Below the pieces are notes generated by a model. It did no database searches. It was given only the letters and a program-made list of their open reading frames with translations, and was not told the DNA's origin. From an uncultured Methylococcus sp. (GTDB taxonomy: Bacteria; Pseudomonadota; Gammaproteobacteria; Methylococcales; Methylococcaceae): a DNA stretch of 44,088 nt. Positions 1-44,088 of this stretch are shown here, one piece after another. The DNA lies in NCBI GenBank assembly GCA_964419105.1, contig CAYQOJ010000004.1, forward strand, positions 10,993 to 55,080. The letters are read 5' to 3'. Numbering within the stretch: the stretch's first letter is position 1; each line of letters begins with the position of its first letter. The position numbers and the translations under genes are program-made.

Positions 1-81
1 TGGTTGCTGGGGCAGCAGTTGTAGTTGTGGTTGCTGGGGCAGCAGTTGTAGTTGTGGTTGCTGGGGCAGCAGTTGTAGTTG
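1..81. repeat. Three perfect 27-bp tandem repeats (TGGTTGCTGGGGCAGCAGTTGTAGTTG), cut by the window edge
   Basis: Units at 1-27, 28-54 and 55-81 are identical. On the minus strand each unit encodes TTTTAAPAT inside the fibre ORF. Confidence 0.95.
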
Positions 82-1351
82 TAGAACCAGCAACACAAGA
101 AATAAAGACTTCGTCCACAAGGTTTCCACACTCATCATACCAACGTGTAACGTTTGCTACACCAGAAGGACATCCCCAATCTCCACTTGTTCCAGGTGAT
201 GACGTAACGTACCCTCCAGAACATGTTGTAGTTGTAGTAACTCCAGAGGTCGTGGTTGTGGTTGATCCAGTAGTGGTAGTTGTTGTGCTACCAGTAGTAG
301 TGGTAGTAGTAGTTGTTGCACCAGTTGTAGTCGTTGTTCCACCGTTTGAACATGGGAATGGCGGTGCTGATGGATAAGAATTGCTTCCAACAGGTGCATA
401 AACACAAACAGTATTTGTTACACCCTCAACACATCCTGATGCATCATAAGGATTTTCAAAACTATAAACATCTCCAGTATTTTCACGTGTAGTGCAGAAA
501 TATGTATAAGTTACGCCAGCAGTTGTTGTCGTTGTAGTGGTTGTAGTTGTTGTCGTGCTTGTTGTTGGGGTGGTACCTGTAGTTGCTTGAGTTGTCGTAG
601 TTGTAGTTCCACCACCTCCACTGGTTGTTGTTGTAGTTCCCCCACCACCACTAGTAGTAGTTGTTGTAGAACCAGCAGTTGTAGTTGTTGTAGTTGGCGC
701 TGCGGTAGTTGTAGTGGTAGTTGTTGGAACACCCTGAACAATAAGATCACCAGTTAGAAGCCAACTATTTGTATCCAACTTGGTCAGTTTTACGATTCCA
801 TATCTATATGCGATGTCAAGGTAATCTCCCTTGCTATAAATGACCGCACCAGAAGCAGGGGTTATAGTTACATCTCCAGACCCCATTCTAGAAATCTCAA
901 TCACAGTCCCAATAGGAAATGCCTGTGAAGAATTTGCAGGAACAGAAATAACAACATCAGAAGATGATGAAACTGTTATCAACTTTCCAGAATCAAAAGT
1001 TTGAAGAGTGTAGTTTGATGTTTTAGCATCAATAACTACATCATTAATTGATGTCCAAGCCCCATTGTGGTAATACTGAAGTTGATTGATTACGTTTCCA
1101 GAATTATCCTGCCTTACAAAAGCAACTATGCCGTTTGTTGGAGATGGGATTGCTGTGTTTCTGGCATTTGGATTTTGGAAGTTGTTGACTCCACCCTCTG
1201 CCTTTACAACAGATTCAAAAGTTACTGTGTTTGCAAAATTTTGTGTCCCAGTCCACTCATATGAACCAGCAGTATTAACAGCACCACTAATCGCATACCA
1301 AGTACCGTCTTGGTAAATATATGCAATCTTTCCAGTGTTGTCAATCGCCAT
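1..1351 (-). CDS. Tail-fibre-like structural protein, partial (C-terminus beyond window)
   Basis: ATG at 1351 overlaps the upstream stop (TAATG). My manual translation is open to position 1; the ORF is absent from the track because no stop lies in the window. An N-terminal globular part (MAIDNTGKIAYIYQDGTWYAISG...) is followed by poly-Thr/Gly linkers and two 4-Cys modules. Confidence 0.7.
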   Translation of the reverse strand, partial: MAIDNTGKIAYIYQDGTWYAISGAVNTAGSYEWTGTQNFANTVTFESVVKAEGGVNNFQNPNARNTAIPSPTNGIVAFVRQDNSGNVINQLQYYHNGAWTSINDVVIDAKTSNYTLQTFDSGKLITVSSSSDVVISVPANSSQAFPIGTVIEISRMGSGDVTITPASGAVIYSKGDYLDIAYRYGIVKLTKLDTNSWLLTGDLIVQGVPTTTTTTTAAPTTTTTTAGSTTTTTSGGGGTTTTTSGGGGTTTTTTQATTGTTPTTSTTTTTTTTTTTTAGVTYTYFCTTRENTGDVYSFENPYDASGCVEGVTNTVCVYAPVGSNSYPSAPPFPCSNGGTTTTTGATTTTTTTTGSTTTTTTGSTTTTTSGVTTTTTCSGGYVTSSPGTSGDWGCPSGVANVTRWYDECGNLVDEVFISCVAGSTTTTAAPATTTTTAAPATTTTTAAPAT

Positions 1352-1560
1352 TATAGTCCCATCGCTTTCAAATCTGCCTCAGTAATTCCAAGTTTTGCCA
1401 ACTTAGCAACTGCAATCTCTTTTGCAGCAATAGCATCTTTGTGAACCTGGATCTTTGCCTGGGCCTTAGATGTTACCGCCAAATAATTATTATACTCTTC
1501 TTCTGCCATTCCTAGAGTATTTTTAGGGGAATTGTTTACGTTAGTCTTTTTCTTTGGCAT
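1351..1560 (-). CDS. Small hypothetical protein (Lys/Ala-rich helical)
   Basis: The internal ATG (MPKKKTNV...) at 1560 overlaps the upstream stop. It is tightly packed in the fibre operon. Confidence 0.5.
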   Translation of the reverse strand: MPKKKTNVNNSPKNTLGMAEEEYNNYLAVTSKAQAKIQVHKDAIAAKEIAVAKLAKLGITEADLKAMGL

Positions 1561-2573
1561 TATCTGTACCCCCAAACTTCATAGGTCCCAGAATCAAACT
1601 CTCCATTTGACAAAAATATTTGAATGGAGTCAATTGGTAGCGGACTTACATAGTAGCCAAACTCGTCCTGAGAAGAAAGTGTATATACTGGCTTTAGTGC
1701 TGCAGAAGTATGTGCTAAATCAATAAAAATTACGTGGTTGACAGAAGATGCTTCTGAGATTAATGCGCTATCAAGTGAAATACTAGAGGTTGTCCCGTCG
1801 GTATCTACATAGTTTGACCCTGTATCTCCATTAAACTGCAAAGAGATAATAGAGTCTGCAGTAATGTCGTCATGACTCCAATTTTTAAGAACAATAGCAA
1901 GCCTTTCTCCATGAACTGATGGGATAGAAAGTGTTGGCCCAGATAGTGTTCCACTTGCAAGAATGGTCCATTGCTTTTCATTGCCCCAATAAGGTACTCC
2001 AGCACCTACCTTAAGAATTTGACCAGTTGCACCAATAGAAAGTTTTGTATAAGTGTTATCGGAAGATCCGTAAATCATATCGCCTTGATTATCAACCAAA
2101 TTTTCTAGTTGATTAAATACATCCCATGAAGATGTTCCAGCATTATAAACAAAAGCACGAATTGGAGTAGCATTCTTGTCAATCCAAATAAGTCCATCCA
2201 CAAGATTTGTGGTAGGTGCCTCATTGGTGTATACCGCTGTTAAGTATCCTACTGAATTATTTGCGCTTTGCGAAGAGTCTACCCAAATAAAACCATTTGG
2301 AATTTCTCCATTAAGAGGAAGTTGAGATGCTGTGGGTTCTGTGGCAGAAAGTTTAGATCCTGTACCAAGTTCGTCTAATGTATTAATTCCATCCTGCAAG
2401 TTCTTCAGGTGTCTGGCAAGGGAGGGGTTTGGGAGTTGGCTTGGATCTGTGTTATTTACATCATAGGATGTTGAACCATATAAAAATAGTTTTAGTGCTG
2501 CTTGAATATCGGCTGCGTCTTCGTAGCCTGGAATTTTAGTGTTATAAAGAGATCCAATGTTTTCAGCAGCCAT
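1560..2573 (-). CDS. Fibre/minor-tail-like structural protein
   Basis: 337-aa ORF in the virion module. It is beta-rich and Asn/Ser/Thr-rich. Motifs (GLIWIDKN, RAFVYNAGTSSWDV) echo the N-terminus of the 1-1351 fibre (IAYIYQDGTWYAI). Confidence 0.6.
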   Translation of the reverse strand: MAAENIGSLYNTKIPGYEDAADIQAALKLFLYGSTSYDVNNTDPSQLPNPSLARHLKNLQDGINTLDELGTGSKLSATEPTASQLPLNGEIPNGFIWVDSSQSANNSVGYLTAVYTNEAPTTNLVDGLIWIDKNATPIRAFVYNAGTSSWDVFNQLENLVDNQGDMIYGSSDNTYTKLSIGATGQILKVGAGVPYWGNEKQWTILASGTLSGPTLSIPSVHGERLAIVLKNWSHDDITADSIISLQFNGDTGSNYVDTDGTTSSISLDSALISEASSVNHVIFIDLAHTSAALKPVYTLSSQDEFGYYVSPLPIDSIQIFLSNGEFDSGTYEVWGYR

Positions 2574-2592
2574 TCACATTCACCATCTTCGA

Positions 2593-3171
2593 TTATACCA
2601 CAGTAATGTGTAGGTGTACTGTCTTTGTTCCAGTTAGACCTACCCATTCCCCTTCTGACAACTCATGTGCTGTAATTGTCAACGGTAGTATCAGAGCACC
2701 ACTATTTACGTCAGTGTAAATCTCGCCAACGCTCATTGAAGAGGCTATGGAAGCGGTGCCCTGAATATTATATTGAATATTAAAATTTTCTGCCTGTAGT
2801 GTTGCAACCAAGTCTGTTGGAACAATTTTATTGACTAAGACGGGTATTGTTGTAGAGCCAGATGTAAAAGTTGTAATGTTATTGTCGCTATAAACATTTG
2901 GAATTAGTTTTACCCTTGGCTCCCAGGTAAATCCTCCAGGAGTATACACATACTGATACATCCAAAGATATTCGTCATCAGTAGTGAGTAGGTTGATGTA
3001 CAAATCATATGCTTGTGGATCTTCTGGAAGTGTTACTAGATTTGGCTTACCATTTCCATAAAAGGTTAGGCTTCCTCTGTCGACCTTTGGACCAAAATCA
3101 ACATCTAAAGAAATTTCGGCTGGTCCTCCAAGAACCGTAAGTTCATCTGTTGCGACCAAAACCTCTGCCAT
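2593..3171 (-). CDS. Hypothetical virion-module protein
   Basis: 192-aa ORF. Its stop overlaps the start of the neighbouring gene within the operon. Confidence 0.55.
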   Translation of the reverse strand: MAEVLVATDELTVLGGPAEISLDVDFGPKVDRGSLTFYGNGKPNLVTLPEDPQAYDLYINLLTTDDEYLWMYQYVYTPGGFTWEPRVKLIPNVYSDNNITTFTSGSTTIPVLVNKIVPTDLVATLQAENFNIQYNIQGTASIASSMSVGEIYTDVNSGALILPLTITAHELSEGEWVGLTGTKTVHLHITVV

Positions 3172-3563
3172 TATACGGCCCCTGTGATGTGGTCTGTTAC
3201 AGTTATATTTCCAGTAAGAAGAGTTATGACGGTATCATATGGCTTTGTACCACCAGAACCTGGCTTTGTAATCTGAACGTCATACATATAAGTTGTTCCT
3301 GCAACCATAGATGCAGAGTCTGCTGGACGAATTGCACATTCAACTCTAGTTTTGTCATCAGAAATTCTTGCAAAACACTCTACTCTATTGGCAACTCCAG
3401 CAGATCCACGGGCTGTGGAATAAAAGAACTCTGCGGTTTCGTTGCCACCAATAGCAAATCCAGTTAGGTCAAAAACTGCACCTGTAGAATCTTTCGGGTA
3501 AATGTTAAATTCATAGGTGTCACCCTTGTAATAGTTAATGTTAAAAGTTGCTGGAAATGCCAT
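3171..3563 (-). CDS. Hypothetical beta-sandwich-like virion protein
   Basis: 130 aa. A GGAGG RBS lies upstream. The N-terminal pattern YKGDTYEF..DSTGAVFDLTGF resembles 4825-5208 (VRGDTSPL..TPYDTTGW). Confidence 0.55.
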   Translation of the reverse strand: MAFPATFNINYYKGDTYEFNIYPKDSTGAVFDLTGFAIGGNETAEFFYSTARGSAGVANRVECFARISDDKTRVECAIRPADSASMVAGTTYMYDVQITKPGSGGTKPYDTVITLLTGNITVTDHITGAV

Positions 3564-3589
3564 AAGTCCTCCAAGTTAATTATATCAGA

Positions 3590-4303
3590 TCAGGAGACAG
3601 AAATTACGATAGATTTGATTCTACCAATAGCGTCCATATCGGTTCTGATTTGTGGAATTATTCCACTTGACTTGTTAACCTCCTTAGATACTGGTATTTT
3701 GTGTGACACGGAAAGTTCATAGGTGTACTGATACTTCAGGTTTCCCACTAAAGAAGTGTACTCATCTCCAGTGTCTGGGAAAAGTGATCTAACCCAAACT
3801 TCAGTGTTTGGAGAGAACGTTTCTAACTCAAGATTATAAGTTATCTCGACTTGAGAGCCAAGTTTAAGGGATTTAAGATTGATTCTTCTGCTGTGAGAGT
3901 TGTATAGACTAACGGAAGACTCTGGTAAGTATTTTTCGTTTACTCCTTCAGCGCTTGGATCGACATAAATATCTACCCAGCCGTCTATACCCCTAGTTGC
4001 CCCCAACTGTAACTTTCTTAGTTCTGAATTTTCATATGATGCCCATCCAGATTGCTGACCATGTACTGGAATGCCCGATTTACCGTCTTTACCAGCCTTT
4101 CCAGCCTTTCCAGGCTCTCCTGGCTCTCCTCTATCCCCCTTTGGCCCTTGAGGCCCCTGTGGGCCTGCTGGGCCCCGTTCTCCCTGTGGTCCTGGAACTG
4201 GGATATAAGATACTGAACCAGGCTCCTGAGTTTGAGACTGCTGAACCTGTGCTGCATAGGCAGACTTTTTACTTGTAGGAAAATCCATGTTTTTACTAGC
4301 CAT
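3590..4303 (-). CDS. Collagen-repeat fibre protein
   Basis: About 13 uninterrupted Gly-X-Y triplets (GPQGERGPAGPQGPQGPKGDRGEPGEPGKAGKAGKDGKSG) at roughly nt 4073-4195, followed by a beta-rich C-terminal domain. Confidence 0.8.
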   Translation of the reverse strand: MASKNMDFPTSKKSAYAAQVQQSQTQEPGSVSYIPVPGPQGERGPAGPQGPQGPKGDRGEPGEPGKAGKAGKDGKSGIPVHGQQSGWASYENSELRKLQLGATRGIDGWVDIYVDPSAEGVNEKYLPESSVSLYNSHSRRINLKSLKLGSQVEITYNLELETFSPNTEVWVRSLFPDTGDEYTSLVGNLKYQYTYELSVSHKIPVSKEVNKSSGIIPQIRTDMDAIGRIKSIVISVS

Positions 4304-4315
4304 GGATCCTCACCC

Positions 4316-4825
4316 CTACTCTACCGCCTCGTAAACAAACGATATGTGAAATCTGTCGCTAGTTGTTAGTGTTACTGGTGAGCCTTGATAAAACGGCTCA
4401 TCTGGACTGTTGCCAACTGTCCAAAGATAAACCTTGTTGTCATTTGGAAAAAGGTGTCCCTTAATTGAATAATAGTTTGGCTGGCCATTGCTATACTTAT
4501 GAATAGTTCCAGCATAAGCATCTGAGTGAAACGCTGGGGCAAATGGAAGTGTTAGTCTGTATTGCCCAGTTCCAAAGTTTGTAATGTTGTCAAGATCTAC
4601 ATCAATATAAACAAACACAAGTTTGCCATTCTTGATATATCTTGCCGTTGTTGGGGTTCCTGTAAATGTTAGACCATCTGCAGATAGTGTTGACGTATAA
4701 ACTACTGGTGATGCTGCTGGACCCATTGGACCAGTCAAACCAGTTTCTCCCTGAATACCCTGCAATCCACGTGGGCCTTGTGGTCCAGGCACTCCTGGAA
4801 ACGGTACAATCTTAATTGTTGGCAT
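4316..4825 (-). CDS. Collagen-repeat fibre protein with C-terminal tip domain
   Basis: N-terminal GVPGPQGPRGLQGIQGETGLTGPMGP (8 triplets). The C-terminal domain is paralogous to 25741-26187. Confidence 0.8.
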   Translation of the reverse strand: MPTIKIVPFPGVPGPQGPRGLQGIQGETGLTGPMGPAASPVVYTSTLSADGLTFTGTPTTARYIKNGKLVFVYIDVDLDNITNFGTGQYRLTLPFAPAFHSDAYAGTIHKYSNGQPNYYSIKGHLFPNDNKVYLWTVGNSPDEPFYQGSPVTLTTSDRFHISFVYEAVE

Positions 4826-5208
4826 TATAAACTACCTCCTGTAACGTCCCCAAGAACAGAGATAGTTCCAATAACAGGAGTCCATACGGTCTCTCCGTCA
4901 ATCGTTACTTGGAGATCAAAAGCCAATTCTGCTACTACGGAGCCATATCCTGAACCCCATAGAGAAGTAATTTCTGGGCTAGCCTTGATTTCTACATAGC
5001 CTGGGCCTGGAACTACTTCTAACTCATCAATAACGTCTCCACGGAAATCATACGTGCTAGAGGAGTACTCCCAGCCAGTTGTGTCGTACGGAGTTACTTC
5101 GTCATTTTGGTAGAACTCTACCTTTAGCGGAGATGTGTCTCCACGTACGATCTGCCACTTGATATTGGCGGGGTCCGCACCAAAGATTTCAGGAGAGCAT
5201 TGAGTCAT
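4825..5208 (-). CDS. Hypothetical virion-module protein (first gene of the fibre operon)
   Basis: 127 aa. A TATAAT box (revcomp, 5218-5223) lies 9 nt upstream of the ATG. The stop overlaps the next start. Confidence 0.55.
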   Translation of the reverse strand: MTQCSPEIFGADPANIKWQIVRGDTSPLKVEFYQNDEVTPYDTTGWEYSSSTYDFRGDVIDELEVVPGPGYVEIKASPEITSLWGSGYGSVVAELAFDLQVTIDGETVWTPVIGTISVLGDVTGGSL

Positions 5209-5240
5209 AGTACTTAGATTATACCAGATAAAATTAAAGA

Positions 5241-5285
5241 CTAGTAGTCAGGATGGTGGGTATGAGAGACGACCCTAACTACTAG
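5241..5285 (-). terminator. Stem-loop (12-bp arms CTAGTAGTCAGG / CCTAACTACTAG)
   Basis: Near-perfect inverted repeat at 5241-5252 and 5274-5285, between the end of 5487-5732 and the fibre operon. T-rich sequence follows on the minus strand. Confidence 0.4.
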
Positions 5286-5486
5286 CCTTATAAATTATAC
5301 CATGTCAAGGATATATAAACCTGTTATCTTAATGTTATCAAAGAGTTATAAAAAAGTTATATGAAAATATCGTTTCTGGCTTGACAAATATCCAGTCAGT
5401 GTGCTACCCTATTATTTATATATATATTAAAGAATATCTTTAATCTTAAATATTATAATATCTTATATATTTATATATATTATATA

Positions 5487-5732
5487 TTAGCGATTATTTT
5501 TGTCAATATGGGTAAACAAGAAATCTGTTAGTTTATCTAATTTACGATCTAACTCTTTATGTTGGATTTCGAGTCTTGTAACCTGATCTTTTAAACTTGA
5601 TCCAGAGTTAGGCTTTAACTCGTTTTTGATTTCCTGAAAATAGTGTTTGACAAGCCACTTGACACCGCCAAGAACTGCTGTTAGAATAGTTATTATGCTG
5701 ACAACTAGGGCAGCGATTTCATGTGGTTGCAT
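5487..5732 (-). CDS. Membrane-anchored coiled-coil protein
   Basis: The internal Met (MQPHEIAALVVSIITILTAVLGG...) avoids overlap with the divergent gene at 5781. It has one TM helix and then a charged helical tail. Confidence 0.5.
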   Translation of the reverse strand: MQPHEIAALVVSIITILTAVLGGVKWLVKHYFQEIKNELKPNSGSSLKDQVTRLEIQHKELDRKLDKLTDFLFTHIDKNNR

Positions 5733-5780
5733 AACTATATAATTATAAACCACATTTTTACTGAATGAAAGGTTCGACGT

Positions 5781-6551
5781 ATGAAACAAGCGATTTTAGA
5801 GACTTTGTCGTACTCTGACAAATTAATTATTTCGCCAGATATGGATGGATTCATGACGGCTGCCTTGATTGCTAGGTTTAACGGTTCGACGGTGGTAGGG
5901 GCTTACGACAAAAATATTTTGGTTTTGGCGGACGGGATCAATGTGGAAGAATGTCTGTTCGTCGATTGTGACCTCAATAGGTATAACTTGGTTTCGATTG
6001 GAAATCATATGCGCCTCCAGGAGGATAGTATGTCGAATAGATCGTTTAATCCTAATCGGCATTTTGGGATTACAAAGTATAGCGACAAGTTTCCCTTCGC
6101 TACGGCTTTTTTGATTTCGCTCGCAACAGAGATTCCTACATCCCCATCCGACCACCAACGCATGGCTTTCGCTGACTCTACACTACGCAATATGGAGAAC
6201 TACAGCGAGAATATGCATAACTGGTCGCAACGGATGATGCATCCTGCTGTGTCCTATATTATGGATGCTACAGATGTGGAGAATATCTATGATGAGGAAC
6301 TTAGGGTTACATATCCAAATCAGTCATTTGTCTCAAAGCGCTATGGCAAGGAACGGTATATCCAAACACTCAACGATGCGTTGAAAAACGAGGGTATACC
6401 ATATGTGCCAATTACGCATGGCAAGAAGTATATGGCTGATAAGGTAGGTGTCAACACAGTCAGAAGATACATGTCTGATATAATTTCATATGCGGAAGTA
6501 TTTGGAGGCGAATACTCTGTTACATATGATCAGGAGATAGACTGGAAATGA
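5781..6551 (+). CDS. Hypothetical protein
   Basis: 256-aa ORF and first gene of the rightward block. A faint DHH-like SPDMDGF motif is not enough to assign a function. Confidence 0.6.
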   Translation: MKQAILETLSYSDKLIISPDMDGFMTAALIARFNGSTVVGAYDKNILVLADGINVEECLFVDCDLNRYNLVSIGNHMRLQEDSMSNRSFNPNRHFGITKYSDKFPFATAFLISLATEIPTSPSDHQRMAFADSTLRNMENYSENMHNWSQRMMHPAVSYIMDATDVENIYDEELRVTYPNQSFVSKRYGKERYIQTLNDALKNEGIPYVPITHGKKYMADKVGVNTVRRYMSDIISYAEVFGGEYSVTYDQEIDWK

Positions 6552-6745
6552 GTGATGTTAGATTCATTGACTTGTTTGATCCTCGTCAGCCAAGATCAGA
6601 TGAAGATCTGATTAAATACCGCCTCGAAATCTGCAATTCCTGTGAATGGTTGGATAAGCGCTTAACCAAATGTAGGAAATGTGGATGTTTCATGAAACTC
6701 AAATCAACATTAAAACAGGCTCAATGCCCTCTAGAGAAATGGTAA
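6548..6745 (+). CDS. Small Cys-rich (zinc-ribbon-like) protein
   Basis: ATGA start/stop overlap with the upstream gene. It carries a CNSC...CRKCGC...CP motif. Confidence 0.6.
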   Translation: MSDVRFIDLFDPRQPRSDEDLIKYRLEICNSCEWLDKRLTKCRKCGCFMKLKSTLKQAQCPLEKW

Positions 6746-6749
6746 AACA

Positions 6750-6944
6750 ATGCTATACAGACACGAAGTAATCAAGATGATGTCGGACTATATCGAGCAG
6801 ATGAATGTCCAAATGGCCAAGCAACAAGGAATGCCAGATAGTGAGATTGAAAAAGTTCTAGGACAGGCTCGTCCTCAACTAGACTTTGTTAATGGAATGC
6901 TATATGACATGCTTGTTGAGAATGGTGTTGTCGTCAAGCAGTAA
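6750..6944 (+). CDS. Hypothetical small protein
   Basis: 64-aa ORF starting 4 nt after the previous stop. Confidence 0.5.
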   Translation: MLYRHEVIKMMSDYIEQMNVQMAKQQGMPDSEIEKVLGQARPQLDFVNGMLYDMLVENGVVVKQ

Positions 6945-6975
6945 TCTGCTATCCCGCCAAAAATAGGAGATCAGG

Positions 6976-7095
6976 TTAGTCCTGGTCTTCTGTTTTATGG
7001 TCATTGTCTGATTGGCATGAACATCCATTGCAGCAAGAATCTGAAAAAATTTTTATAGCCAGATTATCGATACTGCCATCACGTGTAATATCCAT
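6976..7095 (-). CDS. Possible 39-aa Cys-rich acidic peptide
   Basis: Manual translation gives MDITRDGSIDNLAIKIFSDSCCNGCSCQSDNDHKTEDQD. A GGAGGG lies about 14 nt upstream. Confidence 0.3.
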   Translation of the reverse strand: MDITRDGSIDNLAIKIFSDSCCNGCSCQSDNDHKTEDQD

Positions 7096-7470
7096 GGATC
7101 TATTATACCCTCCAAAATTGTGTGTACGCACGAAAATCTAGGATTTAGGTACCCGCAAATCTATGATTTAACCCATTTTCGTGTGATCGTGCAAATTTCA
7201 TTAAACGAAGGATAAATTCAGTTTTATGAAAATCTGAATATTTTTACCAGATGTACGATACACGATTGTTGTAAAAAATGCAAGTTCAAATAGTGAGCAC
7301 ACAACTACTGGTGCTTGCTTGTATTCTAATACTAGTGCTTGCCTGATTGTAGAAAACCTACAACAAAACCGTGATAACTTTGTTACATAAAATGCTTGAC
7401 AAAATAGATATTCATAGTAAAGTAATAGTAGAAAAAGAAAAAAGAAAAAGTTCAAAAGAAAGGAAATAAA

Positions 7471-7590
7471 ATGAACAAGATTCAAAAAATAGAAATAACA
7501 GGCAAGCCAATGGTTTGCGACTTCCACTCAACAGTTCCAGAAACTGTAAATGGAAACTGCCTCTACTGCGAAAGCGTAGAGCGTAGATAA
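7471..7590 (+). CDS. 39-aa Cys-containing peptide
   Basis: An AAAGGAAATAAA RBS precedes the ATG (MNKIQKIEITGKPMVCDFHSTVPETVNGNCLYCESVERR). It is a paralog of 9002-9112, including the upstream A-rich leader. Confidence 0.45.
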   Translation: MNKIQKIEITGKPMVCDFHSTVPETVNGNCLYCESVERR

Positions 7591-7754
7591 TGATAGATAG
7601 ATTCAAGAAACTAAACATCTTATCTCTACAAGAAGTAGAACAAGAAATTGATCTGCTAATTAGTATCTCAGAAAATCCTAGTGATAACCTAATAGAAGAG
7701 ATAACTAATCTAATTAGATTGGCTAAGTCTTTAGGTAGTAATAGAGATTGGTAA
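7590..7754 (+). CDS. 54-aa hypothetical peptide
   Basis: TAATG overlap with 7471-7590. It is helical and acidic. Confidence 0.4.
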   Translation: MIDRFKKLNILSLQEVEQEIDLLISISENPSDNLIEEITNLIRLAKSLGSNRDW

Positions 7755-7757
7755 AGG

Positions 7758-7934
7758 TTAGGCTTTTGACCTAACCCAACCTGATACCCCAGCCAATGGC
7801 GCATCTACCTGAACAGTAGCACCTTTTGGCAATTTATTGGTTAGTGCTTCAACATAATCTAAAACACTTTGCTTTGTAGGTAGTTCCACTTTCATGGTGC
7901 TACCTGTAACGCTTGTTAGTTGAACAGTTATCAT
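7758..7934 (-). CDS. 58-aa hypothetical protein (leftward early operon)
   Basis: Manual ORF MITVQLTSVTGSTMKVELPTKQ... It abuts the stop of 7935-8087. Confidence 0.45.
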   Translation of the reverse strand: MITVQLTSVTGSTMKVELPTKQSVLDYVEALTNKLPKGATVQVDAPLAGVSGWVRSKA

Positions 7935-8087
7935 TTAGTAAGCCTCTCTAGTTGTGAATAGTGTGCCTGTATTGTTTAGCACGCAATCGCATGGTTCAAT
8001 GTTGTAATCTTCTGCTCCGCCATAGTAAAGATAACCCTTACCCCAGCAACTTGAGCAATCAAAAGTAATTGTTTTGTAGAGTTTCAT
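7935..8087 (-). CDS. 50-aa protein with a DnaJ-type CxxCxGxG zinc-finger motif
   Basis: Manual ORF MKLYKTITFDCSSCWGKGYLYYGGAEDYNIEPCDC... Confidence 0.5.
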   Translation of the reverse strand: MKLYKTITFDCSSCWGKGYLYYGGAEDYNIEPCDCVLNNTGTLFTTREAY

Positions 8088-8098
8088 TTTCGCAACCC

Positions 8099-8311
8099 CT
8101 ATTCTGTAATTACCGCTAGAGTAGCCCAGAAATCGCTACCTCTATCAGGGCGAACACGAACAGCGTAAGCGTTAGCGTTAGATAGATAAACATCATCACG
8201 CAAAACGGCTTCTTGAATAATTCCGTCATTGAAACGACCTCGCTTTGTTGAGCGATAGTATTTACCCACTAGGGCTTCCTCAATGGTGAATGCTTGAATG
8301 TTGGTTTTCAT
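8099..8311 (-). CDS. Hypothetical protein
   Basis: 70-aa ORF with an AAAGAAAGGATAAC RBS upstream on the minus strand. Confidence 0.6.
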   Translation of the reverse strand: MKTNIQAFTIEEALVGKYYRSTKRGRFNDGIIQEAVLRDDVYLSNANAYAVRVRPDRGSDFWATLAVITE

Positions 8312-8464
8312 AGTTAGTTATCCTTTCTTTGATACTAGGAGTATCCTAGCACAGGGGGCTGACATTTTGGCTACTTATTTGCTAAGGCTCACTGTGTTTT
8401 GTATCACATTTATTTGCTTAGGCTCATTAGCCAATTTGTCCTTATTTAGTTTTTGATACTAGGT

Positions 8465-8506
8465 ATCCTATCATGCTTACCGCCAAAAGTCAAGGCGACA
8501 CGCCGT
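8465..8506 (-). promoter_or_regulatory. Leftward sigma70/SigA-type promoter with upstream ACGGCGTGTCG element
   Basis: On the minus strand: ACGGCGTGTCG (8496-8506), 2 nt, TTGACT (8488-8493), 17-nt spacer, TAGGAT (8465-8470). Confidence 0.6.
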
Positions 8507-8521
8507 AGGCGTTGTGTGGTC

Positions 8522-8698
8522 TTAGTCACACTCTCCACATGGGCACTGTGGGAATTCTCTATCTTGCTTAATTCGATTAGCAAGACGCTCTACCTTGAGA
8601 TAGGTATCAGGGCTAGCACCTCTAAAAGATACTACTTCACCATTTGCTAGCATGTGAGCAGCCTTAATAATTTTTTGTTCTAATGTTAGTGTAGTCAT
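8522..8698 (-). CDS. 58-aa hypothetical protein (C-terminal CPCGEC)
   Basis: Manual ORF MTTLTLEQKIIKAAHMLANGEVV... with an AAAGAAAGGTGG RBS. Confidence 0.55.
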   Translation of the reverse strand: MTTLTLEQKIIKAAHMLANGEVVSFRGASPDTYLKVERLANRIKQDREFPQCPCGECD

Positions 8699-8751
8699 TT
8701 TTGACCACCTTTCTTTTTTGTTAGTTAATCTTATTTAATTGTGATAGGAGT

Positions 8752-8793
8752 ATCCTAGCACATAAAACCCAAAAAGTCAAATCGACACGCTGG
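8752..8793 (-). promoter_or_regulatory. Leftward promoter
   Basis: On the minus strand: CCAGCGTGTCG, 2 nt, TTGACT (8775-8780), 17 nt, TAGGAT (8752-8757). Confidence 0.55.
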
Positions 8794-8865
8794 ACAAAAC
8801 GGACATTTTCAAATATTTTTTTGTGATCTACATCATGCGAACATTTGTTCGAAAAGGCCCGATCC

Positions 8866-8886
8866 TGTGGATAACTCTGTGGAAAA
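8866..8886 (+). promoter_or_regulatory. Tandem DnaA-box-like pair
   Basis: TGTGGATAA at 8866-8874 and TGTGGAAAA at 8878-8886, with 12-bp phasing. TGTGGATAA is the reverse complement of TTATCCACA. Confidence 0.6.
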
Positions 8887-9001
8887 CTTCGTTATGTATT
8901 TGTTACAAAAACCCCTAAAAATAACACCTAAAATGTCCGACCCCCCTAATAGATTTATGGTAGAAAAAGAAAAGATAAATAAAAGAAAGGATAAATAAAA
9001 A

Positions 9002-9112
9002 ATGATTGATTTCAAGTTTTGTGAAATAGATTCAAACTATGTTCCAACAGTAGAGGTAGAAGGCGAAATCGCCTGCCAGTACTGCTGGGAAGCCTATGGT
9101 GAAATAAACTAG
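9002..9112 (+). CDS. 36-aa Cys-containing peptide
   Basis: MIDFKFCEIDSNYVPTVEVEGEIACQYCWEAYGEIN. It is a paralog of 7471-7590 with a similar A-rich leader and RBS. Confidence 0.45.
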   Translation: MIDFKFCEIDSNYVPTVEVEGEIACQYCWEAYGEIN

Positions 9113-9167
9113 GTTTCAAAAATTTTCAGCGTGTCGCTTGACAAACCAGGCGATTTGTGATCGGGTC

Positions 9168-9188
9168 CTGTGGATAACTTTGTGGATA
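9168..9188 (+). promoter_or_regulatory. Tandem DnaA-box-like pair
   Basis: TGTGGATAA at 9168-9176 and 9180-9188, plus a partial third copy TGTGGTAT at 9193-9200. Confidence 0.65.
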
Positions 9189-9307
9189 ACTTATGTGGTA
9201 TGAATCACAAAAATTTTTCTACGACACGCCCGAAAAACCCCCTAATTTGTCAGTCCCCTATGCTAGGATACAGTCATAAGAAAGTATCTTAGAAAGGATA
9301 ACTAAAA

Positions 9308-9529
9308 ATGAAAACAATTCTAAAGCCTCATACCCCTACAGGTATTGACTACCTTCCAGAGTCTCCAACCTCTGTTTGTGCTAACTGTGAAAAGTCAATT
9401 GAGCAATTCACTTGGTATGATGATGATTGCGGTTGGAGAACTGAGCGTGAGTGGCACGCTAAAACTTGGGTAGATGGCAAGTCTGCCAATGTAAAAGTTG
9501 CTCGTTTCCACTATGAGTGTGAAATGTAA
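9308..9529 (+). CDS. Small Cys-containing hypothetical protein
   Basis: 73-aa ORF with an AGAAAGGATAAC RBS. A promoter-like TGTCAGTCCCC...TAGGAT lies upstream (9247-9268). Confidence 0.6.
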   Translation: MKTILKPHTPTGIDYLPESPTSVCANCEKSIEQFTWYDDDCGWRTEREWHAKTWVDGKSANVKVARFHYECEM

Positions 9530-9544
9530 CAAAATGATAACAAT

Positions 9545-9586
9545 ACGGCGTGTCGTGTTGTAAATGTCAGCCCCCTATGATAGGTT
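9545..9586 (+). promoter_or_regulatory. Early promoter (family member)
   Basis: ACGGCGTGTCG (9545-9555), TTGTAA (9558-9563), 17-nt spacer ATGTCAGCCCCCTATGA, TAGGTT (9581-9586). Confidence 0.6.
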
Positions 9587-9620
9587 TATCCCATAAAGAA
9601 AAAGAAAGGAGTTCATAAAA

Positions 9621-9776
9621 ATGAACGAACTAAAATCAAAAACCTCAATCTGTGTATTCTGCTACTCAATCGTAGATGACTACATTTGCTGGACTTGTAG
9701 CGACTACAAAGGTGTAATGATAGTTTCTGAGGCTGAAAAATACCTCAAAGAAGATTTGACAGATTACCTAGTTTAG
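9621..9776 (+). CDS. 51-aa Cys-rich peptide
   Basis: An AAAGAAAGGAG RBS precedes MNELKSKTSICVFCYSIVDDYICWTCSDYKG... Confidence 0.5.
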   Translation: MNELKSKTSICVFCYSIVDDYICWTCSDYKGVMIVSEAEKYLKEDLTDYLV

Positions 9777-9814
9777 ACTAGACTAACAATAACAACGAAA
9801 GGAAAACTAATAAA

Positions 9815-9988
9815 ATGATGACTCGTAAAGACTATGTGGCTACCGCCAAAATTCTAAACAACTACAAAGATGAAATTGACTATCTAATAATTTCAGAAAT
9901 GGCTGATGAGTTTGCCGAAATGTTTGAGGCAGACAATCCAAACTTTGACTATCAAAAATTTATTGACGCAATCTTTGAGGAGAACTAA
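9815..9988 (+). CDS. 57-aa acidic hypothetical protein
   Basis: A GAAAGGAAAAC RBS precedes MMTRKDYVATAKILNNYKDEIDY... Confidence 0.5.
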   Translation: MMTRKDYVATAKILNNYKDEIDYLIISEMADEFAEMFEADNPNFDYQKFIDAIFEEN

Positions 9989-9990
9989 AA

Positions 9991-10122
9991 ATGATTTTTT
10001 ACAACGGATTCAATTTGCTAGTTGATTTGATTCTCTGCGGTGTGGTTGGTTATTTTGCCTATCGCTTTGGATTCTCTGACGGATTTCTAGAAGGTGAAAA
10101 GGAGAACGCTCCACCCTTCTAA
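9991..10122 (+). CDS. 43-aa single-TM peptide
   Basis: MIFYNGFNLLVDLILCGVVGYFAYRFGF..., starting 2 nt after the previous stop. Confidence 0.4.
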   Translation: MIFYNGFNLLVDLILCGVVGYFAYRFGFSDGFLEGEKENAPPF

Positions 10123-10182
10123 AAATTTTTCACAATCACGGCGTGTCGTCTTGACATTGTCCGTGATCTGTGGCGGGTCGCC

Positions 10183-10203
10183 TGTGGATAACTCTGTGAA
10201 TAA
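10183..10203 (+). promoter_or_regulatory. Tandem DnaA-box-like pair
   Basis: TGTGGATAA at 10183-10191 and TGTGAATAA at 10195-10203. ACGGCGTGTCG (10138-10148) and TTGACA (10151-10156) precede it. Confidence 0.6.
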
Positions 10204-10246
10204 CTTTACGTAGCATTAAGGAATTTTCGCAAAATTTCCCAGATCT

Positions 10247-10289
10247 ACGGCGTGTCGTCTTGCAAAATGTCTGAGGGGTGTGCTAGGAT
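10247..10289 (+). promoter_or_regulatory. Promoter giving a probable leaderless transcript
   Basis: ACGGCGTGTCG (10247-10257), TTGCAA (10260-10265), 18-nt spacer, TAGGAT (10284-10289). The ATG lies 6 nt downstream with no SD. Confidence 0.55.
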
Positions 10290-10295
10290 TGCAGT

Positions 10296-10469
10296 ATGAA
10301 GAAAGATAAGACTAAGAAGCATAGAGGGATTGCTAACCCTAGATACGCTAGGGAGATAGCAGAACTACGCCGTAGTGGTGCTTCTGGAGAACACTTAGAC
10401 AAGAGGACTAAGCGTGCTAGGACTAGGCAGTCTAGTGAGTATCGAGCAATTCAAGACTACTCAGAATAA
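10296..10469 (+). CDS. 57-aa highly basic protein (Arg/Lys-rich)
   Basis: MKKDKTKKHRGIANPRYAREIAELRRSGASGEHLDKRTKRARTRQ... It has leaderless geometry. Confidence 0.5.
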   Translation: MKKDKTKKHRGIANPRYAREIAELRRSGASGEHLDKRTKRARTRQSSEYRAIQDYSE

Positions 10470-10516
10470 ATGTCAGACCCCTGTGATAGTATCTAAGTAA
10501 TAGAAAGAGGATAAAG

Positions 10517-10660
10517 ATGACGAAAGAACTAACTACCGCTGAGATTGCAGATTTTATCAAGGCAGGTGCTAATCAAGTAATGACTAGACCCCTAACACCA
10601 CTTGAAGAGTCACTAATTGAATACACTGTTGTTCAGATGAAATACGAATTCTGGAAGTGA
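10517..10660 (+). CDS. 47-aa hypothetical protein
   Basis: An AGAAAGAGGATAAAG RBS precedes it, and a promoter-like ATGTCAGACCCC...TAGTAT lies upstream (10470-10492). Confidence 0.5.
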   Translation: MTKELTTAEIADFIKAGANQVMTRPLTPLEESLIEYTVVQMKYEFWK

Positions 10661-10893
10661 GCAACTACAACTGTTCAGATTGTCAGCGTCTAATCAGACC
10701 TGGCAACCTGTATGGGCACGGCCTTGACAATGTCTGTGGCAGGTGCTATGCTATTAGAGTACAACACCCCTCAGTAAGAAAGAAAGAGACTATGATAAAT
10801 TTCGATAACGTAATCAATGAAGAATCAATTGCTAAACTAACTAATGAAGAGGCAGAAGCCTTGCTAGCAATTCTAGAGAAAGCGGGATACTAA
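10657..10893 (+). CDS. Zinc-ribbon small protein
   Basis: GTG start overlaps the previous stop (GTGA). It carries CSDC...CGRC. Confidence 0.55.
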   Translation: MSNYNCSDCQRLIRPGNLYGHGLDNVCGRCYAIRVQHPSVRKKETMINFDNVINEESIAKLTNEEAEALLAILEKAGY

Positions 10894-10895
10894 TA

Positions 10896-11201
10896 ATGGG
10901 TTCACTACAAGCAATGGAATACAGAGAGTTAGCAGAAATGGGTTCTGTTACACTTGAGCAGTCTATTGAGTGGCACTTGCGTTCTAATCACTTCCCGCCA
11001 ATTCCTAAGTCAATGGTCCCTGTTTGCATAGAAGCGATTGAGTATGCCAATGAAGGCGATTGGGACAGAATGATTGGACTTCCTGAAGGCGTAGGCTACA
11101 AGGGACTAACGGCTGCACCTGTTCACGCTATCGTTGAGCAACACCACTTGGACGCTTGGGTTGAGCAGACAGATGAAGATTGGCTAATGTCTAACTCATA
11201 A
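10896..11201 (+). CDS. Hypothetical protein
   Basis: 101-aa ORF starting 2 nt after the previous stop. Confidence 0.6.
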   Translation: MGSLQAMEYRELAEMGSVTLEQSIEWHLRSNHFPPIPKSMVPVCIEAIEYANEGDWDRMIGLPEGVGYKGLTAAPVHAIVEQHHLDAWVEQTDEDWLMSNS

Positions 11202-11256
11202 GCCCCAGAATGTCAGACTCGCATGTTAGACTAACCCCATAAAGAAAGAAGGAAAA

Positions 11257-11364
11257 ATGGCTTTATTGTTTAGTCTCGAATACGAAGACCAATGTTATTG
11301 TGAATTGTGCTGTGCTGATGGCCACTGTGGTTGTGAAACCTGTAATGAACCATGCGAATGCTAG
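11257..11364 (+). CDS. 35-aa extremely Cys-rich peptide (10 Cys)
   Basis: An AAAGAAAGAAGGAAAAATG RBS precedes MALLFSLEYEDQCYCELCCADGHCGCETCNEPCEC. Confidence 0.5.
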   Translation: MALLFSLEYEDQCYCELCCADGHCGCETCNEPCEC

Positions 11365-11467
11365 TCACAACCTAATTCCGTTTTATTGCGATGCATGCGA
11401 TGAGATCGAATTTTTCTGTGATGAGTGTGGAGAAAATCTTTTAGATCTAGATGGCGTGTCAACTTGA
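11345..11467 (+). CDS. Possible 40-aa Cys-rich peptide overlapping the previous gene
   Basis: MNHANASHNLIPFYCDACDEIEFFCDECGENLLDLDGVST. No clear RBS. Confidence 0.3.
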   Translation: MNHANASHNLIPFYCDACDEIEFFCDECGENLLDLDGVST

Positions 11468-11525
11468 CAACCCCACTGAAAGGTGGTCGGGCACACTATT
11501 GTCAAATTGTCAAGTTACGAACTTT

Positions 11526-11585
11526 ACGGCGTGTCCCCAAATTTCCCAGTTTCAAATTGACATTGTCAGTCCCCTAGTGTAAAAT
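11526..11585 (+). promoter_or_regulatory. Early promoter (family member)
   Basis: ACGGCGTGTCC (11526-11536), TTTCCCAG motif, TTGACA (11557-11562), 17-nt spacer TTGTCAGTCCCCTAGTG, TAAAAT (11580-11585). Confidence 0.6.
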
Positions 11586-11614
11586 TGTAGTTAGAAAGAA
11601 AGGACAAATACCCT

Positions 11615-12334
11615 ATGTCACTAATCCGCTCTAAGGATAGAAAAGTAACTAACGCTGTTTCGCCTAATGGTAAAACTCCAACTATTGCTAACACGTTTGG
11701 TTTACCCTCTGGAAAAGCATACTCATGCCCTGGCGCTACTAGCGTATGCGAAAGTATCTGCTATGCAGGCAAGTTAGAAAAAGTCTACAAGGGTGTCAAA
11801 AATGTATTGCTAACAAATTGGGAGCAACTAAAAGACGCTAGCGAATACCAAATGGTAAACCTGTTGACTGAAATGATAAATGATTTCAGAAAAGATTGTG
11901 AAAAGCGTAATGCAGAAAAACTATTCCGTATCCATTGGGACGGAGATTTCTTCAACGAGACTTACACAAAAGCATGGAAGCAAGTTATCACTAACAATAC
12001 AGACATTCAATTTTGGGTTTACACTCGCAGCGATTTTGCGGTACCAATTCTAAAAGACATTCCTAATCTTGCATTGTATTACTCTACTGATAGCGCTAAC
12101 GTAAAAACTGCTATCTCATTGCGTACTAATCATGGTGTCAGATTGGCATACCTTGCAAAAAATTTCGCTATTGGACAGTCAGACCTCAAGGAAATGATTG
12201 GTAAGCCTGGAGCCAAGTGCCCTGAAAATAAAAAGGCTATTGCCCTTATTGACAAAGACGGCTCTGCCTGTGTAAAATGTAGTCTGTGTGTCTATCAAAA
12301 GGCAGACATTGTATTTTCGGCTAGTAAAAAGTAG
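11615..12334 (+). CDS. Hypothetical protein, possibly Gp88-like phage family
   Basis: 239 aa. The SCPGATSVCESICYAGK motif recalls the actinophage 'gene product 88' family. This rests on memory only. Confidence 0.55.
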   Translation: MSLIRSKDRKVTNAVSPNGKTPTIANTFGLPSGKAYSCPGATSVCESICYAGKLEKVYKGVKNVLLTNWEQLKDASEYQMVNLLTEMINDFRKDCEKRNAEKLFRIHWDGDFFNETYTKAWKQVITNNTDIQFWVYTRSDFAVPILKDIPNLALYYSTDSANVKTAISLRTNHGVRLAYLAKNFAIGQSDLKEMIGKPGAKCPENKKAIALIDKDGSACVKCSLCVYQKADIVFSASKK

Positions 12335-12347
12335 GGGGACTATGACC

Positions 12348-12367
12348 TGTGGATAACCTGTGGATAC
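12348..12367 (+). promoter_or_regulatory. Tandem DnaA-box-like pair
   Basis: TGTGGATAA at 12348-12356 and TGTGGATAC at 12359-12367, with 11-bp phasing. Confidence 0.6.
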
Positions 12368-12433
12368 CGCTAGCATTATTGGTAATCCTATTTCTCATAA
12401 ATCAATAGCGTTACCAAAATGTTACCAAACACT

Positions 12434-12475
12434 ACGGCGTGTCGGTTTGATAATGTCAGACCCTTATGGCATACT
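12434..12475 (+). promoter_or_regulatory. Early promoter (family member)
   Basis: ACGGCGTGTCG (12434-12444), TTGATA (12447-12452), 17-nt spacer ATGTCAGACCCTTATGG, CATACT (12470-12475). Confidence 0.6.
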
Positions 12476-12522
12476 TAGTAGTGTCAAAAGACAAAAACAA
12501 AAAACTATCGAAAGGAAGCAAA

Positions 12523-12675
12523 ATGAACAACACTCTAACTGTTGGCTCACAGTTCACCACTAAGAAGTCAGGCGTGGTTGGCATTATTCAGGAAGTTGTG
12601 GCAAATAAGACAGGTTCTTATCGTGTCCGTCTTGATGTTGCTGGCAAGCCTCGCTGGACAACTGTAAAGGCGTAA
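12523..12675 (+). CDS. 50-aa hypothetical protein
   Basis: The internal ATG lies after an AAAGGAAGCAAA RBS and downstream of the promoter. The longer track ORFs would begin inside or upstream of the promoter. Confidence 0.55.
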   Translation: MNNTLTVGSQFTTKKSGVVGIIQEVVANKTGSYRVRLDVAGKPRWTTVKA

Positions 12676-12726
12676 GCCTTACCCTCACCTGAGTATGTGA
12701 AGGCTAAACTGCTCACCCTTTAGGGG

Positions 12727-12755
12727 TTGATAATGTCAGCCACCTATGCTAAACT
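12727..12755 (+). promoter_or_regulatory. Early promoter (family member)
   Basis: TTGATA (12727-12732), spacer ATGTCAGCCACCTATGC, TAAACT (12750-12755). Confidence 0.6.
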
Positions 12756-12792
12756 AAATACCCTAACAACCCAAAAGAAAGAAGGAAAAACA

Positions 12793-13239
12793 ATGGCTAA
12801 GTCATTAGCAGTAAAAATCCCAACCGCATCTCTAATTGCTGAGGTTGAGGCTCAAATCGCAAAAGTAGAAAGCGACATTGAGAACTATGCTTCGTTGCGT
12901 AAGCAGTATGAGGCAGATGTAAAGCAGTATGACCTTGATGTTATTGCTCACGCTATCAAGGTGCTTTCAGACCCTAACAACATTGGAACTGATAGCAACT
13001 CTCTAATTCGTGTTTCTACTAGCCACTATCGTAATGGTGTGAGTGTTGAGTTTGATACTGATGCCCTCGCATTTCCAAAGCGACCAGATGAGCCATCTCG
13101 ACCAAACGAGAAGCAATACTATGGTCGTGAATACACCACTCGTCTTGATTTGCTAAAGAAGAACCTCAAGGTTCTCAAGATGACAACTCAAGAGGAAGTA
13201 AATGCTTCCACTTACAATTCTGTAATGGAATTGCTGTAA
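12793..13239 (+). CDS. Hypothetical coiled-coil protein
   Basis: The start at MAKSLAVKIP follows an AAAGAAAGAAGGAAAAAC RBS. The track start at 12727 is the -35 TTG. Confidence 0.6.
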   Translation: MAKSLAVKIPTASLIAEVEAQIAKVESDIENYASLRKQYEADVKQYDLDVIAHAIKVLSDPNNIGTDSNSLIRVSTSHYRNGVSVEFDTDALAFPKRPDEPSRPNEKQYYGREYTTRLDLLKKNLKVLKMTTQEEVNASTYNSVMELL

Positions 13240-13325
13240 GTTTCCTACACGCCTCTATTAGTGAGGCATACGGGAATAACACACCTGAGCAAGTGTCTAA
13301 ACTGCTCTCCCTCAAGGGGATCGAC

Positions 13326-13354
13326 TTGATAATGTCAGCCCCTTATGCTAAGAT
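13326..13354 (+). promoter_or_regulatory. Early promoter (family member)
   Basis: TTGATA (13326-13331), spacer ATGTCAGCCCCTTATGC, TAAGAT (13349-13354). Confidence 0.65.
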
Positions 13355-13381
13355 TGTTTTACCTAAAGAAAGGAACCCACA

Positions 13382-13951
13382 ATGGGAACAAGAGGAATAA
13401 CGGAAGTAATCAACAACGGACAGACAGTTGTTGCACAGTATGGACAATGGGACCACTACCCTAGCGGACAAGGTCTAACCGCTCTAAACTTTTTGGCCAA
13501 TCCCGCAAACATTGATAAGTTGCGTGCAGGCCTTGCTAATGTGTATGTGCCAAGTGATGAAGAGCGTGAGGCCATGGTTGCTTCATTCCATGATGGAAGT
13601 GGATGGATGAACATGGAGCAGGGTGACCGCTTTAGTAAGGCTTTCCCAAGTCTCACTAGGGATACAGGTGCAGGCATTCTGCAGGTAATTGCAGACTCTA
13701 CTGATAAGGTTCCACTAGTGTTAGAACCTGATTTCAAAGATGACAGACTATTTTGCGAGGGTATCTACACAATCAATCTAGATAATAACACATTCACTAC
13801 TGAATACAATCGATACAACGATGAAGAGACAGAGGATGTGCTTACCCTGACTTTTGATGAGTGTGCAACTATTTCACATGAAGAGTATTTGACAAGAGCC
13901 AAGTGCGGTGTCTACCAATACTATCAAACACAGGAAACTGCTAACGCATAA
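13382..13951 (+). CDS. Hypothetical protein
   Basis: 189-aa ORF with an AAAGAAAGGAAC RBS. Confidence 0.65.
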   Translation: MGTRGITEVINNGQTVVAQYGQWDHYPSGQGLTALNFLANPANIDKLRAGLANVYVPSDEEREAMVASFHDGSGWMNMEQGDRFSKAFPSLTRDTGAGILQVIADSTDKVPLVLEPDFKDDRLFCEGIYTINLDNNTFTTEYNRYNDEETEDVLTLTFDECATISHEEYLTRAKCGVYQYYQTQETANA

Positions 13952-13995
13952 TGTCAGACGTGCATGCTAAACTAAAAGAAACGAAAGGACTATCA

Positions 13996-14196
13996 ATGGA
14001 TATCAAATACCCAGAGATTGAAGTACAATTGACTGGTAACGACGGAAACGCATTCTCTATCATGGGTGCAGTGTCTAAGGCATTGCGACGTGGTGGCGCT
14101 AGCAAAGAAGAGATTGAACTCTACATGACTGAGTCAATGTCTGGAGACTACAATAATCTACTACGTGTTGCAATGAGGTGGGTAAATGTCAACTAA
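13996..14196 (+). CDS. 66-aa hypothetical protein
   Basis: The internal ATG follows a GAAACGAAAGGAC RBS and lies downstream of ATGTCAGACG...TAAACT (13951-13973). Confidence 0.55.
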   Translation: MDIKYPEIEVQLTGNDGNAFSIMGAVSKALRRGGASKEEIELYMTESMSGDYNNLLRVAMRWVNVN

Positions 14197-14368
14197 TCTA
14201 AACATTGAAGGCTTCGAAAAGATTCTAGAAATTCTTGAGTCTAAAATCAAAGAAGCGGACCGTATGATGAAAGCAGCGGAAGCGGACGGTAATAGTGACT
14301 ATGACTATCACCAAGGCAGGCTAGATGCATATCAACACATTCTAGCAAACATCCAAAAACTACCATAA
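14186..14368 (+). CDS. 60-aa helical hypothetical protein
   Basis: The ORF overlaps the previous gene by 11 nt. Confidence 0.5.
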   Translation: MSTNLNIEGFEKILEILESKIKEADRMMKAAEADGNSDYDYHQGRLDAYQHILANIQKLP

Positions 14369-14370
14369 AA

Positions 14371-14390
14371 TTCTGGTAGGGGTACCAGAA
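14371..14390 (+). terminator. Perfect 8-bp hairpin TTCTGGTA-GGGG-TACCAGAA
   Basis: It starts 2 nt after the stop at 14368. A second 9-bp inverted repeat follows (CTGGCCAGG...CCTGGCCAC, about 14391-14428). There is no clear T-run. Confidence 0.45.
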
Positions 14391-14598
14391 CTGGCCAGGT
14401 TCTTATCCTTTCTTTCTTTCCTGGCCACGCTCCTGGGCATGAGCGATACAAAAGGCCCACTTAGCATACTTGACAAATGGATCAAAATGGGGTCGGGCAC
14501 ACTTTTTTGATTTTGTCAAGTGTTTACGATGTGATTTATGACACCCCCAAAATTTTTCCCAGATCGTGGCAAAACGGACATTTTTATTCATCTTGGTG

Positions 14599-14627
14599 TT
14601 GACAATGTCAGACCCCTCCTGTATGAT
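14599..14627 (+). promoter_or_regulatory. Early promoter (family member)
   Basis: TTGACA (14599-14604), spacer ATGTCAGACCCCTCCTG, TATGAT (14622-14627). Confidence 0.65.
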
Positions 14628-14658
14628 TATCTTATCAACAAAACGAAAGGAAAAACAC

Positions 14659-15666
14659 ATGGCACACATGTTAGAACAGTCTGCTACTGGCGAGACTGCA
14701 TTCGCATCATTGCGTGAGCCTGCATGGCATGGCTTAGGCACTGTATTCAATGAGGAAGTGACAACTGGCGAAATGCTAAAGTTGGCACACCTAGACAACT
14801 GGAATGTTCGTCTTGAGGACGTATCTATCCCAGACACATTCAAGTCTGACAAGAATTATTTCTTTGTTACTCGCACTAACCCATTCGACAAGTCACAGAA
14901 CGACGTGCTTGGCGTAGTTGGTGAGCGCTATCACGTGTTGCAGAATGAGGACCTCTTCTCATTCGGAGATAACATTCTTGATGGTGGAGGTCGTTGGGAG
15001 ACTGCTGGCTCTATCAAGGGCGGACGTGTAGTCTTTGGCTCTATCGCTCTTGAGCGTGAGACAGTTCTTGACCCTTCTGGCGTGTCTGATAAGGTGAACA
15101 CTTATCTTCTTATCAACACATCACACGACGGTTCGATTGCTATTCAAGCATCTATCACACCTGTTCGTGTTGTTTGCCAAAACACTTTGAACCTTGCTCT
15201 TGGTAAGGGTAATCGTGGAGTAAAGCAGACTTTCAAAATTCGTCACACTCAGACTGCTAACGGAAAAGTTCAAGCAGCACGTGAGGCTCTTGGCCTTGCG
15301 AACAAATACATGGACGAATTCGACAAGTTGGCACAAGCCATGATTCAGCAAGAAGTCAGCGCTAAGCAATTCAATGACATCATTCTTGCATCTTACCCAA
15401 AGCCAGAAAAAGACGCTAAGGGTTCAATCAAGAAGTGGGAAAACAAGGTTGACATCATCAACTCAATCTACACAGGCCCTACTAACAACATGATTGCTGG
15501 CACTGCTTGGGGTGCATTCAACGCTCTAACTGAGCGCTTGGATTGGTATCGCTCAGGACGTGGCGGTGACAACGAATCTATTCTTGCATCTGCAAGTGGA
15601 TTTGACCCTGCTATCAACGCAGAGAAGAATCGCCTTCTCAAAGTTGTGCAAGGCGTTCTCGCATAA
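14659..15666 (+). CDS. DUF932/TIGR03299-like phage/plasmid protein
   Basis: The start at MAHMLEQSATGETAFASLREPAWHGLGTVF follows an AACGAAAGGAAAAAC RBS. The N-terminal xPAWHGLG signature recalls the DUF932 family. The track start at 14566 lies upstream of the promoter. Confidence 0.6.
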   Translation: MAHMLEQSATGETAFASLREPAWHGLGTVFNEEVTTGEMLKLAHLDNWNVRLEDVSIPDTFKSDKNYFFVTRTNPFDKSQNDVLGVVGERYHVLQNEDLFSFGDNILDGGGRWETAGSIKGGRVVFGSIALERETVLDPSGVSDKVNTYLLINTSHDGSIAIQASITPVRVVCQNTLNLALGKGNRGVKQTFKIRHTQTANGKVQAAREALGLANKYMDEFDKLAQAMIQQEVSAKQFNDIILASYPKPEKDAKGSIKKWENKVDIINSIYTGPTNNMIAGTAWGAFNALTERLDWYRSGRGGDNESILASASGFDPAINAEKNRLLKVVQGVLA

Positions 15667-15846
15667 CGATAAATTGCGATACACGTGCTGGGCATCACAC
15701 TAAACTGCCCAAACATTTTTTCTAAAACACGGCGTGTCGAGTTGACAAAATGCGATCTTGGGGGCCGAGTTGTGTTTATGTAATCTTATATAGATCAAAT
15801 ACTCATTACGAAGTGATTACGAATTTCCCAAATTTTTCCCAGATTC

Positions 15847-15875
15847 TTGACTTTGTCAGACCCTATCTGTATACT
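15847..15875 (+). promoter_or_regulatory. Early promoter (family member)
   Basis: TTGACT (15847-15852), spacer TTGTCAGACCCTATCTG, TATACT (15870-15875). Confidence 0.65.
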
Positions 15876-15901
15876 TAGATACAAGTAGGAAGGAACCCCA
15901 A

Positions 15902-16102
15902 ATGGATGGCAAGGCTACAGTTACTATTGTTCTTGAGTATGATTTAGATAATCTTGCAGATACCCTCGCAATTGAAGAGACTCTAAGCGATGAAGAAATC
16001 TATGACATGATTGAAGATTATACCTATGAGGACTTGATAGATTTGATGCGTGGTGATAGACTTAGGTATTGGTCAGAAGTAGTAATAGAAAGGAAGAAAT
16101 AA
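15902..16102 (+). CDS. Small very acidic protein
   Basis: 66 aa, rich in Asp/Glu, with a GTAGGAAGGAAC RBS. Confidence 0.6.
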   Translation: MDGKATVTIVLEYDLDNLADTLAIEETLSDEEIYDMIEDYTYEDLIDLMRGDRLRYWSEVVIERKK

Positions 16103-16263
16103 TGGCAACATACAATGTGAAGGTAGTTGTAGAATACGAGTATGAGGTTGAGGCTGACTCACAAGAGGAAGCAGAAAAAGAAGGCTGGAACTACGAAGAC
16201 TATTCCTACACTGGACAAGTCTATGAAATTGAAGTTGAAGAACTAGAAAGTGATGAAGACTAA
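16102..16263 (+). CDS. Small very acidic protein
   Basis: MATYNVKVVVEYEYEVEADSQEEAEKEGWNYEDY..ELESDED. The ATG overlaps the previous TAA. Confidence 0.55.
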   Translation: MATYNVKVVVEYEYEVEADSQEEAEKEGWNYEDYSYTGQVYEIEVEELESDED

Positions 16264-16472
16264 TGGAAACCCTATTACCTGTTATGCGCTCTAAACTTGC
16301 TGAGTTTGAGTCTGATATCGAAGAACTGTCTGTAGAAATGGAATTGCTTGATATAAATTCTAAAGACTATGCTGAACTAGAGTATGAGTATCAGTATCTG
16401 TCTGCTCAGGCTACTATCACTAGATATTACTTGTCAGTGGCTGATGGTACTATTGATGCAAAGAAAGGATAA
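16263..16472 (+). CDS. Small acidic protein
   Basis: 69-aa ORF with a TAATG overlap. Confidence 0.55.
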   Translation: METLLPVMRSKLAEFESDIEELSVEMELLDINSKDYAELEYEYQYLSAQATITRYYLSVADGTIDAKKG

Positions 16473-16474
16473 GT

Positions 16475-16666
16475 ATGTCTATATATATTGCTAATGCCAA
16501 TGGAGATTGGTGGGAGATTGAGAACTCTATCAGTCCCGTCTGGATTTTGAATACTAATACACTTAGTGATGAACTGCAGGAGCAGGTCTATGATGAACTA
16601 GGTGCAGATAAGTTTGAGGACTTTATCAAGGAGCATGGCAAGCAGGTGCTGCTAAATGTCAAATAA
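16475..16666 (+). CDS. Small acidic protein
   Basis: 63-aa ORF starting 2 nt after the previous stop. Confidence 0.55.
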   Translation: MSIYIANANGDWWEIENSISPVWILNTNTLSDELQEQVYDELGADKFEDFIKEHGKQVLLNVK

Positions 16667-16886
16667 GATATTCGTAGATAAGAAGCCGTCTGTGTCGTCA
16701 ACAACATGGACCAGGATTTTTCATAACTCTGGAGTAGAGGTATATGAGGCTGATAAGTACGAGGATTATTATAAGGTGGTGAGCAAGTCAGATCGCCCTA
16801 AGTATTTCTTTGGGGAGACTGCTTGGATGGACACGCAGAGATATGCTGTTGACAAGTCAGACTTTTCTGCGTATAATATATTTTAG
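16656..16886 (+). CDS. Hypothetical protein
   Basis: 76-aa ORF overlapping the previous gene by 11 nt. Confidence 0.55.
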   Translation: MSNKIFVDKKPSVSSTTWTRIFHNSGVEVYEADKYEDYYKVVSKSDRPKYFFGETAWMDTQRYAVDKSDFSAYNIF

Positions 16887-16913
16887 AAAGTAACCCTAAA
16901 GAAAGAGGATAAA

Positions 16914-17456
16914 ATGCATACACTGCAACACATTGCTGTCACTGCAGATAGCAAGGAAGAGGCCTTTGATAAGGTCAAGTCATCATTCGAAGCCATGTAT
17001 TCTGAGACTGAGGGTCTTGGTGGCTGGAGCGACTGGTACGTAGTTGGTGGGGGACGTTGGAATAGCAACCCTGACAACCAGTATAACGATAACCAAGCAT
17101 GGAATGACGTTATCTATTTTGGAGATGACGAATCTAAATTCTACGACATCATCAAGAGCGCTATGAAGTGTCGTGCAGACGAAGTCAAATCAATGTATGA
17201 GCGTGTTGACCTAGCCAAATTTGAGCAATATGCTAAATCATTTATGGAATCATCAGGAGAAGTAACAGACCAAGAACGGTTTGACATGAACTTCTACTAC
17301 ATCACGTCTATCTCTAATATCATTAGGGGTCATTGGAACCAAGATAGTTTCTTTTATGATTTGGAGCATTACTCTACCTACCCTGCCTATGTTGTCGAAG
17401 AGATTGACAAGGGCAACAAAAACTGGTATCTTGTACCTGTAGACTTTCACTACTAG
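16914..17456 (+). CDS. Hypothetical protein
   Basis: 180-aa ORF with an AAAGAAAGAGGATAAA RBS. Confidence 0.65.
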   Translation: MHTLQHIAVTADSKEEAFDKVKSSFEAMYSETEGLGGWSDWYVVGGGRWNSNPDNQYNDNQAWNDVIYFGDDESKFYDIIKSAMKCRADEVKSMYERVDLAKFEQYAKSFMESSGEVTDQERFDMNFYYITSISNIIRGHWNQDSFFYDLEHYSTYPAYVVEEIDKGNKNWYLVPVDFHY

Positions 17457-17465
17457 GAGGCAATT

Positions 17466-17660
17466 GTGGAAACCCAACACGAACTAGTCAAACTAATTGA
17501 ACAAGCATGGGCTGAGTACGAAGAGATTCATGCTGAGGAGAAAGAGGGTGGCTACAGCGATGCTATGCTCTCTATGGAACGCACACATGCTGAGGGATAT
17601 GCAGAAGGCCTTGCATCTGCCTATTCTATGATTTATGGTAAGGAGTACGACAATGAGTAG
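17466..17660 (+). CDS. Small acidic protein
   Basis: GTG start preceded by a TAGGAGG RBS. Confidence 0.5.
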   Translation: METQHELVKLIEQAWAEYEEIHAEEKEGGYSDAMLSMERTHAEGYAEGLASAYSMIYGKEYDNE

Positions 17661-18078
17661 TTTCTACACACAGGGTGCATGGGTAGAAACATTCAAGCCC
17701 ATTATCAATCCTAACAATGATTGGGGAAGCGATGCTACCTATTCAGCATTTGAGACCTATGGTGAAGACTATGAGGTTGTGAAGAATGCTAATCCTAATA
17801 ACATTTGGACTGAGGTAGACGGTGATGAGGGTACCTACATTATTGCAGGCTGGCATTTTGTAAACCGTATTCAATACTTCATTACTGAGGTCCCGTGGAC
17901 TGATGAGTGGACTGAAGTGCCTACTTGGTCATACCGCCAATGTGACTGCACGGAAGAGACTGGAGACTACGACCCTGAGTGTATTGAGCAATGCAACGAG
18001 GGTAGTCATGACATTCCAGTTGACACAGTAGCAGACCTCAAGGTATTATATGGAGATGAAGCAAATGTTATCGCCTAG
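17653..18078 (+). CDS. Hypothetical protein
   Basis: The start at MSSFYTQGAW follows a TAAGGAG RBS. Confidence 0.6.
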   Translation: MSSFYTQGAWVETFKPIINPNNDWGSDATYSAFETYGEDYEVVKNANPNNIWTEVDGDEGTYIIAGWHFVNRIQYFITEVPWTDEWTEVPTWSYRQCDCTEETGDYDPECIEQCNEGSHDIPVDTVADLKVLYGDEANVIA

Positions 18079-18232
18079 TCCATATACGATTGATGAGTTG
18101 GTTACTACTATCTATGAAGACAATCTAAATCATTTTGAATTCATGGAGAATATGGGTGGTGGGGATTGTGATTGCAATCTACACATCACTATGAATACTA
18201 TTGGAGATGTAATGGGTTGGAAGGTTGACTAA
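18050..18232 (+). CDS. Small acidic protein
   Basis: 60-aa ORF. The start is uncertain; alternative ATGs lie at 18056 and 18065. Confidence 0.45.
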   Translation: MEMKQMLSPSPYTIDELVTTIYEDNLNHFEFMENMGGGDCDCNLHITMNTIGDVMGWKVD

Positions 18233-18315
18233 TGGAATTTATAGTTGGAATTGTTATTGTGCTTTGGGTATTGGGTGCCTTGACGGGTACATGGACGAAT
18301 GAGAGCAAGAGGTGA
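18232..18315 (+). CDS. Possible 27-aa single-TM peptide
   Basis: MEFIVGIVIVLWVLGALTGTWTNESKR. Start and stop overlap the neighbouring genes. Confidence 0.3.
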   Translation: MEFIVGIVIVLWVLGALTGTWTNESKR

Positions 18316-18680
18316 TGATAGCACTACGTAACAAGAATGCAGGCAAGACTGCTATTGATTGGGACCTAAACATTTTTATACCTGAGTCATACAATGAGGA
18401 AACGGAGGAATACTATTTCGATCCGTCCGCTTGGGTGATTCATGTATACCGCTTTATGGGTAACACACACATAGAGCATGACAAACCGCTAGCACTAACT
18501 GCGGGGGAAATTCAGAGTCTTATGCTAAATGGCGATGAATACTTCAAGGATGAGACAGATGTGTGGTATGGCCTTGTTGGATTCAGAGAGAAGTATTGGC
18601 ACAAGATGTCTGACCGTCTAAAACTATACTTTGATTCATTACCAAAGTATGAGGAAGACCTACAACTAAATAACAATTGA
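18315..18680 (+). CDS. Hypothetical protein
   Basis: About 121 aa. The ATG at 18315 sits in a TGATG overlap; a GTG at 18312 is also possible. Confidence 0.6.
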   Translation: MIALRNKNAGKTAIDWDLNIFIPESYNEETEEYYFDPSAWVIHVYRFMGNTHIEHDKPLALTAGEIQSLMLNGDEYFKDETDVWYGLVGFREKYWHKMSDRLKLYFDSLPKYEEDLQLNNN

Positions 18681-18714
18681 ATAATCAATCATTTATAACC
18701 TATAGGAGGCCATA

Positions 18715-18927
18715 ATGGCAAAGAAGACAGCACCAAAGCGTACAAGCAAGCCACTAAGCAAGAAGGCATCTGCAGCACGCAAGAAGACACCAATCGTTCC
18801 ATACCTTGAGTCATGGGACACTCGCTATGGCAAGTCAGAGCGTATCGTACTTCGACAGGGAGGCAAGTTTGTTGACAACACTTCCCTATCGTCACTAAAG
18901 CGTGGAGCAAGGGTTACTTCACGCTAA
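18715..18927 (+). CDS. Small basic (Lys-rich N-terminus) protein
   Basis: A TAGGAGG RBS precedes MAKKTAPKRTSKPLSKKASAARKKTP... Confidence 0.6.
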   Translation: MAKKTAPKRTSKPLSKKASAARKKTPIVPYLESWDTRYGKSERIVLRQGGKFVDNTSLSSLKRGARVTSR

Positions 18928-18939
18928 ATAAACAGAGAT

Positions 18940-18979
18940 GGGGCGCAGGGTCTTTATCCTACTTTCTACCTTGCGCCCC
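18940..18979 (+). terminator. GC-rich stem-loop
   Basis: GGGGCGCAGGG (18940-18950) pairs with CCTTGCGCCCC (18969-18979) with one mismatch. It begins 13 nt after the stop at 18927. Confidence 0.55.
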
Positions 18980-19005
18980 TCTCACTTATCTGATAAACTA
19001 GGAGT

Positions 19006-19206
19006 ATGGGACTAATGAGACGACATAGAATAACAGAAGAAGAGCGTGTGGCTAAGAAGTTTAGCGACCTGCTTTCAGACTTACGGCTAGACCTTGACAA
19101 GGTTGGAATGTATTTCGCACGCATTGTTCCAACAGTTACCTACAACCGCCTAATTATTATGGCTGAAGCAGCAGAAGCAGAAAAGGAGAATGACGGTGCC
19201 TTCTAA
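19006..19206 (+). CDS. Hypothetical small protein
   Basis: 66-aa ORF with a CTAGGAGT RBS. An alternative start lies at 19015. Confidence 0.5.
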   Translation: MGLMRRHRITEEERVAKKFSDLLSDLRLDLDKVGMYFARIVPTVTYNRLIIMAEAAEAEKENDGAF

Positions 19207-19468
19207 CGAGACAGCATACGCAAACAAATGTTCCATACTAGCAAAACTTTGGATAGACTTTCGTGAGGACGAAGAGTTCATCGACTTCATCGAATACAAT
19301 GATTTGGGACTGCCACTAGCATTCGCAATTGCGGAGGGTATTGTAAGTGACACCCCTCTATCTAATGCTATGATTACAGAGACATGGGATTTGTTCATGG
19401 CAGGCCTAGAGATTACAGATTCAGGATTTGACACATTGGAAGACGTACTAGGATTTAGGGGAGAGTAA
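19190..19468 (+). CDS. Hypothetical acidic protein
   Basis: 92-aa ORF with a 17-nt overlap and an AAAAGGAGAATG context. Confidence 0.55.
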   Translation: MTVPSNETAYANKCSILAKLWIDFREDEEFIDFIEYNDLGLPLAFAIAEGIVSDTPLSNAMITETWDLFMAGLEITDSGFDTLEDVLGFRGE

Positions 19469-19623
19469 TGAAAGTCTATGAAGTAGAGATCATCCATGAG
19501 CCAACAGGTAAGTACATGAATTTTTCATATGCATCTGATTCAGAAGAGAACCTAGTCTATCAAGAGATCCTGGCTGATCTTTCAATTTCAGTGTTTGATA
19601 CTGGAGAGACTGAAGACGAATAA
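19468..19623 (+). CDS. 51-aa acidic peptide
   Basis: TAATG overlap, then MKVYEVEIIHEPTGKYMNFSYASDSEENLV... An imperfect hairpin follows (CACATCC...GGATGTG, about 19628-19668). Confidence 0.45.
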   Translation: MKVYEVEIIHEPTGKYMNFSYASDSEENLVYQEILADLSISVFDTGETEDE

Positions 19624-19958
19624 GATAAGCACACATCCCTGATTTGACAATTGGGGATGGATGTGCCCGATGGTCCAAACATTGTATCAAACATCATTAC
19701 GAAAGTCAAGTATTTTTCCCAGAATTTTTGATCAAACACCAAATCCGAGTATCCAAATTTTGATCCAAATTGTATTACGAAGGACTATAAAAAATCGCTG
19801 AAAGTTTTTATCAAATTGGCATTACGAAGGATATCCAAATTTGCAGATTGTACAACATATCTGCCATATTGTCAAGTCCCAAAATGGGGATATGACATAT
19901 TTGGCAGGGTATAGTAAGGTAACCCTTATTGATTCATATATAGTGATATCATAGATAT

Positions 19959-20210
19959 ATGAGTCCAAGACATTTCTATAGATCACAGTATCCAAAACAA
20001 GCAGCATTAGATGATATAGGACTACATAATGCATTTGTAGCATTTACTCATATGATAGGTTTGAAGAGATTCTTTTCTTATATACCGTTGGAAGTTGCAG
20101 ATCAGATGTATCCTAATTTGTTCCCGCTGGCAATCACAGATAATCCTGTTAAGGATCCCGCAGGGGAAATGCCAGGGGATCAAATCATTCCTGATACCAA
20201 ATCCCTATAG
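19959..20210 (+). CDS. Doubtful ORF inside the iteron region
   Basis: 83-aa ORF with no recognisable RBS or promoter. It may be non-coding. Confidence 0.25.
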   Translation: MSPRHFYRSQYPKQAALDDIGLHNAFVAFTHMIGLKRFFSYIPLEVADQMYPNLFPLAITDNPVKDPAGEMPGDQIIPDTKSL

Positions 20211-20566
20211 TATAAATACCCATTACGAACCCTTACTTAAGTTTCCCAGATTATCCTTAAGTAACGAATAATATTACTTAAGTTTGTCCAAATTTGCATA
20301 TCAAATTGTTAAATTTTTATAGCATTATTGGACAAAATTTCCTATAAAAATACTTGACAAATCAGGATATTTGTGCTATGCGGATATGCCCAATTTGGAT
20401 ATTTGGATATGAGGATTTGGGATTTGACAATTTGGATAATTTGTGGTAGGGGGGGCTGCTCCCAAAAAATGATTACGAAGCCTGTTAATCATGCGCTCCA
20501 TCATCCACTATCCTCCACTTCACTCCACTTTAACTTTATTTAGATTATCAAACAGTAATATCTTTC

Positions 20567-20587
20567 TGTGGATAAACCTGTGGATAA
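20567..20587 (+). promoter_or_regulatory. Tandem DnaA-box-like pair
   Basis: TGTGGATAA at 20567-20575 and 20579-20587, directly abutting three TATCCAA(A/C) iterons. Confidence 0.65.
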
Positions 20588-20682
20588 CTATCCAAATCAG
20601 GCATATCCAACTATCCAAATTTGGTATTTTGGCAGGGTATGTCATTTGACAACCTATTCCCCTATAGGCTATACTTGAGACT

Positions 20683-20940
20683 ATGCAGACTATCCCAGAA
20701 CATCGGACAAACAACCTATTCTTGAGATTCATAGCAAATCAGATATGTTCTCCTATAGGGCATTACTTTCTTACTAAGGTGTTTCGTATTTACTTTAAGT
20801 ATGAGAAGTCTTATGAGGAGATTGATTCCTTTGTCCCCCCACGTTTTGACCATATCCGTATGCGTCTGTATATGAAGATCTATGACATTACAAACATCCC
20901 ATATGACAAATGGGGAACCTTCTACAGATTGGAATTATAG
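20683..20940 (+). CDS. Hypothetical protein
   Basis: 85-aa ORF following a TTGACA-like element at 20645-20650. Confidence 0.45.
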   Translation: MQTIPEHRTNNLFLRFIANQICSPIGHYFLTKVFRIYFKYEKSYEEIDSFVPPRFDHIRMRLYMKIYDITNIPYDKWGTFYRLEL

Positions 20941-21173
20941 TGGAATACTGGTCCTATATCCTAGCAGCAGTTGGCATTACAGGCATATTCTTTGTAGGCA
21001 AAAAGACAGCATGGGGTTGGCTCATCCTATTTGTCAATGAGTGCCTGTGGATAACTTATGCTCTCTTGACCAAGCAGTATGGCTTCTTGATTATGGCTAT
21101 CGCCTATATGATTGTATATCTCAAGAGTTACTTTTCTTGGACTTCCGAATCAAAGAATTCACCAAACGGATAA
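20940..21173 (+). CDS. Small multi-pass membrane protein
   Basis: GTG overlaps the previous TAG. VEYWSYILAAVGITGIFFVGKKTAWGWLILFVNECLWITYALL... has 3 predicted TM helices. It contains a single TGTGGATAA at 21046-21054. Confidence 0.5.
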   Translation: MEYWSYILAAVGITGIFFVGKKTAWGWLILFVNECLWITYALLTKQYGFLIMAIAYMIVYLKSYFSWTSESKNSPNG

Positions 21174-21453
21174 TCTGCTTCTTAGATACCTTTGAGGCAT
21201 CAAATGTCTCAGTGTAGCCTGATTGGGGCATATCCTCTTTATTGAGGTAATAGCCATGTTTCTTTCTTAGTGTTTCTAATACTAGGGATTCTATGTGTCT
21301 TGCCTTATCCCGTTCGAAAAAGTGCCAATACGCTACCAATACCCATCCTTTGTATTTGTGGCTTTTGTACCTTTTACCCGTTATGTCTGATATCCCTATC
21401 TTAATTGCATGAAACTCTTTATTGTATAACACGTAAAGAATTGCTTCATTCAT
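21121..21453 (-). CDS. GIY-YIG superfamily / T5orf172-like domain protein
   Basis: The pattern AILYVLYN..HAIKIGIS..GKRYKSHKYKGW...ARHIESLVLETL...GYTETF resembles T5orf172/MUG113-type domains. TATAAT (revcomp, 21460-21465) lies 6 nt upstream of the ATG. Confidence 0.55.
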   Translation of the reverse strand: MNEAILYVLYNKEFHAIKIGISDITGKRYKSHKYKGWVLVAYWHFFERDKARHIESLVLETLRKKHGYYLNKEDMPQSGYTETFDASKVSKKQIIRLVNSLIRKSKKSNS

Positions 21454-21485
21454 AGTACAATTATAGACTATGCTATACTAGGAGT

Positions 21486-21608
21486 ATGGAGAAGTGTGCA
21501 TATTGTGATAAGCCAGCAGGCTATTGGGATATTAAAGAAGTCGAGACTGATGTCTTCGACTATGTGGATGTATGTATGTGCCACCTAAATCTAGAAGCAT
21601 CTTCGTAA
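21486..21608 (+). CDS. 40-aa Cys-rich peptide
   Basis: A TAGGAGT RBS precedes MEKCAYCDKPAGYWDIKEVETDVFDYVDVCMCHLNLEASS. Confidence 0.4.
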   Translation: MEKCAYCDKPAGYWDIKEVETDVFDYVDVCMCHLNLEASS

Positions 21609-21609
21609 A

Positions 21610-21723
21610 ATGAAATCGTTATCAAAACTAAAAGGCCAAGGATGGGCAGTTATCTTTGTTGGGTCTGTTGTTATTTATGCTACCTTGGCTATCTTGTTTA
21701 TACTTAATTTGGTAGCAAACTAG
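21610..21723 (+). CDS. 37-aa single-TM peptide
   Basis: MKSLSKLKGQGWAVIFVGSVVIYATLAILFILNLVAN, starting 1 nt after the previous stop. Confidence 0.4.
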   Translation: MKSLSKLKGQGWAVIFVGSVVIYATLAILFILNLVAN

Positions 21724-21791
21724 AATATTCTCAATCATAGGTCCCAGGATGGGACTATGGGATTGTAATTACTTCTTATCAGCGCCGAACT

Positions 21792-22052
21792 TTAAACCTT
21801 ATATGGCTCTATCTGCTTATCAAGGTCTGGGTGATCTTGCCGAATTTGCTCTATTGCGCTTTGTGGTATGTAGTCGCCTGCAGCGATATGCTCATCTATA
21901 TGGGCAAGAATCTCCCTTGCTGTATTGGCACGATAGAATGAAAGAACTTCTCCTTCCTCTGGCTCAGTTATAAAACAAGCACAGCACTCAATAAAGCCAC
22001 GAACGTGCTCATAGATATATGCGTCAGCATTATAAAATCTACAATAACTCAT
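21792..22052 (-). CDS. Hypothetical protein
   Basis: 86-aa ORF. TATACT (revcomp, 22059-22064) lies 6 nt upstream of the ATG. Confidence 0.6.
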   Translation of the reverse strand: MSYCRFYNADAYIYEHVRGFIECCACFITEPEEGEVLSFYRANTAREILAHIDEHIAAGDYIPQSAIEQIRQDHPDLDKQIEPYKV

Positions 22053-22076
22053 ATAAAAAGTATAGTCTAAACTGGA

Positions 22077-22274
22077 CTATTTGTCAAGACTATTACGATG
22101 GGACTCAAAAATTCCCAGAATTTCTTTTACATACTTATCATAGTCTATCTCAATAATTAAATTGTCATTATCCAGCCTGTGAACTCTGATCTCCTGGCCT
22201 ATCTTAAATAGGATATTCCTTAATTCATCTTCCATGTACCCATTATACTTGACAAAAGAGTGCTTTAGTGTCAT
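22077..22274 (-). CDS. Hypothetical protein (start uncertain)
   Basis: The internal Met (MTLKHSFVKYNGYMEDELRN...) was chosen to avoid overlap with the divergent ORF at 22284. Confidence 0.4.
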   Translation of the reverse strand: MTLKHSFVKYNGYMEDELRNILFKIGQEIRVHRLDNDNLIIEIDYDKYVKEILGIFESHRNSLDK

Positions 22275-22283
22275 AATATATGC

Positions 22284-22499
22284 ATGAAATATATTACGGA
22301 GAACTCTATGTACCTTGTAGATGGTAACAGGTGTAAACGTGTACCCATGTATAAGGATAATCCTTTGCAGTATGATGGTGAGTGGTTTGACTTCCATACC
22401 CTGCTTTTTGACGGAATTGGCGAGCCACTAAGAATCCTACTTAATGGTGGCAAGACATTGAGGACTACAAGTCCAGTATTGGAGGTAAAAAATGGATAA
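22284..22499 (+). CDS. Hypothetical protein (start uncertain; alternative at 22308)
   Basis: 71-aa ORF. Confidence 0.45.
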   Translation: MKYITENSMYLVDGNRCKRVPMYKDNPLQYDGEWFDFHTLLFDGIGEPLRILLNGGKTLRTTSPVLEVKNG

Positions 22500-22665
22500 G
22501 ATGATGGCTGTCGATAAATTTCTTGAGTGGCATAACAATGCCATGCGTGAATATATTAAGAGTCAATGGCCTATAACAGATACTGGACACATTTTAGACT
22601 TTGCAGTGGCTGCAGCATCATTCTCTGAGTCGTTTTATCTAATTGTGGAGCATATGCCAGATTAG
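22492..22665 (+). CDS. 57-aa hypothetical protein
   Basis: Manual ORF MDKMMAVDKFLEWHNNAMREYIKSQWPITD..., overlapping the previous stop by 8 nt. Confidence 0.45.
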   Translation: MDKMMAVDKFLEWHNNAMREYIKSQWPITDTGHILDFAVAAASFSESFYLIVEHMPD

Positions 22666-22853
22666 TCTGGGTAGGAATACAGGCATGAGTTACAGAAGTG
22701 TGTTGGCAAGTCCCCTGGCATATAGTGCTTATTGTAATGACCAGATAGCCTGATTATGCCCTCTTTTTGCATATCAAGTAGTGTTGGGGTAGGGTATTCG
22801 TATACTATTGGTACTAACTTTGCTGTGCATATTGGGCAGTTTAAGTCTATCAC
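22662..22853 (-). CDS. Zinc-ribbon small protein
   Basis: It carries CPIC...CNSC. Confidence 0.55.
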   Translation of the reverse strand: MIDLNCPICTAKLVPIVYEYPTPTLLDMQKEGIIRLSGHYNKHYMPGDLPTHFCNSCLYSYPD

Positions 22854-22885
22854 TATACAATTATAGCATCTGATATAATTTTAAA

Positions 22886-23404
22886 ATGCACACACTAATC
22901 ACCTTTCCAAGAAGTGGTGCACACTTTTTTCAAAACTATTTAAAACAGGCCACTGGATATGAGATTGAAAAGACTCATAAGCCTGTGGATATACCGCATG
23001 TTTTGACGATAGTGCGTGATCCAATTGAGTCTATTGCTTCCTTTTCAGCCATGTTAATAGAGTATAACGGGCACTCAGTAGAGGAAACGGTGGCCAAACT
23101 AATAGAAAATTATGAGGCGTACTATACATACTTTTCTCATCATGCAGAATTGGTTATAGATTATAACAAATTGATAACGGAACCAGAAAATACCGTGAGC
23201 AAATTTACAGACATTGCTGGTATCAAGTTTAATAAAATTAGTTATGTTGACGATATTGTGGATATGAAGGATAAGAGGCATTTTAAAACTAGCAAAAATA
23301 AGGATTCATACACTAACTCTATAGACATGCTTAACCGCATGAAAAAAGAACTTGAATCTTGTTATGACAAATATAATAACCTTTTGAGAAAGTCTATATC
23401 ATAG
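22886..23404 (+). CDS. Sulfotransferase-like protein
   Basis: The N-terminal TFPRSGAHFF resembles the PAPS 5-prime-phosphosulfate loop. IVRDPIESIAS resembles the 3-prime-phosphate motif (RDPxxxxxS). TATAAT (22874-22879) lies 6 nt upstream of the ATG. Confidence 0.55.
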   Translation: MHTLITFPRSGAHFFQNYLKQATGYEIEKTHKPVDIPHVLTIVRDPIESIASFSAMLIEYNGHSVEETVAKLIENYEAYYTYFSHHAELVIDYNKLITEPENTVSKFTDIAGIKFNKISYVDDIVDMKDKRHFKTSKNKDSYTNSIDMLNRMKKELESCYDKYNNLLRKSIS

Positions 23405-23945
23405 ACAATTCTGGATCTACAGAGAACCACATAGGAAAACTATATCTTTTGCCAGCAACAGCCTTAACTCCATGGTCATAATCTTTTGCTCTTGGGGGAA
23501 ACATAATAAGTCCTCCATGCTCTGGCTTATACTCAACAGATAATCTTGGGAAGAATATTTCTCCACCCTCCTCTATGTCGGTTAAATATAGAACTGCAGT
23601 GTAATCAATATGCATCCCGCCATCAGTATGAACGTCCATTGTGCTTCCATCGTCCTGTCTGACTAGCCAAAAGTTACATGGATAAACTGTTTTATTAAAC
23701 ATTTCAGATACTTTATCGGTTGCCTTCGATAGAATATGCTCTGCTAGTGGGGCGAGGTCTCCAAGAATGTCTGTATTTGGGTGCAGGTCATGAACGTGAT
23801 ACACCATTTCCTTGGTACCAAACTGTAATGTCCAGCGAGCACCTCTAGGGCTAGCAAAGAATATTGGCAAGTTATTGTCTATATATTCAATTATCCTTGC
23901 AGAGTCTTCTCTGGATATAAAGTCTGAGGCAGTATAAATTTCCAT
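23394..23945 (-). CDS. Prolyl 4-hydroxylase-like 2OG-Fe(II) dioxygenase
   Basis: VHTDGG...TAVLYLTDIEEGGEIFFP...GGLIMFP...YDHGVKAVAGKRYSFPMWF gives the HxD...H facial triad and the P4Hc-type core. The ATG at 23945 is preferred over the GTG at 23951. Confidence 0.8.
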   Translation of the reverse strand: MEIYTASDFISREDSARIIEYIDNNLPIFFASPRGARWTLQFGTKEMVYHVHDLHPNTDILGDLAPLAEHILSKATDKVSEMFNKTVYPCNFWLVRQDDGSTMDVHTDGGMHIDYTAVLYLTDIEEGGEIFFPRLSVEYKPEHGGLIMFPPRAKDYDHGVKAVAGKRYSFPMWFSVDPELSMI

Positions 23946-23990
23946 ATTCACAATTATACCATCACAGCCGTTTCCTGGTATAATGTATTT

Positions 23991-24611
23991 ATGAATAGTG
24001 AATTATTGGCCCCTGGAATTATACAGTATAAAAACGTCATACCAAATTATGATAGGCTCATGACCCTGCTCAACGACGAGTCAGTCTCTTGGAACGATGC
24101 CCTGATTGTGGCAAGCAGAGATCCAAAGGAAGACCCAACGAGTATAGAGCCAAAACTTAATCGTGATATCAGAAACTGTGGCTCCATTGCAATGCCATAT
24201 GACAAATATGAAATGCAGTCCTTTATTCCAGATGAGAGAATGAGGGATGTATACTTTGAGATGCATGACATAATCAAGCCAGTCTTTACTTATTATGAAG
24301 ATGAATACATGAAAGATTTTAAGATTAATGTTAGATCCTGGCACTCTAGATTAGAGTTTTTAAGATATGATGTTGGACAATTCTTTGAGGACCACATTGA
24401 TACCGTTCCAGGAATTACTAGAACAGTGTCTGCAGTTTTATATTTAAATGATGATTACGAAGGCGGAGAAATTTATTTTTCTAGATTTGATTTAAAGATT
24501 AAGCCAGAAAAAAATTCTTTAATTTTGTTTCCTTCAAACTATGTTTATAATCACAGTGCTGAGCCAGTAAAAAATGGTACAAAATACGCAATAGCCACAT
24601 TCCTGGCTTGA
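23991..24611 (+). CDS. Prolyl 4-hydroxylase-like 2OG-Fe(II) dioxygenase
   Basis: EDHIDTV...SAVLYLNDDYEGGEIYF...NSLILFPSNYVYNHSAEPVKNGTKYAIATF. It is a paralog of 41838-42503. TATAAT (23979-23984) lies 6 nt upstream of the ATG. Confidence 0.8.
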   Translation: MNSELLAPGIIQYKNVIPNYDRLMTLLNDESVSWNDALIVASRDPKEDPTSIEPKLNRDIRNCGSIAMPYDKYEMQSFIPDERMRDVYFEMHDIIKPVFTYYEDEYMKDFKINVRSWHSRLEFLRYDVGQFFEDHIDTVPGITRTVSAVLYLNDDYEGGEIYFSRFDLKIKPEKNSLILFPSNYVYNHSAEPVKNGTKYAIATFLA

Positions 24612-24642
24612 TTTATTTTTAGTAATAAGGTATAATAGTTAA

Positions 24643-24870
24643 ATGGAAAAAGTAACTGTATATACCAAGCCCTCATGTGTTCAGTGTGACATGACAAAGA
24701 AAATGCTTGACAAGAACAATATAAATTATGACACTGTTGACATAACTGAAGATATCTCAGCATTTGAGATGGTAAAGAGTATGGGGTTTATGTCTGCTCC
24801 AGTAGTGATTACAGATACAGACTCTTGGGCTGGATTTCAGCCTGATAAGATTATGAAGATCGCCTCTTGA
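24643..24870 (+). CDS. nrdH: NrdH-type glutaredoxin-like protein
   Basis: VTVYTKPSCVQCDMTKKML...MGFMSAPVV...WAGFQPDKI shows the CVQC active site. TATAAT (24631-24636) lies 6 nt upstream. Confidence 0.8.
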   Translation: MEKVTVYTKPSCVQCDMTKKMLDKNNINYDTVDITEDISAFEMVKSMGFMSAPVVITDTDSWAGFQPDKIMKIAS

Positions 24871-24901
24871 CTTACTGCCTGATATAAGGTAGAATGTAAT
24901 G

Positions 24902-25024
24902 ATGGGACAATTTGAATACGCAGTGCCTCTGTCTACCGTTAAACCAGAGGACATCGAAAGAGTTGCAAAAGAATTCTTGGAAAAGAAAAACAAATCAGAG
25001 AAACAAGAGGAAAAAAATGCTTAG
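24902..25024 (+). CDS. Possible 40-aa Lys/Glu-rich peptide
   Basis: TAGAAT (24890-24895) lies 6 nt upstream of the second ATG. It overlaps the groES start by 8 nt. Confidence 0.3.
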   Translation: MGQFEYAVPLSTVKPEDIERVAKEFLEKKNKSEKQEEKNA

Positions 25025-25304
25025 ACCATTACAAGATAAAATTGTTGTAGAAGTAGCACAAGAGGCAGAAAAGACAACAGCATCTGGACTAGTTATTCCA
25101 GGAACAGTAACTGAAAAGCCAAGCGAGGCCATCGTTATTGCTGTTGGGCCAGGTATAACATTAGATAATGGATACACCCTAGTACCAGACCTAAAGCCAG
25201 GCGATAAGGTAGTGTTTTCTAAGTATCAGGGCACCGAAATTGATCATGAAGGCAAGAAGTACATGGTACTTGCGTACCGTGACATCTTTGCGGTAATTGA
25301 GTAA
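25017..25304 (+). CDS. groES: Co-chaperonin GroES (Cpn10)
   Basis: MLRPLQDKIVVEVAQEAEKTTASGLVIPGTVTEKPSEAIVIAVGPG...GDKVVFSKYQGTEI..EGKKYMVL is a canonical Cpn10 pattern, preceded by an AGAGGAAAAAA RBS. Confidence 0.9.
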   Translation: MLRPLQDKIVVEVAQEAEKTTASGLVIPGTVTEKPSEAIVIAVGPGITLDNGYTLVPDLKPGDKVVFSKYQGTEIDHEGKKYMVLAYRDIFAVIE

Positions 25305-25447
25305 TGGGAACATGGGTTGAGATTGTAACTGACCCACACCATATAATTGCTGATTTTATTATGAATATAGCATTTGAGGTAACATTTGCATGGCTAACAT
25401 ACCGTGGAATAATGAGGCTACTAAAGAAAAAGTATGGAATAAAGTAG
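25304..25447 (+). CDS. 47-aa membrane peptide
   Basis: TAATG overlap, then MGTWVEIVTDPHHIIADFIMNIAFEVTFAWLTYRGIMRLLKKKYGIK. Confidence 0.4.
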   Translation: MGTWVEIVTDPHHIIADFIMNIAFEVTFAWLTYRGIMRLLKKKYGIK

Positions 25448-25462
25448 TGGTATACTTTATTC

Positions 25463-25741
25463 ATGGCATCTCATAAAATTATGGACCTCTCCGAAGAGGT
25501 AGTTAGAATTACTCCACTTGGAAAGCACGGTGGTATGGACATTACCTTACAAAATGTCAATGCATCTGGATATATTTATATTGGTGGAGATGAAACACTC
25601 ACTTCTACAAACTATGGATTTAGAATTATGCCCAATCACTCTATCTCATTTGAATTACCCAGCGCAGACGCTTTGTATGCGGTAGCAGATGGCTCAATGA
25701 GTCTTGCAGTTATGATGACTGGTTTGGAAAGTCAGAACTAA
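25463..25741 (+). CDS. Hypothetical beta-rich protein upstream of the fibre-tip paralog
   Basis: 92-aa ORF. TATACT (25451-25456) lies 6 nt upstream, and the stop overlaps the next ATG. Confidence 0.55.
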   Translation: MASHKIMDLSEEVVRITPLGKHGGMDITLQNVNASGYIYIGGDETLTSTNYGFRIMPNHSISFELPSADALYAVADGSMSLAVMMTGLESQN

Positions 25742-26187
25742 TGGCTAGATTTACCCATCCTGCATTTGGAGATGTTGGTGGACTTACAACAGAAATCAAA
25801 TCATATTCACCAGTTTGGTCTGGTGCAGGATTAACATTTACTGGGACACCTGCAATTGGAGAATATGTTAAGATTGGAAATCTTGTCATTGTTCAGATTG
25901 ATGTTGAGTTTGACAATGTTACTAACTTTGGAACTGGAGGCTATTCTCTAACAGTTCCTGTTGCGTCTAAGTACCACACAGATGTATATGGTGGGTCGAT
26001 ACACAAAACAGTTAATCAGGGAATTGATCACTATAGTATAAAGGGTCATATGTCTACAGGGTCATCAACATTTACCATTTGGGCAATTGGAAGTAATGCT
26101 TCTGATGAACCATTTACTCATAACTCGCCAATAAATTTAACTAATGCAGATAAATTCCACATGTCATTTAGTTACATTTGCGAATAA
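25741..26187 (+). CDS. Fibre-tip domain protein (stalk-less paralog of the C-terminus of 4316-4825)
   Basis: GLTFTGTPAIGEYVKIGNLVIVQIDVEFDNVTNFGTGGYSLTVP...HYSIKGH...SDEPF...ADKFHMSFSY aligns with GLTFTGTPTTARYIKNGKLVFVYIDVDLDNITNFGTGQYRLTLP...YYSIKGH...PDEPF...SDRFHISFVY. Confidence 0.75.
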   Translation: MARFTHPAFGDVGGLTTEIKSYSPVWSGAGLTFTGTPAIGEYVKIGNLVIVQIDVEFDNVTNFGTGGYSLTVPVASKYHTDVYGGSIHKTVNQGIDHYSIKGHMSTGSSTFTIWAIGSNASDEPFTHNSPINLTNADKFHMSFSYICE

Positions 26188-26189
26188 TA

Positions 26190-26624
26190 TTATCTAGGCT
26201 CAACTATAAATGCATACTCATGGGACAGAAGTATCCTTGAGTCCCAGTCACTATAATAACTAAATAGTTGGTTTGTCTGTGGAAGATAGACTAAGCATCC
26301 AAAATTAATTAAGGGATGCTCTATCCTTCCATTTAGTTTAACTAAAAAATAGTTGTCTAAATTATTAGATAGGTTGTAATCTTTTATTACCTTATCTAAA
26401 TGCTCAGTCAATTGATTATGTATTTTTGTGGTATTCATAAAGTATTGGTCTTTGCTATATGGGTCAACTGGCTCTTTATAATTAATTATTTTAACAGGCT
26501 CTTCCCAATTTAGGGACTCGTCGATCATGGATTGATGTATTATGAAGAATAGTTTAGTCCTATTTGGTTCGGGAACAACGTCATCTACCCGAAAATTAAC
26601 GTAAATTTCTTTAGTTTCTGCCAT
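26190..26624 (-). CDS. Hypothetical protein
   Basis: 144-aa ORF. TATAAT (revcomp, 26631-26636) lies 6 nt upstream of the ATG. Confidence 0.6.
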   Translation of the reverse strand: MAETKEIYVNFRVDDVVPEPNRTKLFFIIHQSMIDESLNWEEPVKIINYKEPVDPYSKDQYFMNTTKIHNQLTEHLDKVIKDYNLSNNLDNYFLVKLNGRIEHPLINFGCLVYLPQTNQLFSYYSDWDSRILLSHEYAFIVEPR

Positions 26625-26641
26625 ACATAAATTATATCAGT

Positions 26642-26670
26642 TTGACAAGAATGGCGCTGATAAGTATAAT
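26642..26670 (+). promoter_or_regulatory. Consensus sigma70-type promoter for the tRNA
   Basis: TTGACA (26642-26647), exactly 17 nt, TATAAT (26665-26670). The tRNA 5-prime end lies 8 nt downstream. Confidence 0.7.
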
Positions 26671-26678
26671 TGATATAT

Positions 26679-26751
26679 GCCTTTGTAACTCAGTGGATAG
26701 AGTAGCGGACTTCTAATCCGTTTGTCGCAGGTTCGAGTCCTGCCAGGGGCG
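26679..26751 (+). tRNA. tRNA-Arg (anticodon UCU)
   Basis: Manual cloverleaf. The 7-bp acceptor stem has 2 G-U pairs. D arm ACTC/GAGT with a GG loop. Anticodon stem GCGGA/TCCGT with loop CTTCTAA. T arm GCAGG-TTCGAGT-CCTGC. Confidence 0.85.
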
Positions 26752-26775
26752 CAAGTATTGTGGTATAATCTATTT

Positions 26776-27462
26776 ATGGACTATAATCAAAAAGTAATGG
26801 TATTGAAAAACTTTCTTTTAGAATCTGAGGTTGCTGAATTAAAAGAAGCAATTAGATTGGTCAGGGAGCACAAGCAGCCAGAACATGAGGTCCTAGAGTT
26901 TAAGCATTGGTCCAGAATTAATCACGGGATACATATTCCAGATTCAGTATTCAAAAAGTTTCAAGAAGCAGCATGGCAATACGGAGACCCATCTCTTCAA
27001 TTTACCCACCAAACATCATTCATCTACAAGCCAGAACTTGGGGGAACTACTCAATGCCCTCCACATACAGATGGTCATCAGACACAGTTCTCTATGGACT
27101 ATCAGGTTGAGGCAAATGTGGAGTGGCCTTTGTGGGTAGAGGGAGAAAAGTATGTTTTGCAAGACAATGATGTTTTGATTATGAGTGGAAGAAGCCAGGT
27201 TCACTGGAGAGAAGAAAAGCATTTGCAAGAGGGGGAGTATTGCGACATGTTTATTCTTCACTTTGCAGAGCCAGACTACTTAGACAAGCAGGAAAAGGGA
27301 TTAATACAAAATGCCCCAGAAACTTCTTACAAGATGGCTGAAGAAATGTACAGTCCAACACTTGAAGGAACAACCTTGCAGGGTAATGATCCAGAAGATT
27401 CCAAACCAAATGTTTGCGTCAGCAAAGACCAGATAGATCATTCCCAATGCAGTCACGACTAA
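26776..27462 (+). CDS. Cupin/2OG-Fe(II)-oxygenase-like protein with Cys/His C-terminal tail
   Basis: The start at MDYNQKVMVLKN has TATAAT (26764-26769) 6 nt upstream; the track start at 26722 lies inside the tRNA. PPHTDGH...QVHWREEK suggests HxD...H. It is a paralog of 29846-30496. Confidence 0.6.
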   Translation: MDYNQKVMVLKNFLLESEVAELKEAIRLVREHKQPEHEVLEFKHWSRINHGIHIPDSVFKKFQEAAWQYGDPSLQFTHQTSFIYKPELGGTTQCPPHTDGHQTQFSMDYQVEANVEWPLWVEGEKYVLQDNDVLIMSGRSQVHWREEKHLQEGEYCDMFILHFAEPDYLDKQEKGLIQNAPETSYKMAEEMYSPTLEGTTLQGNDPEDSKPNVCVSKDQIDHSQCSHD

Positions 27463-28478
27463 ACAATAAAATATTTTTTCAGATTGCTGCATGGAGAGAT
27501 CCATTCGTTATACAAACAATAGAGCATGCAATTAAAAATGCTTACTCTCCGAAAGATCTAGTTTTTGGAGTTGTTTTTCAGGGTTACGAAGAAGATAAGT
27601 GGATGATTGATAACATACACAATCTTGGGGCAGAAGTACGACTAATAATGATAGATGCTAACGATGCCCCGCTATCATTATGTAAAATTCGTGGCCCAAT
27701 CGGATGTTCTGTTATGCAAGACGAATCATTTTACATACAGACAGACTCTCACACTAAGATGAACCATCATTGGGATATTAGTCTTAGAGCAGAATTGGAA
27801 TTAGCCAATAAATTATTTGGCAAAAGTATTATTACTGCTCAATCTTCAAACTTTTTTAGATGGGACGACGACTTTATTGAGAATAATCAGATATCAATTC
27901 CAGACGAAGAAGTTTTTAAAAATATTGGTGCCCCAGTTGTTGGCAGGCTAGAGGTAAAAAAGGATACAGTTCAGGTTAAAGAAAAGTTTTTTAATGCTAA
28001 CTGTGTATTTGCTTATTCTGATTTTGTTCGTGATGTCCCTCAGCCTTCAGAAATTCTGTTCCAATACGAACAGCCTATGATGGCACTAAGAACGTTTACT
28101 GGCGGGTATTGGATGGTTTCCCCAACTAGATCATATAGCAGTGTATTTGATTACCATAATGGCATGGAGTCTAAAAGCCGTGATAGTTATATAAAGTACA
28201 TTAGATTTGAAGACCCTGTGTGGATGGAAAGATGGGGTAATAAAGAGCAACAAAATAAAGAGTTATATGAAAAGATTTTAAGCGAAGAAATTATAGACAA
28301 AGACAATGGGTTGCTAGATAAAAGAACTTTGGCTGAGTTTATAGACTTTGCAGGATATAACCCGCTAACTCTTGAGGTTACTAGACAGCATGATTTGTAT
28401 GAAGATGGAAACTTCGTTTATGTTAGTCCAGAAGTATTAGAAGAAACAAAAGAAAAAATTAAACTACTTTACAATTGA
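27447..28478 (+). CDS. Glycosyltransferase, Gnt1/GT60-like 'GlcNAc transferase' family
   Basis: FFQIAAWRDPFVIQTIEHAIKNAYSPKDLVFGVVFQ and IQTDSHTKMNHHWD match the YRDP...P..vfvGv.Q and DSH..f..gWD signatures recalled for PF11397. The start at MQSRLNNK overlaps the upstream gene by 16 nt. Confidence 0.65.
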   Translation: MQSRLNNKIFFQIAAWRDPFVIQTIEHAIKNAYSPKDLVFGVVFQGYEEDKWMIDNIHNLGAEVRLIMIDANDAPLSLCKIRGPIGCSVMQDESFYIQTDSHTKMNHHWDISLRAELELANKLFGKSIITAQSSNFFRWDDDFIENNQISIPDEEVFKNIGAPVVGRLEVKKDTVQVKEKFFNANCVFAYSDFVRDVPQPSEILFQYEQPMMALRTFTGGYWMVSPTRSYSSVFDYHNGMESKSRDSYIKYIRFEDPVWMERWGNKEQQNKELYEKILSEEIIDKDNGLLDKRTLAEFIDFAGYNPLTLEVTRQHDLYEDGNFVYVSPEVLEETKEKIKLLYN

Positions 28479-28727
28479 TTCTAGAACAAACTTTGAGGTG
28501 GTGCCAATAACACCATCAATAATGTTGCCATCATGCAATCCAAGAAATGCTGGAAGACCATTGATGTTATACTTTTTAAAATAATAAATTGCTGTTGATG
28601 CATCTGAATTAACATTAACCCAAGATACTGATATTTCTGGATTCTCCTTAATAAACTGCTCAACAATAGGCATCATTGCTTTTGAACTTGGATCCCAATC
28701 ACTAAAAAAGAATACTAATTCTTTCAT
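28464..28727 (-). CDS. Thioredoxin-fold protein lacking the CxxC active site
   Basis: FFFSDWDPSSKAMMPIVEQF...NVNSD...YNINGLPAF has thioredoxin-like layout, with WDPS where WCGPC is expected. There are no Cys in the protein. Confidence 0.55.
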   Translation of the reverse strand: MKELVFFFSDWDPSSKAMMPIVEQFIKENPEISVSWVNVNSDASTAIYYFKKYNINGLPAFLGLHDGNIIDGVIGTTSKFVLESIVK

Positions 28728-29824
28728 TCACTATCCTTGAATACTGAGTCTAGCCTTGTTACCCTGGTAAAGTCTTTGCCAAAATCAGAGAACAAGGATT
28801 TATCCCTCATCCTATTCACAATACGCCTTGACCAAGAATAGCCAGCATCCCCGCCCCATGCTAGCCACATAATGTACCCATTGGACGGATCTGATTGATT
28901 TGCCCAATTCTTTCCCTTTTTGTCGACTTCATGTCGAGAAAAGTATGAATACATTCTCTTAACAGTACTAAGAGAAAGGCTTTCGCCATTTGCTAGTTGT
29001 CGTGCACGTGTCCAGCCTACTGCTGTACCAGCACCTTTAGCCTTACCGTCTTCCTTAAACTTAATTGCTTTTCTTGCTGCTGCTCTTGCTCCTGCTGGAG
29101 GAGAATAAGTCTCAGCCTTGTTAATCACTTTTATTTCTTCTTCAATTTCAATTGCAGATTCCATGTCAATATTTGGCATGTCAATGGGCGTTAAATCGCT
29201 GTATAAGGCTCCTACAGAGTAGGGGGTATACATATAGACCCCATCTTCTTCTTCGAGCATTCTGACGGCTACCGCTGGGTTCTCAGGAGTAGATTCTACT
29301 GCATATGGATTGCCTGGTTGACCATAAGTTCCACCTTCAACCATAATGTGCTCTACCTGTCCTACGATTGGGCCATCTTCTTCAGTTATCAGCATAACGA
29401 AGTCACCCTCTTGGATTCTTTCTTCTGCCTTTTTAACTGGAATACAGTTAGGAACCATTCTTCCATTTCTGCCTGGCTTCATTCCACGCTGAGTATAGCC
29501 TTCCCAGCATGGGTCTGCTTTAGAAACTGGCCACTCTTGTGGATTCTTTATTCCCATACCGCCATCATTTGTTACAGTGTCTTTTTCTTCATATTCTGGA
29601 TCTAGTACAGACTTCCCATCCATTGCTGGTTCGGGCTGTCCTATACCAGAGTTGAGCCTTTTTCTTTTTTCTGGCTGCTCTGCTTCACTCATGTTTATAG
29701 CAGTAATTTGATTTTGAGCAGAGGCTGCGGTATCGTGACATCCCATTACGGTCTTGTCATCATCTTTTAATACAGGGTATCCGCTACACCCGTATGATCC
29801 TTTGGCTCCAATACTATATGGCAT
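28724..29824 (-). CDS. Multi-domain hypothetical protein
   Basis: ATG at 29824 with TATAAT (revcomp, 29831-29836) 6 nt upstream; the track GTG at 29839 lies inside the -10. Motifs are DPCWEGYTQRGMKPGRNGRMVPNCIP and the C-terminal GTAVGWTRARQLANGESLSLSTVKRMYSYFSRHEVDKKG...WGGDAGYSW. Confidence 0.6.
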   Translation of the reverse strand: MPYSIGAKGSYGCSGYPVLKDDDKTVMGCHDTAASAQNQITAINMSEAEQPEKRKRLNSGIGQPEPAMDGKSVLDPEYEEKDTVTNDGGMGIKNPQEWPVSKADPCWEGYTQRGMKPGRNGRMVPNCIPVKKAEERIQEGDFVMLITEEDGPIVGQVEHIMVEGGTYGQPGNPYAVESTPENPAVAVRMLEEEDGVYMYTPYSVGALYSDLTPIDMPNIDMESAIEIEEEIKVINKAETYSPPAGARAAARKAIKFKEDGKAKGAGTAVGWTRARQLANGESLSLSTVKRMYSYFSRHEVDKKGKNWANQSDPSNGYIMWLAWGGDAGYSWSRRIVNRMRDKSLFSDFGKDFTRVTRLDSVFKDSE

Positions 29825-29845
29825 AGTAATATTATACACTATCTC

Positions 29846-30496
29846 TTAGTGACTACACATAGAATGGTCTACTTGGTCTATACTTAGACAGGTTCCTCGC
29901 TTTATTGGCTTTTGAATTGCCAAGGCCTTTGCCTGTCTAGTATCCATGTCTTCTGGGGAAACGGCAAATTCTCCTGCCTCATATCGCTCTTGGAAATTTG
30001 GAACAGCAAATGCTATGTCAAACATATCCACGAACTCTCCAGGCTGTAATGTTTTTTCCTCACGCCAATGCATTTGGTAGCCACCCGCAAACAGTAAAAC
30101 GTCATTATCTTCTAGTTCAAATCTTTCACCCTCTACGACTAAAGCCCATTTGGTATTTGATTCAACCTGATAATCCATTTGAAGTTGATTTTTGGGGGCA
30201 TCCATATGTGGTGGTAATTGTGTGTAGTCTCCATACTTGATGTCATAACAAAATGAAGCATGGTCAGTTCTTTCTAATTCTGGAGATCCCTCACGATGAG
30301 CCACTTCTAAAAACTTTTTCATAACAGAATCTGGGATTGGAATACTGTGATTAATTCTACCCCACCACTCAAACTTCATCTTCTCCGAATACTGTATTTC
30401 GTCTTCACGTACTTTTCTGATAGCCTCTTTAAGTTCTGCACGCTCTTCATCATTAAGAAGATTCTTTACAATCCTTGGCTTAAAATTAAAGTCCAC
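29846..30496 (-). CDS. Cupin/2OG-Fe(II)-oxygenase-like protein (paralog of 26776-27462)
   Basis: Shared blocks are AELKEAIRKVRE, WGRINHSIPIPDSVMKKF, PPHMDA...QMDYQVE, DNDVLLFAGGYQMHWREEK and the tail CLSIDQVDHSMCSH. Confidence 0.6.
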   Translation of the reverse strand: MDFNFKPRIVKNLLNDEERAELKEAIRKVREDEIQYSEKMKFEWWGRINHSIPIPDSVMKKFLEVAHREGSPELERTDHASFCYDIKYGDYTQLPPHMDAPKNQLQMDYQVESNTKWALVVEGERFELEDNDVLLFAGGYQMHWREEKTLQPGEFVDMFDIAFAVPNFQERYEAGEFAVSPEDMDTRQAKALAIQKPIKRGTCLSIDQVDHSMCSH

Positions 30497-31241
30497 CTAT
30501 TGCCTCGCTGTCCTTAAGGAACATCTGTGCAAATCCATAATTGTGTGCAGATCCAAAATGTTGGCTATCAGCACCAGCAATTAGATACATGTCCCCACCC
30601 TTGTGGTTTTGGATGTATTGATAAATTATTTTTGCTAACTCACGATAGTCTGTTTTATTAAAAGATTCAAATTTATCATCATAAAAATCATTTGCTGTTT
30701 GTATATACCCATCGCTAATATCTTCTATGTCCCATGTTCTTGATATCAATTTGATACCATTTGTTTTGCAAAAATTTTCAAACATTAAGTACATCTGTAT
30801 AGAATGTAGAAGCGCAGAGTTTTTATTTAAATGAATTCCTCTCATTATTTCTGGCAAAAGGAAATATATTTCAGATGGCTTACCGTACTTATTTATATAC
30901 TTCATCGCATTGAAAATAATTTCTGTTGATGCTGCTCCTGGATAAGAGAGGTTAAAATATCCGCTAAGTTTTCTTTTCTTAGATAGTTCATTGTATACTA
31001 TCCATGACCAGGTTTTATCTGCATGAATTCCGCATCCATATGTAACTGAGCATCCCAAAAACAGAACATGCTCCCCATCATGATCCTCCTTAAACTCATC
31101 AGACCTAAATCCTAAAGAATTTAGAGTATATTTTACTCCAGCGGGCATCTCATATTCTCTGGATGGATTAATGGTAAAGTCGTATGGACTTTTGATATCT
31201 AAAGATATTGAATCATATGGGTATGGTCTGGCTAATGGCAT
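30486..31241 (-). CDS. SGNH/GDSL-like hydrolase-fold protein (paralog 1 of 3)
   Basis: GFRSDEF...HVLFLGCSVTYGCGI (block I, with GCS in place of GDS) and GADSQHFG (a DxxH-like block V). TATAAT (revcomp, 31248-31253) lies 6 nt upstream of the ATG. Confidence 0.55.
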   Translation of the reverse strand: MPLARPYPYDSISLDIKSPYDFTINPSREYEMPAGVKYTLNSLGFRSDEFKEDHDGEHVLFLGCSVTYGCGIHADKTWSWIVYNELSKKRKLSGYFNLSYPGAASTEIIFNAMKYINKYGKPSEIYFLLPEIMRGIHLNKNSALLHSIQMYLMFENFCKTNGIKLISRTWDIEDISDGYIQTANDFYDDKFESFNKTDYRELAKIIYQYIQNHKGGDMYLIAGADSQHFGSAHNYGFAQMFLKDSEAIGGL

Positions 31242-31248
31242 GTCTTTA

Positions 31249-31515
31249 TTATATCATATTGCGGTTATGCGTCCTTATTCTGTGACAGTTAGCACAAACT
31301 ACTTCGCACTTTTTCATTTCTTTTTCAATTGCTACCCAAGAAAATCCATCATGTACCATTTGAGAAATGTTGTACTTTTTATCACGCAAATGATCAAAGT
31401 CTAAAACTATGGGGTTGTTTTCTCCACAGTCAGCACAGCCTTTTGATTGCTTGAACTCAGCCAAGCGCTTACGGAACTTTTGTCGTTCTTGATAGGCTTT
31501 CTGCTTTTCGGTCAT
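31249..31515 (-). CDS. HNH endonuclease
   Basis: CADCGENNPIVLDFDHLRDKKYNIS...CEVVCANCHRIRTHNR. The start at MTEKQKAYQ is preferred. Confidence 0.8.
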   Translation of the reverse strand: MTEKQKAYQERQKFRKRLAEFKQSKGCADCGENNPIVLDFDHLRDKKYNISQMVHDGFSWVAIEKEMKKCEVVCANCHRIRTHNRNMI

Positions 31516-31649
31516 ATTCTCTTGTCTGTAGGACCCTGCACAGGACGTAATTCCGCTGCCTATGGCCACGGTCACAAAGATAGGTAACTAATCCATCCTA
31601 AGATTCCCGTGCAGGGTTAATTATATTATACTACTTGATTTGTATAACA

Positions 31650-31678
31650 CAAAAGGCGAGAGAAATTAATCCCTCGCC
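31650..31678 (-). terminator. Rho-independent-type terminator
   Basis: On the minus strand GGCGAGGG-ATTAATTT-CTCTCGCC is followed by TTTTGTGTT. It lies 24 nt after the stop at 31702. Confidence 0.6.
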
Positions 31679-31701
31679 TATTGTGCCAACTTACTGTAAG
31701 T

Positions 31702-32040
31702 TTATAGTACCTGATGGCTTCCTGCGCCACCACCGCCACCGCCAGATGACTTCTTTGCTGGAGCCTTTTTAACTGGGGCCTTCTTAGCAGGAGCCTTCTT
31801 TGCAGTTGCCTTCTTGACTGGAACGTTCTTTAGTGCTGCTTCAACATCTTCAACAGCAGGCACACGTCCGAATGATGGGTCATTTGGATTAAGTGCACGC
31901 AATGCTACTGGAGCAATTGCTGCTACAAGTGAGTAAAGCAAGTCTTCTGTTGGAACGCCTGCCATATATAGTGCTGCTGCTGCACCCAGAACTGATCGTC
32001 CGTATGATGCAAGCATAGCCTTTAGTTGTTCATTATTCAT
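31702..32040 (-). CDS. Holin-like membrane protein with polycationic AKKP tail
   Basis: It has two hydrophobic segments (SVLGAAAALYMAG, LLYSLVAAIAPVAL), then RALNPNDPSFG and KKATAKKAPAKKAPVKKAPAKKSSGGGGGG. A GGAGGAAG RBS precedes it. Topology resembles small actinophage holins. Confidence 0.45.
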   Translation of the reverse strand: MNNEQLKAMLASYGRSVLGAAAALYMAGVPTEDLLYSLVAAIAPVALRALNPNDPSFGRVPAVEDVEAALKNVPVKKATAKKAPAKKAPVKKAPAKKSSGGGGGGAGSHQVL

Positions 32041-32052
32041 ATTCTTCCTCCT

Positions 32053-32211
32053 TTAGGATAGAACCTTTACTAGTATACCATAACCAGCCCAAAGGCCGAT
32101 AATTCCTGCCACCCCAGCAAATACTGGAGGTGCTGGAACTGGCAATTTGAATGCAGCAAATACTACGCCACACGCAAAACCTGTAATCACTGATAGTATT
32201 ATGTCTCTCAT
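32053..32211 (-). CDS. 52-aa XapX-like small membrane protein
   Basis: Manual ORF MRDIILSVITGFACGVVFAAFKLPVPAPPVFAGVAGIIGLWAGYGILVKVLS with an ATGA overlap to the upstream gene. The LPVPAPP core recalls XapX-domain (DUF1427) proteins. Confidence 0.5.
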   Translation of the reverse strand: MRDIILSVITGFACGVVFAAFKLPVPAPPVFAGVAGIIGLWAGYGILVKVLS

Positions 32212-32567
32212 TTTGTATCTTTACTTTCTGGAATCATTCCAATTAAATCTTCATAGGCCAACTTTATATCAGGGTCAGAACCGCTGTCCATGGCATCTTT
32301 TAAATTAACTATTTTACTTTGTACAGCCTCTATGTACTCAAAAGCCCAATCTCTAGAAGTATTTAAAAATTTAACAAAGCCTTCATTGTCTGATAGAGAT
32401 TTTTCTGCAAGTGCCTCTCCTAATTTTTTTGATAGAACAAGAACATCTGCCTTTTCTTGTGCAAGTGCAGAAATAGCCTTTGCCAACCTTAATCTCAAAC
32501 TAATTACTTGATATATGGCTGCTCCCAACAAAGCCATAAAGAGTATAAACGATCCAAACTCTACCAC
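32208..32567 (-). CDS. N-terminally anchored coiled-coil membrane protein
   Basis: 119 aa with one TM helix (FGSFILFMALLGAAIYQVISL). It could be a lysis accessory protein. Confidence 0.5.
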   Translation of the reverse strand: MVEFGSFILFMALLGAAIYQVISLRLRLAKAISALAQEKADVLVLSKKLGEALAEKSLSDNEGFVKFLNTSRDWAFEYIEAVQSKIVNLKDAMDSGSDPDIKLAYEDLIGMIPESKDTK

Positions 32568-33055
32568 TTGGACCTACCATCTAGTTTATGAGTTACCCAA
32601 AAATACTTGCATCCGTCACAGCATGGCATATTGTCTTTGCTATTTACGGCATAGGCAAAAGTGTTATAGAACTCTGGATCTTTTTTGTATAGATTGGCAC
32701 GATGGGTTGTAGTTACAAGCCTCATTATTGCTGAATTTTGATACCACTGAGGAAACTCTTTGCCCCACCAATCACCATTTACTGATACAAGACCACGAAT
32801 ATTTTCTTCATTCTTGTCAGTCTTAATGCCACGCTTTTTAGCCTCATCAACCATAGACATAACATATGTATGCAAGATTGACTCAGCACCACGCCACATC
32901 TTTACGGCAGGATGATTGCGCCAACCAGCAAATGGGTCATCACTAGATAGAACCTTCAGAATTTGATACCCCTCAAGTACCTGCTTATTGAGTCGCTTAG
33001 AATCTAGCATGCTTGCTGATGTAGCAAAACTCTTAGACGGCAAGAACGTTTGCAT
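32561..33055 (-). CDS. Pyrimidine-dimer-DNA-glycosylase-related (MSMEG_6728-like) protein
   Basis: MQTFLPSKSFATSASMLDSKRLNKQVLEGYQILKVL...GWRNHPAVKMWRG matches the recalled MQTFLPY.dF..SA..LD..RLgKQR...HPa..MW pattern of that family. Confidence 0.5.
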   Translation of the reverse strand: MQTFLPSKSFATSASMLDSKRLNKQVLEGYQILKVLSSDDPFAGWRNHPAVKMWRGAESILHTYVMSMVDEAKKRGIKTDKNEENIRGLVSVNGDWWGKEFPQWYQNSAIMRLVTTTHRANLYKKDPEFYNTFAYAVNSKDNMPCCDGCKYFWVTHKLDGRSKW

Positions 33056-33291
33056 TATTCTTCTACTCCACCTTCTCGTACCAAAAGTACGATAGCCCCA
33101 TTATCCTCAAGGGCCTTCTTGACCCTCACCATATATTCTACAGCATTACGCTTCTCTTCGTCAAGTAGGGACATGAATTGTTTTTCACTAGCCTTTACAG
33201 TCAAAAAATGATCATGATCAATAATCTGAAGAGAGAAGCCCTTTGGCGCTCTAATAGAGTGGAATGCCATTTTCATTGCATCTGTATACAT
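33055..33291 (-). CDS. Hypothetical protein
   Basis: 78-aa ORF with start and stop overlaps in the operon. Confidence 0.55.
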   Translation of the reverse strand: MYTDAMKMAFHSIRAPKGFSLQIIDHDHFLTVKASEKQFMSLLDEEKRNAVEYMVRVKKALEDNGAIVLLVREGGVEE

Positions 33292-33518
33292 TATTTATCC
33301 TTATTCATACTATCAGTGATTCTTCCCCACTGTATATAATTCCAGCCACGCTCATGAGTATAGTATACAAATATCTTAAGAACAGTTTCCCAGAATGCTA
33401 TGATTCCAGACAACGCTGCACTTCCAGTAATTATATATACCACTAAAAATGAAGATAGGGTACCCCAAATCCTATAACTAAGAGCCTTTACAAATGATCT
33501 ACTTCTTGTTACTTTCAT
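33291..33518 (-). CDS. DUF2061-like small membrane protein
   Basis: The start at MKVTRSRSFVKALSYRIWG was chosen. The YYTHERGWNYIQWG motif is paralogous to 36921-37121 (YYGHERAWTKFG). Confidence 0.55.
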   Translation of the reverse strand: MKVTRSRSFVKALSYRIWGTLSSFLVVYIITGSAALSGIIAFWETVLKIFVYYTHERGWNYIQWGRITDSMNKDK

Positions 33519-33568
33519 GGAAGTATATCCTCTCTTCTGCTTCGGCAATCTTATTCTCAAACAAAATA

Positions 33569-34330
33569 CTATAGACCAAGTTCTTTGCGCTTCTGAGTAG
33601 CCGATATAGCATGAATCTCTGCCCCCAAATCTACTTGTTCGATTTTATAACCAACATCTCTACCATACACAATGTTAGTAATGTTTGGAAGCCTTACCAC
33701 CAATGTGTCTTTGAATATATTTCTGTTATTTTCAAGTATTCGATCTCTAACTTGCGTATAAGTAAGCGGATCTTTTTCCGAAGTTCCATAAGTATTTCTC
33801 ACACCTACTAGCACCTGACTAGTTCTTTTGTGAGCCTCCTCCTTCAATGCCTGATGCCCCTCATGCCATGGCTGATATCTACCAAGTTGCAGGGTACATG
33901 GCGCAGACCAGTCAAACAGATTACCTGCCTGAATAACTGTATCCACTTCCTGTTCTATTGTATACCCATCTAGAATACGAATATCAAATTTGGTTGGCTC
34001 TTGCCACATAGCATTTGTGTCTTCAAATCTCCCAGACTTGATTCTATCAACCCACACAAGAAGGTCTGGCTTTCCAAAAGCATTTCTTGTTTCTTTAGTT
34101 GGACATACAAAATCTACGACTACAGTATTGCCTTGATTAGATAAAAGTTTTGATATCTCTCCAAGTCTTCTGGCATGCTCAACCCTATCCGAAACATCAA
34201 AGCCAAGATCACTATTGATGGTTGCTCTAACCTCATCGGCATTTAGGTGTATAGCATTGATCCGTTCTTTCAATGCCTTTGCCAATACGGTTTTTCCCGC
34301 ACCTGGCAACCCAATAATCTGTATAATCAT
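33569..34330 (-). CDS. Fusion: APS-kinase-like domain plus cytidylyl/adenylyl-transferase-like (HxGH, ISxT) domain
   Basis: N-terminal: GLPGAGKTVLA...LNADEVRATINSDLGFDVSDRVEHARRLGEISKLL, compared with the APS kinase pattern LDGDNVR..LN.DLGFS..DR.ENIRR.GEVAKL. C-terminal: LGRYQPWHEGHQAL (the GxFxPxHxGH motif) and HAISATQKR (ISSTxxR-like). Confidence 0.7.
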   Translation of the reverse strand: MIIQIIGLPGAGKTVLAKALKERINAIHLNADEVRATINSDLGFDVSDRVEHARRLGEISKLLSNQGNTVVVDFVCPTKETRNAFGKPDLLVWVDRIKSGRFEDTNAMWQEPTKFDIRILDGYTIEQEVDTVIQAGNLFDWSAPCTLQLGRYQPWHEGHQALKEEAHKRTSQVLVGVRNTYGTSEKDPLTYTQVRDRILENNRNIFKDTLVVRLPNITNIVYGRDVGYKIEQVDLGAEIHAISATQKRKELGL

Positions 34331-34342
34331 TTACTTCCCAAT

Positions 34343-34636
34343 CTATTTGTCCATTGTTAGTGACTGCCACTTTTCAGCCCACTGAGCCTTGCTCCTGTGT
34401 TTATTGAACTCTCTAGATATTGAACCATCCTCTAGATAAATTCCGCCCCACACGCCCCATTCTTTTTGAGACACTCCAACCGCAAAACACTGTCTTGCAA
34501 CTGGACAATCCGAACAGAGTTTGTCTATTGCTGGTCTTAAGTTTAGGTCGTCTTCATATTTATCAAAAAATAAATTAAAGTCGTAGTCTTTACAGGAGGC
34601 ACGATTTTTCCATTCGTGTCTGTTCATGGGGGTCAC
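34343..34636 (-). CDS. whiB: WhiB-family Fe-S transcription factor
   Basis: Four Cys (C-x26-CSDCPVARQC) followed by the GVWGG turn. Confidence 0.85.
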   Translation of the reverse strand: MTPMNRHEWKNRASCKDYDFNLFFDKYEDDLNLRPAIDKLCSDCPVARQCFAVGVSQKEWGVWGGIYLEDGSISREFNKHRSKAQWAEKWQSLTMDK

Positions 34637-34863
34637 ATCCCAAATTTATTTGGAATATCCCAGCCCTGTTGGGTAGGCTCGTAACGTTTACGAATGATCC
34701 ACTTACCATTTACATATGCACCATCAATTGAAGTTGCACCATTGAGATTCTTTCTGTCCTCTAGAACAGTCCATCCATCCCAAGACAAAGCAGAGTGCTT
34801 ATCTACAATCTGCTCCATTTTTTCTAACGAATTAACTAGCATAGTTACTCCTTTGTTTAACAT
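34633..34863 (-). CDS. Hypothetical protein (alternative start at 34842)
   Basis: 76-aa ORF with an ATGA-type overlap to whiB. Confidence 0.55.
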   Translation of the reverse strand: MLNKGVTMLVNSLEKMEQIVDKHSALSWDGWTVLEDRKNLNGATSIDGAYVNGKWIIRKRYEPTQQGWDIPNKFGM

Positions 34864-34865
34864 TT

Positions 34866-35216
34866 TTAATACCTATATACCCCAACATCAATGTCGTGCT
34901 GTTCTGCGACATCAACTAGTCTTGACACTGGCTCCCTTGGTTTACTAAAAAATGCAAAGTATTCCATATCAGACATGTTTTCTTCTAGCCACCCAGGAGG
35001 TACACGAATAAACTTAATCTTCTTCCCTAGACCCTTCAGAGATCTTTCTGTAATATTAGTAAAAGCAATCCCCATGTTGTTAATAATGTGTGGACCTGCA
35101 GAATAGATGGTTATCTCAGTATCATCATTCTTAAGTCCAGACAGGGCAACACCCATTGCTCTCAAAAATACGTTGTAATCTGAGAAGTTACGGGTTCCTT
35201 GAATCCCCACTCTCAT
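34866..35216 (-). CDS. Hypothetical protein (Rossmann-like?)
   Basis: 116-aa ORF. No function is assigned. Confidence 0.55.
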   Translation of the reverse strand: MRVGIQGTRNFSDYNVFLRAMGVALSGLKNDDTEITIYSAGPHIINNMGIAFTNITERSLKGLGKKIKFIRVPPGWLEENMSDMEYFAFFSKPREPVSRLVDVAEQHDIDVGVYRY

Positions 35217-35619
35217 TTGGTAGTCCTTCCGTTAGTTTGTCTACAATGAACGATATCTTATCTAATTGTACCTTATCCATAGACATGGTGTCAACTATTT
35301 TTGCTGTTTCTTTTTGCACCTCATCACCAGCAGTAACTTCTGCGGTATACAGGCTGTGGTTATGTATCCAATATGCCATTCCATCAAATATGATTACTCT
35401 TTTTTGTGACCTAAGTCTTAGATCCATAGACTGAGTACTCTTGAGTCTACGCAACTCTGTATTGGTTGGAAGAAATGGTTTAACTAATGAAAACATGCCA
35501 CTTTGGCTATACTTAACCCCAACAAATGTTTTTACGTGTTCAGAGACAGCCCTAGAGGCATACTTTGACACAAGAAACATTGTTATCAGAGTTACTATAG
35601 ACCCAAGAAAATATTCCAT
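35188..35619 (-). CDS. N-terminally anchored membrane protein
   Basis: 143 aa with a TM helix (FLGSIVTLITMFLVSKYA). Confidence 0.5.
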   Translation of the reverse strand: MEYFLGSIVTLITMFLVSKYASRAVSEHVKTFVGVKYSQSGMFSLVKPFLPTNTELRRLKSTQSMDLRLRSQKRVIIFDGMAYWIHNHSLYTAEVTAGDEVQKETAKIVDTMSMDKVQLDKISFIVDKLTEGLPNESGDSRNP

Positions 35620-35639
35620 ATATATCCCTAAATATTATA

Positions 35640-36005
35640 CTACTCATCTGCGGACATGAGTCGTATAATCTCCTTTAGGCTATACCACTGGTCTCTCTTT
35701 AAACTCCTAGTCTTTGTTTCATCTAATGCCTTTTCTGTTAGCCTTACGGTTGGATTTGACTCTGTTATGTCCATCTCTATAAAACCATTTTCCCAAAGAA
35801 ACATCATTTCTTTATAGAAATAATTTGACATGTCCTTATGAAGTGCTGGAGAAAATTGTGCTAGTTTTTCTGTAAAAGTATATAGTGGCTCATTGGTCTC
35901 CAGATCAATTCCAACAACCTCTACTGCTCCATTAAGGATTAACTCTTCTAAAAACTTATCTTCTTCACTGGTCACTTTTTGCCCTCTGCTTTGCAAGAGC
36001 ATCAA
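35640..36005 (-). CDS. Hypothetical protein
   Basis: 121-aa ORF. Confidence 0.5.
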   Translation of the reverse strand: MMLLQSRGQKVTSEEDKFLEELILNGAVEVVGIDLETNEPLYTFTEKLAQFSPALHKDMSNYFYKEMMFLWENGFIEMDITESNPTVRLTEKALDETKTRSLKRDQWYSLKEIIRLMSADE

Positions 36006-36372
36006 AGTCCTTTACCTTTGTATCTCCAAGATACCCCCAAGCATAACCTTTTTCGATCATCTCATGGTTTACGGAATTGCCATCTCCATCCAGGTAAAGC
36101 CATCCAAGTATTCTTCCATACTTCTCAGAACTATCAAGTTTTTCAGTCTTAATAACAATATTTTTGGCAGCCTTTAGTCTATCAGTTAAATATTTTTTAG
36201 ACTCAAGTCCAAGAGCCTTTTCTTTTTTATCTGAAGTTCTAGACTCTGGGGTGTCAATGCCAGCCAATCTAACTCGTGAGGCATACATGATACTAAAACC
36301 TAGATCAATTACAACATCGATTGTATCTCCATCTACGACTTTAGTAACTTCTTTAACAAAATACTCGTACAT
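35965..36372 (-). CDS. Staphylococcal-nuclease (SNase/thermonuclease) family nuclease
   Basis: VVDGDTIDVVIDLGF...VRLAGIDTPE...KYGRILGWLYL are SNase hallmark blocks. Confidence 0.8.
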   Translation of the reverse strand: MYEYFVKEVTKVVDGDTIDVVIDLGFSIMYASRVRLAGIDTPESRTSDKKEKALGLESKKYLTDRLKAAKNIVIKTEKLDSSEKYGRILGWLYLDGDGNSVNHEMIEKGYAWGYLGDTKVKDFDALAKQRAKSDQ

Positions 36373-36617
36373 TAGTTTTCACTTCCTATAAGTCTATTCT
36401 CGACAAGCCTATCTCGCTCGTCTGTAATTTCAAATGCAAACTTCATCATTGCATCATATCCCACGGCATTATCCATAATTTTATTATAGTGGTGGGCACA
36501 GAATGTTAGTTCTCCAGAAACCCCTTTAACCATTACGTATGCTTGTGCAGAGCATCCGCCATTATCGCATCTATCAAGTGCAGTAAGCGTCCACTCTTTT
36601 TCTACCATTGTGCTCAT
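36372..36617 (-). CDS. Cys/His-containing hypothetical protein
   Basis: 81 aa with CDNGGCSAQAYV...FCAHHYNK. Confidence 0.55.
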   Translation of the reverse strand: MSTMVEKEWTLTALDRCDNGGCSAQAYVMVKGVSGELTFCAHHYNKIMDNAVGYDAMMKFAFEITDERDRLVENRLIGSEN

Positions 36618-36629
36618 AATTATACCCTT

Positions 36630-36812
36630 CTATTTACGGTTGTCTGTTTTATAAAAACCGCTACCATTAAAAGTAACTGCTACAGCAGAGTATACACGAT
36701 TTAACTTATATCCGCAAGTCTCACATAGATACTCTGGTTCAGGTGCGGAGATTGATCTCTCTTTTGTTACCTGTGAATCACAATTAATACAGGAGTAATC
36801 ATAGGCTGGCAT
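36630..36812 (-). CDS. FmdB-family zinc-ribbon protein
   Basis: MPAYDYSCINCDSQ...YLCETCGYKL is a CxxC-x(n)-CxxC arrangement with the typical MP.YdY.C start. Confidence 0.7.
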   Translation of the reverse strand: MPAYDYSCINCDSQVTKERSISAPEPEYLCETCGYKLNRVYSAVAVTFNGSGFYKTDNRK

Positions 36813-36921
36813 TCTTATTTTTCTTTTTCTCTTTCACATACCATATTGGTAAATTAAGATTGTCTCCAGACCACTCATAGCCAAGTGCCTTTACGACAAA
36901 TCTAATAATCTTAATTCTCAT
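36799..36921 (-). CDS. Possible 40-aa basic peptide
   Basis: MRIKIIRFVVKALGYEWSGDNLNLPIWYVKEKKKNKNASL. The ATG overlaps the upstream stop. Confidence 0.3.
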   Translation of the reverse strand: MRIKIIRFVVKALGYEWSGDNLNLPIWYVKEKKKNKNASL

Positions 36922-37121
36922 TATGCAACATTCCTTCCAAATTTGGTCCAAGCACGTTCGTGCCCATAGTATATTATACTCTCTACAAGCGTTTGTGTCA
37001 AGGAGAGGGCGACAGCAGCAACCCAATTTCCAACAAAGAAATAGGCCACTACTGCCACCATAGCGATATTGACTATATACCAAGATACAGACTTATATAC
37101 GCTTCTTCTCCTTGACTCCAC
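36921..37121 (-). CDS. DUF2061-like small membrane protein
   Basis: RSVYKSVSWYIVNIAMVAV...ESIIYYGHERAWTKFG. It is a paralog of 33291-33518. Confidence 0.55.
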   Translation of the reverse strand: MESRRRSVYKSVSWYIVNIAMVAVVAYFFVGNWVAAVALSLTQTLVESIIYYGHERAWTKFGRNVA

Positions 37122-37786
37122 TACTCAGCCACCATAGGTTTCGATGCGGTGGATACTTTTTGTGCAGCCTTTGCAGGTTTCTTTGCAGGAGCCTTTTTAA
37201 CTGCAGGTTTTGGTGTTTTTGGTCTTGCCCCATGAACTGGAGCAGGAGCAACTGGTGCAGTCTTTGGGGTTGCAACAGGTGCTGCCTCCCTAACAGACTC
37301 CATAGCCATGAGTGCTTTTGCAAACTCAATTGGCTCCACAAAGCCTCTGCCATCATCAGTCCATCCGTGGGTTTTACCCTTCCAGATTTCCCAGTGCAAA
37401 TGCTTCCCAGTTGATGCTCCGCTAGTACCCATTTTACCTAAAACTGTACCAGCCTCAACTTTATCACCAACTTTAACCTGAAGAGATCCCTTGAGCATAT
37501 GTGCATACAAAGATGTGTAGTAATCTCCACCAATCATATGACGAACGGTTACATAGTATCCAAAACCGTCTGGCTCTCCGTTAGACTTCTTCAGTTTAGA
37601 TGGTCCCGCATGAATTACAGTGCCCTTGTAGAATGACTCTACGTAGCACGGCTCTTTGCTAGACCATAGGTCGACACCATTATGGTGTCTTTTCTTTTTT
37701 GTTATTGGATGGACTCTCCAACCAAAAGGAGACGTGATCTTGAAATTTTTTCCAAGTTTCCCGTCTATCGGTAATTGAACTTTCAT
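37121..37786 (-). CDS. M23-family metallopeptidase (endolysin component) with polycationic tail
   Basis: The start at MKVQLPIDGK follows an AAGGAAAAAA RBS. HHNGVDLW gives HxxxD and GKHLHWEIW gives HxH. The C-terminal tail is PKTPKPAVKKAPAKKPAKAAQK. Confidence 0.8.
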   Translation of the reverse strand: MKVQLPIDGKLGKNFKITSPFGWRVHPITKKKRHHNGVDLWSSKEPCYVESFYKGTVIHAGPSKLKKSNGEPDGFGYYVTVRHMIGGDYYTSLYAHMLKGSLQVKVGDKVEAGTVLGKMGTSGASTGKHLHWEIWKGKTHGWTDDGRGFVEPIEFAKALMAMESVREAAPVATPKTAPVAPAPVHGARPKTPKPAVKKAPAKKPAKAAQKVSTASKPMVAE

Positions 37787-37793
37787 TTTTTCC

Positions 37794-38423
37794 TTACATA
37801 ACTTGCATAGGCTTACCACCACCAGCAGATTTCTTTGCTGGCTTCTTAGCAGCCTTTTTTGCTGGCTTTGGTGCCTCTGCCTTATTAAGCAGTGGCTGAC
37901 CCTCTTCACCAACATAAACAGGACGACCCCAACCAACGACACCGTTGATTAGTTTCTTCTTGTTATTCTTGACGTATGCACGTGTCTTTTCAACACACAT
38001 TCCGCCATTTCTCTGGTCACCCTTTGCGGTACCAGAAGTGTTACCCTCAATAACCTGAATGGTTCCGTCACCATTATTCTTAATACAGATTCCAACATGA
38101 GAGATTCTGTTGACCCCATCTTCAGGAAAATCAAAGTAGATCCAGTCTCCTGGTGTAGGGTCATCGTTACGAGCATCTGCCCATCGATTATTCTTTTTAA
38201 ACCAATCAGATGCAGCCACAGTCGACGCTGACTTTGGATACTTCTTTGGATTTAAACCTGCGGTGTGTGCACACCAAGACACAAAAGATTGGCACCATGG
38301 CTGGAAGTTTACACCAGTCCACTTACCATACTTTGTTTCATTATCTTTTGGACCCTCAATGGTTCCAACTTCTTTTTTGGCAACCTCAATGATTGATGCT
38401 ACCGTTCCTTTTGCTGCGTTCAT
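37794..38423 (-). CDS. CHAP-domain amidase/peptidase (endolysin component) with polycationic tail
   Basis: NFQPWCQSFVSWCAH holds the catalytic Cys region, followed by ISHVGICIK and IEGNTSG. The C-terminal tail is KPAKKAAKKPAKKSAGGGKP. A GGAGG RBS precedes it. Confidence 0.75.
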   Translation of the reverse strand: MNAAKGTVASIIEVAKKEVGTIEGPKDNETKYGKWTGVNFQPWCQSFVSWCAHTAGLNPKKYPKSASTVAASDWFKKNNRWADARNDDPTPGDWIYFDFPEDGVNRISHVGICIKNNGDGTIQVIEGNTSGTAKGDQRNGGMCVEKTRAYVKNNKKKLINGVVGWGRPVYVGEEGQPLLNKAEAPKPAKKAAKKPAKKSAGGGKPMQVM

Positions 38424-38481
38424 GCAACCTCCATTTGTTATTCCACCATAGTGGATATAACCTAATTATACCACCAGGAGT

Positions 38482-38571
38482 TTAGTAGATGTGTCCGTTA
38501 CTCTTTTTAATCTTACGGTACCTTTTTGGATTTTTTAAGATAAACCATATGAGTTTAATAGCCTTTATCAT
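38482..38571 (-). CDS. Possible 29-aa basic micro-protein
   Basis: MIKAIKLIWFILKNPKRYRKIKKSNGHIY, with an ATGA overlap to the upstream gene. It is the same length as the Met-2 form of 41749-41841 and about 30 percent identical to it. Confidence 0.35.
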   Translation of the reverse strand: MIKAIKLIWFILKNPKRYRKIKKSNGHIY

Positions 38572-39446
38572 TTTGTAGCCTCCTTGTAGAATTTATCAGA
38601 TATGAAGTGTGTCCAGCAGGTTCCTGGGTGTGCCCCATCCCTAGCCTCTTCCCAATAGGGGAGGTTGTCTGAGTTTGGGTAATATGGAGAATTGGACTTT
38701 CTGTAGGATGGATTTGCTGGTATAAAGGATGTGTCTGGATCCATTAAATTTTTAAAGCCTAAGTTTTTGTATGTATCGTAGTCAGTATTGTTCCAGGTTG
38801 TCCAAATTAATTTTATGCCAGCCTCCTCACAAAAATCTTCAAGACCAAAAATTAATGTTGTTGCCAGCAGAAGATTATCCTCTGCCTGATAATTTTTAGT
38901 GTATCGCTCCCTGTCCTTATCTTTGCTTCCAATAAATGAAGTGTTTACATATGCCTTAATGTACTCTTCTTGCTTTGGAGAATAGTAAATATTTCTTTGT
39001 ATGTCTGGAAAACATAACATTAAATACTTTGGCTTGCCATATTTTCTAATAAACGAATAAACATTTTTAATTATGTGGTGTATAGACTGACCCATATACC
39101 CCAAGTTATAAAAATCAGTTTCATTCCCAGATTCAGAAAATTTATTAGAAACAAGTCTTGGCCAAATATATTCCTCTGGCAACCCTTCACCAAACGTCCA
39201 AGAGCAACCAGAAAACAGTATAGTGGTTTTATCATTATCAAAATTATCAAAGTGCTTTGATCTAAATCCATGACCATTTATTCTGTAAAATACTGGTGGT
39301 CCATCAACCACAAACCCATGACCTATGTTTTCAGTTATATAATATCCAGAGGCACTAAGAAAACCTTCAGGTGGTAGGTTGGTTCTTGTGTCTAAATGAT
39401 CAAGACTATCATGCGATATAAAACCTCTTACATTATCCGAATACAT
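38568..39446 (-). CDS. SGNH/GDSL-like hydrolase-fold protein (paralog 2 of 3)
   Basis: GFRSKHF...TILFSGCSWTFGEGL, YFNLGYMGQS, KYGKPKYLML and EARDGAHPG (DxxH). Confidence 0.55.
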   Translation of the reverse strand: MYSDNVRGFISHDSLDHLDTRTNLPPEGFLSASGYYITENIGHGFVVDGPPVFYRINGHGFRSKHFDNFDNDKTTILFSGCSWTFGEGLPEEYIWPRLVSNKFSESGNETDFYNLGYMGQSIHHIIKNVYSFIRKYGKPKYLMLCFPDIQRNIYYSPKQEEYIKAYVNTSFIGSKDKDRERYTKNYQAEDNLLLATTLIFGLEDFCEEAGIKLIWTTWNNTDYDTYKNLGFKNLMDPDTSFIPANPSYRKSNSPYYPNSDNLPYWEEARDGAHPGTCWTHFISDKFYKEATK

Positions 39447-39449
39447 TTG

Positions 39450-40883
39450 CTACCTGCATATCTTAAAGTTGTATGTTTCTTCCCACAGCCTAATGTCGTG
39501 ATGATCGTTAACTAGTGGCTGACCTTTAACGTTTAGGCTTGTGTTAAGGAGAATAGGAACGCCAGTCTTTTCATAAAATTTCTTAAGAACTTCATATAGA
39601 CCAGGATGCTGATTGGCATTAACGGTCTGAACTCTAGAGGTTCCGTCATGATGCACTACAGATGGAATTAAGTCTGGCTTTAAACATCTTGGTGTGTATT
39701 GCATATATGGAGATGTGTAGTCCATATCAAACCACTCGCTTGCGTGCTCTTCCATAATAACTGGGGCAAATGGCCTAAACAATTCTCTTTTTTTAATTAG
39801 GTTGACCTTGTCTTTAATGTCTGGGTCTCTTGGGTCTGCCAAGATGCTTCTATTTCCTAACGCTCTTGGCCCATACTCAGCCCTTCCCGTAGCAACAGCG
39901 ACAATCTTATTAGCAAAAAGACCTTCAAGAATTTGATCTACTGGATATTGTCCACCAAGATCGTGACCCAGGTATGGACCTTCCCAATCAACATGTTTTC
40001 CATATAATGCAGCAGCAGCACCTAGTGATGAGCCTGCATCTCCTGGATTTGGCATAATCCATATCATATCAAAGATATCCCATAGCAGTGTATTGGCTGA
40101 TGCATTAAGAGCGCAACCACCCATAAAAACTAGGTTCTTCTTTCCAGTCTTATCTTTAGCATACTTCATAAACTCTATCATTCTACGCTCATACACCAAC
40201 TGTGCTGAGGCTGCAATATCAAATTTATCTTGTTCAGTTATTTCTAGTCCCCAGTCGTCAATGCCTTTATGAAAATTATACCTTTGTTCATTTATGCCTG
40301 GAAAATATCTATTTACTTTTTCAAGATATTTATTTGGGTCTCCATATGCAGCCATGCCCATCATAATATATTCTTCTTCGTTTGGTTTTAGCCCAACCAA
40401 CTGGGTAAAGGCAGAATAAAACAATCCGAAACTAAATGGGTAGTTGTGCTTTTCTATAGGGGTTATCTTGTCTCCAACACCAACCCATATCGTAGAAGTA
40501 TTCCATTCTCCTATTGCATCTAAAACAACAATAACTGCTTCGTTAAAGTTACTTGTATAGTACCCTGCTGCTGCGTGAGAGTAATGATGAGAGAAGTTTG
40601 TTCGTGGAATATTTCTTAGTTCCGTCTGCTCAAAGAATGGTTTTCCACCACCAAATCCACCAAAGAATTTAAGTCTAGTCTTTTTAAGCCATGGCTTTTC
40701 ATAGTATGCAATTTGATCTGGGTATCCATATCTTAGCAAATCATTCATGAGTGAGTGGTTATTAAACCAATCATTTTTTTCTTTACTGTATCTTTCTGAG
40801 TGCCCAGCAAAAAGAATTTTTCCATCTTCAATAAGTGTCATAGATGCGTCATGAGTTGTCTCATTTATACCTAGAATCTTCAC
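39450..40883 (-). CDS. NodU/CmcH-family carbamoyltransferase
   Basis: MKILGINETTHDASMTLIEDGKILFAGHSERYSKEKND is the typical N-terminus. Length (477 aa) and the GGCALNASANT and GDAGSSLGAA blocks fit the family. Confidence 0.85.
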   Translation of the reverse strand: MKILGINETTHDASMTLIEDGKILFAGHSERYSKEKNDWFNNHSLMNDLLRYGYPDQIAYYEKPWLKKTRLKFFGGFGGGKPFFEQTELRNIPRTNFSHHYSHAAAGYYTSNFNEAVIVVLDAIGEWNTSTIWVGVGDKITPIEKHNYPFSFGLFYSAFTQLVGLKPNEEEYIMMGMAAYGDPNKYLEKVNRYFPGINEQRYNFHKGIDDWGLEITEQDKFDIAASAQLVYERRMIEFMKYAKDKTGKKNLVFMGGCALNASANTLLWDIFDMIWIMPNPGDAGSSLGAAAALYGKHVDWEGPYLGHDLGGQYPVDQILEGLFANKIVAVATGRAEYGPRALGNRSILADPRDPDIKDKVNLIKKRELFRPFAPVIMEEHASEWFDMDYTSPYMQYTPRCLKPDLIPSVVHHDGTSRVQTVNANQHPGLYEVLKKFYEKTGVPILLNTSLNVKGQPLVNDHHDIRLWEETYNFKICR

Positions 40884-41748
40884 GATTTTTCTCCCATTCC
40901 TGTATTGCTACTTTAGACCAATATAAATTATACCCTAATCCGTAGTGACTTCCATCTCTAGCAATCACAAAATAATCTGTATTATCATTATTTAAATAAA
41001 GCCACTTCTGCATATCTTCTGATTTAATTGACACAAAAGTTTCAAAATTCATATTTTTGAAAAACTGCTGTACTGTCTCAAACCCACTATCAAAATTATC
41101 AGACTTCTCTATGTCCCAAGTAAAAGAAATTAAAAGAATGCCATTATCTTTGCAGTATTTTTCTAACATCATGTAGTAGTCATACATTACTAACCTGATA
41201 ACTTCATAATTTCCTTTATCATATTTTACTGTGCATGCAGTTTTTCTTATCGGATCAAACCCATAAAATCGTGACAACTCTGTCAGATGCAAGAAAATAA
41301 CATCTGGCTTTCCATAACTTTTAATATACTTATAGATATTTGATATCATGTCTAGGTTAGATCTTCCAGGCAAACCAAGATTAAAGTATCCAGAGCATGG
41401 AGTTATAGAATTAATATGGTTATAGACTATTTTTGACCACATCTCTTCTTTTTCCAATCCTTCTCCAAATGTATTTGAGTCACCCAGAAAAATAATATGA
41501 TATTTTTCATTGTGGTCATTAGTCAACTCATCTGACCTAAAACCAAGGGAATTAATCTTATCTGCATACGGTTTCCATCTTTTTAGGTGAGACTCTAGAA
41601 CAGTCTCAGACATGGTACCAGAAAATGCCAAAACTAAATCTTCATCAATTGCTGGAGTTATTTTTGCTCTATCATACGAAAGAGGACCCCAAGGACTATA
41701 CCTTACAGAATCCCCGTTGGTATCCTGATACTCAACTGGGGCAGGCAT
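40861..41748 (-). CDS. SGNH/GDSL-like hydrolase-fold protein (paralog 3 of 3; canonical GDS)
   Basis: GFRSDEL...HIIFLGDSNTFGEGL, YFNLGLPGRS, SYGKPDVIFL and IARDGSHYG. Confidence 0.6.
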   Translation of the reverse strand: MPAPVEYQDTNGDSVRYSPWGPLSYDRAKITPAIDEDLVLAFSGTMSETVLESHLKRWKPYADKINSLGFRSDELTNDHNEKYHIIFLGDSNTFGEGLEKEEMWSKIVYNHINSITPCSGYFNLGLPGRSNLDMISNIYKYIKSYGKPDVIFLHLTELSRFYGFDPIRKTACTVKYDKGNYEVIRLVMYDYYMMLEKYCKDNGILLISFTWDIEKSDNFDSGFETVQQFFKNMNFETFVSIKSEDMQKWLYLNNDNTDYFVIARDGSHYGLGYNLYWSKVAIQEWEKNREDSRYK

Positions 41749-41841
41749 TTAGTATATAAACTTTCTCTTCTTATCTATTTTTTTCATTTTTCTAATCCAG
41801 AAAAACATTTTAATATTAGTATAGATCTTTTTTATCATCAT
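41749..41841 (-). CDS. Possible 30-aa basic micro-protein
   Basis: MMIKKIYTNIKMFFWIRKMKKIDKKRKFIY. ATGA overlap upstream and TAAATG junction downstream. Confidence 0.35.
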   Translation of the reverse strand: MMIKKIYTNIKMFFWIRKMKKIDKKRKFIY

Positions 41842-42503
41842 GCTTCTCCAGTAGACTTAATGGGTGTATGCATATTGTGGTACCAATGTGGCATGGAATA
41901 TCTGGTGCCACTTTTAATTTCTGCAACCTCATGAACATACAAAAAGTTTGATGGGAAGTAGATGATGCTTCCAGCCTCTGGCTTAATAGAAATTCCAGAA
42001 TTTTGAAATATCATTTCTCCACCCTCATAGTCGTCGTTTAGATACATTACTGTAGAAAGAACTCTACTACTTACTCCATGATCTTGGTGTGCTGGCAGAT
42101 ACCCTCCCTTTTCATATCTTAGCAAGTGAATACTAAACTCTCTAGACTTAATGTTTTCCCCAGCAAATGGATAGATTTGTGTTGTGTAGTGTGCAGTTGC
42201 CCTATCTAAAGCATCATAGAGTCTTTTAGACACATACTTTCTTTCCTTTGCATAGTAGTCGTTATCTGATATGTCGTGCTCTTGTGGGAAGAATTTTTGC
42301 CAACAGAAGGTTTGCTTGTTCTCTCCATGTCCATATTCCCATGGAACCCAGTCAACTTCAGACGTGTAAGCGGAGCCATGCTCTTCCTTAGAAAATCTTT
42401 CATTGGTGTTATTGATAATATCAATAATTTCTTGTGGATTCTCTACAGCATTTTTATAATATACAAGGCCAAGGTCTAGTATTTCGTAGTCAAGTTCTTT
42501 CAT
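41838..42503 (-). CDS. Prolyl 4-hydroxylase-like 2OG-Fe(II) dioxygenase
   Basis: LPAHQDHG...STVMYLNDDYEGGEMIF...GSIIYFPSNFLYVHEVAEIKSGTRYSMPHW. Confidence 0.8.
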   Translation of the reverse strand: MKELDYEILDLGLVYYKNAVENPQEIIDIINNTNERFSKEEHGSAYTSEVDWVPWEYGHGENKQTFCWQKFFPQEHDISDNDYYAKERKYVSKRLYDALDRATAHYTTQIYPFAGENIKSREFSIHLLRYEKGGYLPAHQDHGVSSRVLSTVMYLNDDYEGGEMIFQNSGISIKPEAGSIIYFPSNFLYVHEVAEIKSGTRYSMPHWYHNMHTPIKSTGEA

Positions 42504-42509
42504 GTCTTC

Positions 42510-43115
42510 TCACTTCTCGTTATTCGGATGATCTTGTGCTGCCCACCTAGATGTCTCTTCTGCTGAATGAAAGTCTGGATCAGCAAAATTAGGAATACTT
42601 GTGTGCATATATAGTGCTGTATATCTGTGTCCACTTGTTACCGTTGTTATTCCATGGATATATTCAGAGCCAGCGCTTGGGAAAAATACAGCAGAATATT
42701 TTCTTGGCTTATATTCAAAATCTTGATTTGGGAAATAGATTACCCCACCCTCATAATCAGCGGGATCACTTAAATATATAATCGTGCTCCACTCAATAAA
42801 AGGTTCTGGATCTTGAGCATCTAAGTGTAGGCCACCCTTGGTTCCAGCAAGCCAGTGAGACCCAAACCCCTTAAATACGTATATTGGGTTGACGAATCCA
42901 TTCTGCTCTTTATGAACCTGATTAGACTTAAGCCCATACTTAATCATAATGTCCATAACCGTTTTATTGTATGGTAATGACGTACCGCCATATCTTTTGG
43001 CATAGTATTCTGGGTATGGATTTCTTTCAGCGTTTGGGTCATTCTGCTGATCGATTAGAGTCTGTGCATCCTCTGGTGTTATGAAGTTATCTATAATGTG
43101 TATTCTGTGTGTCAT
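42510..43115 (-). CDS. Prolyl 4-hydroxylase-like 2OG-Fe(II) dioxygenase
   Basis: GLHLDAQ...STIIYLSDPADYEGGVIYFP...SAVFFPSAGSEYIHGITTVTSGHRYTALYM. TATAAT (revcomp, 43122-43127) lies 6 nt upstream of the ATG. Confidence 0.75.
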   Translation of the reverse strand: MTHRIHIIDNFITPEDAQTLIDQQNDPNAERNPYPEYYAKRYGGTSLPYNKTVMDIMIKYGLKSNQVHKEQNGFVNPIYVFKGFGSHWLAGTKGGLHLDAQDPEPFIEWSTIIYLSDPADYEGGVIYFPNQDFEYKPRKYSAVFFPSAGSEYIHGITTVTSGHRYTALYMHTSIPNFADPDFHSAEETSRWAAQDHPNNEK

Positions 43116-43133
43116 AGTACTATTATACCCTAT

Positions 43134-43988
43134 CTAGTAAATTGCCTTTGTAACTGCAGCAAATTTTCTTGCATCAACTTGCTGAAATGCCATTTTGTTG
43201 GGGTCATATTCGACATCCTGGTTTGGGAATGGCAGCCTCTTTAGATCATGAATATTAATCTTGTGAAACTCTAAGAACTGGTCTGTGGTTCTAATACCCT
43301 CAGTTGTTCCAACACCAGCCCTAATAAGATCAATGGCGCTATTGTAGTTGTGGGTTATAGAGTATGGACAATATAATGTCTCAATTGGTCTAAGTTTATA
43401 ATCAGAATATATCCTTGTTGGAGCAGACCAGATGTCTATGCCACCTTTAAAGAACTTCAAACTGAGCAACTCTTCTTCTCCATGATATTTTATAAAGGTG
43501 GGGTATTGTGCATTTACAAAATGCTCTCTTTTGCCAAAAATAAAGTTTCTATCGACATACTGACTTAGGTTAAACCATTCTGAATCAAAGGATTGTATTC
43601 CCAAAAAATACTTATCCTTTTGAACCACACTTCTTTGCCCTGAGCCAGAAACGATTATGTCCCTGTTATCAATAAAAGATATTAATTCTTCATCCCATCC
43701 TGGACTTAACAAAATATCATCTGATACTATTGCCACATACTCTGACTGAACAAGGCTAATTTCATTTGCTTTATATGCACATGGGCTATCTATAAAGTCC
43801 CAAAAGATGTGTCTATAAAAAAATCTTTCAGACTCTGGCAAAATATTTTTACTACGTATTAGTGGGTGCTGATCAATTACTAAAACCGTAAAATCATTTT
43901 TAGTATTATTATTAATCGTATCAAGAACGTTCTTAAGGAATTTGCCTTTATAAGAATAAATAATTATAGATATGCTATTATTCGTCAT
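43134..43988 (-). CDS. Glycosyltransferase (GT-A fold, distant paralog of 27447-28478)
   Basis: ISIIIYSYKGKFLKNVLDTINNNT..FTVLVIDQ and VAIVSDDILLSPGWDEELI give a DxD-type motif followed by GWD. Confidence 0.55.
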   Translation of the reverse strand: MTNNSISIIIYSYKGKFLKNVLDTINNNTKNDFTVLVIDQHPLIRSKNILPESERFFYRHIFWDFIDSPCAYKANEISLVQSEYVAIVSDDILLSPGWDEELISFIDNRDIIVSGSGQRSVVQKDKYFLGIQSFDSEWFNLSQYVDRNFIFGKREHFVNAQYPTFIKYHGEEELLSLKFFKGGIDIWSAPTRIYSDYKLRPIETLYCPYSITHNYNSAIDLIRAGVGTTEGIRTTDQFLEFHKINIHDLKRLPFPNQDVEYDPNKMAFQQVDARKFAAVTKAIY

Positions 43989-44073
43989 CGTGGTTTACAT
44001 CCTCAGACCGTTTGCCTACCAATCCGAATAACTTTTTCCTCCATGCAGTTTTCTTATAGTATCCAAACAGCAT
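43978..44073 (-). CDS. Possible 31-aa basic micro-protein
   Basis: MLFGYYKKTAWRKKLFGLVGKRSEDVNHDDE. It overlaps the glycosyltransferase start by 11 nt. Confidence 0.3.
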   Translation of the reverse strand: MLFGYYKKTAWRKKLFGLVGKRSEDVNHDDE

Positions 44074-44088
44074 AGATCGTCTTGCCTC

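Follow-up and report, generated by a model that had tools for sequence, protein, structure and literature searches.

Five same-strand pairs of DnaA boxes lie in the early region of the window (the whole 44,088-nt stretch of phage DNA analysed here), and such pairs recur in hundreds of related phages as well as in unrelated ones such as T5, which shows that they are real and selected. The sites exist, lie in intergenic DNA, are strongly selected as exact paired boxes, and are conserved both throughout the family and outside it; comparison of their sequences supports the view that strong selection maintains them as true DnaA boxes. We infer DnaA as the binder and, with it, every functional consequence. 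The explanation towards which we lean, at a little above even probability, is that the pairs are R1-type DnaA boxes that would serve as cooperative docking doublets for host DnaA in early control DNA and modulate promoters there; if so, the start of infection would be tied to host replication and growth state.

Box pairs and promoters in the window

A recount gave 8 exact copies of TGTGGATAA in the window, all on the + strand and all within 8.8–21.1 kb of the 44 kb (starts: 8866, 9169, 9181, 10183, 12348, 20567, 20579 and 21046). This number agrees with the preliminary description, in which two starts, given as 9168 and 9180, were one off. In 100 shuffles of the window TGTGGATAA occurred 0.72 times on average and 3 times at maximum, with 0/100 reaching 8, and the chance expectation is about 0.7 rather than the roughly 0.3 per 44 kb assumed before. 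The one-mismatch partners reported 11–12 bp downstream were found again (8878: TGTGGAAAA, 10195: TGTGAATAA, 12359: TGTGGATAC), giving five same-strand pairs with spacings of 12, 12, 12, 11 and 12 bp; the box at 21046 stands alone. A supposed degenerate copy at 9193, on the other hand, starts at 9194 and forms the left half of a TGTGG-N6-TCACA palindrome (9194–9209). The pairs and the elements surrounding the first four are as follows.

8838–8851, no strand: palindrome CGAACATTTGTTCG, perfect and of the Cheo/SOS type, resembling a LexA box, sole copy in the window
8864–8887, + strand: pair 1, CCTGTGGATAAC-TC-TGTGGAAAAC (boxes 8866–8874 and 8878–8886)
9126–9143, + strand: CAGCGTGTCG-C-TTGACA unit without a −10
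9167–9190, + strand: pair 2, CCTGTGGATAAC-TT-TGTGGATAAC (boxes 9169–9177 and 9181–9189)
9194–9209, no strand: CRP-type palindrome TGTGGTATGAATCACA with one mismatch, beginning 13 bp after box 9181
10138–10156, + strand: ACGGCGTGTCG-TC-TTGACA unit without a −10
10181–10204, + strand: pair 3, CCTGTGGATAAC-TC-TGTGAATAAC (boxes 10183–10191 and 10195–10203), beginning 26 nt past the hexamer of the preceding unit
10247–10298, + strand: complete promoter ACGGCGTGTCG-TC-TTGCAA-18-TAGGAT, ~45 bp downstream of pair 3
12346–12368, + strand: pair 4, CCTGTGGATAAC-C-TGTGGATAC (boxes 12348–12356 and 12359–12367; 11-bp spacing)
20565–20588, + strand: pair 5, 'class O', TCTGTGGATAA-ACC-TGTGGATAAC (boxes 20567–20575 and 20579–20587)

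Pair 1 occupies a divergent control region separating leftward from rightward early genes, with the CGAACATTTGTTCG palindrome 14 bp upstream, a juxtaposition that has comparable counterparts in two relatives (L113 and L121). Pair 2 begins 25 nt past the −35-like hexamer of its unit, in which the expected −10 spot is G+C-rich (TCGGGT). The promoter downstream of pair 3 has its −10 only 6 nt before the ATG of ORF 10296–10469, whose mRNA is probably leaderless. Pair 4 directly follows the stop of a GP88-like gene. The preliminary rule that four pairs sit just downstream of a ACGGCGTGTCG-TTGACA unit lacking a good −10 holds for only two of the five (9169 and 10183). The unit closest to pair 1 (8790) lies on the opposite strand as a good leftward promoter (TTGACT-17-TAGGAT), and pair 4 lies ~70 bp upstream of unit 12436, which has its own −10.

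According to the favoured explanation, each head-to-tail doublet with its 3-bp gap would dock two host DnaA molecules cooperatively. The pairs would be cis-elements of early control DNA. Four of them occupy short intergenic stretches rich in promoters within the rightward early block, beside repeated regulator-type motifs (GGCGTGTCG, TGTGA-N6-TCACA and the SOS-type box), and the fifth lies where that block ends, in a conserved non-coding hub that is rich in repeats and in part A+T-rich. DnaA on the doublets would modulate early promoters, by occlusion or as a roadblock where a box overlaps or follows the promoter and as an upstream effector elsewhere. DnaA is a transcription factor in dnaA autoregulation, in the stimulation of lambda pR and in the B. 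subtilis DnaA regulon. The phage sites resemble DnaA-regulated promoters in that boxes are found inside sigma-70/sigma-A-type promoters, immediately downstream of them or tens of bp upstream, whereas they differ in that the phage geometry is not fixed, the orientation flips among relatives and the doublets are more regular.

Selection in the phage family and identity of the binder

For the survey of the family, 80 relatives (1.29 Mb) were picked via the GP88-like protein, i.e. without regard to the motif. Exact TGTGGATAA was observed 335 times versus 18 expected (18.5-fold), each single-mismatch variant was enriched at most 2.8-fold, and same-strand spacings of 12, 11 and 13 bp were found 50, 12 and 8 times, respectively. 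All 17 one-mismatch partner boxes had the change at position 5, 7 or 9 of TGTGGATAA (= positions 5, 3 and 1 of TTATCCACA); positions 3 and 5 of the classical DnaA-box consensus, TT(A/T)TNCACA, are degenerate. Across 277 boxes, the flanks were CC upstream in 122 and C downstream in 204. The shared orientation described earlier is a property of the window genome and not of the family (190 + vs 145 −), and three relatives (L077, L036 and L102) carry the pair in inverted orientation at the orthologous intergenic site.

Regarding location, ~70% of the family sites are intergenic, and they fall in two zones relative to the GP88-like gene (−7 to −1 kb and +7 to +9 kb). Apart from pair 5, the pairs are poorly conserved in position, and pair 4 is nearly without counterpart in the 80 relatives. 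Two regulator-type motifs co-localise with the boxes (GGCGTGTCG: 84/297 copies within 60 bp vs ~6 expected; TGTGA-N6-TCACA: 62/338 copies vs ~7 expected), and the box-to-promoter offsets are scattered with small peaks only, which argues against a single simple operator mechanism. Could the boxes instead be a DnaA sink, in which replicating phage DNA titrates DnaA off oriC and stops host initiation in a datA-like manner? They are exact boxes of the highest affinity type, they occur family-wide at ~2.6 per 10 kb of early region, and their mixed orientation would be irrelevant to a sink. However, there are merely 8–11 good DnaA boxes in total across the 44-kb window, confined to regulatory intergenic DNA as precisely spaced pairs and not as datA-like groups of 4–5 or more, and the co-localisation with promoters would be needless, so that we regard titration as very improbable.

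The window comes from an uncultured freshwater phage, whose WhiB gene and homologues among actinophages make an actinobacterial host probable; MAG binning of the family was inconsistent. In M. tuberculosis and S. coelicolor, TTGTCCACA is the box that DnaA binds with high affinity (PMC4285127). The caveat about the host consensus raised in the preliminary description stands, in that the sequence preferred by model actinobacteria is depleted in the family (0.3-fold in the 80 relatives). In addition, hardly any tandem TTGTCCACA pairs occur in 50,697 phage records, suggesting that phages are not visibly adapting the box to actinobacterial hosts.

That the probable host phylum prefers TTGTCCACA at oriC while the phages retain TTATCCACA would suit a different binder, i.e. 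a phage protein or a non-DnaA host protein that recognises the asymmetric 12-mer CCTGTGGATAAC, either as a monomer or as a dimer in tandem, the likeness to DnaA boxes being convergent. Models for such a binder are the 'stoperator' system in which gp71 of L5 and other cluster A mycobacteriophages acts, and OmpR-family response regulators on 11–12-bp direct repeats. The strict 12-mer is selected with one-mismatch variants barely enriched, all 8 window boxes are co-oriented with early transcription like stoperators, and the GP88-like early gene is common to the window phage and cluster A mycobacteriophages. Stoperators are also asymmetric 12–13-bp sites spread across non-coding actinophage DNA, but their sequence is another one; the window sites are paired at 12 bp with variable orientation in the family, their motif is common to phages of unrelated hosts, and no repressor was identified. 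We consider a non-DnaA binder distinctly unlikely, because the identical doublet occurs in phages without common genes and with widely differing hosts and GC, including Microviridae with a handful of proteins, the orientation varies across the family, the degeneracy pattern and flanks fit DnaA boxes, and no candidate binder was found in the window. A DnaA-domain-IV-like ORF was found neither in the window nor in ~3 Mb of loci.

The 12-mer CCTGTGGATAAC is identical, flanks included, to R1 of E. coli oriC, in which R4 on the other strand reads ACTGTGGATAACTC, and A+T-rich DNA lies 5' of TGTGGATAA both at R1 and at pair 5. R1 and R4 are, however, single boxes ~180 bp apart in opposite orientation with low-affinity arrays between them, whereas the window has 12-bp doublets and no detectable low-affinity array. 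The preliminary description had offered host DnaA or a phage protein of the same specificity; the 18.5-fold enrichment, the degeneracy pattern, the R1 flanks and the pairs in unrelated phages favour host DnaA.

Doublets in unrelated phages and at genome ends

The same doublets were found in >117 IMG/VR contigs (GC 0.27–0.70) and in 462 isolated phage records, the carriers comprising T5-like, T7-like, Lactococcus, Streptomyces and Microbacterium phages and Microviridae (for instance, Streptomyces phage Gilson and Microbacterium phage Pepe25 (GC 0.65), and a 5.6-kb microvirus in which five tandem boxes follow rep). Their presence in phages of very different hosts suggests that the binder is a universal host protein, DnaA. 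Arrays on unrelated phage contigs are often next to genes of a replication module (HTH_36, VapE, RusA and VRR-NUC).

DnaA-box pairs of the T5-like first-step-transfer or injection-stop (iss) region were reportedly noted by Heusterspreute in 1987. In the T5-like phage HildyBeyeler, TGTGGATAA-GTC-TGTGGATAA and TGTTAATAA-GTC-TGTGGATAA lie in a 1.07-kb gap. The T5-like region and the window both contain several same-strand pairs per genome, 3 bp apart, in a mix of consensus and one-mismatch boxes, within non-coding, repeat- and palindrome-rich DNA of the earliest-expressed region. They differ in that the T5 pairs form part of long inverted repeats (IRC/IRD) within the terminal repeat, whereas those of the window stand singly beside promoters, with pair 5 between inverted arms and not inside them; moreover, the window phage probably has an actinobacterial host and is not known to inject its DNA in two steps. 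The pairs of T5-like phages have already been described by Davison, who proposed tethering to membrane-associated DnaA for the T5 injection-stop signal (bioRxiv 10.1101/866236).

By analogy, the doublets might act on the incoming or linear genome, tethering entering or end-proximal DNA to membrane-associated DnaA or protecting and organising ends. The T5-like geometry would fit, and cultured phages whose genome ends are defined often have the pairs close to an end (Microbacterium Pepe25, ~270 bp; T7-like Klebsiella/Shigella phages, ≤150 bp; Arthrobacter Seahorse, last 100 bp; Vibrio R10Z, 96–127; T5-like phages, left terminal repeats; Streptomyces BE-type phages, 5–7 kb from the right end). 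Furthermore, read depth in four river metagenomes showed a step of ~1.5–2-fold with bounds near 7.5–8.4 kb and 20.57 kb, and metagenome contigs break inside pair 5, as a collapsed terminal repeat would look. The step could equally come from co-occurring strains with a common early module, and three of the runs (X1, X2 and X4) do contain a SNP-variant strain; IMG/VR contig ends do not cluster at the step boundaries, and the T5 model is itself only hypothesised. A role in DNA entry is thus quite improbable in our estimate.

The hub around pair 5

Among the five pairs, pair 5 has the most conserved position in the family: its context is kept in 29 unique loci with constant orientation, and 33 relatives have it at a fixed place and in a fixed orientation. 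The elements around it are as follows.

20379–20411 and 20602–20634 (spanning 20379–20634), no strand: inverted 33-nt arms, 82% complementary, carrying ATTTGGATA/TATCCAAAT repeats
20500–20566, + strand: conserved partner of pair 5, (A/C)TCCACT three times at an exact 10-bp period plus an A+T-rich stretch
20646–20685, + strand: promoter TTGACA-18-TATACT, 58 bp downstream of pair 5
21044–21056, + strand: single box inside CCTGTGGATAACT, a 13-nt copy identical to 20577–20589

The CTCCACT repeats start at 20504, 20514 and 20524 and are followed by a 38-bp A+T-rich stretch containing CAGTAATAT (ATCAGTAAGAT in relatives). The 33-nt arms bracket these repeats and pair 5, and ATTTGGATA copies flank both sides, bearing out the earlier remark that the fifth pair abuts repeats. 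Easily melted DNA adjoins pair 5 only, the 41-mer beside it ranking in the least stable 0.74% of window 41-mers.

While the favoured explanation allows that DnaA at the hub may also help open or organise DNA for replication, a stronger reading would make pair 5, the CTCCACT repeats, the A+T-rich spacer and the ATTTGGATA inverted repeats a replication origin or origin co-factor site, where DnaA anchored at pair 5 would help unwind the A+T-rich DNA 5' of TGTGGATAA, the other pairs being accessory. Its models are oriC and iteron plasmids such as P1 and F. The fixed position and orientation, the low stability, the iteron-like repeats on the flanks, the same polarity of A+T-rich DNA as the DUE at E. 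coli R1, and the adjacency of arrays to replication-module genes in unrelated contigs and to rep in the microvirus are all consistent with an origin. The BUS of bacterial origins has tandem same-orientation boxes with a gap of ≤3 bp (Richardson 2016; Pelliciari 2021, PMC8287927), and pair 5 is likewise tandem with its A+T-rich region on the DnaA-trio/unwinding-element side. Unlike the BUS, it has no convincing 3'-GAT-5' trio run (best frame CAG TAA TAT) and its 5-nt spacer is not G+C-rich; the trio-distal box is usually the better one in a BUS, whereas both boxes of pair 5 are perfect, and the other four pairs have G+C-rich DNA on the trio side. No replication or initiator genes were found near pair 5 or the other boxes, the window's most A+T-rich DNA (5447–5487) is 3.4 kb from any box, and the cumulative GC skew has no turning point at 20.5 kb but climbs to about 28 kb. 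We therefore consider this stronger reading unlikely. The region is, besides, an ordinary promoter region, in which the −10 lies 7 nt ahead of the ATG of ORF 20683–20940, and in several relatives a third box occupies the 17-nt spacer of the orthologous TTGACA/TAnnnT promoter. The single box at 21046 lies within ORF 20910–21173, a fragment resembling the NMN transporter PnuC.

Tandem DnaA boxes in the window and its relatives

The 9-mer TGTGGATAA, reverse complement of the DnaA-box consensus TTATCCACA, has eight exact copies in the 44,088-bp window, all on the + strand, compared with a mean of 0.72 and never more than 3 in dinucleotide-preserving shuffles. The excess claimed in the preliminary description is thus real and far beyond chance. 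Together with three one-mismatch partners, the exact boxes form five same-strand doublets (pairs 1–5) with start-to-start distances of 12, 12, 12, 11 and 12 bp, i.e. gaps of 3 bp in four of the five pairs and 2 bp in the other, and one box at 21046 is single. Two copies that had been placed at 9168 and 9180 really start at 9169 and 9181, and what had been taken for a degenerate copy starts at 9194, where it forms the left arm of a TGTGG-N6-TCACA palindrome.

Boxes in the window (start positions)
8866, + strand: exact 9-mer match, pair 1
8878, + strand: one-mismatch partner TTTTCCACA, pair 1
9169, + strand: exact 9-mer match, pair 2
9181, + strand: exact 9-mer match, pair 2
10183, + strand: exact 9-mer match, pair 3
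10195, + strand: one-mismatch partner TTATTCACA, pair 3
12348, + strand: exact 9-mer match, pair 4
12359, + strand: one-mismatch partner GTATCCACA, pair 4
20567, + strand: exact 9-mer match, pair 5
20579, + strand: exact 9-mer match, pair 5
21046, + strand: exact 9-mer match, single

Selection on the box was evaluated in the 80 best loci of relatives anchored on a GP88-like protein (1.29 Mb), which were used in order to avoid ascertainment bias, and expectations were calculated by a first-order Markov model. The exact 9-mer was found 335 times versus 18 expected (18.5-fold), each single-mismatch variant reached at most 2.8-fold, and among over-represented 9-mers of the family regions the box ranked second after GGCGTGTCG. 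The same-strand distance between exact boxes was mostly 12 bp (n = 50), 11 bp (n = 12) or 13 bp (n = 8). All 17 one-mismatch partners of exact boxes differed at positions 5, 7 or 9 of TGTGGATAA, corresponding to positions 5, 3 or 1 of TTATCCACA (position 5 or 3 in 15 cases); the degenerate positions of the classical DnaA consensus TT(A/T)TNCACA are 3 and 5. The favoured flanks were CC upstream and C downstream of the box. About 70% of the family boxes are intergenic, and they concentrate 1–7 kb upstream and 7–9 kb downstream of the GP88-like gene. Regarding orientation, 190 boxes were on the + and 145 on the - strand, though all eight in the window are co-oriented, and the doublet between the homologues of ORFs 9815 and 10296 is inverted in three relatives (L077, L036 and L102).

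Box R1 of Escherichia coli oriC, CCTGTGGATAAC, is identical to the flanked 12-mer preferred by the family, and R4, which reads CTGTGGATAAC on the other strand, shares the C...C flanks with the family boxes. As far as sequence can tell, the boxes are DnaA boxes in their 9-mer, tolerated degeneracy and high-affinity flanks. They differ from two other known arrangements: a datA-type locus holds 4–5 or more boxes within about 1 kb, whereas the window has at most two good boxes per site, spread over 12 kb, and is not datA-like; the stoperators of cluster A mycobacteriophages have a single orientation and a cognate repressor, whereas the family boxes occur in both orientations and no cognate phage repressor for them was found in the window.

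Early promoters and the probable host

The early block contains short intergenic regions sharing an (A)CGGCGTGTCG-(-35) element, TGTGA-N6-TCACA palindromes and DnaA doublets, which co-localise.

Sites in the early control regions of the window
8504 (-), 8790 (-), 9129, 9230 (-), 9547, 10140, 10249, 12436, 15731: (A)CGGCGTGTCG 2–3 nt upstream of the -35 of early promoters
8393–8408, 8515–8530, 9194–9209: TGTGA-N6-TCACA-type palindromes, one-mismatch copies only
8838–8851: perfect Gram-positive/actinobacterial SOS (Cheo) box CGAACATTTGTTCG, 14 bp upstream of pair 1
8887–8905, 12398–12420: GTTAC/GTTAT direct repeats
10235, 14555, 15835, 20242, all +: TTTCCCAGAT (0.1 expected)

The (A)CGGCGTGTCG element may be UP-like or an activator site. 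GGCGTGTCG has seven exact copies in the window (0.09 expected) and 297 in the 80 relatives (319-fold), and perfect TGTGA-N6-TCACA palindromes (CRP/GlxR-type) were found 338 times in the same relatives (L120–L199) versus about 1.5 expected. Enrichment of the Cheo box in the family is modest (32 copies versus 15 expected); it adjoins a doublet also in the relatives L113 and L121, the doublet being inverted in L121. The GTTAC/GTTAT repeats, spaced by 11 bp (e.g. GTTACCAAAATGTTAC), often flank doublets, as in the relatives L036, L077, L118, L119 and L021 and in Streptomyces phage Gilson (L215, 4023–4050), and presumably resemble the GTnAC-n6-GTnAC sites of actinobacterial GlnR, MtrA and AfsQ1. Every copy of TTTCCCAGAT sits directly upstream of a promoter unit or gene start.

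Four pairs had been described as lying just downstream of a unit, i.e. a ACGGCGTGTCG-type element fused to a -35 hexamer (TTGACA), that lacks a good -10. This applies to pairs 2 and 3 only: near pair 1 the unit is on the opposite strand in a good leftward promoter (TTGACT-17-TAGGAT), and near pair 4 it lies downstream of the pair with its own -10. The doublet begins 23–26 nt past a TTGACA with G+C-rich DNA at its -10 position both at pairs 2 and 3 and at nine or more loci of relatives, and complete promoters follow pairs 3, 4 and 5 at a distance of 45–100 bp. The promoter downstream of pair 5 has, in several relatives, a 17-nt spacer that is filled exactly by a third box, the spacer being a classical repressor position. 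A fixed operator geometry was rejected, since box offsets were scattered over 612 promoter-like sites with only small peaks at +6 and -53 to -65. Sequence inspection also rejected the boxes as -10 or -35 elements, GATAAC, ATAACT and TAACTT being wrongly spaced from TTGACA.

Because the internal architecture of the doublet is conserved while promoter geometry and orientation are not, cooperative docking of DnaA is the favoured function: two DnaA protomers would dock cooperatively on each doublet, the docked DnaA would modulate early promoters, and early expression would thereby be tied to the replication state of the host.

In several relatives (L091, L058 and L030) the DNA separating TTGACA from the doublet holds, in place of the -10, short G+C-rich hairpins capped by GAAA or TTCG tetraloops, which suggests an RNA-level function or terminator-like structures without a U-tract. 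A wastewater RNA-type run contained only 5% of the words, from a relative 90–95% alike, and gave no usable transcript ends; apparent joints at the pairs in this run were short local matches of other strains' doublets and not real junctions.

Neither the early nor the late region matched any of 50,697 phage records at the nucleotide level (megablast), which rules out that the window is a known phage. Its proteins are phage-like (a collagen-like tail fibre, several auxiliary metabolic genes), and the cultured phages with the closest relatives of its GP88-family and DUF932 proteins are those of Mycobacterium, Streptomyces, Microbacterium, Arthrobacter and Gordonia.

Further genes of the window
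34343–34636, - strand: canonical WhiB (C-X29-C-X2-C-X5-C cysteines, GVWGG motif)
26679–26752: tRNA-Arg (TCT), the only RNA family found in the window (Rfam)

Complete promoters read TTGAC(A/T)-17/18-TAGGAT. At 10284–10298 (TAGGAT...ATG) and 20670–20685 (TATACT...ATG) the ATG comes 6–7 nt after the -10, and the mRNAs of these starts are probably leaderless; leaderless mRNAs are common in Actinobacteria. Taken together, WhiB, the actinophage homologues, the promoters, the leaderless starts and the SOS box suggest an actinobacterial host. A cyanophage, considered from the 2OG-Fe(II) oxygenase and carbamoyltransferase genes, was dropped once WhiB and the actinophage homologues appeared. Bins of metagenome-assembled genomes were uninformative on the host because they span many phyla (Bacteroidota, Actinomycetota, Cyanobacteria, Planctomycetota, Proteobacteria and others). 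Other Pfam matches in the window were GroES (Cpn10), glutaredoxin, thioredoxin, pyrimidine-dimer glycosylase, SNase, three 2OG-Fe(II) oxygenases, a carbamoyltransferase, an APS-kinase-like protein and an M23 peptidase. The phage was detected in river, lake and aquaculture metagenomes, and a GP88-like protein 70–77% identical is encoded on at least 593 IMG/VR contigs, the longest of about 115 kb, so the window stands for a large freshwater phage family.

Doublets in unrelated phages and the probable binder

Scanning IMG/VR with the pattern CCTGTGGATAAC-NN-TGTGGA gave more than 117 contigs among the matches listed. About 25 of these (at least 117) were related to the window and the others were unrelated, with GC contents of 0.27–0.70; where the pattern left the second box free, most of them again had ATAAC. 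Among isolated phages, 462 records had doublets or longer arrays. T5-like phages carry TGTGGATAA-GTC-TGTGGATAA inside a 1-kb non-coding gap, Microbacterium phage Pepe25 (GC 0.65) has CCTGTGGATAAC-TC-TGTGGAATT at a distance of about 270 bp from the left end of its genome, five boxes in tandem directly follow the rep gene of a 5.6-kb microvirus, and doublets are present in T7-like Klebsiella and Shigella phages and Lactococcus 949-group phages. In Streptomyces phage Gilson, three boxes were found in the 30 kb examined, all within one 1.76-kb non-coding gap; since these 30 kb have no protein-level similarity to the window, synteny was rejected and the resemblance is claimed at the motif level only.

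Doublets near the ends of cultured phage genomes
Microbacterium Gillianvirus phages: about 260–380 bp from the end
T7-like Klebsiella and Shigella phages: within 150 bp
Arthrobacter Seahorse: last 100 bp
Vibrio R10Z: 96–127
Microcystis Me-ZS1: last 750 bp
T5-like phages: left terminal repeats

The T5 iss region has two same-strand boxes with a 3-bp gap, matched by four of the five window pairs, and T5-like pairs 'separated by 3 bp' have already been described in the injection-stop region (bioRxiv 10.1101/866236). T5 pairs are embedded in long inverted repeats (IRC/IRD), whereas the window pairs are not. By their sequence, the doublets, which are very widespread, belong with these already known T5-type tandem DnaA-box pairs of phages.

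As the motif is common to unrelated viruses, some of them nearly without coding capacity of their own, the universal host protein DnaA is the simplest binder, and the assignment of the doublets as DnaA-type sites is well supported by the sequence comparisons. Pfam scans of 92 ORFs found no phage-encoded DnaA domain IV, and tblastn with an approximate E. coli domain IV query was negative in the window and the other loci analysed; these negatives are weak evidence because the window covers only 44 kb out of a genome of roughly 110 kb.

The chief reservation concerns phylogeny. M. tuberculosis and S. coelicolor have TTGTCCACA as their high-affinity box (PMC4285127), a variant that is depleted in the family (0.3-fold), and tandem TTGTCCACA pairs are practically absent among all phage records. 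Cultured Streptomyces and Microbacterium phages have TTATCCACA pairs despite TTGTCCACA at model actinobacterial origins, and this retention of the TTATCCACA form is a puzzle. Either actinobacterial DnaA binds the TTATCCACA doublet adequately, or the origin of the host is itself of the TTATCCACA type, or some other protein is involved.

If DnaA docks on the doublets, infection by a very abundant freshwater phage family would from its first minutes be coupled to the host replication initiator, a plausible way of sensing growth state in slow-growing hosts. That T5-like, T7-like, Lactococcus, Streptomyces, Microbacterium and Microviridae genomes all have the element suggests that they share a strategy. 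Only tentatively, and with more doubt than confidence, would we extend this to CCTGTGGATAAC doublets with a 3-bp gap being a general, largely unrecognised cross-phylum phage device that loads host DnaA onto the incoming genome. Such a device would extend from microviruses and T5/T7-like phages to actinophages, lie in non-coding DNA that is first-expressed and often end-proximal, and be kept as TTATCCACA despite TTGTCCACA host origins; in the freshwater family an early control region would read several host-state regulators at once (DnaA together with LexA-, CRP- and GlnR/MtrA-like sites), the device being one of its inputs. Cultured carriers allow direct testing, namely T5 in E. coli, Pepe25 in Microbacterium foliorum and Gilson in Streptomyces griseofuscus.

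Pair 5, replication origin and genome ends

Pair 5 lies in repeat-rich non-coding DNA at the end of the rightward early gene block. What precedes it is shared by 29 unique loci, with the orientation never reversed: CTCCACT is repeated three times with a period of 10 bp, and then come about 38 bp of A+T-rich DNA and a conserved ATCAGTAAGAT. In the window, 33-nt inverted arms with ATTTGGATA bracket the pair, which sits between the arms and not inside them, and pairs 1–4 have no such arms. The surrounding 1.1-kb gene-poor region (19750–20630) is dense in other repeats, including seven of the eight window copies of ATTTGGATA/TATCCAAAT in both orientations and five of the eight copies of ATTACGAA, all eight being on the + strand, and has several TTGACA-N17 promoter-like sites.

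The polarity of pair 5 is that of oriC, with A+T-rich DNA on the 5' side of TGTGGATAA, which makes a role as origin or origin cofactor plausible. The adjacent 41-mer (20527–20567) is among the least stable 0.74% of the window, compared with the 13–30% level for pairs 1–4. The window pairs also match the basal unwinding system (BUS) in having tandem same-orientation boxes with a gap of at most 3 bp. BUS further has at least three DnaA-trios (3'-GAT-5') by the proximal box after a short G+C-rich spacer, and then an A+T-rich unwinding element. At pair 5 the best trio frame was CAG TAA TAT then CTTTC, and in relatives TAT CAG TAA GAT then TTATC; these frames keep the central A, but the trios are non-consensus and the spacer is not G+C-rich. 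Nothing comparable was found at pairs 1–4, and DnaA-trios were convincing in none of the window doublets, which speaks against an origin at pair 5, as do the absence of replication genes nearby and a far more A+T-rich site elsewhere. This 41-mer (5447–5487), extremely A+T-rich and (TA)n-like, is the least stable of the window (-32.5 versus a mean of -51.3 kcal/mol); located in a divergent intergenic region, with the nearest DnaA box 3.4 kb away, it is a candidate for an alternative unwinding element. Iteron origins of the P1, F and pSC101 type combine iterons with an adjacent Rep gene, whereas the window has repeats but no Rep, no Rep-like family being found among its ORFs.

In four river metagenomes, contig depth was about 9–13 from about 7.5–8.4 kb to 20.57 kb and about 5–7 outside, a step of about 1.5–2-fold, and contigs broke at 20567, 20580 and 20596, within and just past pair 5. 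The step is suggestive of a collapsed terminal repeat ending at the doublet of pair 5. T5 is similar in that its pairs are found close to the inner end of its left terminal repeat, and cultured phages often have doublets near their physical ends. On the other hand, SNP-variant strains sharing the early module in these runs can give the same depth step, and ends of IMG/VR contigs do not cluster at its boundaries. Many loose ends were found at 8355–8443, and the junction at 8375/8426 was very deep, with a depth of 620 in run X3. Co-occurring strains of runs X1, X2 and X4 differ from the window by one SNP per few hundred bp; strains without 83 bp at 18232–18314 were found in all three of these runs, and strains without 46 bp at 19797–19842 in X1 and X4.

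What the first reader, a model, noticed from the sequence alone, without database searches (positions are those of the whole stretch)
23394..28478. P4H-type dioxygenases beside a Gnt1/GT60-like GlcNAc transferase in a phage with collagen-repeat fibres: candidate hydroxyproline O-glycosylation of virion proteins
Seen in sequence: two divergently arranged P4H-like 2OG-Fe(II) dioxygenases (23394-23945 minus, 23991-24611 plus) carry HxD...H and the YL(N/T)D..EGGE core. A third HxD...H protein lies at 26776-27462. Overlapping its 3-prime end is a glycosyltransferase (27447-28478) with FFQIAAWRDP...LVFGVVFQ and IQTDSHTKMNHHWD blocks, which match my recollection of the Gnt1 'GlcNAc transferase' family (PF11397/GT60). 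Established knowledge: in Dictyostelium and Toxoplasma a cytoplasmic prolyl 4-hydroxylase and Gnt1 act in sequence to build GlcNAc-O-Hyp on Skp1. Giant viruses are known to hydroxylate and glycosylate their own collagen-like proteins. Inference: the window also encodes two Gly-X-Y fibre proteins (3590-4825) with Pro in X and Y positions. A stalk-less paralog of their tip domain sits inside this enzyme cluster (25741-26187). The simplest unifying model is phage-encoded Hyp formation plus O-glycosylation of its own fibres. As far as I know this has not been characterised for a tailed phage.
Basis: partly seen in the sequence, partly recalled or inferred. Interest (0 to 1): 0.85.

Follow-up and report, generated by a model that had tools for sequence, protein, structure and literature searches.

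The report
Phage oxygenase-coupled protein O-glycosylation module
An uncultured freshwater actinobacterial phage carries a GlcNAc-transferase-family enzyme wired to several iron/2-oxoglutarate oxygenases, a pairing also found fused in bacteria, so it most likely hydroxylates and then sugar-coats a protein, but whether that protein is the phage's collagen-like fibre remains unproven.

Summary
23394-23951(-) and 23991-24611(+) pass Pfam's PF13640 cut-off. 27447-28478(+) passes PF11397 (GlcNAc transferase, GT60). The fibre tip paralogue and the two collagen-like fibres are real.

Each of the four PF13640 types abuts, or lies in one block with, a PF11397 transferase in a related phage. In bacteria the two domains sit side by side (SAR86) or in one polypeptide. 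That supports sequential hydroxylation and glycosylation.

Fold matches and bacterial contexts favour a protein acceptor. The oxygenase/transferase genes flank the fibre module in four of five distinct relatives. No result identifies the acceptor. The collagen stalks are short, with few and unconserved Y-position prolines. A poly-threonine fibre gene is an alternative acceptor.

Verdict: new variant of a known kind; interest 0.6.

The parts
26642..26670 (+). Promoter-like site TTGACA-17-TATAAT, a 12/12 match, ahead of tRNA-Arg, the oxygenase and the transferase
   Evidence: It is the only perfect match in 22.5-31.5 kb. The overall count of promoter-like sites is not above the shuffled expectation.
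26679..26752 (+). tRNA-Arg (anticodon UCU), the first element of the unit
   Evidence: ARAGORN.
26776..27462 (+). It is translationally coupled to the transferase. Its C-terminal tail carries C-x-S-x-D-Q-x-D-H-S-x-C-x-H.
   Evidence: 550 family members and the invariant residues. (no Pfam family). (pLDDT 88; fold matches to the PKHD-type hydroxylase 3dkq, AlkB and PHD2). (hhalign to the PF13640-like set: probability 81%, HxD aligned). The gene pair is conserved in L001-L006 and L087.
27447..28478 (+). GT-A glycosyltransferase of Pfam PF11397 (GT60-type 'GlcNAc' family), with an invariant D100-x-H102 metal motif and no signal peptide or membrane anchor visible in the sequence
   Evidence: 72.5 bits. 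(invariant residues). (pLDDT 92). (best PDB matches are ppGalNAc-T2, E 6e-9). (best viral matches are 'Glycosyltransferase, GlcNAc' of uncultured Caudovirales).
23394..23951 (-). PF13640 2OG-Fe(II) oxygenase, P4H-like, with HTD...H
   Evidence: Relatives of this type overlap a PF11397 transferase gene in L007, L008 and L010.
23991..24611 (+). PF13640 2OG-Fe(II) oxygenase, P4H-like, with HID...H...K
   Evidence: In L070 relatives of this type form a P4H-DSBHp-transferase block beside the fibre genes. L178 has the abutting P4H-DSBHp pair there, without a PF11397 hit in the fetched stretch.
25463..26187 (+). A 92-aa protein followed by a 148-aa stalk-less paralogue of the fibre tip domain. The pair travels with the oxygenase/transferase genes in L001, L007 and L043.
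   Evidence: 51% identity to the C-terminus of 4316-4825..
28724..30496 (-). A second DSBHp paralogue (29846-30496) followed by a conserved 371-aa protein of unknown function (28724-29839)
   Evidence: 47% identity between the paralogues. Synteny in L001, L004, L007 and L087.
30486..31241 (-). SGNH/GDSL-like protein, one of three paralogues
   Evidence: invariant G-x-S and D-x-x-H. (best PDB match is a GDSL esterase, but only at E 0.05). The assignment rests on motifs only.
22886..23404 (+). Sulfotransferase-like protein
   Evidence: PF00685, 24.5 bits against a cut-off of 22.
33569..34330 (-). APS kinase fused to a nucleotidyltransferase-like domain with an HxGH motif; a possible supplier of PAPS
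38568..43988 (-). Second tailoring cluster: GT2 (43134-43988), two PF13640 oxygenases (42510-43115 and 41838-42503), an SGNH-like gene (40861-41748), a carbamoyltransferase (39450-40883) and another SGNH-like gene (38568-39446)
   Evidence: In the related contig L043 the same GT2-P4H-P4H run is followed directly by a PF11397 transferase.
3590..4825 (-). Two collagen-like fibre proteins with 14 and 9 Gly-X-Y triplets; candidate acceptors
2..1378 (-). Fibre-module gene that runs off the left end of the window. A ~209-aa conserved N-terminal domain is followed by long poly-Thr, mucin-like tracts that separate small Cys-containing segments. It is an alternative candidate acceptor.
   Evidence: The poly-Thr extension is also present in an independent assembly, L095. 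It is absent from all 98 homologues of the N-terminal domain.

Best explanation
The region is part of a phage-encoded module that hydroxylates a protein and then O-glycosylates it.

The core is one transcription unit: promoter, tRNA-Arg, a divergent Fe(II)/2-oxoglutarate-type oxygenase (26776-27462) and a soluble GT60/PF11397-type transferase (27447-28478).

Proposed steps, all inferred:
1. An oxygenase places a hydroxyl group on a side chain of the target protein. The enzyme could be the coupled one, one of the four PF13640 P4H-like enzymes, or the second paralogue. The residue could be Pro or Lys.
2. The transferase adds a HexNAc from a UDP-sugar to that hydroxyl, as in the PhyA-then-Gnt1 step on Skp1.
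3. The GT2, the carbamoyltransferase, the sulfotransferase with its APS-kinase fusion, and the SGNH-like enzymes may extend and decorate the glycan.

The likeliest targets are the phage's own fibre proteins: the collagen-like stalks, the tip-domain proteins or the poly-Thr fibre.

Shown here: the family memberships, the catalytic motifs, the gene coupling and the comparative linkage. Not shown: the chemistry, the donor sugar and the acceptor.
For: **Families and motifs**
- Four genes pass PF13640 and one passes PF11397.
- The transferase has an invariant DxH motif.
- The coupled oxygenase family has an invariant HxD...HxR pattern, a DSBH fold, and remote homology to the PF13640-like set.

**Coupling**
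- A 16-nt overlap joins the oxygenase and transferase genes, behind a 12/12 promoter.
- The pair is conserved down to 42% transferase identity.

**General linkage of oxygenase and transferase**
- In 6 of 35 viral transferase clusters an oxygenase lies within 300 bp, against 1.4 expected (P about 0.003).
- L043 carries GT2-P4H-P4H-transferase in one run. In L007, L008 and L010 a P4H gene overlaps a transferase gene. L070 carries a P4H-DSBHp-transferase block, and L178 the abutting P4H-DSBHp pair.
- In bacteria, PF13640 is directly adjacent in 17 of 80 loci. One 621-aa polypeptide (L110) holds both domains.

**Protein acceptor**
- The best solved fold matches are mucin-type polypeptide GalNAc-transferases.
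- The known GT60 activities are polypeptide alpha-GlcNAc transferases acting on Hyp or Thr (PMC8724618).
- Bacterial members sit in a T6SS cluster, next to HlyD, and fused to O-FucT and HPAT-like domains.

**Fibres**
- The oxygenase/transferase genes lie within about 3 kb of the fibre module in four of five distinct relatives.
- A tip-domain paralogue travels with the module.
- L074 places the transferase between fibre-like and Thr/Pro-rich genes and an array of five PF13640 genes.
Against: - No acceptor is identified.
- The collagen stalks are short and rich in charged residues. Their few Y-position Pro or Lys residues are not conserved in position.
- Six oxygenases exceed what a handful of sites would need.
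- PF13640 genes are very common in cyanophages: 363 phage records match. Part of the co-occurrence may therefore be background.
- In 19 of 35 viral transferase clusters no oxygenase was detected within 10 kb.
- Members of the coupled oxygenase family also occur as tandem arrays beside DNA polymerase III, RecA and a Cas4-like nuclease, with no transferase nearby.
- The oxygenase model matches AlkB as well as it matches PHD2.
- A published reading of carbamoyltransferase/2OG-oxygenase/glycosyltransferase clusters in cyanophages is capsular-polysaccharide decoration or a secondary metabolite (PMC7824862).
- In this window the fibres lie about 18 kb or more from the enzymes.
Confidence: 0.4

Rival explanations
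1. The transferase performs direct mucin-type O-glycosylation. It adds HexNAc straight onto Thr or Ser of the poly-Thr fibre or other Thr-rich virion proteins, as the T. cruzi and Dictyostelium Golgi GT60 enzymes do. The oxygenases act on something else.
For: - A fibre-module gene carries at least 14 runs of four or more Thr, 84 Thr residues in those runs.
- GT60 includes Thr-directed polypeptide alpha-GlcNAc transferases related to GT27 (PMC8724618).
- The best fold matches are mucin-type GalNAc-T2 complexes.
- In L074 and L079 a Thr/Pro-rich 884-aa lectin-domain protein lies 2 kb from the transferase.
Against: - The poly-Thr extension is absent from all 98 homologues of that fibre's N-terminal domain. 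The transferase-oxygenase pair, by contrast, is conserved in relatives.
- This reading does not explain the translational coupling, the fusions or the adjacency of the transferase with oxygenases.
Confidence: 0.15
2. The enzymes remodel a host envelope glycan or build a small glycosylated metabolite, for example to block superinfection. They do not modify a protein.
For: - A carbamoyltransferase, a sulfotransferase with an APS-kinase fusion, SGNH-like genes and a GT2 are typical glycan-tailoring enzymes.
- Iyer et al. 2021 read similar cyanophage clusters this way (PMC7824862).
- Papers on freshwater actinophages propose cell-wall or DNA glycosylation for their glycosyltransferases (PMC10202952).
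Against: - The bacterial PF11397 contexts sampled here were not polysaccharide loci. They were T6SS, T1SS, O-FucT/HPAT fusions and housekeeping neighbourhoods.
- All the enzymes appear soluble.
- The nearest solved folds are polypeptide transferases.
- The tailoring enzymes could equally decorate a protein-linked glycan.
Confidence: 0.2
3. The module modifies a host cytoplasmic protein as part of host takeover, for example a translation factor or a regulator. This would parallel Skp1 modification in protists or EF-Tu hydroxylation by bacterial PHDs.
For: - SAR86 chromosomes carry the divergent P4H-transferase pair in housekeeping surroundings (UvrD, RpiR, MazG). That implies a cellular protein target there.
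- The oxygenase model matches PHD2.
- The weak PDB hits include a complex with 4iw3. That 4iw3 is the PPHD/EF-Tu complex is my own recollection.
Against: - The module lies next to fibre genes in relatives.
- Fibre-domain paralogues travel with it.
- No candidate host target can be named.
Confidence: 0.12
4. The system is a nucleic-acid modification pathway. The oxygenase hydroxylates a base, as TET/JBP or AlkB-type enzymes do, and the transferase glycosylates it, as in base J or glucosyl-hmC, to evade restriction.
For: - The oxygenase model matches AlkB-family structures at E about 1e-6, and there are faint PF13532 hits.
- Tandem arrays of the family sit beside DNA polymerase III, RecA and a nuclease in L089-L094.
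- Phage TET-plus-glycosyltransferase clusters are known (PMC8256090).
Against: - No TET/JBP family call reaches threshold. The single hit, in 41838-42503, scores 19.8 bits against a cut-off of 34.9.
- The Pfam scans returned no cytosine methyltransferase or hydroxymethylase in the window. Several ORFs between 8 and 22 kb were not scanned.
- Relatives carry ThyX and dCMP deaminase, which suggests ordinary thymine.
- The transferase family and fold point to polypeptide acceptors.
- Bacterial fusion partners are protein O-glycosyltransferase domains.
Confidence: 0.08

Closest known systems
Skp1 hydroxyproline glycosylation pathway of protists: PhyA prolyl 4-hydroxylase, then Gnt1 (GT60), then the GT2-domain enzyme PgtA. 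Pythium has a bifunctional P4H/Gnt1.
   Same: - A soluble, cytoplasmic 2OG oxygenase is linked to a PF11397/GT60 transferase, with a GT2 nearby.
- The linkage reaches gene fusion in bacteria (L110), as it does in Pythium (PMC8724618).
- The logic of hydroxylating and then adding HexNAc is the same.
   Different: - There is no Skp1 in a phage-bacterium system, so the target is unknown.
- The directly coupled oxygenase is not a PHD/PhyA-type or PF13640 member.
- Transferase identity to characterised Gnt1 could not be measured here.
- Extra carbamoyl-, sulfo- and SGNH-type tailoring genes are present.
Mucin-type O-glycosylation initiators: GT60 polypeptide alpha-GlcNAc transferases (T. cruzi, Dictyostelium Golgi) and GT27 polypeptide GalNAc-transferases
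   Same: - A GT-A fold with a DxH metal motif.
- The best solved structural matches are GalNAc-T2 complexes.
- A poly-Thr, mucin-like fibre is encoded in the window.
   Different: - There is no ricin-type lectin domain and no membrane anchor.
- TM-score is only about 0.5 and sequence identity about 12%.
- The association with oxygenases is not a feature of the mucin-type enzymes.
Collagen hydroxylase/glycosyltransferase systems: mimivirus L230, human LH3 with ColGalT1, P4H and P3H, and Bacillus anthracis P4H
   Same: - The nearest solved sequence relatives of the four PF13640 proteins are B. anthracis P4H, P3H1 and LH3.
- ColGalT1 and LH3 appear among the transferase's fold matches.
- The phage encodes collagen-like proteins.
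   Different: - E-values are weak (1e-6 to 1e-2), and PiuC/PKHD-type enzymes score similarly.
- The transferase family differs: GT60-type here, not GT25 or the LH3 type.
- The phage collagen stalks have only 9-14 triplets and few candidate sites.
- The roles of L230 and B. anthracis P4H are cited from my own knowledge.
Virion glycosylation in mycobacteriophages (Freeman et al. 2023, cited in PMC12801897)
   Same: An actinobacteriophage context in which phage-encoded glycosyltransferases are proposed to decorate the phage's own virion proteins.
   Different: As I recall, and not checked here, those systems do not involve oxygenases or a GT60-type enzyme, and they modify capsid or tail-tube C-termini. 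Nothing here shows which virion protein, if any, is modified.
Cyanophage clusters of 2OG oxygenases, carbamoyltransferase and glycosyltransferases (Iyer et al. 2021, PMC7824862)
   Same: - The gene set at 38.5-44 kb is of the same type: carbamoyltransferase, 2OG oxygenases and a glycosyltransferase.
- The window's P4H-like proteins match 363 phage records, mostly cyanophages.
   Different: - Those clusters were read as polysaccharide or metabolite tailoring.
- Here, and in relatives, the oxygenases are tied specifically to a PF11397 polypeptide-type transferase, and the module sits beside fibre genes.
Base J and phage TET-plus-glycosyltransferase DNA hypermodification
   Same: A 2OG oxygenase followed by a glycosyltransferase, in a phage.
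   Different: - The oxygenase is not of the TET/JBP family.
- No companion cytosine methyltransferase was found.
- The transferase family points to polypeptide acceptors.

Membership tests
PF11397 / CAZy GT60 (polypeptide alpha-GlcNAc transferases, including Gnt1) | Sequence match to the family model above the curated threshold | tested here: met
   72.5 bits against a cut-off of 21, E 5.6e-20. All 27 close homologues carry PF11397.
PF11397 / CAZy GT60 | GT-A fold with a DxH-type metal-binding motif, related to the GT27 polypeptide GalNAc-transferase catalytic domain | tested here: met
   D100-x-H102 is invariant in 27 sequences. The model has pLDDT 92. The best PDB matches are GalNAc-T2 at E 6e-9, TM 0.52.
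PF11397 / CAZy GT60 | Use of UDP-GlcNAc as donor, a retaining alpha-linkage, and a polypeptide Hyp or Thr acceptor | not testable with these tools
   This needs enzyme assays. Orthology to Dictyostelium or Toxoplasma Gnt1 could not be tested because no characterised Gnt1 sequence or structure was available (one search found no PDB relative).
PF13640 2OG-Fe(II) oxygenases (P4H / PHD / PiuC superfamily) | Sequence match above the curated threshold, plus the HxD...H triad and a basic 2OG-binding residue | tested here: met
   Scores are 37.8, 62.6, 61.5 and 31.8 bits against a cut-off of 27. H, D and H are invariant in alignment A4, and a K or R lies 9-11 residues after the distal His.
Collagen prolyl 4-hydroxylase clade specifically | Closer to characterised collagen P4Hs than to other PF13640 subfamilies | tested here: inconclusive
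   For 23991-24611 and 41838-42503 the best PDB hit is B. anthracis P4H (E 1e-5 to 1e-6); for 23394-23951 and 42510-43115 it is P3H1. PKHD-type (3dkq) and PiuC enzymes score only 2-3 orders weaker, or better in the case of 42510-43115. NCBIfam gives sub-threshold PiuC-type hits.
Collagen prolyl 4-hydroxylase clade specifically | Hydroxylation of X-Pro-Gly in collagen-like substrates | not testable with these tools
   Candidate sites exist: 3 and 1 Y-position Pro in the two fibres, plus a Pro just before the first Gly of each stalk. Their positions are not conserved.
2OG-Fe(II) oxygenase superfamily, for 26776-27462 and 29846-30496 | A double-stranded beta-helix fold with an HxD...H facial triad | tested here: met
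   H97, D99, H143 and R145 are invariant in 65 sequences. The model has pLDDT 88, with fold matches to 3dkq, AlkB and PHD2 at E about 1e-6. hhalign to the PF13640-like set gives probability 81%. No Pfam, NCBIfam or cultured-phage match was found.
Collagen triple-helix repeat (PF01391) | Uninterrupted Gly-X-Y repeats | tested here: met
   3590-4303 has 14 triplets and scores 32.8 bits against 27.2. 4316-4825 has 9 triplets and scores 21.1 bits, below the cut-off, but the repeat is visible.
TET/JBP DNA base dioxygenase plus glycosyltransferase systems | A TET/JBP-family oxygenase and a companion C5-cytosine methyltransferase | tested here: not met
   The only hit is a sub-threshold PF12851 match, 19.8 bits against 34.9, in 41838-42503. 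The Pfam scans found no methyltransferase in the window, but several ORFs between 8 and 22 kb were not scanned.

The most novel reading that the evidence does not exclude
Tailed phages of freshwater actinobacteria, and many bacteria, possess an oxygen- and 2-oxoglutarate-dependent pathway that hydroxylates a protein and then O-glycosylates it. Its core is a GT60-type polypeptide HexNAc transferase coupled to P4H-like or novel DSBH oxygenases. In the phage, this pathway would coat the fibre proteins with a hydroxy-amino-acid-linked glycan that may be carbamoylated or sulfated. That would be a prokaryotic and viral counterpart, and a possible evolutionary source, of the eukaryotic Skp1 Hyp-glycosylation pathway and of mucin-type initiation.
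Probability: 0.3. Interest if true: 0.85.

Novelty: new variant of a known kind. Interest (0 to 1): 0.6.

Why it matters
**What would be new.** Glycosylation that depends on hydroxyproline or hydroxylysine is regarded as eukaryotic, with giant viruses as the only viral case. If the best reading is right, this would be the first such modification in a tailed phage.

- Receptor-binding fibres coated with an enzyme-built glycan would affect host range, virion stability and recognition.
- Because the oxygenases consume O2 and 2-oxoglutarate, the modification could tie virion properties to oxygen supply and the host's metabolic state.

**The wider finding.** PF13640 oxygenases and PF11397 transferases are neighbours or fused in SAR86, in Burkholderiales and in many viral contigs. 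This points to an unstudied bacterial protein-modification system. It also gives a concrete handle on where the Skp1 pathway and mucin-type O-glycosylation came from.

**Function for common genes.** The result offers a testable role for some of the very common phage '2OG-Fe(II) oxygenase' genes that currently have no known function.

**If it is wrong.** The module would be one more set of auxiliary glycan-tailoring genes of a known kind.

Tried and rejected
1. **Close DNA relatives among cultured phages.** Megablast of 22.8-28.8 kb found nothing. tblastn of the transferase found only two Xanthomonas jumbo phages at about 25% identity. tblastn of the coupled oxygenase found nothing.
2. **A solved structure of the transferase family by sequence.** None exists; only chance hits at E above 0.1 appeared.
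3. **Pfam, NCBIfam and PHROGs names for 26776-27462.** Pfam and NCBIfam gave no usable name. PHROGs calls its family 'ferrochelatase' and calls some PF13640 families 'DNA endonuclease'. I treated these labels as carried-over misannotations, because the sequence motifs and folds are those of 2OG oxygenases.
4. **The poly-Thr fibre as the conserved acceptor.** Rejected as a general explanation: none of the 98 homologues of its N-terminal domain has the extension. It is kept as a strain-specific candidate.
5. **Fetching the rest of the poly-Thr gene.** Only short contigs that break within the repeats were found.
6. **A profile scan of viral contigs with the broad oxygenase alignment A3.** The narrow alignment A2 returned only 8 loci.
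7. **A conserved Y-position Pro or Lys in the collagen stalks.** None was found, apart from a Pro just before the first Gly.
8. **The SGNH assignment of the three paralogues.** It rests on motifs only. The best PDB profile hit, a GDSL esterase, is not significant at E 0.05.
9. **The idea that the divergent P4H pair at 23.4-24.6 kb is the transferase's fixed partner.** Rejected, because the closest relatives lack it there.

Full report
**1. What the window is**

The 44-kb window has about 39% G+C. It encodes a WhiB-type regulator, a mycobacteriophage-type GP88 protein and a DUF932 protein. It also encodes M23 and CHAP lysis enzymes, GroES, a glutaredoxin and one tRNA.

At its left end is a tail-fibre module with two collagen-like proteins. 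Megablast of the 22.8-28.8 kb stretch found no DNA relative among 50,697 deposited phage records. All close protein relatives come from metagenomes.

WhiB is used in the literature as the marker of actinophages. Freshwater 'Ca. Nanopelagicales' phages are described with collagen-like proteins beside the tail fibre and with glycosyltransferases of unknown role (PMC10202952). The window is therefore most likely an uncultured freshwater actinobacteriophage. This is an inference.

**2. Checking the observation**

- The two divergent genes, 23394-23951(-) and 23991-24611(+), both pass Pfam's cut-off for PF13640 (37.8 and 62.6 bits against 27). They carry HxD...H and the YL(T/N)D..EGGE core.
- 27447-28478(+) passes PF11397 'Glycosyltransferase (GlcNAc)' with 72.5 bits against 21. 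The quoted sequence blocks are there.
- 26776-27462 has an HxD...H pattern but no Pfam family.
- 25741-26187 is 51% identical to the tip part of the fibre 4316-4825, E 5e-45.
- The fibres have 14 and 9 Gly-X-Y triplets, with Pro in both X and Y positions.

**3.

The window holds six oxygenases, not three.

- Two further PF13640 genes lie at 41838-42503 and 42510-43115.
- A paralogue of the third oxygenase lies at 29846-30496, 47% identical.

The two extra PF13640 genes sit in a second cluster. It also contains a GT2 (43134-43988), a carbamoyltransferase (39450-40883) and two of three paralogous proteins with SGNH-like G-x-S and D-x-x-H motifs.

An APS kinase fused to a nucleotidyltransferase-like domain lies at 33569-34330.

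**4. The transferase**

Twenty-seven close homologues, all carrying PF11397, share an invariant D100-x-H102 and a WRD motif after the first strand.

The AlphaFold model is confident (pLDDT 92). Its best solved matches are polypeptide GalNAc-transferase T2 complexes (E 6e-9, TM about 0.52). LARGE1, POMGNT1, ColGalT1 and LH3 follow.

No solved structure matches by sequence. In the viral structure library the best matches are 'Glycosyltransferase, GlcNAc' proteins of uncultured Caudovirales, Megaviridae and a Pandoravirus. The family has at least 514 relatives in IMG/VR contigs.

A review from the West laboratory describes GT60 as polypeptide alpha-GlcNAc transferases related to GT27 but lacking the ricin-type domain. 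The family includes the enzyme that initiates Skp1 Hyp-glycosylation and the enzymes that initiate mucin-type glycosylation in protists (PMC8724618).

Membership of PF11397 is therefore met. Donor, linkage and acceptor cannot be tested here.

**5. The transferase's true partner**

The ATG of the transferase lies 16 nt inside the 3' end of 26776-27462. A perfect TTGACA-17-TATAAT site and tRNA-Arg(UCU) precede the pair.

The overlapping pair is kept in every close relative examined: L001-L004, L005/L006 and L087. This holds down to 42% transferase identity.

An exhaustive profile search finds 550 members of this oxygenase family. H97, D99, W117, H143 and R145 are invariant in 65 of them. No member passes any Pfam family model, and there is no match among cultured phages.

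The model (pLDDT 88) is a double-stranded beta-helix. It matches a PKHD-type hydroxylase, AlkB-family enzymes and HIF prolyl hydroxylase PHD2 about equally (E about 1e-6, TM 0.45-0.54). Profile-profile comparison links it to the PF13640-like set with the HxD motifs aligned (probability 81%).

Its substrate class cannot be read from the fold.

**6. Are the P4H-like genes linked to the transferase?**

In the closest relatives (L001-L003) no P4H-like gene was detected in the fetched flanks. The divergent pair at 23.4-24.6 kb is therefore not a fixed neighbour.

Yet each of the four window types has a near relative that abuts, or lies in one block with, a PF11397 transferase in a related phage.

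| Window type | Arrangement in relatives |
|---|---|
| 23394 type | P4H gene overlaps a transferase gene in L007, L008, L010 |
| 23991 type | P4H-DSBHp-transferase block in L070; abutting P4H-DSBHp pair in L178 |
| 42510 and 41838 types | GT2-P4H-P4H-transferase run in L043 |

I grouped the viral transferases at 70% identity, giving 35 groups. In 6 of them an oxygenase lies within 300 bp, against 1.4 expected from random placement (P about 0.003). In 19 groups none was detected within 10 kb. The groups are not fully independent, so this figure is indicative only.

**7. The same linkage in bacteria**

There are 217 PF11397 relatives in bacterial and archaeal genomes.

- A PF13640 gene is directly adjacent in 17 of the 80 loci fetched. 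Many of these are SAR86 genomes, where the two genes are divergent neighbours 30-60 bp apart.
- In a Burkholderiales MAG a single 621-aa polypeptide holds both domains (L110).
- In a Ca. Azotimanducaceae MAG (L131) a PF13640 gene precedes a 1155-aa protein. That protein combines an HPAT-like domain (weak hit), a protein O-fucosyltransferase domain and PF11397.
- In Yersinia pekkanenii the transferase sits inside a T6SS cluster.
- In Magnetococcus a transferase-methyltransferase fusion lies next to HlyD.

A fusion of the two activities is also known for the Skp1 pathway in Pythium (cited in PMC8724618).

These results make sequential action of oxygenase and transferase on one substrate the most economical reading. 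They also favour a protein substrate.

**8. Which protein?**

Evidence here is circumstantial.

*For the fibres*
- In four of five distinct relatives with a homologue of the 3590-4303 fibre, oxygenase or transferase genes lie within about 3 kb of the fibre module. These are the L070 group, L178, L180-182 and L183. L179 is the exception.
- The 92-aa protein and the tip-domain paralogue travel with the enzymes in L001, L007 and L043.
- In L074 the transferase lies between fibre-like genes and five PF13640 genes. Those fibre-like genes include a Thr/Pro-rich lectin-domain protein.

*Against collagen proline as the site*
- The stalks have only 9-20 triplets.
- They are rich in charged residues.
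- They carry 0-5 Y-position prolines at positions that are not conserved.

*An alternative acceptor*

A fibre-module gene runs off the left end of the window. It has at least 14 runs of four or more Thr, totalling 84 Thr residues. This is the kind of sequence that Thr-directed GT60 and GT27 enzymes glycosylate.

The extension is specific to this phage. None of the 98 homologues of its N-terminal domain has it.

**9. Rival readings**

*Glycan or metabolite tailoring.* This has a published precedent for cyanophage clusters of carbamoyltransferases, 2OG oxygenases and glycosyltransferases (PMC7824862). The window's P4H-like proteins belong to the group common in cyanophages, matching 363 phage records.

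*Nucleic-acid modification.* It is suggested by the AlkB-like fold matches. It is also suggested by tandem arrays of the oxygenase family beside DNA polymerase III, RecA and a nuclease in L089-L094, with no transferase nearby.

Against it: there is no threshold TET/JBP call, and the Pfam scans found no methyltransferase. Relatives encode ThyX and dCMP deaminase.

*A host-protein target.* This is suggested by the housekeeping context of the pair in SAR86.

**10. Verdict**

The enzyme logic, hydroxylate and then glycosylate, gains real comparative support. A protein acceptor is favoured. The specific claim of hydroxyproline O-glycosylation of the collagen-like fibres remains one possibility among several.

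The system is best filed as a new variant of a known kind: the oxygenase-plus-GT60 logic of the Skp1 pathway, found in a phage and bacterial setting. It has a new oxygenase family as the coupled partner and extra tailoring enzymes.

I put 0.4 on a protein hydroxylation/glycosylation module aimed at phage fibres. Collagen proline as the site is only one part of that. Interest is 0.6.

Noticed in passing
window 2-1378 (-), running off the left end: A fibre-module gene whose conserved ~209-aa N-terminal domain is followed by extraordinary poly-Thr, mucin-like tracts (for example VPTTTTTTTAAPTTTTTT and repeated APATTTTT). The tracts separate small Cys-containing segments. Assemblies break within the repeats. 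All 98 homologues of the N-terminal domain lack the extension.
   Followed up: partly
window 33569-34330 (-) and 22886-23404 (+): An APS kinase fused to a nucleotidyltransferase-like domain with an HxGH motif, plus a sulfotransferase-like gene. Together they may form a phage-encoded route for PAPS supply and sulfation. The kinase fusion is conserved in L001 and L004.
   Followed up: partly
window 38568-43988 (-): A second tailoring cluster: GT2, two PF13640 oxygenases, an SGNH-like gene, a carbamoyltransferase and another SGNH-like gene. In L043 the same GT2-P4H-P4H run is followed directly by a PF11397 transferase.
   Followed up: partly
window 27405-27462 (the C-terminal tail of 26776-27462), and the same tail in 29846-30496: An invariant C-x-S-x-D-Q-x-D-H-S-x-C-x-H tail that could bind a metal. 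It occurs only in the closest subfamily of the new oxygenase family. The model has low confidence there (pLDDT about 50). Its function is unknown.
   Followed up: no
window 26642-26752 (+): A perfect sigma-70 consensus promoter lies directly upstream of a tRNA-Arg (UCU) that heads the oxygenase-transferase unit. A second extended -10 site (TG-TATAAT) overlaps the 3' end of the tRNA.
   Followed up: partly
window 28724-29839 (-): A 371-aa protein of unknown function (phrog_2859 region, with a PCWEGY...VPNC motif). It is always found beside the second oxygenase paralogue and a thioredoxin-like gene in relatives. It could be a partner or a substrate.
   Followed up: no
window 31702-32040, 37121-37942 and 37794-38423 (-): A small protein and both lysis enzymes (M23 peptidase and CHAP) carry Pro/Ala/Lys-rich tails of the AKKAP type. 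The M23 and CHAP reading frames overlap by about 150 nt as listed.
   Followed up: no
L110:1132-2997 and 3029-4600; L131:4745-9476: Bacterial fusions involving PF11397. One polypeptide holds PF11397 and PF13640. Another holds PF11397 and a methyltransferase. A 1155-aa protein with HPAT-like, O-FucT and PF11397 domains follows a PF13640 gene.
   Followed up: partly
L154:2828-11641 (Yersinia pekkanenii); L121:6519-9545 (Magnetococcus): A PF11397 transferase is embedded in a type VI secretion cluster (TssF, TssG, TssA, a fimbrial-like gene, the transferase, an OmpA-like gene). A transferase-methyltransferase fusion lies next to an HlyD-type secretion protein.
   Followed up: no
L089-L094, about 2440-6639: Four tandem paralogues of the new oxygenase family lie between DNA polymerase III alpha and RecA on one side and a Cas4-like nuclease on the other, with no PF11397 transferase nearby.
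   Followed up: partly
L074/L079: 5247-7901 (-) and 10915-17846: An 884-aa protein with a C-type lectin domain, Thr/Pro-rich linkers, an acidic region and C-terminal hydrophobic segments lies 2 kb from a PF11397 transferase. Five PF13640 genes and a PhyH-like gene follow the transferase.
   Followed up: partly
PHROGs annotations: PHROG families that match these 2OG oxygenases carry names such as 'DNA endonuclease', 'DNA endonuclease V' and 'ferrochelatase'. RefSeq cyanophage records also label such genes 'ferrochelatase'. These are probably propagated misannotations.
   Followed up: no

Follow-up and report, generated by a model that had tools for sequence, protein, structure and literature searches.

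The window, by which we mean the whole 44,088-nucleotide stretch of DNA analyzed here, encodes a 253-residue protein, K-N, that fuses an APS-kinase-like domain (K) to a small HxGH nucleotidyltransferase domain (N). We propose that K-N is a compact PAPS synthase, in which ATP and sulfate are joined into APS by N and the APS is turned into PAPS by K. We assign this reading a probability of roughly 0.7. The phage is thus likely to produce activated sulfate (PAPS) for itself. The initial annotation had suggested that a kinase and an adenylyltransferase in one polypeptide would be an analogue of the PAPS synthases and would serve a phage sulfotransferase. Comparative evidence now supports this suggestion: the residues, the fold, the fusions, and the cysI-cysH, aprM-aprB-aprA, and sulfotransferase contexts. 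The features of the locus, by position in the window, are as follows.

22886 to 23404, plus strand: mini sulfotransferase of 172 aa (Pfam Sulfotransfer_1), the presumed PAPS consumer
33291 to 33518, minus strand: DUF2061 two-helix membrane protein (PF09834), on the same strand as K-N and 50 nt downstream of it
33569 to 34330, minus strand: K-N fusion gene, a lidless APS-kinase-like domain plus a minimal HxGH nucleotidyltransferase domain
33569 to 33913, minus strand: N domain, residues 140 to 253 plus stop, a minimal NMNAT-derived nucleotidyltransferase and proposed sulfate adenylyltransferase
33587 to 33607, minus strand: ISxTxxR motif, I242 to R248 (alignment A1)
33647 to 33664, minus strand: family-specific GRDVGY motif, G223 to Y228, with the invariant R224 (alignments A1 and A2)
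33854 to 33865, minus strand: HxGH motif, H156-E-G-H159, read from the sequence
33917 to 34330, minus strand: K domain, residues 1 to about 138, an APS-kinase-type P-loop kinase with a shortened lid
34166 to 34246, minus strand: APS-kinase substrate block, L29 to R55 (LNADEVR...LGF...DR..H.RR), from the alignment to the human PAPSS1 kinase domain
34289 to 34312, minus strand: Walker A P-loop, G7 to T14 (GLPGAGKT), read from the sequence
36921 to 37121, minus strand: second DUF2061 gene (Pfam DUF2061), directly after the M23 peptidase lysis gene

Domain identities and conservation in K-N

The K-N reading frame begins at an ATG in the ORF list. The protein matches PHROG 10255 over its full length (E = 1.7e-62), and its AF2 model has a pLDDT of 93 and a pTM of 0.85. 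The K-N family comprises 101 clusters at 50% identity (E ≤ 1e-30), and its motifs are therefore far beyond chance. A near-identity search of GenBank phages with 10 kb of the window gave no match. Database entries label the family only as "adenylylsulfate kinase" or "kinase," and viral ecology work counts this type of gene as a CysC auxiliary gene (bioRxiv 10.1101/655167). The literature that we searched held no mention of the fused transferase half.

The P-loop, GRYQPWHEGH, and ISATQKR motifs that had been noted in this reading frame are all present, and Pfam recognizes both halves, as APS_kinase (PF01583; E = 6.1e-17, 62.5 bits against a cut-off of 21.1) and as CTP_transf_like (PF01467; E = 1.1e-4, 22.8 bits against a cut-off of 21). 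The APS_kinase match spans only residues 2 to 84 (profile positions 4 to 91 of 152), and the NCBIfam apsK equivalog model (TIGR00455) gives 66 bits against a cut-off of 138.7. The best PDB sequence matches of K are the kinase domains of PAPSS1 and CysC, with the PAPSS1 kinase at the top (E = 1.3e-10). For this N-terminal half, Foldseek ranks 1 to 49 were all APS kinases (E = 2e-9), with TM-scores, normalized by target length, of up to 0.79. K also keeps the APS-contacting residues.

The substrate block can be matched position by position to the kinase domain of human PAPSS1 (residues 29 to 59 of K-N read LNADEVRATINSDLGFDVSDRVEHARRLGEI). D32, R35, F44, R49, R55, F74, and P77 are invariant in both the K family and the canonical APS kinases, and we take the block of F44, R49, R55, F74, and P77 to be the APS contacts in APS-kinase crystal structures. 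Within the P-loop (residues 7 to 14), alignment A1 shows no variation at G7, G12, K13, or T14. K shares with CysC (PF01583) the P-loop, the D/R/F/R/R substrate block, the FxxP motif, and the overall fold.

The initial annotation had described a close fit to the APS-kinase signature. Two corrections apply: the first Asp of the DGD motif is an Asn in K, which reads L-N-A-D-E-V-R, and the lid is largely missing. Across the K-N family, the first DGD position is Asn in most members and Asp in some. The lid segment of APS kinase, RDxKGLYKKARxGxIxxFTGI, has given way in K to the shorter IKSGRFEDTNAMW. Unlike CysC, K lacks the KGLYKKAR..FTGI lid or has it remodeled to GRFEDTN, and the KG[LFM]Y lid motif was found in none of the lidless family members. 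K has about 135 residues, compared with 166 to 185 in the two canonical kinase halves aligned. K is an APS-kinase-like domain without most of the lid. Given the Asn at the first Asp position and the truncated lid, its kinetics or its substrate could differ from those of a canonical APS kinase.

The N domain has about 114 residues, with GRYQPWHEGH at residues 150 to 159 and ISATQKR at residues 242 to 248. In alignment A1, H156, G158, and H159 of the HxGH motif are nearly invariant, and S243, T245, and R248 of the ISxTxxR motif are invariant. The invariant catalytic residues suggest that N is a working, pyrophosphate-releasing transferase. G223, R224, V226, G227, and Y228 are invariant in both A1 and A2, and N contains two invariant arginines, R178 after strand 2 and R224 within GRDVGY. 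The model of N has three strands only. The domain is small and may need a partner for activity.

An N profile matched NadM and the archaeal NMNATs at an E of 7e-12. By Foldseek the nearest folds are NMNAT and PPAT, with HldC also matched, which fits the Rossmann-like fold of the HxGH superfamily, and the TM-score to 1f9a is 0.76 when normalized by the length of N. N descends from the archaeal/NadM-type NMN adenylyltransferases, with which it shares the GRxQPxHxGH motif, the NP(F/L)T helix start, and (I)SxTxIR. Unlike them, it has gained the GRDVGY motif, which replaces an SGN-containing stretch of NMNAT, as well as the invariant Arg that follows strand 2, and it has no C-terminal helical subdomain. 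Where MJ0541 has the 34 residues 76 to 109, the N profile has 9 positions. We take this stretch to include the NMN- and nicotinamide-contacting residues. The initial annotation had allowed that the C-terminal half might prove to be an NMN transferase. The kinship is real, and N lies outside the ATP sulfurylase family, but the stretch that presumably binds NMN is lost.

No ATP sulfurylase domain of Pfam or NCBIfam matched residues 140 to 253, and there was no ATP sulfurylase among the 50 best Foldseek matches of N. The motifs of Sat are QxRNPxHxxH and GRDHAG. GRYQPWHEGH and GRDVGY of N are analogous strings and may be their equivalents.

N occurs in fusions with APS kinases, both lidless and canonical, and stands before the kinase in some and after it in others. 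Proteins P0184 and P0259 join it to a canonical, lid-bearing APS kinase, and in P0170 and P0267 it precedes a lidless kinase. The form with a canonical kinase makes up at least 119 clusters in marine metagenomes; a 655-aa neighbor of the marine fusion of N and kinase has no Pfam domain. In the Ralstonia phage RsoM2USA, the gene after a kinase-only homologue was a candidate for a split N domain, and on checking it was not N.

Gene contexts in phages and bacteria

The two genes flagged as DUF2061-like membrane proteins are confirmed by Pfam (33291 to 33518, E = 6.4e-17, 62.2 bits; 36921 to 37121, E = 9.9e-13, 48.7 bits; cut-off, 23.1). Of 80 related viral loci, 79 carry a DUF2061 gene, in most cases on the same strand and directly downstream of K-N, and many of these loci have a second, upstream copy. 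However, DUF2061 also occurs without K-N, near SelD/SelU-like genes as a tandem duplicate and on another phage-like contig by itself. Therefore, it is not an obligate partner of K-N. None of the 389 collected proteins is a fusion of DUF2061 and the kinase, and a literature search for the function of DUF2061 found nothing relevant. DUF2061 is a conserved partner of K-N, and we can only guess at its role, possibly as a membrane anchor or an anion-handling component.

The sulfotransferase-like gene at 22886 to 23404, also noted earlier, passes the Pfam Sulfotransfer_1 cut-off narrowly (E = 2e-5, 24.5 bits against 22), which places it with the PAPS-dependent sulfotransferases (PF00685/PF13469). 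Its product carries PRSGAHF and RDPIESIAS, presumably the two PAPS-binding loops of sulfotransferases. Sulfotransferase-like ORFs were found within 10 kb of K-N in 23 of the 80 viral loci. For the reverse test, a viral scan with a single sulfotransferase sequence gave no match, and an alignment-based scan did find homologues of the 22886-to-23404 sulfotransferase; among the long viral loci centered on these, 22 in number, 10 contained the N domain. The viral loci are close relatives (71 to 83% identity), so these synteny counts are not independent. In Sanovirus phages, a NADAR-domain gene is the upstream neighbor of K-N, and a MazG gene is also upstream; the NADAR neighbor is a hint of NAD or ADP-ribose chemistry. 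The phage probably infects an actinobacterium that belongs to a kind without sulfate activation, a pathway reported to be absent from the likely hosts (PMC5301498).

Bacterial neighborhoods bring K-N together with sulfur genes. Three marine alphaproteobacterial loci (L010, L171, and L172) have the operon CbiX-CobA-CysI-CysH-DUF2061-K-N, which ends with K and N. In 10 SAR11 genomes, K and N adjoin aprM-aprB-aprA (aprA, 989 bits; aprB, 189 bits; both over their cut-offs). Surveys of SAR11 have found cysC and aprA co-distributed and sat and cysDN absent (PMC5069961; PMC3448164). We found no Sat, CysD, or CysN signature across 165 loci and the window. TauE is also a recurrent neighbor. In 7 bacterial loci, which come from different families, sulfotransferases validated with Pfam are found no more than 10 kb from K-N; they came from an iterative search from which ten ORFs were sampled with Pfam, 7 of them above the cut-off. 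A simple phmmer search of the bacterial flanks for the window's sulfotransferase or a canonical APS kinase gave no match. In most core SAR11 loci, the immediate neighbors of K and N are not sulfur genes, and enoyl-CoA hydratase and CoA-binding genes are just downstream in the SAR11 core locus. Judged by its gene neighbors in many bacteria, N is probably an unrecognized kind of ATP sulfurylase. Nothing relevant came from a literature search for a "novel" or "alternative" ATP sulfurylase.

Proposed reactions and alternatives

We infer both catalytic activities and the direction of flux. In the proposed mechanism, the HxGH/ISxT chemistry of N would move AMP from ATP to sulfate, giving APS and pyrophosphate. 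R178, together with the R224 of GRDVGY, may hold the sulfate at the place where NMNAT holds NMN. K would then phosphorylate the 3'-OH of APS to give PAPS, as its conserved APS-binding residues and its fold suggest, and PAPS formation by K would pull the unfavorable N step forward. The sulfotransferase at 22886 to 23404 would spend the PAPS on sulfating an acceptor during infection; candidate acceptors are the products of 2OG-Fe(II) oxygenases and a glycosyltransferase encoded in the flanks.

The bifunctional PAPS synthases (human PAPSS1/2, fungal and bacterial Sat-CysC, and CysN/CysC) likewise place a transferase and an APS 3'-kinase domain in one polypeptide. Their kinase is homologous to K, sulfate activation is what we propose for K-N, and both domain orders occur in the K-N family, as they do among the known PAPS synthases. 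However, N sits on the NMNAT branch of the HxGH superfamily, and its 114 or so residues compare with well over 200 in the catalytic module of Sat. K also differs from the kinase of these enzymes in lacking most of the lid and in having NxD for DGD. Unlike CysDN, K-N has no GTPase subunit.

K could be a genuine APS kinase whose partner N is not an ATP sulfurylase and instead carries out some other APS- or PAPS-linked nucleotidyl transfer or has an accessory role, with the APS coming from the host or from AprBA. Examples would be the conversion of APS and phosphate to ADP and sulfate, the conversion of APS and ammonia to adenosine phosphoramidate, and the regulation or scaffolding of K. N is very small and does not look like the known sulfurylases, and the AprBA encoded beside K and N in SAR11 can make APS from sulfite without a sulfurylase. 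Because AprBA could alone supply APS in SAR11, that context also fits an N that works solely in reverse or in another APS-related reaction. However, the cysI-cysH-DUF2061-K-N operon contains no other sulfate-activating gene, and phages whose hosts are reported to lack the pathway would have no source of APS (PMC5301498). The HxGH/ISxT conservation likewise argues against an accessory N. We consider this explanation unlikely.

It is quite improbable that K-N uses this two-step logic to make a different 3'-phosphorylated nucleotide donor. One such product would be CoA from 4'-phosphopantetheine, with a PPAT-like N and K as the 3'-kinase. CoA synthase (PPAT plus dephospho-CoA kinase) also pairs an HxGH transferase with a P-loop 3'-OH kinase, the best fold matches of N include PPAT structures, and the enoyl-CoA hydratase and CoA-binding genes of the SAR11 core locus lie close by. 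However, the kinase of CoA synthase belongs to the CoaE family whereas K is of the APS-kinase type, N lacks the extra loops for a large acceptor, and CoA-pathway genes do not recur beside K-N. The other such product would be a PAPS analogue like the CDP-phosphoramidate 3'-phosphate of Campylobacter. In Campylobacter jejuni, Cj1416 and Cj1415 are a phosphoramidate cytidylyltransferase and a CDP-phosphoramidate 3'-kinase (PMC11800397). Here too, as we propose for K-N, a small anion is nucleotidylated and then 3'-phosphorylated by an APS-kinase homologue to yield a group-transfer donor, and Cj1415 makes CDP-phosphoramidate 3'-phosphate together with Cj1416 to Cj1418 (PMC11800397). Unlike K-N, Cj1416 and Cj1415 are separate proteins, work with a CTP-based nucleotide, and belong to a capsule-modification context. 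The recurrent neighbors of K-N are sulfur specific (CysI, CysH, AprMBA, sulfotransferases, and TauE), and the two arginines and the phenylalanine aligned to the APS-kinase substrate block are retained in K.

A role in NAD salvage, with N as an NMN adenylyltransferase and K as a nicotinamide-riboside or related kinase, which would resemble NadR with the domain order reversed and could counter an NAD-depleting defense, is very improbable: NadM, archaeal NMNAT, and NadR are the closest relatives of N by sequence and structure, and the NADAR and MazG genes of Sanovirus would fit, but we reject the NadR-like reading because the segment that we take to bind NMN is missing from N; in addition, three NCBIfam NMNAT models score far below their cut-offs (22.4 against 397, 21.7 against 127, and 16.8 against 181 bits), K looks like an APS kinase and not like a ribosylnicotinamide kinase, and it is sulfur genes, not NAD genes, that recur around K-N. 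The TagD-like alternative offered in the initial annotation found no support, as there were no glycerol-phosphate or teichoic-acid neighbors except one Glyphos_transf gene in a single locus (L053).

Implications for sulfur metabolism in phages and aquatic bacteria

We lean somewhat toward a broader form of the PAPS-synthase reading. N would be a third, minimal class of ATP sulfurylase, about 115 to 130 residues long and derived from NMNAT. With the lidless kinase, it would supply the missing step of sulfate/APS interconversion in streamlined bacteria, SAR11 and SAR86 among them. For SAR11, this would round off the oxidation of sulfite that depends on AprBA, whereas some marine alphaproteobacteria would use it for assimilation in place of CysDN. 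Phages from fresh and marine waters would have acquired both domains, along with DUF2061 for sulfate handling, for sulfation of their own.

If N is an ATP sulfurylase, then these phages carry a complete, host-independent route to PAPS together with a sulfotransferase. The oddity of SAR11, which has aprBA and cysC without sat or cysDN, would gain a concrete answer, and metabolic reconstructions may be mistaken where they rate the assimilation of sulfate or the oxidation of sulfite as "incomplete" in aquatic bacteria that are abundant. At about 250 aa, such a PAPS-generating enzyme might also find use in enzymatic sulfation.

The fusion gene and its two domains

The gene for the K-N fusion, which joins an N-terminal kinase half (K) to a C-terminal transferase half (N), lies in a minus-strand run of densely spaced genes, as read from the ORFs of the window. 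The run and the other minus-strand genes that bear on the host are as follows:

34343-34636 (-), WhiB (WhiB-like regulator), first gene of the run
33569-34330 (-), K-N fusion, 253 aa, second
33291-33518 (-), DUF2061 protein (Pfam DUF2061), third
between the DUF2061 and Pyr_excise genes (-), 78-aa ORF, fourth
32561-33055 (-), Pyr_excise (pyrimidine-dimer DNA) glycosylase, fifth
36921-37121 (-), second DUF2061 copy (Pfam DUF2061)
36372-36617, 36630-36812 and 35965-36372 (-), among them a DUF7455 protein, a CxxC...CxxC zinc-ribbon protein and a staphylococcal-type nuclease

The presence of WhiB and DUF7455 points to a probable host among the actinobacteria, and the minus-strand gene set together with the window's G+C content of about 39% suggests a phage of low-GC freshwater actinobacteria.

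The fusion protein matches PHROG 10255 ("kinase") over its full length (1.7e-62). The Pfam APS_kinase match is confined to residues 2-84 (E = 6.1e-17), and residues 150-197 match CTP_transf_like (E = 1.1e-4). The nearest NCBIfam model to the first half is apsK, at 66 bits against a cut-off of 138.7; those nearest to the second half are NadM and archaeal NMN adenylyltransferases, far under their cut-offs. The AlphaFold model, built from 36 diverse homologues, is confident (pLDDT 93, pTM 0.85).

In a fold search with this model, the best 49 PDB matches of K were all APS kinases (49/49), and a PDB sequence search put the PAPSS1 and CysC kinase domains on top. Alignments showed that the P-loop, the substrate-block residues D32, R35, F44, R49 and R55, and also F74 and P77 are invariant in the K family and in canonical APS kinases. 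The K family usually has Asn at the first Asp of the DGD motif, and a short GRFEDTN segment stands where canonical kinases have the KGLYKKAR..FTGI lid. By sequence and fold, K is a divergent member of the APS kinases that lacks the canonical lid; the fold matches and the substrate block bear out the initial annotation, which had called this half APS-kinase-like.

A profile search with N found NadM and archaeal NMNAT at an E value of about 1e-11, followed weakly by PPAT. The fold search returned the same families, and ATP sulfurylase was absent from its matches. R178, the Arg after strand 2, is invariant in the N family, as are the motifs YGRDVGY, HxGH and ISxT..R. Compared with the archaeal NMN adenylyltransferase MJ0541, N has 9 residues in place of 34 after strand 3, a stretch that we take to hold the nicotinamide contacts of NMNAT. 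N belongs to the NMNAT branch of the HxGH superfamily. It lies outside the ATP sulfurylase family but probably does the job of an ATP sulfurylase. The two nucleotidyltransferase motifs named in the earlier description, HxGH and ISxT, are confirmed in this half.

Sulfur genes next to K and N in bacteria

Among 600 candidate stretches listed, at least 206 bacterial N relatives were confirmed, and we studied the best 80 of these loci. In MarineAlpha6-type marine alphaproteobacteria, the gene order is CbiX-CobA-CysI-CysH-DUF2061-K-N:

L010 4071-8404, operon
L171 2000-7118, operon
L172, operon

None of cysD, cysN and sat lies near the operon in these three loci, and its CysH shows CC..CxxC and ECGIH, motifs that characterise the iron-sulfur (APS reductase-like) type. 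In this sulfate assimilation operon, one function alone is lacking, sulfate adenylylation. In 10 SAR11 species genomes (L022, L023, L024, L026, L032, L033, L034, L035, L040 and L048; example, L032 10418-13582), separate K and N genes directly adjoin aprM-aprB-aprA (APS reductase), called by exceeding NCBIfam equivalog cut-offs. SAR11 surveys report that cysC and aprA are co-distributed and that sat and cysDN are absent (PMC5069961; PMC3448164). Seven bacterial loci have a sulfotransferase, validated with Pfam, no more than 10 kb from K-N (Sphingomicrobium, Inquilinus, Bradyrhizobium, an unclassified alphaproteobacterial MAG, Rhodospirillaceae, Pelagibacteraceae and Flavobacteriaceae), and the last of these also has a TauE/SafE permease gene. 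Sat, CysD and CysN signatures were found in 0 of 165 loci and nowhere in the window.

The best-supported model, with a probability of roughly 70%, is that the fusion is a compact PAPS synthase, in which N would adenylylate sulfate and K would phosphorylate APS. Three other readings fit these sulfur-specific neighbours less well: that N acts on APS in another way; that K-N makes another 3'-phospho-nucleotide donor, for example CoA or the CDP-phosphoramidate 3'-phosphate of Campylobacter (PMC11800397); and that K-N serves NAD salvage. The cysI-cysH operon, aprM-aprB-aprA and the sulfotransferases support the original proposal of a PAPS-synthase-like fusion that would serve a phage sulfotransferase.

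Other neighbours were also seen. A pyruvate-kinase barrel-only protein (~330 aa) adjoins K/N in two unrelated bacteria (L084 1716-2723; L053 3844-4824), alongside a TauE/SafE permease and a sulfotransferase in L084. In one complete SAR86 genome (L025 8643-9542), the gene immediately upstream of K and N encodes a membrane protein of PF03601, the YeiH/putative sulfate exporter family. In the marine loci where N is fused to a canonical APS kinase (L166-L170; e.g., L166 10001-20933), an MFS/PTR2 transporter lies upstream of the fusion. Downstream come, in order, a conserved 655-aa protein that lacks any Pfam domain, a 1660-aa RTX-type (HemolysinCabind) protein, and TPR and 2OG-Fe(II) oxygenase proteins.

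Distribution and domain order

The fused form is abundant: it comprises 101 clusters at 50% identity (E ≤ 1e-30), and many viral contigs have it, with at least 545 stretches confirmed among 600 candidates listed. Full-length homologues with 36-39% identity occur in 12 GenBank phage records, among them phages of Xylella, Stenotrophomonas, Xanthomonas and Clavibacter; the labels of the homologues inspected read "kinase" or "hypothetical protein." In SAR11 and SAR86, separate but overlapping genes mostly encode K (~135 aa) and N (~124 aa), and most soil alphaproteobacterial loci have them fused. Full-length, lid-bearing APS kinases are fused to N in both orders (proteins P0184 and P0259), N precedes a lidless kinase in P0170 and P0267, and marine data contain at least 119 clusters of the form in which N is followed by a canonical kinase (~310 aa).

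High-GC homologues, presumably bacterial (P0126, P0187, P0209, P0210, P0213, P0216 and P0257), join the lidless kinase, alone or together with N, to a membrane domain at either end that by eye looks like DUF4118 (KdpD-type). Two viral contigs (L233 and L236; 6999-7757 and 19397-20197) each have two K-N copies on opposite strands, about 12 kb apart, with a sulfotransferase between them.

DUF2061 and the sulfotransferase in phage loci

Of 80 related viral loci, 79 contain a DUF2061 gene, a count that is not independent evidence because the phages are close relatives. In most, it lies on the same strand, 25-110 bp downstream of K-N, and many loci, like the window, have a second, upstream copy. 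The pairing with K-N recurs in the MarineAlpha6 operon and on a contig binned with Synechococcus. DUF2061 also exists without K-N: a tandem-duplicated form (145 aa; L174 3128-3565) has AIRS-domain (SelD-like) and Rhodanese/SelU genes close by, and K and N are absent there. A luciferase-like monooxygenase directly follows DUF2061 in 19 of the 80 viral loci (e.g., L087 6924-7742) and is absent from the window. Before the window's second DUF2061 copy are two ORFs that, from their sequence appearance, we take to be M23/CHAP lysis genes:

37121-37942 (-), M23 peptidase-like, directly upstream
37794-38423 (-), presumed cell-wall hydrolase, with lysine/alanine/proline-rich tails

The two share about 150 nt, which makes it likely that one of their starts is internal. 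Because it follows presumed lysis genes, this DUF2061 copy could be holin-like.

The candidate modification genes of the window are:

22886-23404, sulfotransferase, 172 aa (Pfam 24.5 bits; cut-off 22)
23394-23951 (-), 2OG-Fe(II) oxygenase
23991-24611 (+), 2OG-Fe(II) oxygenase
27414-28478 (+), GlcNAc-type glycosyltransferase

The sulfotransferase carries the motifs PRSGAHF and RDPIESIAS. The two oxygenases flank it and the glycosyltransferase follows some 4 kb downstream, an arrangement that could amount to an island for hydroxylation, glycosylation and sulfation. Of 80 viral loci, 23 have a sulfotransferase-like ORF no more than 10 kb from K-N, and in four of these it lies directly upstream. 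In the reverse test, N was found in 17 of 76 sulfotransferase-anchored viral loci, and in 10 of the 22 with a length of 15 kb or more.

The K-N homologue of Sanovirus phages (Xylella Sano and Stenotrophomonas Bhz60) comes after a NADAR-domain gene; a few kb upstream are a MazG-like pyrophosphatase and an annotated cysteine dioxygenase gene (L001 2199-2876 and 5553-5996; L002 5553-5996).

As a compact PAPS synthase, the phage K-N pair would feed the sulfotransferase. Its hosts are likely to be acI-type actinobacteria, which reportedly lack the sulfate activation pathway (PMC5301498).

Follow-up and report, generated by a model that had tools for sequence, protein, structure and literature searches.

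What do the enzymes encoded by a tightly packed minus-strand gene cluster in the 44,088-nt window (the whole stretch of DNA that was analysed) act on? The first-pass annotation had read the cluster as a complete pathway of hydroxylation, glycosylation and glycan decoration, directed perhaps at a virion protein, at the host envelope's glycans or at peptidoglycan. We found nothing that points to such targets; the conserved core is a short basic peptide and an SGNH-fold protein, with or without a carbamoyltransferase (CT). The cluster appears to encode a previously undescribed viral system for peptide modification, and a literature search found no published description of such a phage cluster. 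As predicted from sequence, the probability that these microproteins are substrates or partners of the SGNH and CT enzymes is about three in four.

Gene order and enzyme content

The minus-strand coordinates first given for the six large ORFs were all exact, and their close packing (0–18 nt gaps or overlaps) suggests a single transcription unit, as had been proposed (Table 1). Promoter-like and terminator-like matches in the operon region showed no excess over shuffled expectation, and one shared transcript is therefore plausible. Other phage contigs share synteny with the cluster: L007, L021, L068, L075, L077 and L078. The extent first noted for the operon was too short: contig L010, which is 99.3% identical to the window, has a further three upstream, of 217, 240 and 257 aa, preceded by a divergent TP_methylase gene. 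The cluster thus begins outside the window and "complete pathway" was an overstatement.

Table 1. Features of the cluster and its surroundings, in minus-strand order; spacing is to the next gene listed
Feature	Position	Strand	Spacing	Basis
DUF6065-like / phrog_7084 gene, 3' end (257 aa whole)	43978..44088	-	overlap 11 nt	cut by window edge
GT2, family-2 (GT-A) glycosyltransferase, 284 aa	43134..43988	-	gap 18 nt	Pfam PF00535 (Glycos_transf_2)
OXY1, P4H-like 2OG-Fe(II) oxygenase, 201 aa	42510..43115	-	gap 6 nt	PF13640 (2OG-FeII_Oxy_3), 31.8 bits
OXY2, P4H-like 2OG-Fe(II) oxygenase, 221 aa	41838..42503	-	ATGA overlap, 4 nt	PF13640, 61.5 bits
m2 microprotein, 30 aa: MMIKKIYTNIKMFFWIRKMKKIDKKRKFIY	41749..41841	-	0 nt	peptide HMM E 3.8e-10
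SG1, SGNH-fold Ser-Asp-His protein, 295 aa	40861..41748	-	overlap 23 nt	AlphaFold + Foldseek + motifs
CT, TobZ/NodU/CmcH-type ATP-dependent carbamoyltransferase, 477 aa	39450..40883	-	gap 3 nt	PF16861 + PF02543
SG2, second SGNH-family paralogue, 292 aa	38568..39446	-	ATGA overlap, 4 nt	similarity to SG1, family HMM
m3 microprotein, 29 aa: MIKAIKLIWFILKNPKRYRKIKKSNGHIY	38482..38571	-	gap 58 nt	peptide HMM E 3.6e-7
CHAP-domain endolysin-like gene, downstream neighbour	37794..38423	-		PF05257 46 bits, endolysin PHROGs
M23 peptidase, downstream neighbour	37121..37786	-		PF01551 72 bits
Third SGNH-family paralogue, 251 aa, no adjoining microprotein	30486..31241	-		family profile hmmsearch, E 4.4e-70

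The enzyme identities first proposed (a GT-A/GT2 glycosyltransferase, two P4H-like oxygenases, two SGNH-fold paralogues and a NodU/TobZ-type carbamoyltransferase) were upheld by Pfam, AlphaFold/Foldseek and motifs. GT2 matched PF00535 at E 2.5e-7 and 31.2 bits (cut-off 23.3), carries DD at residues 90–91 and has an orthologue of 66% identity in L007; it occurs in 8 of 83 related loci and is an accessory tailoring enzyme. OXY1 and OXY2 are paralogues, with H97-L-D99, a distal His and R164-Y-T in the former and H139-Q-D141 and R201-Y-S in the latter, whose closest solved structures were Bacillus anthracis prolyl 4-hydroxylase (best) and PiuC. CT scored 140 bits against PF02543 (Carbam_trans_N) and 183 bits against PF16861 (Carbam_trans_C), matched NovN, GdmN and TobZ at E 1e-47 to 4e-57, has an HHYSH motif at residue 99 and a GTG start inside SG1, and has orthologues in L007 (87%) and Ralstonia phage RsoM2USA (46%). 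The enzymes are acidic (pI 5.2–6.2), and the cluster proteins have no TM segments and are all predicted to be cytoplasmic.

Pfam searches gave 13.7 bits for SG1, under the cut-off, and no match for SG2 or the third paralogue. The AlphaFold model of SG1 (pLDDT 80.6) was matched by Foldseek to TesA, EstA, PAF-AH, CgnD, PatB and phage 'SGNH_hydrolase' models, which, together with conserved G-[CD]-S and D-x-x-H motifs, supports the SGNH assignment. The family comprised 469 representatives at E<=1e-30; in 155 representatives, G89/S91 of SG1 were kept in 100% and D265/H268 in 97%. SG2 is 28% identical to SG1 (E 5e-25) and matched the family HMM at E 5e-71.

The position next to the endolysin genes had been taken to suggest late expression. 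Further along this leftward gene string come whiB and genes for an APS-kinase-like protein, a pyrimidine-dimer excision nuclease and an SNase, none of them typical of late genes, and late timing is not supported. The true start of the M23 peptidase is probably M53 of the listed ORF; its L007 orthologue has 221 aa and the alignment begins at residue 53.

Microproteins and their SGNH partners

Three micro-ORFs had been described as filling the gene junctions. Two of them, m2 and m3, prove to be genuine and conserved, have an SGNH gene each as partner and tell more than any other gene of the cluster, and the third, m1 (43978–44073), is a window-edge artefact. It was rejected as a micro-ORF, its reading frame being open up to the window end; it matches the C-terminus of a 243-aa gene in L007 (913–1644) and of a 257-aa gene in L010 (2304–3077). 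The truncated gene matched phrog_7084 at E 2e-33, and the DUF6065 match was weak for this gene and strong in its relative in L022 (116 bits).

The m2 start codon overlaps the OXY2 stop and its own stop abuts the SG1 ATG; the m3 start codon overlaps the SG2 stop, with AAGGAGG 7 nt upstream. Homologues of m2 (pI 10.6, no TM segment) occupy the same position in L007, L004, L008 and about 30 IMG/VR loci, and the L007 counterpart of m3 is 72% identical. The family has 38 distinct members of 25–33 aa, lysine-rich and amphipathic with net charges of +7 to +13, all of them on the SGNH strand and adjoining an SGNH-family gene; most have their stop -10 to +10 nt from the SGNH start, or start at the SGNH stop. 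Their shared tail is F/Y/H-I/V-Y, in which the terminal Tyr is invariant; there are 30 I and 6 V at position -2, and 24 F, 11 Y and 2 H at position -3. Residues vary (K/R/D/G) at position -4, which leaves the family with no obvious cleavage motif. Among basic small open segments, [FYH][IVM]Y ends were found in 33/601 on the SGNH strand vs 0/104 on the opposite strand, and the microproteins are under purifying selection (pooled pN/pS 0.42; 0.06–0.34 in close pairs).

Microprotein subtype tracks SGNH clade, and in L007, L010, L015 and L016 the peptide after the SG2-clade gene is of a distinct subtype. SG1 is the cognate partner of m2 and SG2 that of m3: each microprotein is coupled to its own paralogue by overlapping or abutting genes, the Ser-Asp-His triad is kept and CT lies between both pairs. 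Several copies occur in some loci (three in L082; two in L026 and L032).

Such peptides could also be functional small proteins or regulatory leader peptides rather than enzyme substrates, for example uORFs tuning SGNH translation (by stalling at poly-Lys or the terminal FIY), activators of an HslV-like protease or cationic lysis-accessory peptides. In most loci the peptide stop does abut the SGNH start, an HslV-like peptidase lies directly upstream in 16/34 peptide-positive loci, 18/34 have a CHAP gene close to the peptide-SGNH pair, and lysine-rich amphipathic peptides near CHAP and M23 genes would suit a role in lysis. We consider this improbable, however: m3-type copies lie downstream of SGNH, and the genes after them are unrelated (CHAP here; 230–246-aa proteins in L015 and L016), unlike a dedicated uORF; the whole peptide is under purifying selection; the window has no HslV homologue; and the association with carbamoyltransferase is left without explanation.

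Distribution across related loci

The peptide and carbamoyltransferase co-occurred in 21/34 peptide-positive vs 5/49 peptide-negative loci (Fisher 8e-7), and L008, L025, L075 and L077 carry peptide and SGNH genes without a carbamoyltransferase. The core common to these loci is thus peptide and SGNH (± carbamoyltransferase), with GT2 and the oxygenases as accessory; most peptide-SGNH-CT loci have neither, and the variable accessory set comprises P4H-like 2OG oxygenases, GT2 and DUF6065-like proteins. About half of the SGNH-family loci retrieved ('class B', adjoining terminase) have no microprotein and no carbamoyltransferase, so the SGNH family does not inherently depend on the peptide.

This distribution bears on the original view that the enzymes put hydroxyl, sugar and carbamoyl or acyl groups on a virion protein, envelope glycan or peptidoglycan, with the micro-ORFs uninvolved. 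The enzyme families fit it, lysis enzymes adjoin the operon, and the window includes a gene for a collagen-like tail-fibre protein whose GPX/GXK repeats would be possible substrates for P4H-like enzymes; phage glycosyltransferases are also known to glycosylate virions in mycobacteriophages. Even so, it omits the most conserved feature, the microprotein-SGNH pairing, and relies on GT2 and oxygenases that most such loci lack; the operon has no sugar-nucleotide genes and every protein is predicted to be cytoplasmic. We regard it as quite improbable.

More improbable still is DNA hypermodification, in which CT would turn 5-hydroxymethylcytosine (5hmC) into 5-carbamoyloxymethylcytosine and the oxygenases and GT2 would act on nucleobases. 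It has a precedent in a 63-kDa metavirome/phage TobZ-like carbamoyltransferase that carbamoylates 5hmC in DNA and dNTPs, in a study where a thymidylate-synthase-like dCMP hydroxymethylase accompanied the modifying enzymes (PMC8670742). No such hydroxymethylase was found in the window, which is part of a genome that may encode one elsewhere, or in any fetched locus, and CT here has 477 aa. The Tet_JBP match of OXY2 was weak, at 19.8 bits against a cut-off of 34.9, and both oxygenases belong to the P4H rather than the TET type; a dCMP-deaminase/MafB19 gene that lies 4.7 kb away in L007 has no counterpart in the window. Nor would this reading give the conserved microproteins or SGNH partners a role. 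Glycan decoration alone and DNA hypermodification both fit worse than a RiPP-like or a shuttle pathway.

Candidate pathways for the peptides

The reading that we favour is a phage-encoded RiPP-like cluster, one that modifies a ribosomally made peptide, with a pathway akin to crocagin biosynthesis. Crocagin is made from a peptide with a basic leader and a C-terminal IYW core by, among others, the 2OG dioxygenase CgnC, the Ser/Asp/His 'esterase' peptidase CgnD and the carbamoyltransferase CgnI, and related clusters include a glycosyltransferase (PMC10070186); in the std cluster, too, a NodU-like carbamoyltransferase acts on a RiPP (PMC13174530). The phage cluster shares with crocagin a putative basic leader, a putative three-residue aromatic C-terminal core, a 2OG dioxygenase, a carbamoyltransferase and a Ser-Asp-His esterase-fold protein. 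By analogy, the basic N-terminal part of m2 and m3 would be a leader docking on the acidic enzymes and the C-terminal tripeptide the core, which the oxygenases would hydroxylate, probably at a beta-carbon as CgnC does. CT, drawing on carbamoyl phosphate and ATP, would O-carbamoylate either that hydroxyl or the phenol of the Tyr, GT2 may add a sugar, and the paired SGNH hydrolase would process the peptide and free its modified C-terminal piece, as CgnD does. Such a pathway would yield, during infection, a small aromatic peptide that carries modifications.

We hold this crocagin-like scheme tentatively, at slightly under even odds. CgnD (8a2n) ranked fifth among Foldseek matches of SG1 (E 6.6e-4, TM 0.48), a likeness at generic SGNH level only, and the SGNH family profile did not match the CgnD sequence. 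We did not find CgnB/CgnE, the proteins that define the crocagin class; the two DUF6065-like proteins in tandem have no sequence similarity to them, and the model of this pair (pLDDT 50) is too poor to judge. Trp, part of the IYW core, is missing from the phage tail, which excludes pyrroloindoline chemistry of the crocagin type. Neither an exporter nor an immunity gene was seen. One-to-one pairing of peptide and SGNH protein is unusual for a leader peptidase, which counts against a crocagin-like scheme.

The same pairing would suit a tyrosine shuttle, the main rival, which we consider rather unlikely: the microprotein would carry a carbamoyl or acyl group on its Tyr phenol, loaded by CT or another enzyme, to the Ser of its cognate SGNH protein and on to a final acceptor, for instance a glycan, wall polymer or phage protein that bears hydroxyl and sugar groups. 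The hydroxylation-glycosylation-decoration pathway first proposed could then describe the acceptor side. Alb15, a TobZ-type enzyme, carbamoylates a phenolic OH of albicidin, and serine hydrolases are readily carbamoylated by aryl carbamates. Known acyl shuttles use the motif FXYXXF with an invariant Tyr: that of the microprotein DltX feeds DltD, and the Neisseria gonorrhoeae PatA tail FIYANF feeds PatB, which takes an O-acetyl-Tyr peptide as donor (PMC12148441). The phage tail F/Y-I/V-Y fits the F-X-Y half, SG1 matched PatB by Foldseek (7tjb, E 4.9e-3), and clade-specific subtypes and the symmetric peptide-SGNH-CT-SGNH-peptide order are consistent with a shuttle; peptide-free class B members are to be expected if the SGNH proteins are transferases or esterases with an acceptor of their own. 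The XXF half is absent, however, and a three-residue match could be chance. There is no MBOAT or AT3 partner, nothing is membrane-bound and the microproteins are too charged to span a membrane; therefore membrane crossing, the reason for known shuttles, is absent here. Peptide-SGNH loci that have no carbamoyltransferase (L008, L025, L075, L077) also have no evident loader.

Beyond the IMG/VR loci, the module recurs in distant viruses, with unannotated candidate peptides: in the Ralstonia jumbo phage RsoM2USA, two SGNH-like genes beside the carbamoyltransferase leave between them just the space that an ORF ending DPFIYK takes up, and in marine virus AG-345-D19 an ORF ending DPYIYEE lies just upstream of the carbamoyltransferase. 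As to the RiPP-like reading, enzymes typical of RiPP clusters stand beside the core in related loci, namely a secreted S8 subtilase, radical SAM/SPASM proteins and DUF6065.

Layout and extent of the minus-strand cluster

The tightly packed minus-strand genes at the right end of the window appear, with a probability that we put at roughly 55%, to represent an unrecognised peptide system of lytic phages of several bacterial phyla, in which a Tyr-terminated cationic microprotein, an SGNH protein without a profile model and a TobZ-type carbamoyltransferase would form either a new RiPP class bearing a modified F/Y-I/V-Y sequence or a soluble O-carbamoyl-Tyr shuttle, the cytoplasmic counterpart of DltX/PatA. 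The window is phage DNA, with a collagen-like tail-fibre gene, tRNA-Arg, endolysin-type genes and many PHROG matches. It also encodes a WhiB homologue as well as DUF932 and GP88 proteins that are common to actinophages, which makes an actinobacterial host likely. The GP88-family and DUF932 proteins lie at 11615-12334 (+) and 14566-15666 (+), and the DUF932 protein shares ~57% identity with proteins whose genes lie close to the left end in Streptomyces phages.

All gene coordinates of the modification operon described in the first-pass annotation were reproduced, on the minus strand, by the window ORF table. From the glycosyltransferase gene GT2 to the CHAP gene, gaps of 18 nt (GT2/OXY1), 6 nt (OXY1/OXY2), 3 nt (CT/SG2) and 58 nt (m3/CHAP) separate neighbouring genes; m2 and SG1 abut at 0 nt, SG1 and CT overlap by 23 nt, and OXY2/m2 and SG2/m3 each overlap in an ATGA. 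The sequences AAGGAGG and GGGAGA were found upstream of the microprotein gene m3 and the carbamoyltransferase gene CT, respectively. It is plausible from this arrangement that the cluster is one transcription unit with translational coupling. Promoter-like and terminator-like matches in a scan of the region were not above shuffled-sequence frequency, Rfam gave no match in 37000-44088, and searching 50,697 phage records with the nucleotide sequence of the region returned nothing.

Coordinates of the cluster genes and related features (window positions unless another record is named)
Feature	Position	Strand	Remark
GT2, glycosyltransferase	43134-43988	-	window ORF table
OXY1, P4H-like 2OG-Fe(II) oxygenase	42510-43115	-	window ORF table
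OXY2, P4H-like 2OG-Fe(II) oxygenase	41838-42503	-	window ORF table
m2, basic microprotein, partner of SG1	41749-41841	-	window ORF table
SG1, SGNH-fold protein	40861-41748	-	window ORF table
CT, carbamoyltransferase	39450-40883	-	window ORF table
SG2, SGNH-fold protein	38568-39446	-	window ORF table
m3, basic microprotein, partner of SG2	38482-38571	-	window ORF table
CHAP gene	37794-38423	-	next after m3, then M23 peptidase gene
Third SGNH paralogue, 251 aa	30486-31241	-	family HMM E 4e-70; no adjoining microprotein or carbamoyltransferase
RsoM2USA 36-aa ORF	L001 7026-7136 = MG752970.1 125891-126001	-	unannotated

Comparison with related phage loci changed the limits of the operon. In L010, which is 99.3% identical to the window, a divergent gene of the tetrapyrrole-methylase family (TP_methylase; L010 59-757, -) just past the window end is followed by genes for proteins of 217, 240 and 257 aa and then by GT2; the cluster therefore comprises at least 11 genes, of which the window holds only part. 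The putative third micro-ORF at the window edge (43978-44073) has a frame that is open to the last base and corresponds to the C-terminus of a 243-aa protein in L007. The same locus indicates that the true start of the M23 peptidase (ORF 37121-37942, -), whose listed GTG start overlaps the CHAP gene by ~150 nt, is probably Met53, at 37786. Late expression, which had been suggested from the neighbouring endolysin genes, finds no support in the whiB, kinase and nuclease genes that lie downstream on the same strand. This region (32573-37121, -) contains two DUF2061 genes, a Zn-ribbon gene, DUF7455, SNase, WhiB (34346-34627), an APS-kinase-like gene and Pyr_excise (T4 endoV-like).

An SGNH family paired with tyrosine-terminated microproteins

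SG1 and its paralogue SG2, which share 28% identity (E 5e-25), have no PHROG or NCBIfam matches; against Pfam Lipase_GDSL, SG1 scored 13.7 bits (cut-off 23.6) and SG2 gave no match. They constitute a distinct family that has no model in any profile library. The SGNH-fold identity assigned to both, which Pfam, PHROGs and NCBIfam could not show, was borne out by an AlphaFold model of SG1 (pLDDT 80.6, pTM 0.83) and by Ser, Asp and His motifs. The predicted structure has a flavodoxin-like alpha/beta/alpha fold and in Foldseek matched EstA, TesA, CrmE10, PAF-AH, CgnD and PatB (probability ~1, E 5e-5 to 5e-3, TM by target ≤0.66), in addition to phage proteins named SGNH hydrolases. Among 155 family representatives, the block I motif was F-x-G-[CD]-S-x-T-x-G with invariant G89 and S91, and D265 and H268 of the block V motif D-x-x-H were each 97% conserved. 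These representatives had no conserved Asn ~60 residues after the Ser, where block III (GxND) would supply the oxyanion hole; this region instead contained a conserved P/T-[DE]-x-x-R, with R160 present in 99% of sequences, and N123 (96% conserved) precedes block II.

The SGNH family comprises 469 clusters at 50% identity (family profile, E ≤ 1e-30). A word-indexed protein search that returned only 8 relatives of SG1 reflected a sensitivity artefact, as an exhaustive profile search recovered thousands. There was no match in a tblastn search of SG1 against 50,697 phage records, and two low-sensitivity pattern scans covering 185,579 genomes of bacteria and archaea detected no SG relative.

The basic micro-ORFs had been regarded as junction filler, but ORFs of the m2/m3 type recur at the same positions in divergent contigs. 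An IMG/VR pattern scan based on the SG alignment identified 353 contigs encoding a relative, and 80 loci were fetched and inspected. These loci contained 38 distinct peptides of 25-33 aa, with a net charge of +7 to +13 and a pI of ~10.7. All 38 were encoded on the SGNH strand and most ended ≤10 nt from the SGNH start, while the genes of a second peptide subtype start where an SG2-clade gene stops. The search pattern itself required the terminal Tyr; I/V occupied position -2 in 36 of the 38 and F/Y/H position -3 in 37, and the tail never contained Trp. Independently of the search pattern, short upstream ORFs abutting SGNH starts ended in the tail motif, and among basic small open segments [FYH][IVM]Y ends occurred in 33/601 on the SGNH strand versus 0/104 on the opposite strand. 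The pairing of peptide and SGNH protein is one-to-one and clade-specific, with a symmetric peptide-SGNH-CT-SGNH-peptide layout.

Peptide pN/pS values of 0.42 (pooled) and 0.06-0.34 (close pairs) suggest that the peptides are translated and constrained. A short conserved candidate precursor gene under selection lies beside modifying enzymes, as expected of RiPP clusters in general. A purely regulatory role of the micro-ORFs as uORFs would fit poorly with selection that spans the whole peptide and with those peptide genes that come after, rather than before, their SGNH gene.

Tailoring enzymes and distribution of the module

Pfam backed the earlier identification of GT2, two 2OG-Fe(II) oxygenases and a two-domain carbamoyltransferase. 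CT consists of a Kae1-like N-terminal domain (PF02543, 140 bits) and a YrdC-like C-terminal domain (PF16861, 183 bits), with the His-rich metal motif HHYSH at residue 99, and its nearest solved relatives are the natural-product O-carbamoyltransferases NovN, GdmN and TobZ (E 4e-57 to 1e-47). It is thus a predicted carbamoyl phosphate- and ATP-dependent O-carbamoyltransferase of the TobZ/NodU/CmcH superfamily. Orthology with NodU itself was rejected (169 bits, relative to an equivalog cut-off of 1000). OXY1 and OXY2 matched PF13640 at 31.8 and 61.5 bits and keep the DSBH iron triad H-x-D…H and the 2OG-binding Arg (HLD97-99/RYT164 and HQD139-141/RYS201); the nearest solved structure to OXY2 is a Bacillus anthracis prolyl 4-hydroxylase. 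The 240-aa and 257-aa upstream proteins are paralogues (phrog_7084) that weakly resemble DUF6065, to which an L022 relative matched strongly. No function for the SGNH, 217-aa or DUF6065-like proteins emerged from NCBIfam or PHROGs.

Outside the operon, the window encodes a 2OG-FeII_Oxy_3 oxygenase (23991-24611, +; 62.6 bits), a weak oxygenase-like ORF (26722-27462, +; phrog_2954) and a glycosyltransferase (27414-28478, +; phrog_24687). The TTG start listed for ORF 26722-27462 falls within a tRNA-Arg(TCT) (26679-26752, +), and the true start of this ORF must therefore lie further downstream.

The fetched loci fell into two classes. In class A, the peptide-SGNH pair was joined by CT in 21 of 34 peptide-positive loci, compared to 5 of 49 peptide-negative loci (Fisher 8e-7, kinship of loci ignored). 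The accessory genes of this class varied: besides P4H-like oxygenases, GT2 and a DUF6065 pair, they included genes for an HslV-like peptidase, for a secreted S8 subtilase and for radical SAM/SPASM proteins. Class B consisted of more distant SGNH genes that stood alone between recombination and terminase genes without a peptide, and no ORF in these loci ended in the Tyr motif, the neighbouring proteins c12, c24 and p9507 included. The third SGNH paralogue of the window resembles the stand-alone copies of class B beside terminase genes.

The module was seen in freshwater WhiB-encoding actinophage-like contigs, one Ralstonia jumbo phage and one marine virus. The jumbo phage, RsoM2USA, provided the best cultivated-phage match to CT (46% identity). 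In its genome, the remote SGNH-like genes RsoM2USA_201 and _200, for which the assignments are marginal (E ~0.003) although position and motifs agree, precede the carbamoyltransferase gene RsoM2USA_199, and an unannotated 36-aa ORF, MIQKLVNWLKSFFVKEKTEAEKIRDQIRKQDPFIYK (ending …DPFIYK), exactly fills the gap between RsoM2USA_201 and _200. In the marine virus AG-345-D19, a peptide end …KLRKSDPYIYEE lies just upstream of the carbamoyltransferase gene.

Several neighbours of the peptide-SGNH-CT core recurred among the relatives. In many of them (L015-L033, L051; e.g. L016 3773-4303, L018 4524-4745 and 4757-5635), an HslV/proteasome-beta-like peptidase and a conserved acidic protein of 61-73 aa (…FEIWLxNGIERGW…GGDPCQ) precede it, in some together with a signal-peptide-bearing S8 subtilase, and HSP20 genes come after it. 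Radical SAM/SPASM genes occur 1.5-2 kb downstream (L004 14795-17807, three in tandem; L015 8226-9221), which is another hint that these phages encode chemistry for peptide maturation.

Other phage carbamoyltransferases differ in their gene context. A phage 5-hydroxymethylcytosine (5hmC) carbamoyltransferase that acts on DNA is found alongside genes for a dCMP hydroxymethylase and for nucleotide metabolism (Yang et al. 2021, PMC8670742), and it belongs with CT to one superfamily (Carbam_trans_N/C). CT instead co-occurs with SGNH genes and Tyr-terminated microproteins, which DNA modification would leave unexplained; the oxygenases are of the P4H type, and no ThyA-like dCMP hydroxymethylase was found among the window ORFs scanned or by tblastn in the window or ~95 loci. 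Carbamoylation of 5hmC by CT is therefore unlikely. The "Nol-like carbamoyltransferases" of Kyanoviridae (S-CAM1, S-CAM8, P-RSM6, HTVC008M) are homologous to CT (28-32% identity) and often lie near 2OG oxygenases, and no SGNH-family gene or FIY microprotein was present within 5 kb of Kyanoviridae/pelagiphage carbamoyltransferase loci. They probably represent a functionally different branch.

Possible mechanisms: peptide maturation or a tyrosine shuttle

The crocagin cluster of Chondromyces crocatus encodes the precursor CgnA, a 21-aa peptide in which a basic leader precedes the C-terminal core Ile-Tyr-Trp, together with CgnC, a 2OG dioxygenase that beta-hydroxylates the core, CgnD, a "putative esterase" (Ser79/Asp325/His328) that releases it, and CgnI, which carbamoylates; glycosyltransferases are present in related clusters (Adam et al. 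2023, PMC10070186). The phage cluster likewise has a short candidate precursor, whose putative leader is rich in Lys/Arg and whose putative C-terminal core comprises three residues, is aromatic and contains Tyr, as well as a 2OG-Fe(II) dioxygenase, a Ser/Asp/His (D-x-x-H) esterase-fold hydrolase, a NodU/TobZ-type carbamoyltransferase and, as in the crocagin-related clusters, a glycosyltransferase. By analogy, the microprotein would be a precursor whose core is hydroxylated, carbamoylated and released by its esterase-fold SGNH partner. We tentatively favour this crocagin-like scheme, at a little under even odds, because four enzyme types and the precursor architecture match crocagin biosynthesis and because the peptide-SGNH core stays constant while the tailoring enzymes are exchanged from locus to locus, with S8 and radical SAM/SPASM genes often at the flanks. 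Such a pattern is typical of RiPP families.

The likeness to crocagin is one of parts, an analogy and not a homology of the whole. The phage core is F/Y-I/V-Y without Trp, compared to I-Y-W in crocagin, so that no pyrroloindoline is possible; no methyltransferase was found in the cluster, the peptide is paired one-to-one with an SGNH protein, and the hosts of the module are lytic-type phages rather than a myxobacterium. The SGNH proteins have no detectable sequence kinship to CgnD, and their family profile gave marginal GDSL matches only, with no CgnD, among PDB sequences. No Cgn protein, including the class-defining peptide-binding proteins CgnB/CgnE, appeared among the PDB sequence matches of the tandem DUF6065-like and 217-aa genes. 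For the tandem DUF6065-like genes, sequence gave no link to CgnB/CgnE; the AlphaFold model was of low quality (pLDDT 50), with untrustworthy dUTPase/dCTP deaminase-like Foldseek matches (E > 4e-3).

A second precedent is StdF from the Streptomyces RiPP cluster std, a fusion of a NodU-like carbamoyltransferase with an S8 peptidase, which N-carbamoylates a Lys epsilon-amine while the coupled hydrolase trims the peptide C-terminus (PMC13174530). Both systems combine a NodU-type carbamoyltransferase, which in std acts on a ribosomal peptide, with a hydrolase partner; in the phages, however, the hydrolase belongs to the SGNH type and is not part of a fusion, and it is a terminal Tyr that is conserved.

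Alternatively, the microprotein Tyr could carry a group to the catalytic Ser of its SGNH partner. In MBOAT-SGNH acyl shuttles, the acyl group reaches the SGNH Ser by way of an invariant Tyr within the motif FXYXXF, and this Tyr is placed on the microprotein DltX (DltB/DltX/DltD) or on the PatA tail FIYANF (PatA/PatB) (PMC12148441). The phage system has in common with these an invariant Tyr in an F-X-Y context and an SGNH-fold partner with a catalytic Ser, and the SG1 model resembles PatB. A shuttle would also better explain the one-to-one, clade-specific pairing and the symmetric layout. However, the F/Y-X-Y half of the motif is present without the XXF half, as the Tyr is last or, in distant relatives, followed by K or EE, and the phage cluster lacks a membrane component: its enzymes are acidic and soluble, no MBOAT/AT3 partner was matched by Pfam among its proteins, and no TM segment was detected in any of them, microproteins included. 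The candidate loader would instead be a soluble ATP-dependent carbamoyltransferase and the group carbamoyl, not acetyl or D-alanyl. We consider a shuttle of this kind the less likely of the two schemes. The cluster belongs to neither known family, with no identifiable CgnB/CgnE and no Trp on the one side and without MBOAT and the XXF half-motif on the other.

A full-text literature search, the RsoM2USA genome paper included, found no prior description of the peptide family, DUF6065 or the module. The phage sequences point to RiPP-like or Tyr-shuttle logic that relies on SGNH and microprotein families which are both new. If the microproteins are modified, virulent-type phages would carry a widespread virus-borne ribosomal-peptide pathway, the SGNH family being carried by at least 353 IMG/VR contigs. 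This would provide the first functional context for one branch of the phage genes that have long carried the annotation "Nol-like carbamoyltransferase", for an SGNH family absent from profile libraries, for DUF6065 and for a group of genes of 25-36 aa that lack annotation. Both mechanisms would represent new chemistry, namely a carbamoylated/hydroxylated/glycosylated aromatic tripeptide or a soluble Tyr-based carbamoyl shuttle, and the question is directly testable in the cultivated phage RsoM2USA, which carries the module.

The first-pass annotation had proposed decoration of a glycan or of the virion. This reading is consistent with the Pro- and Lys-rich GXY repeats of the collagen-like fibre encoded in the window and could serve as the acceptor side of a Tyr shuttle, but as written it leaves out the conserved peptide-SGNH core. 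The collagen-like tail-fibre protein (3590-4303, -) contains a GPQGERGPAGPQGPQGPKGDRGEPGEPGKAGKAGKDGK repeat and could conceivably be modified by the phage's several P4H-like oxygenases and glycosyltransferases.
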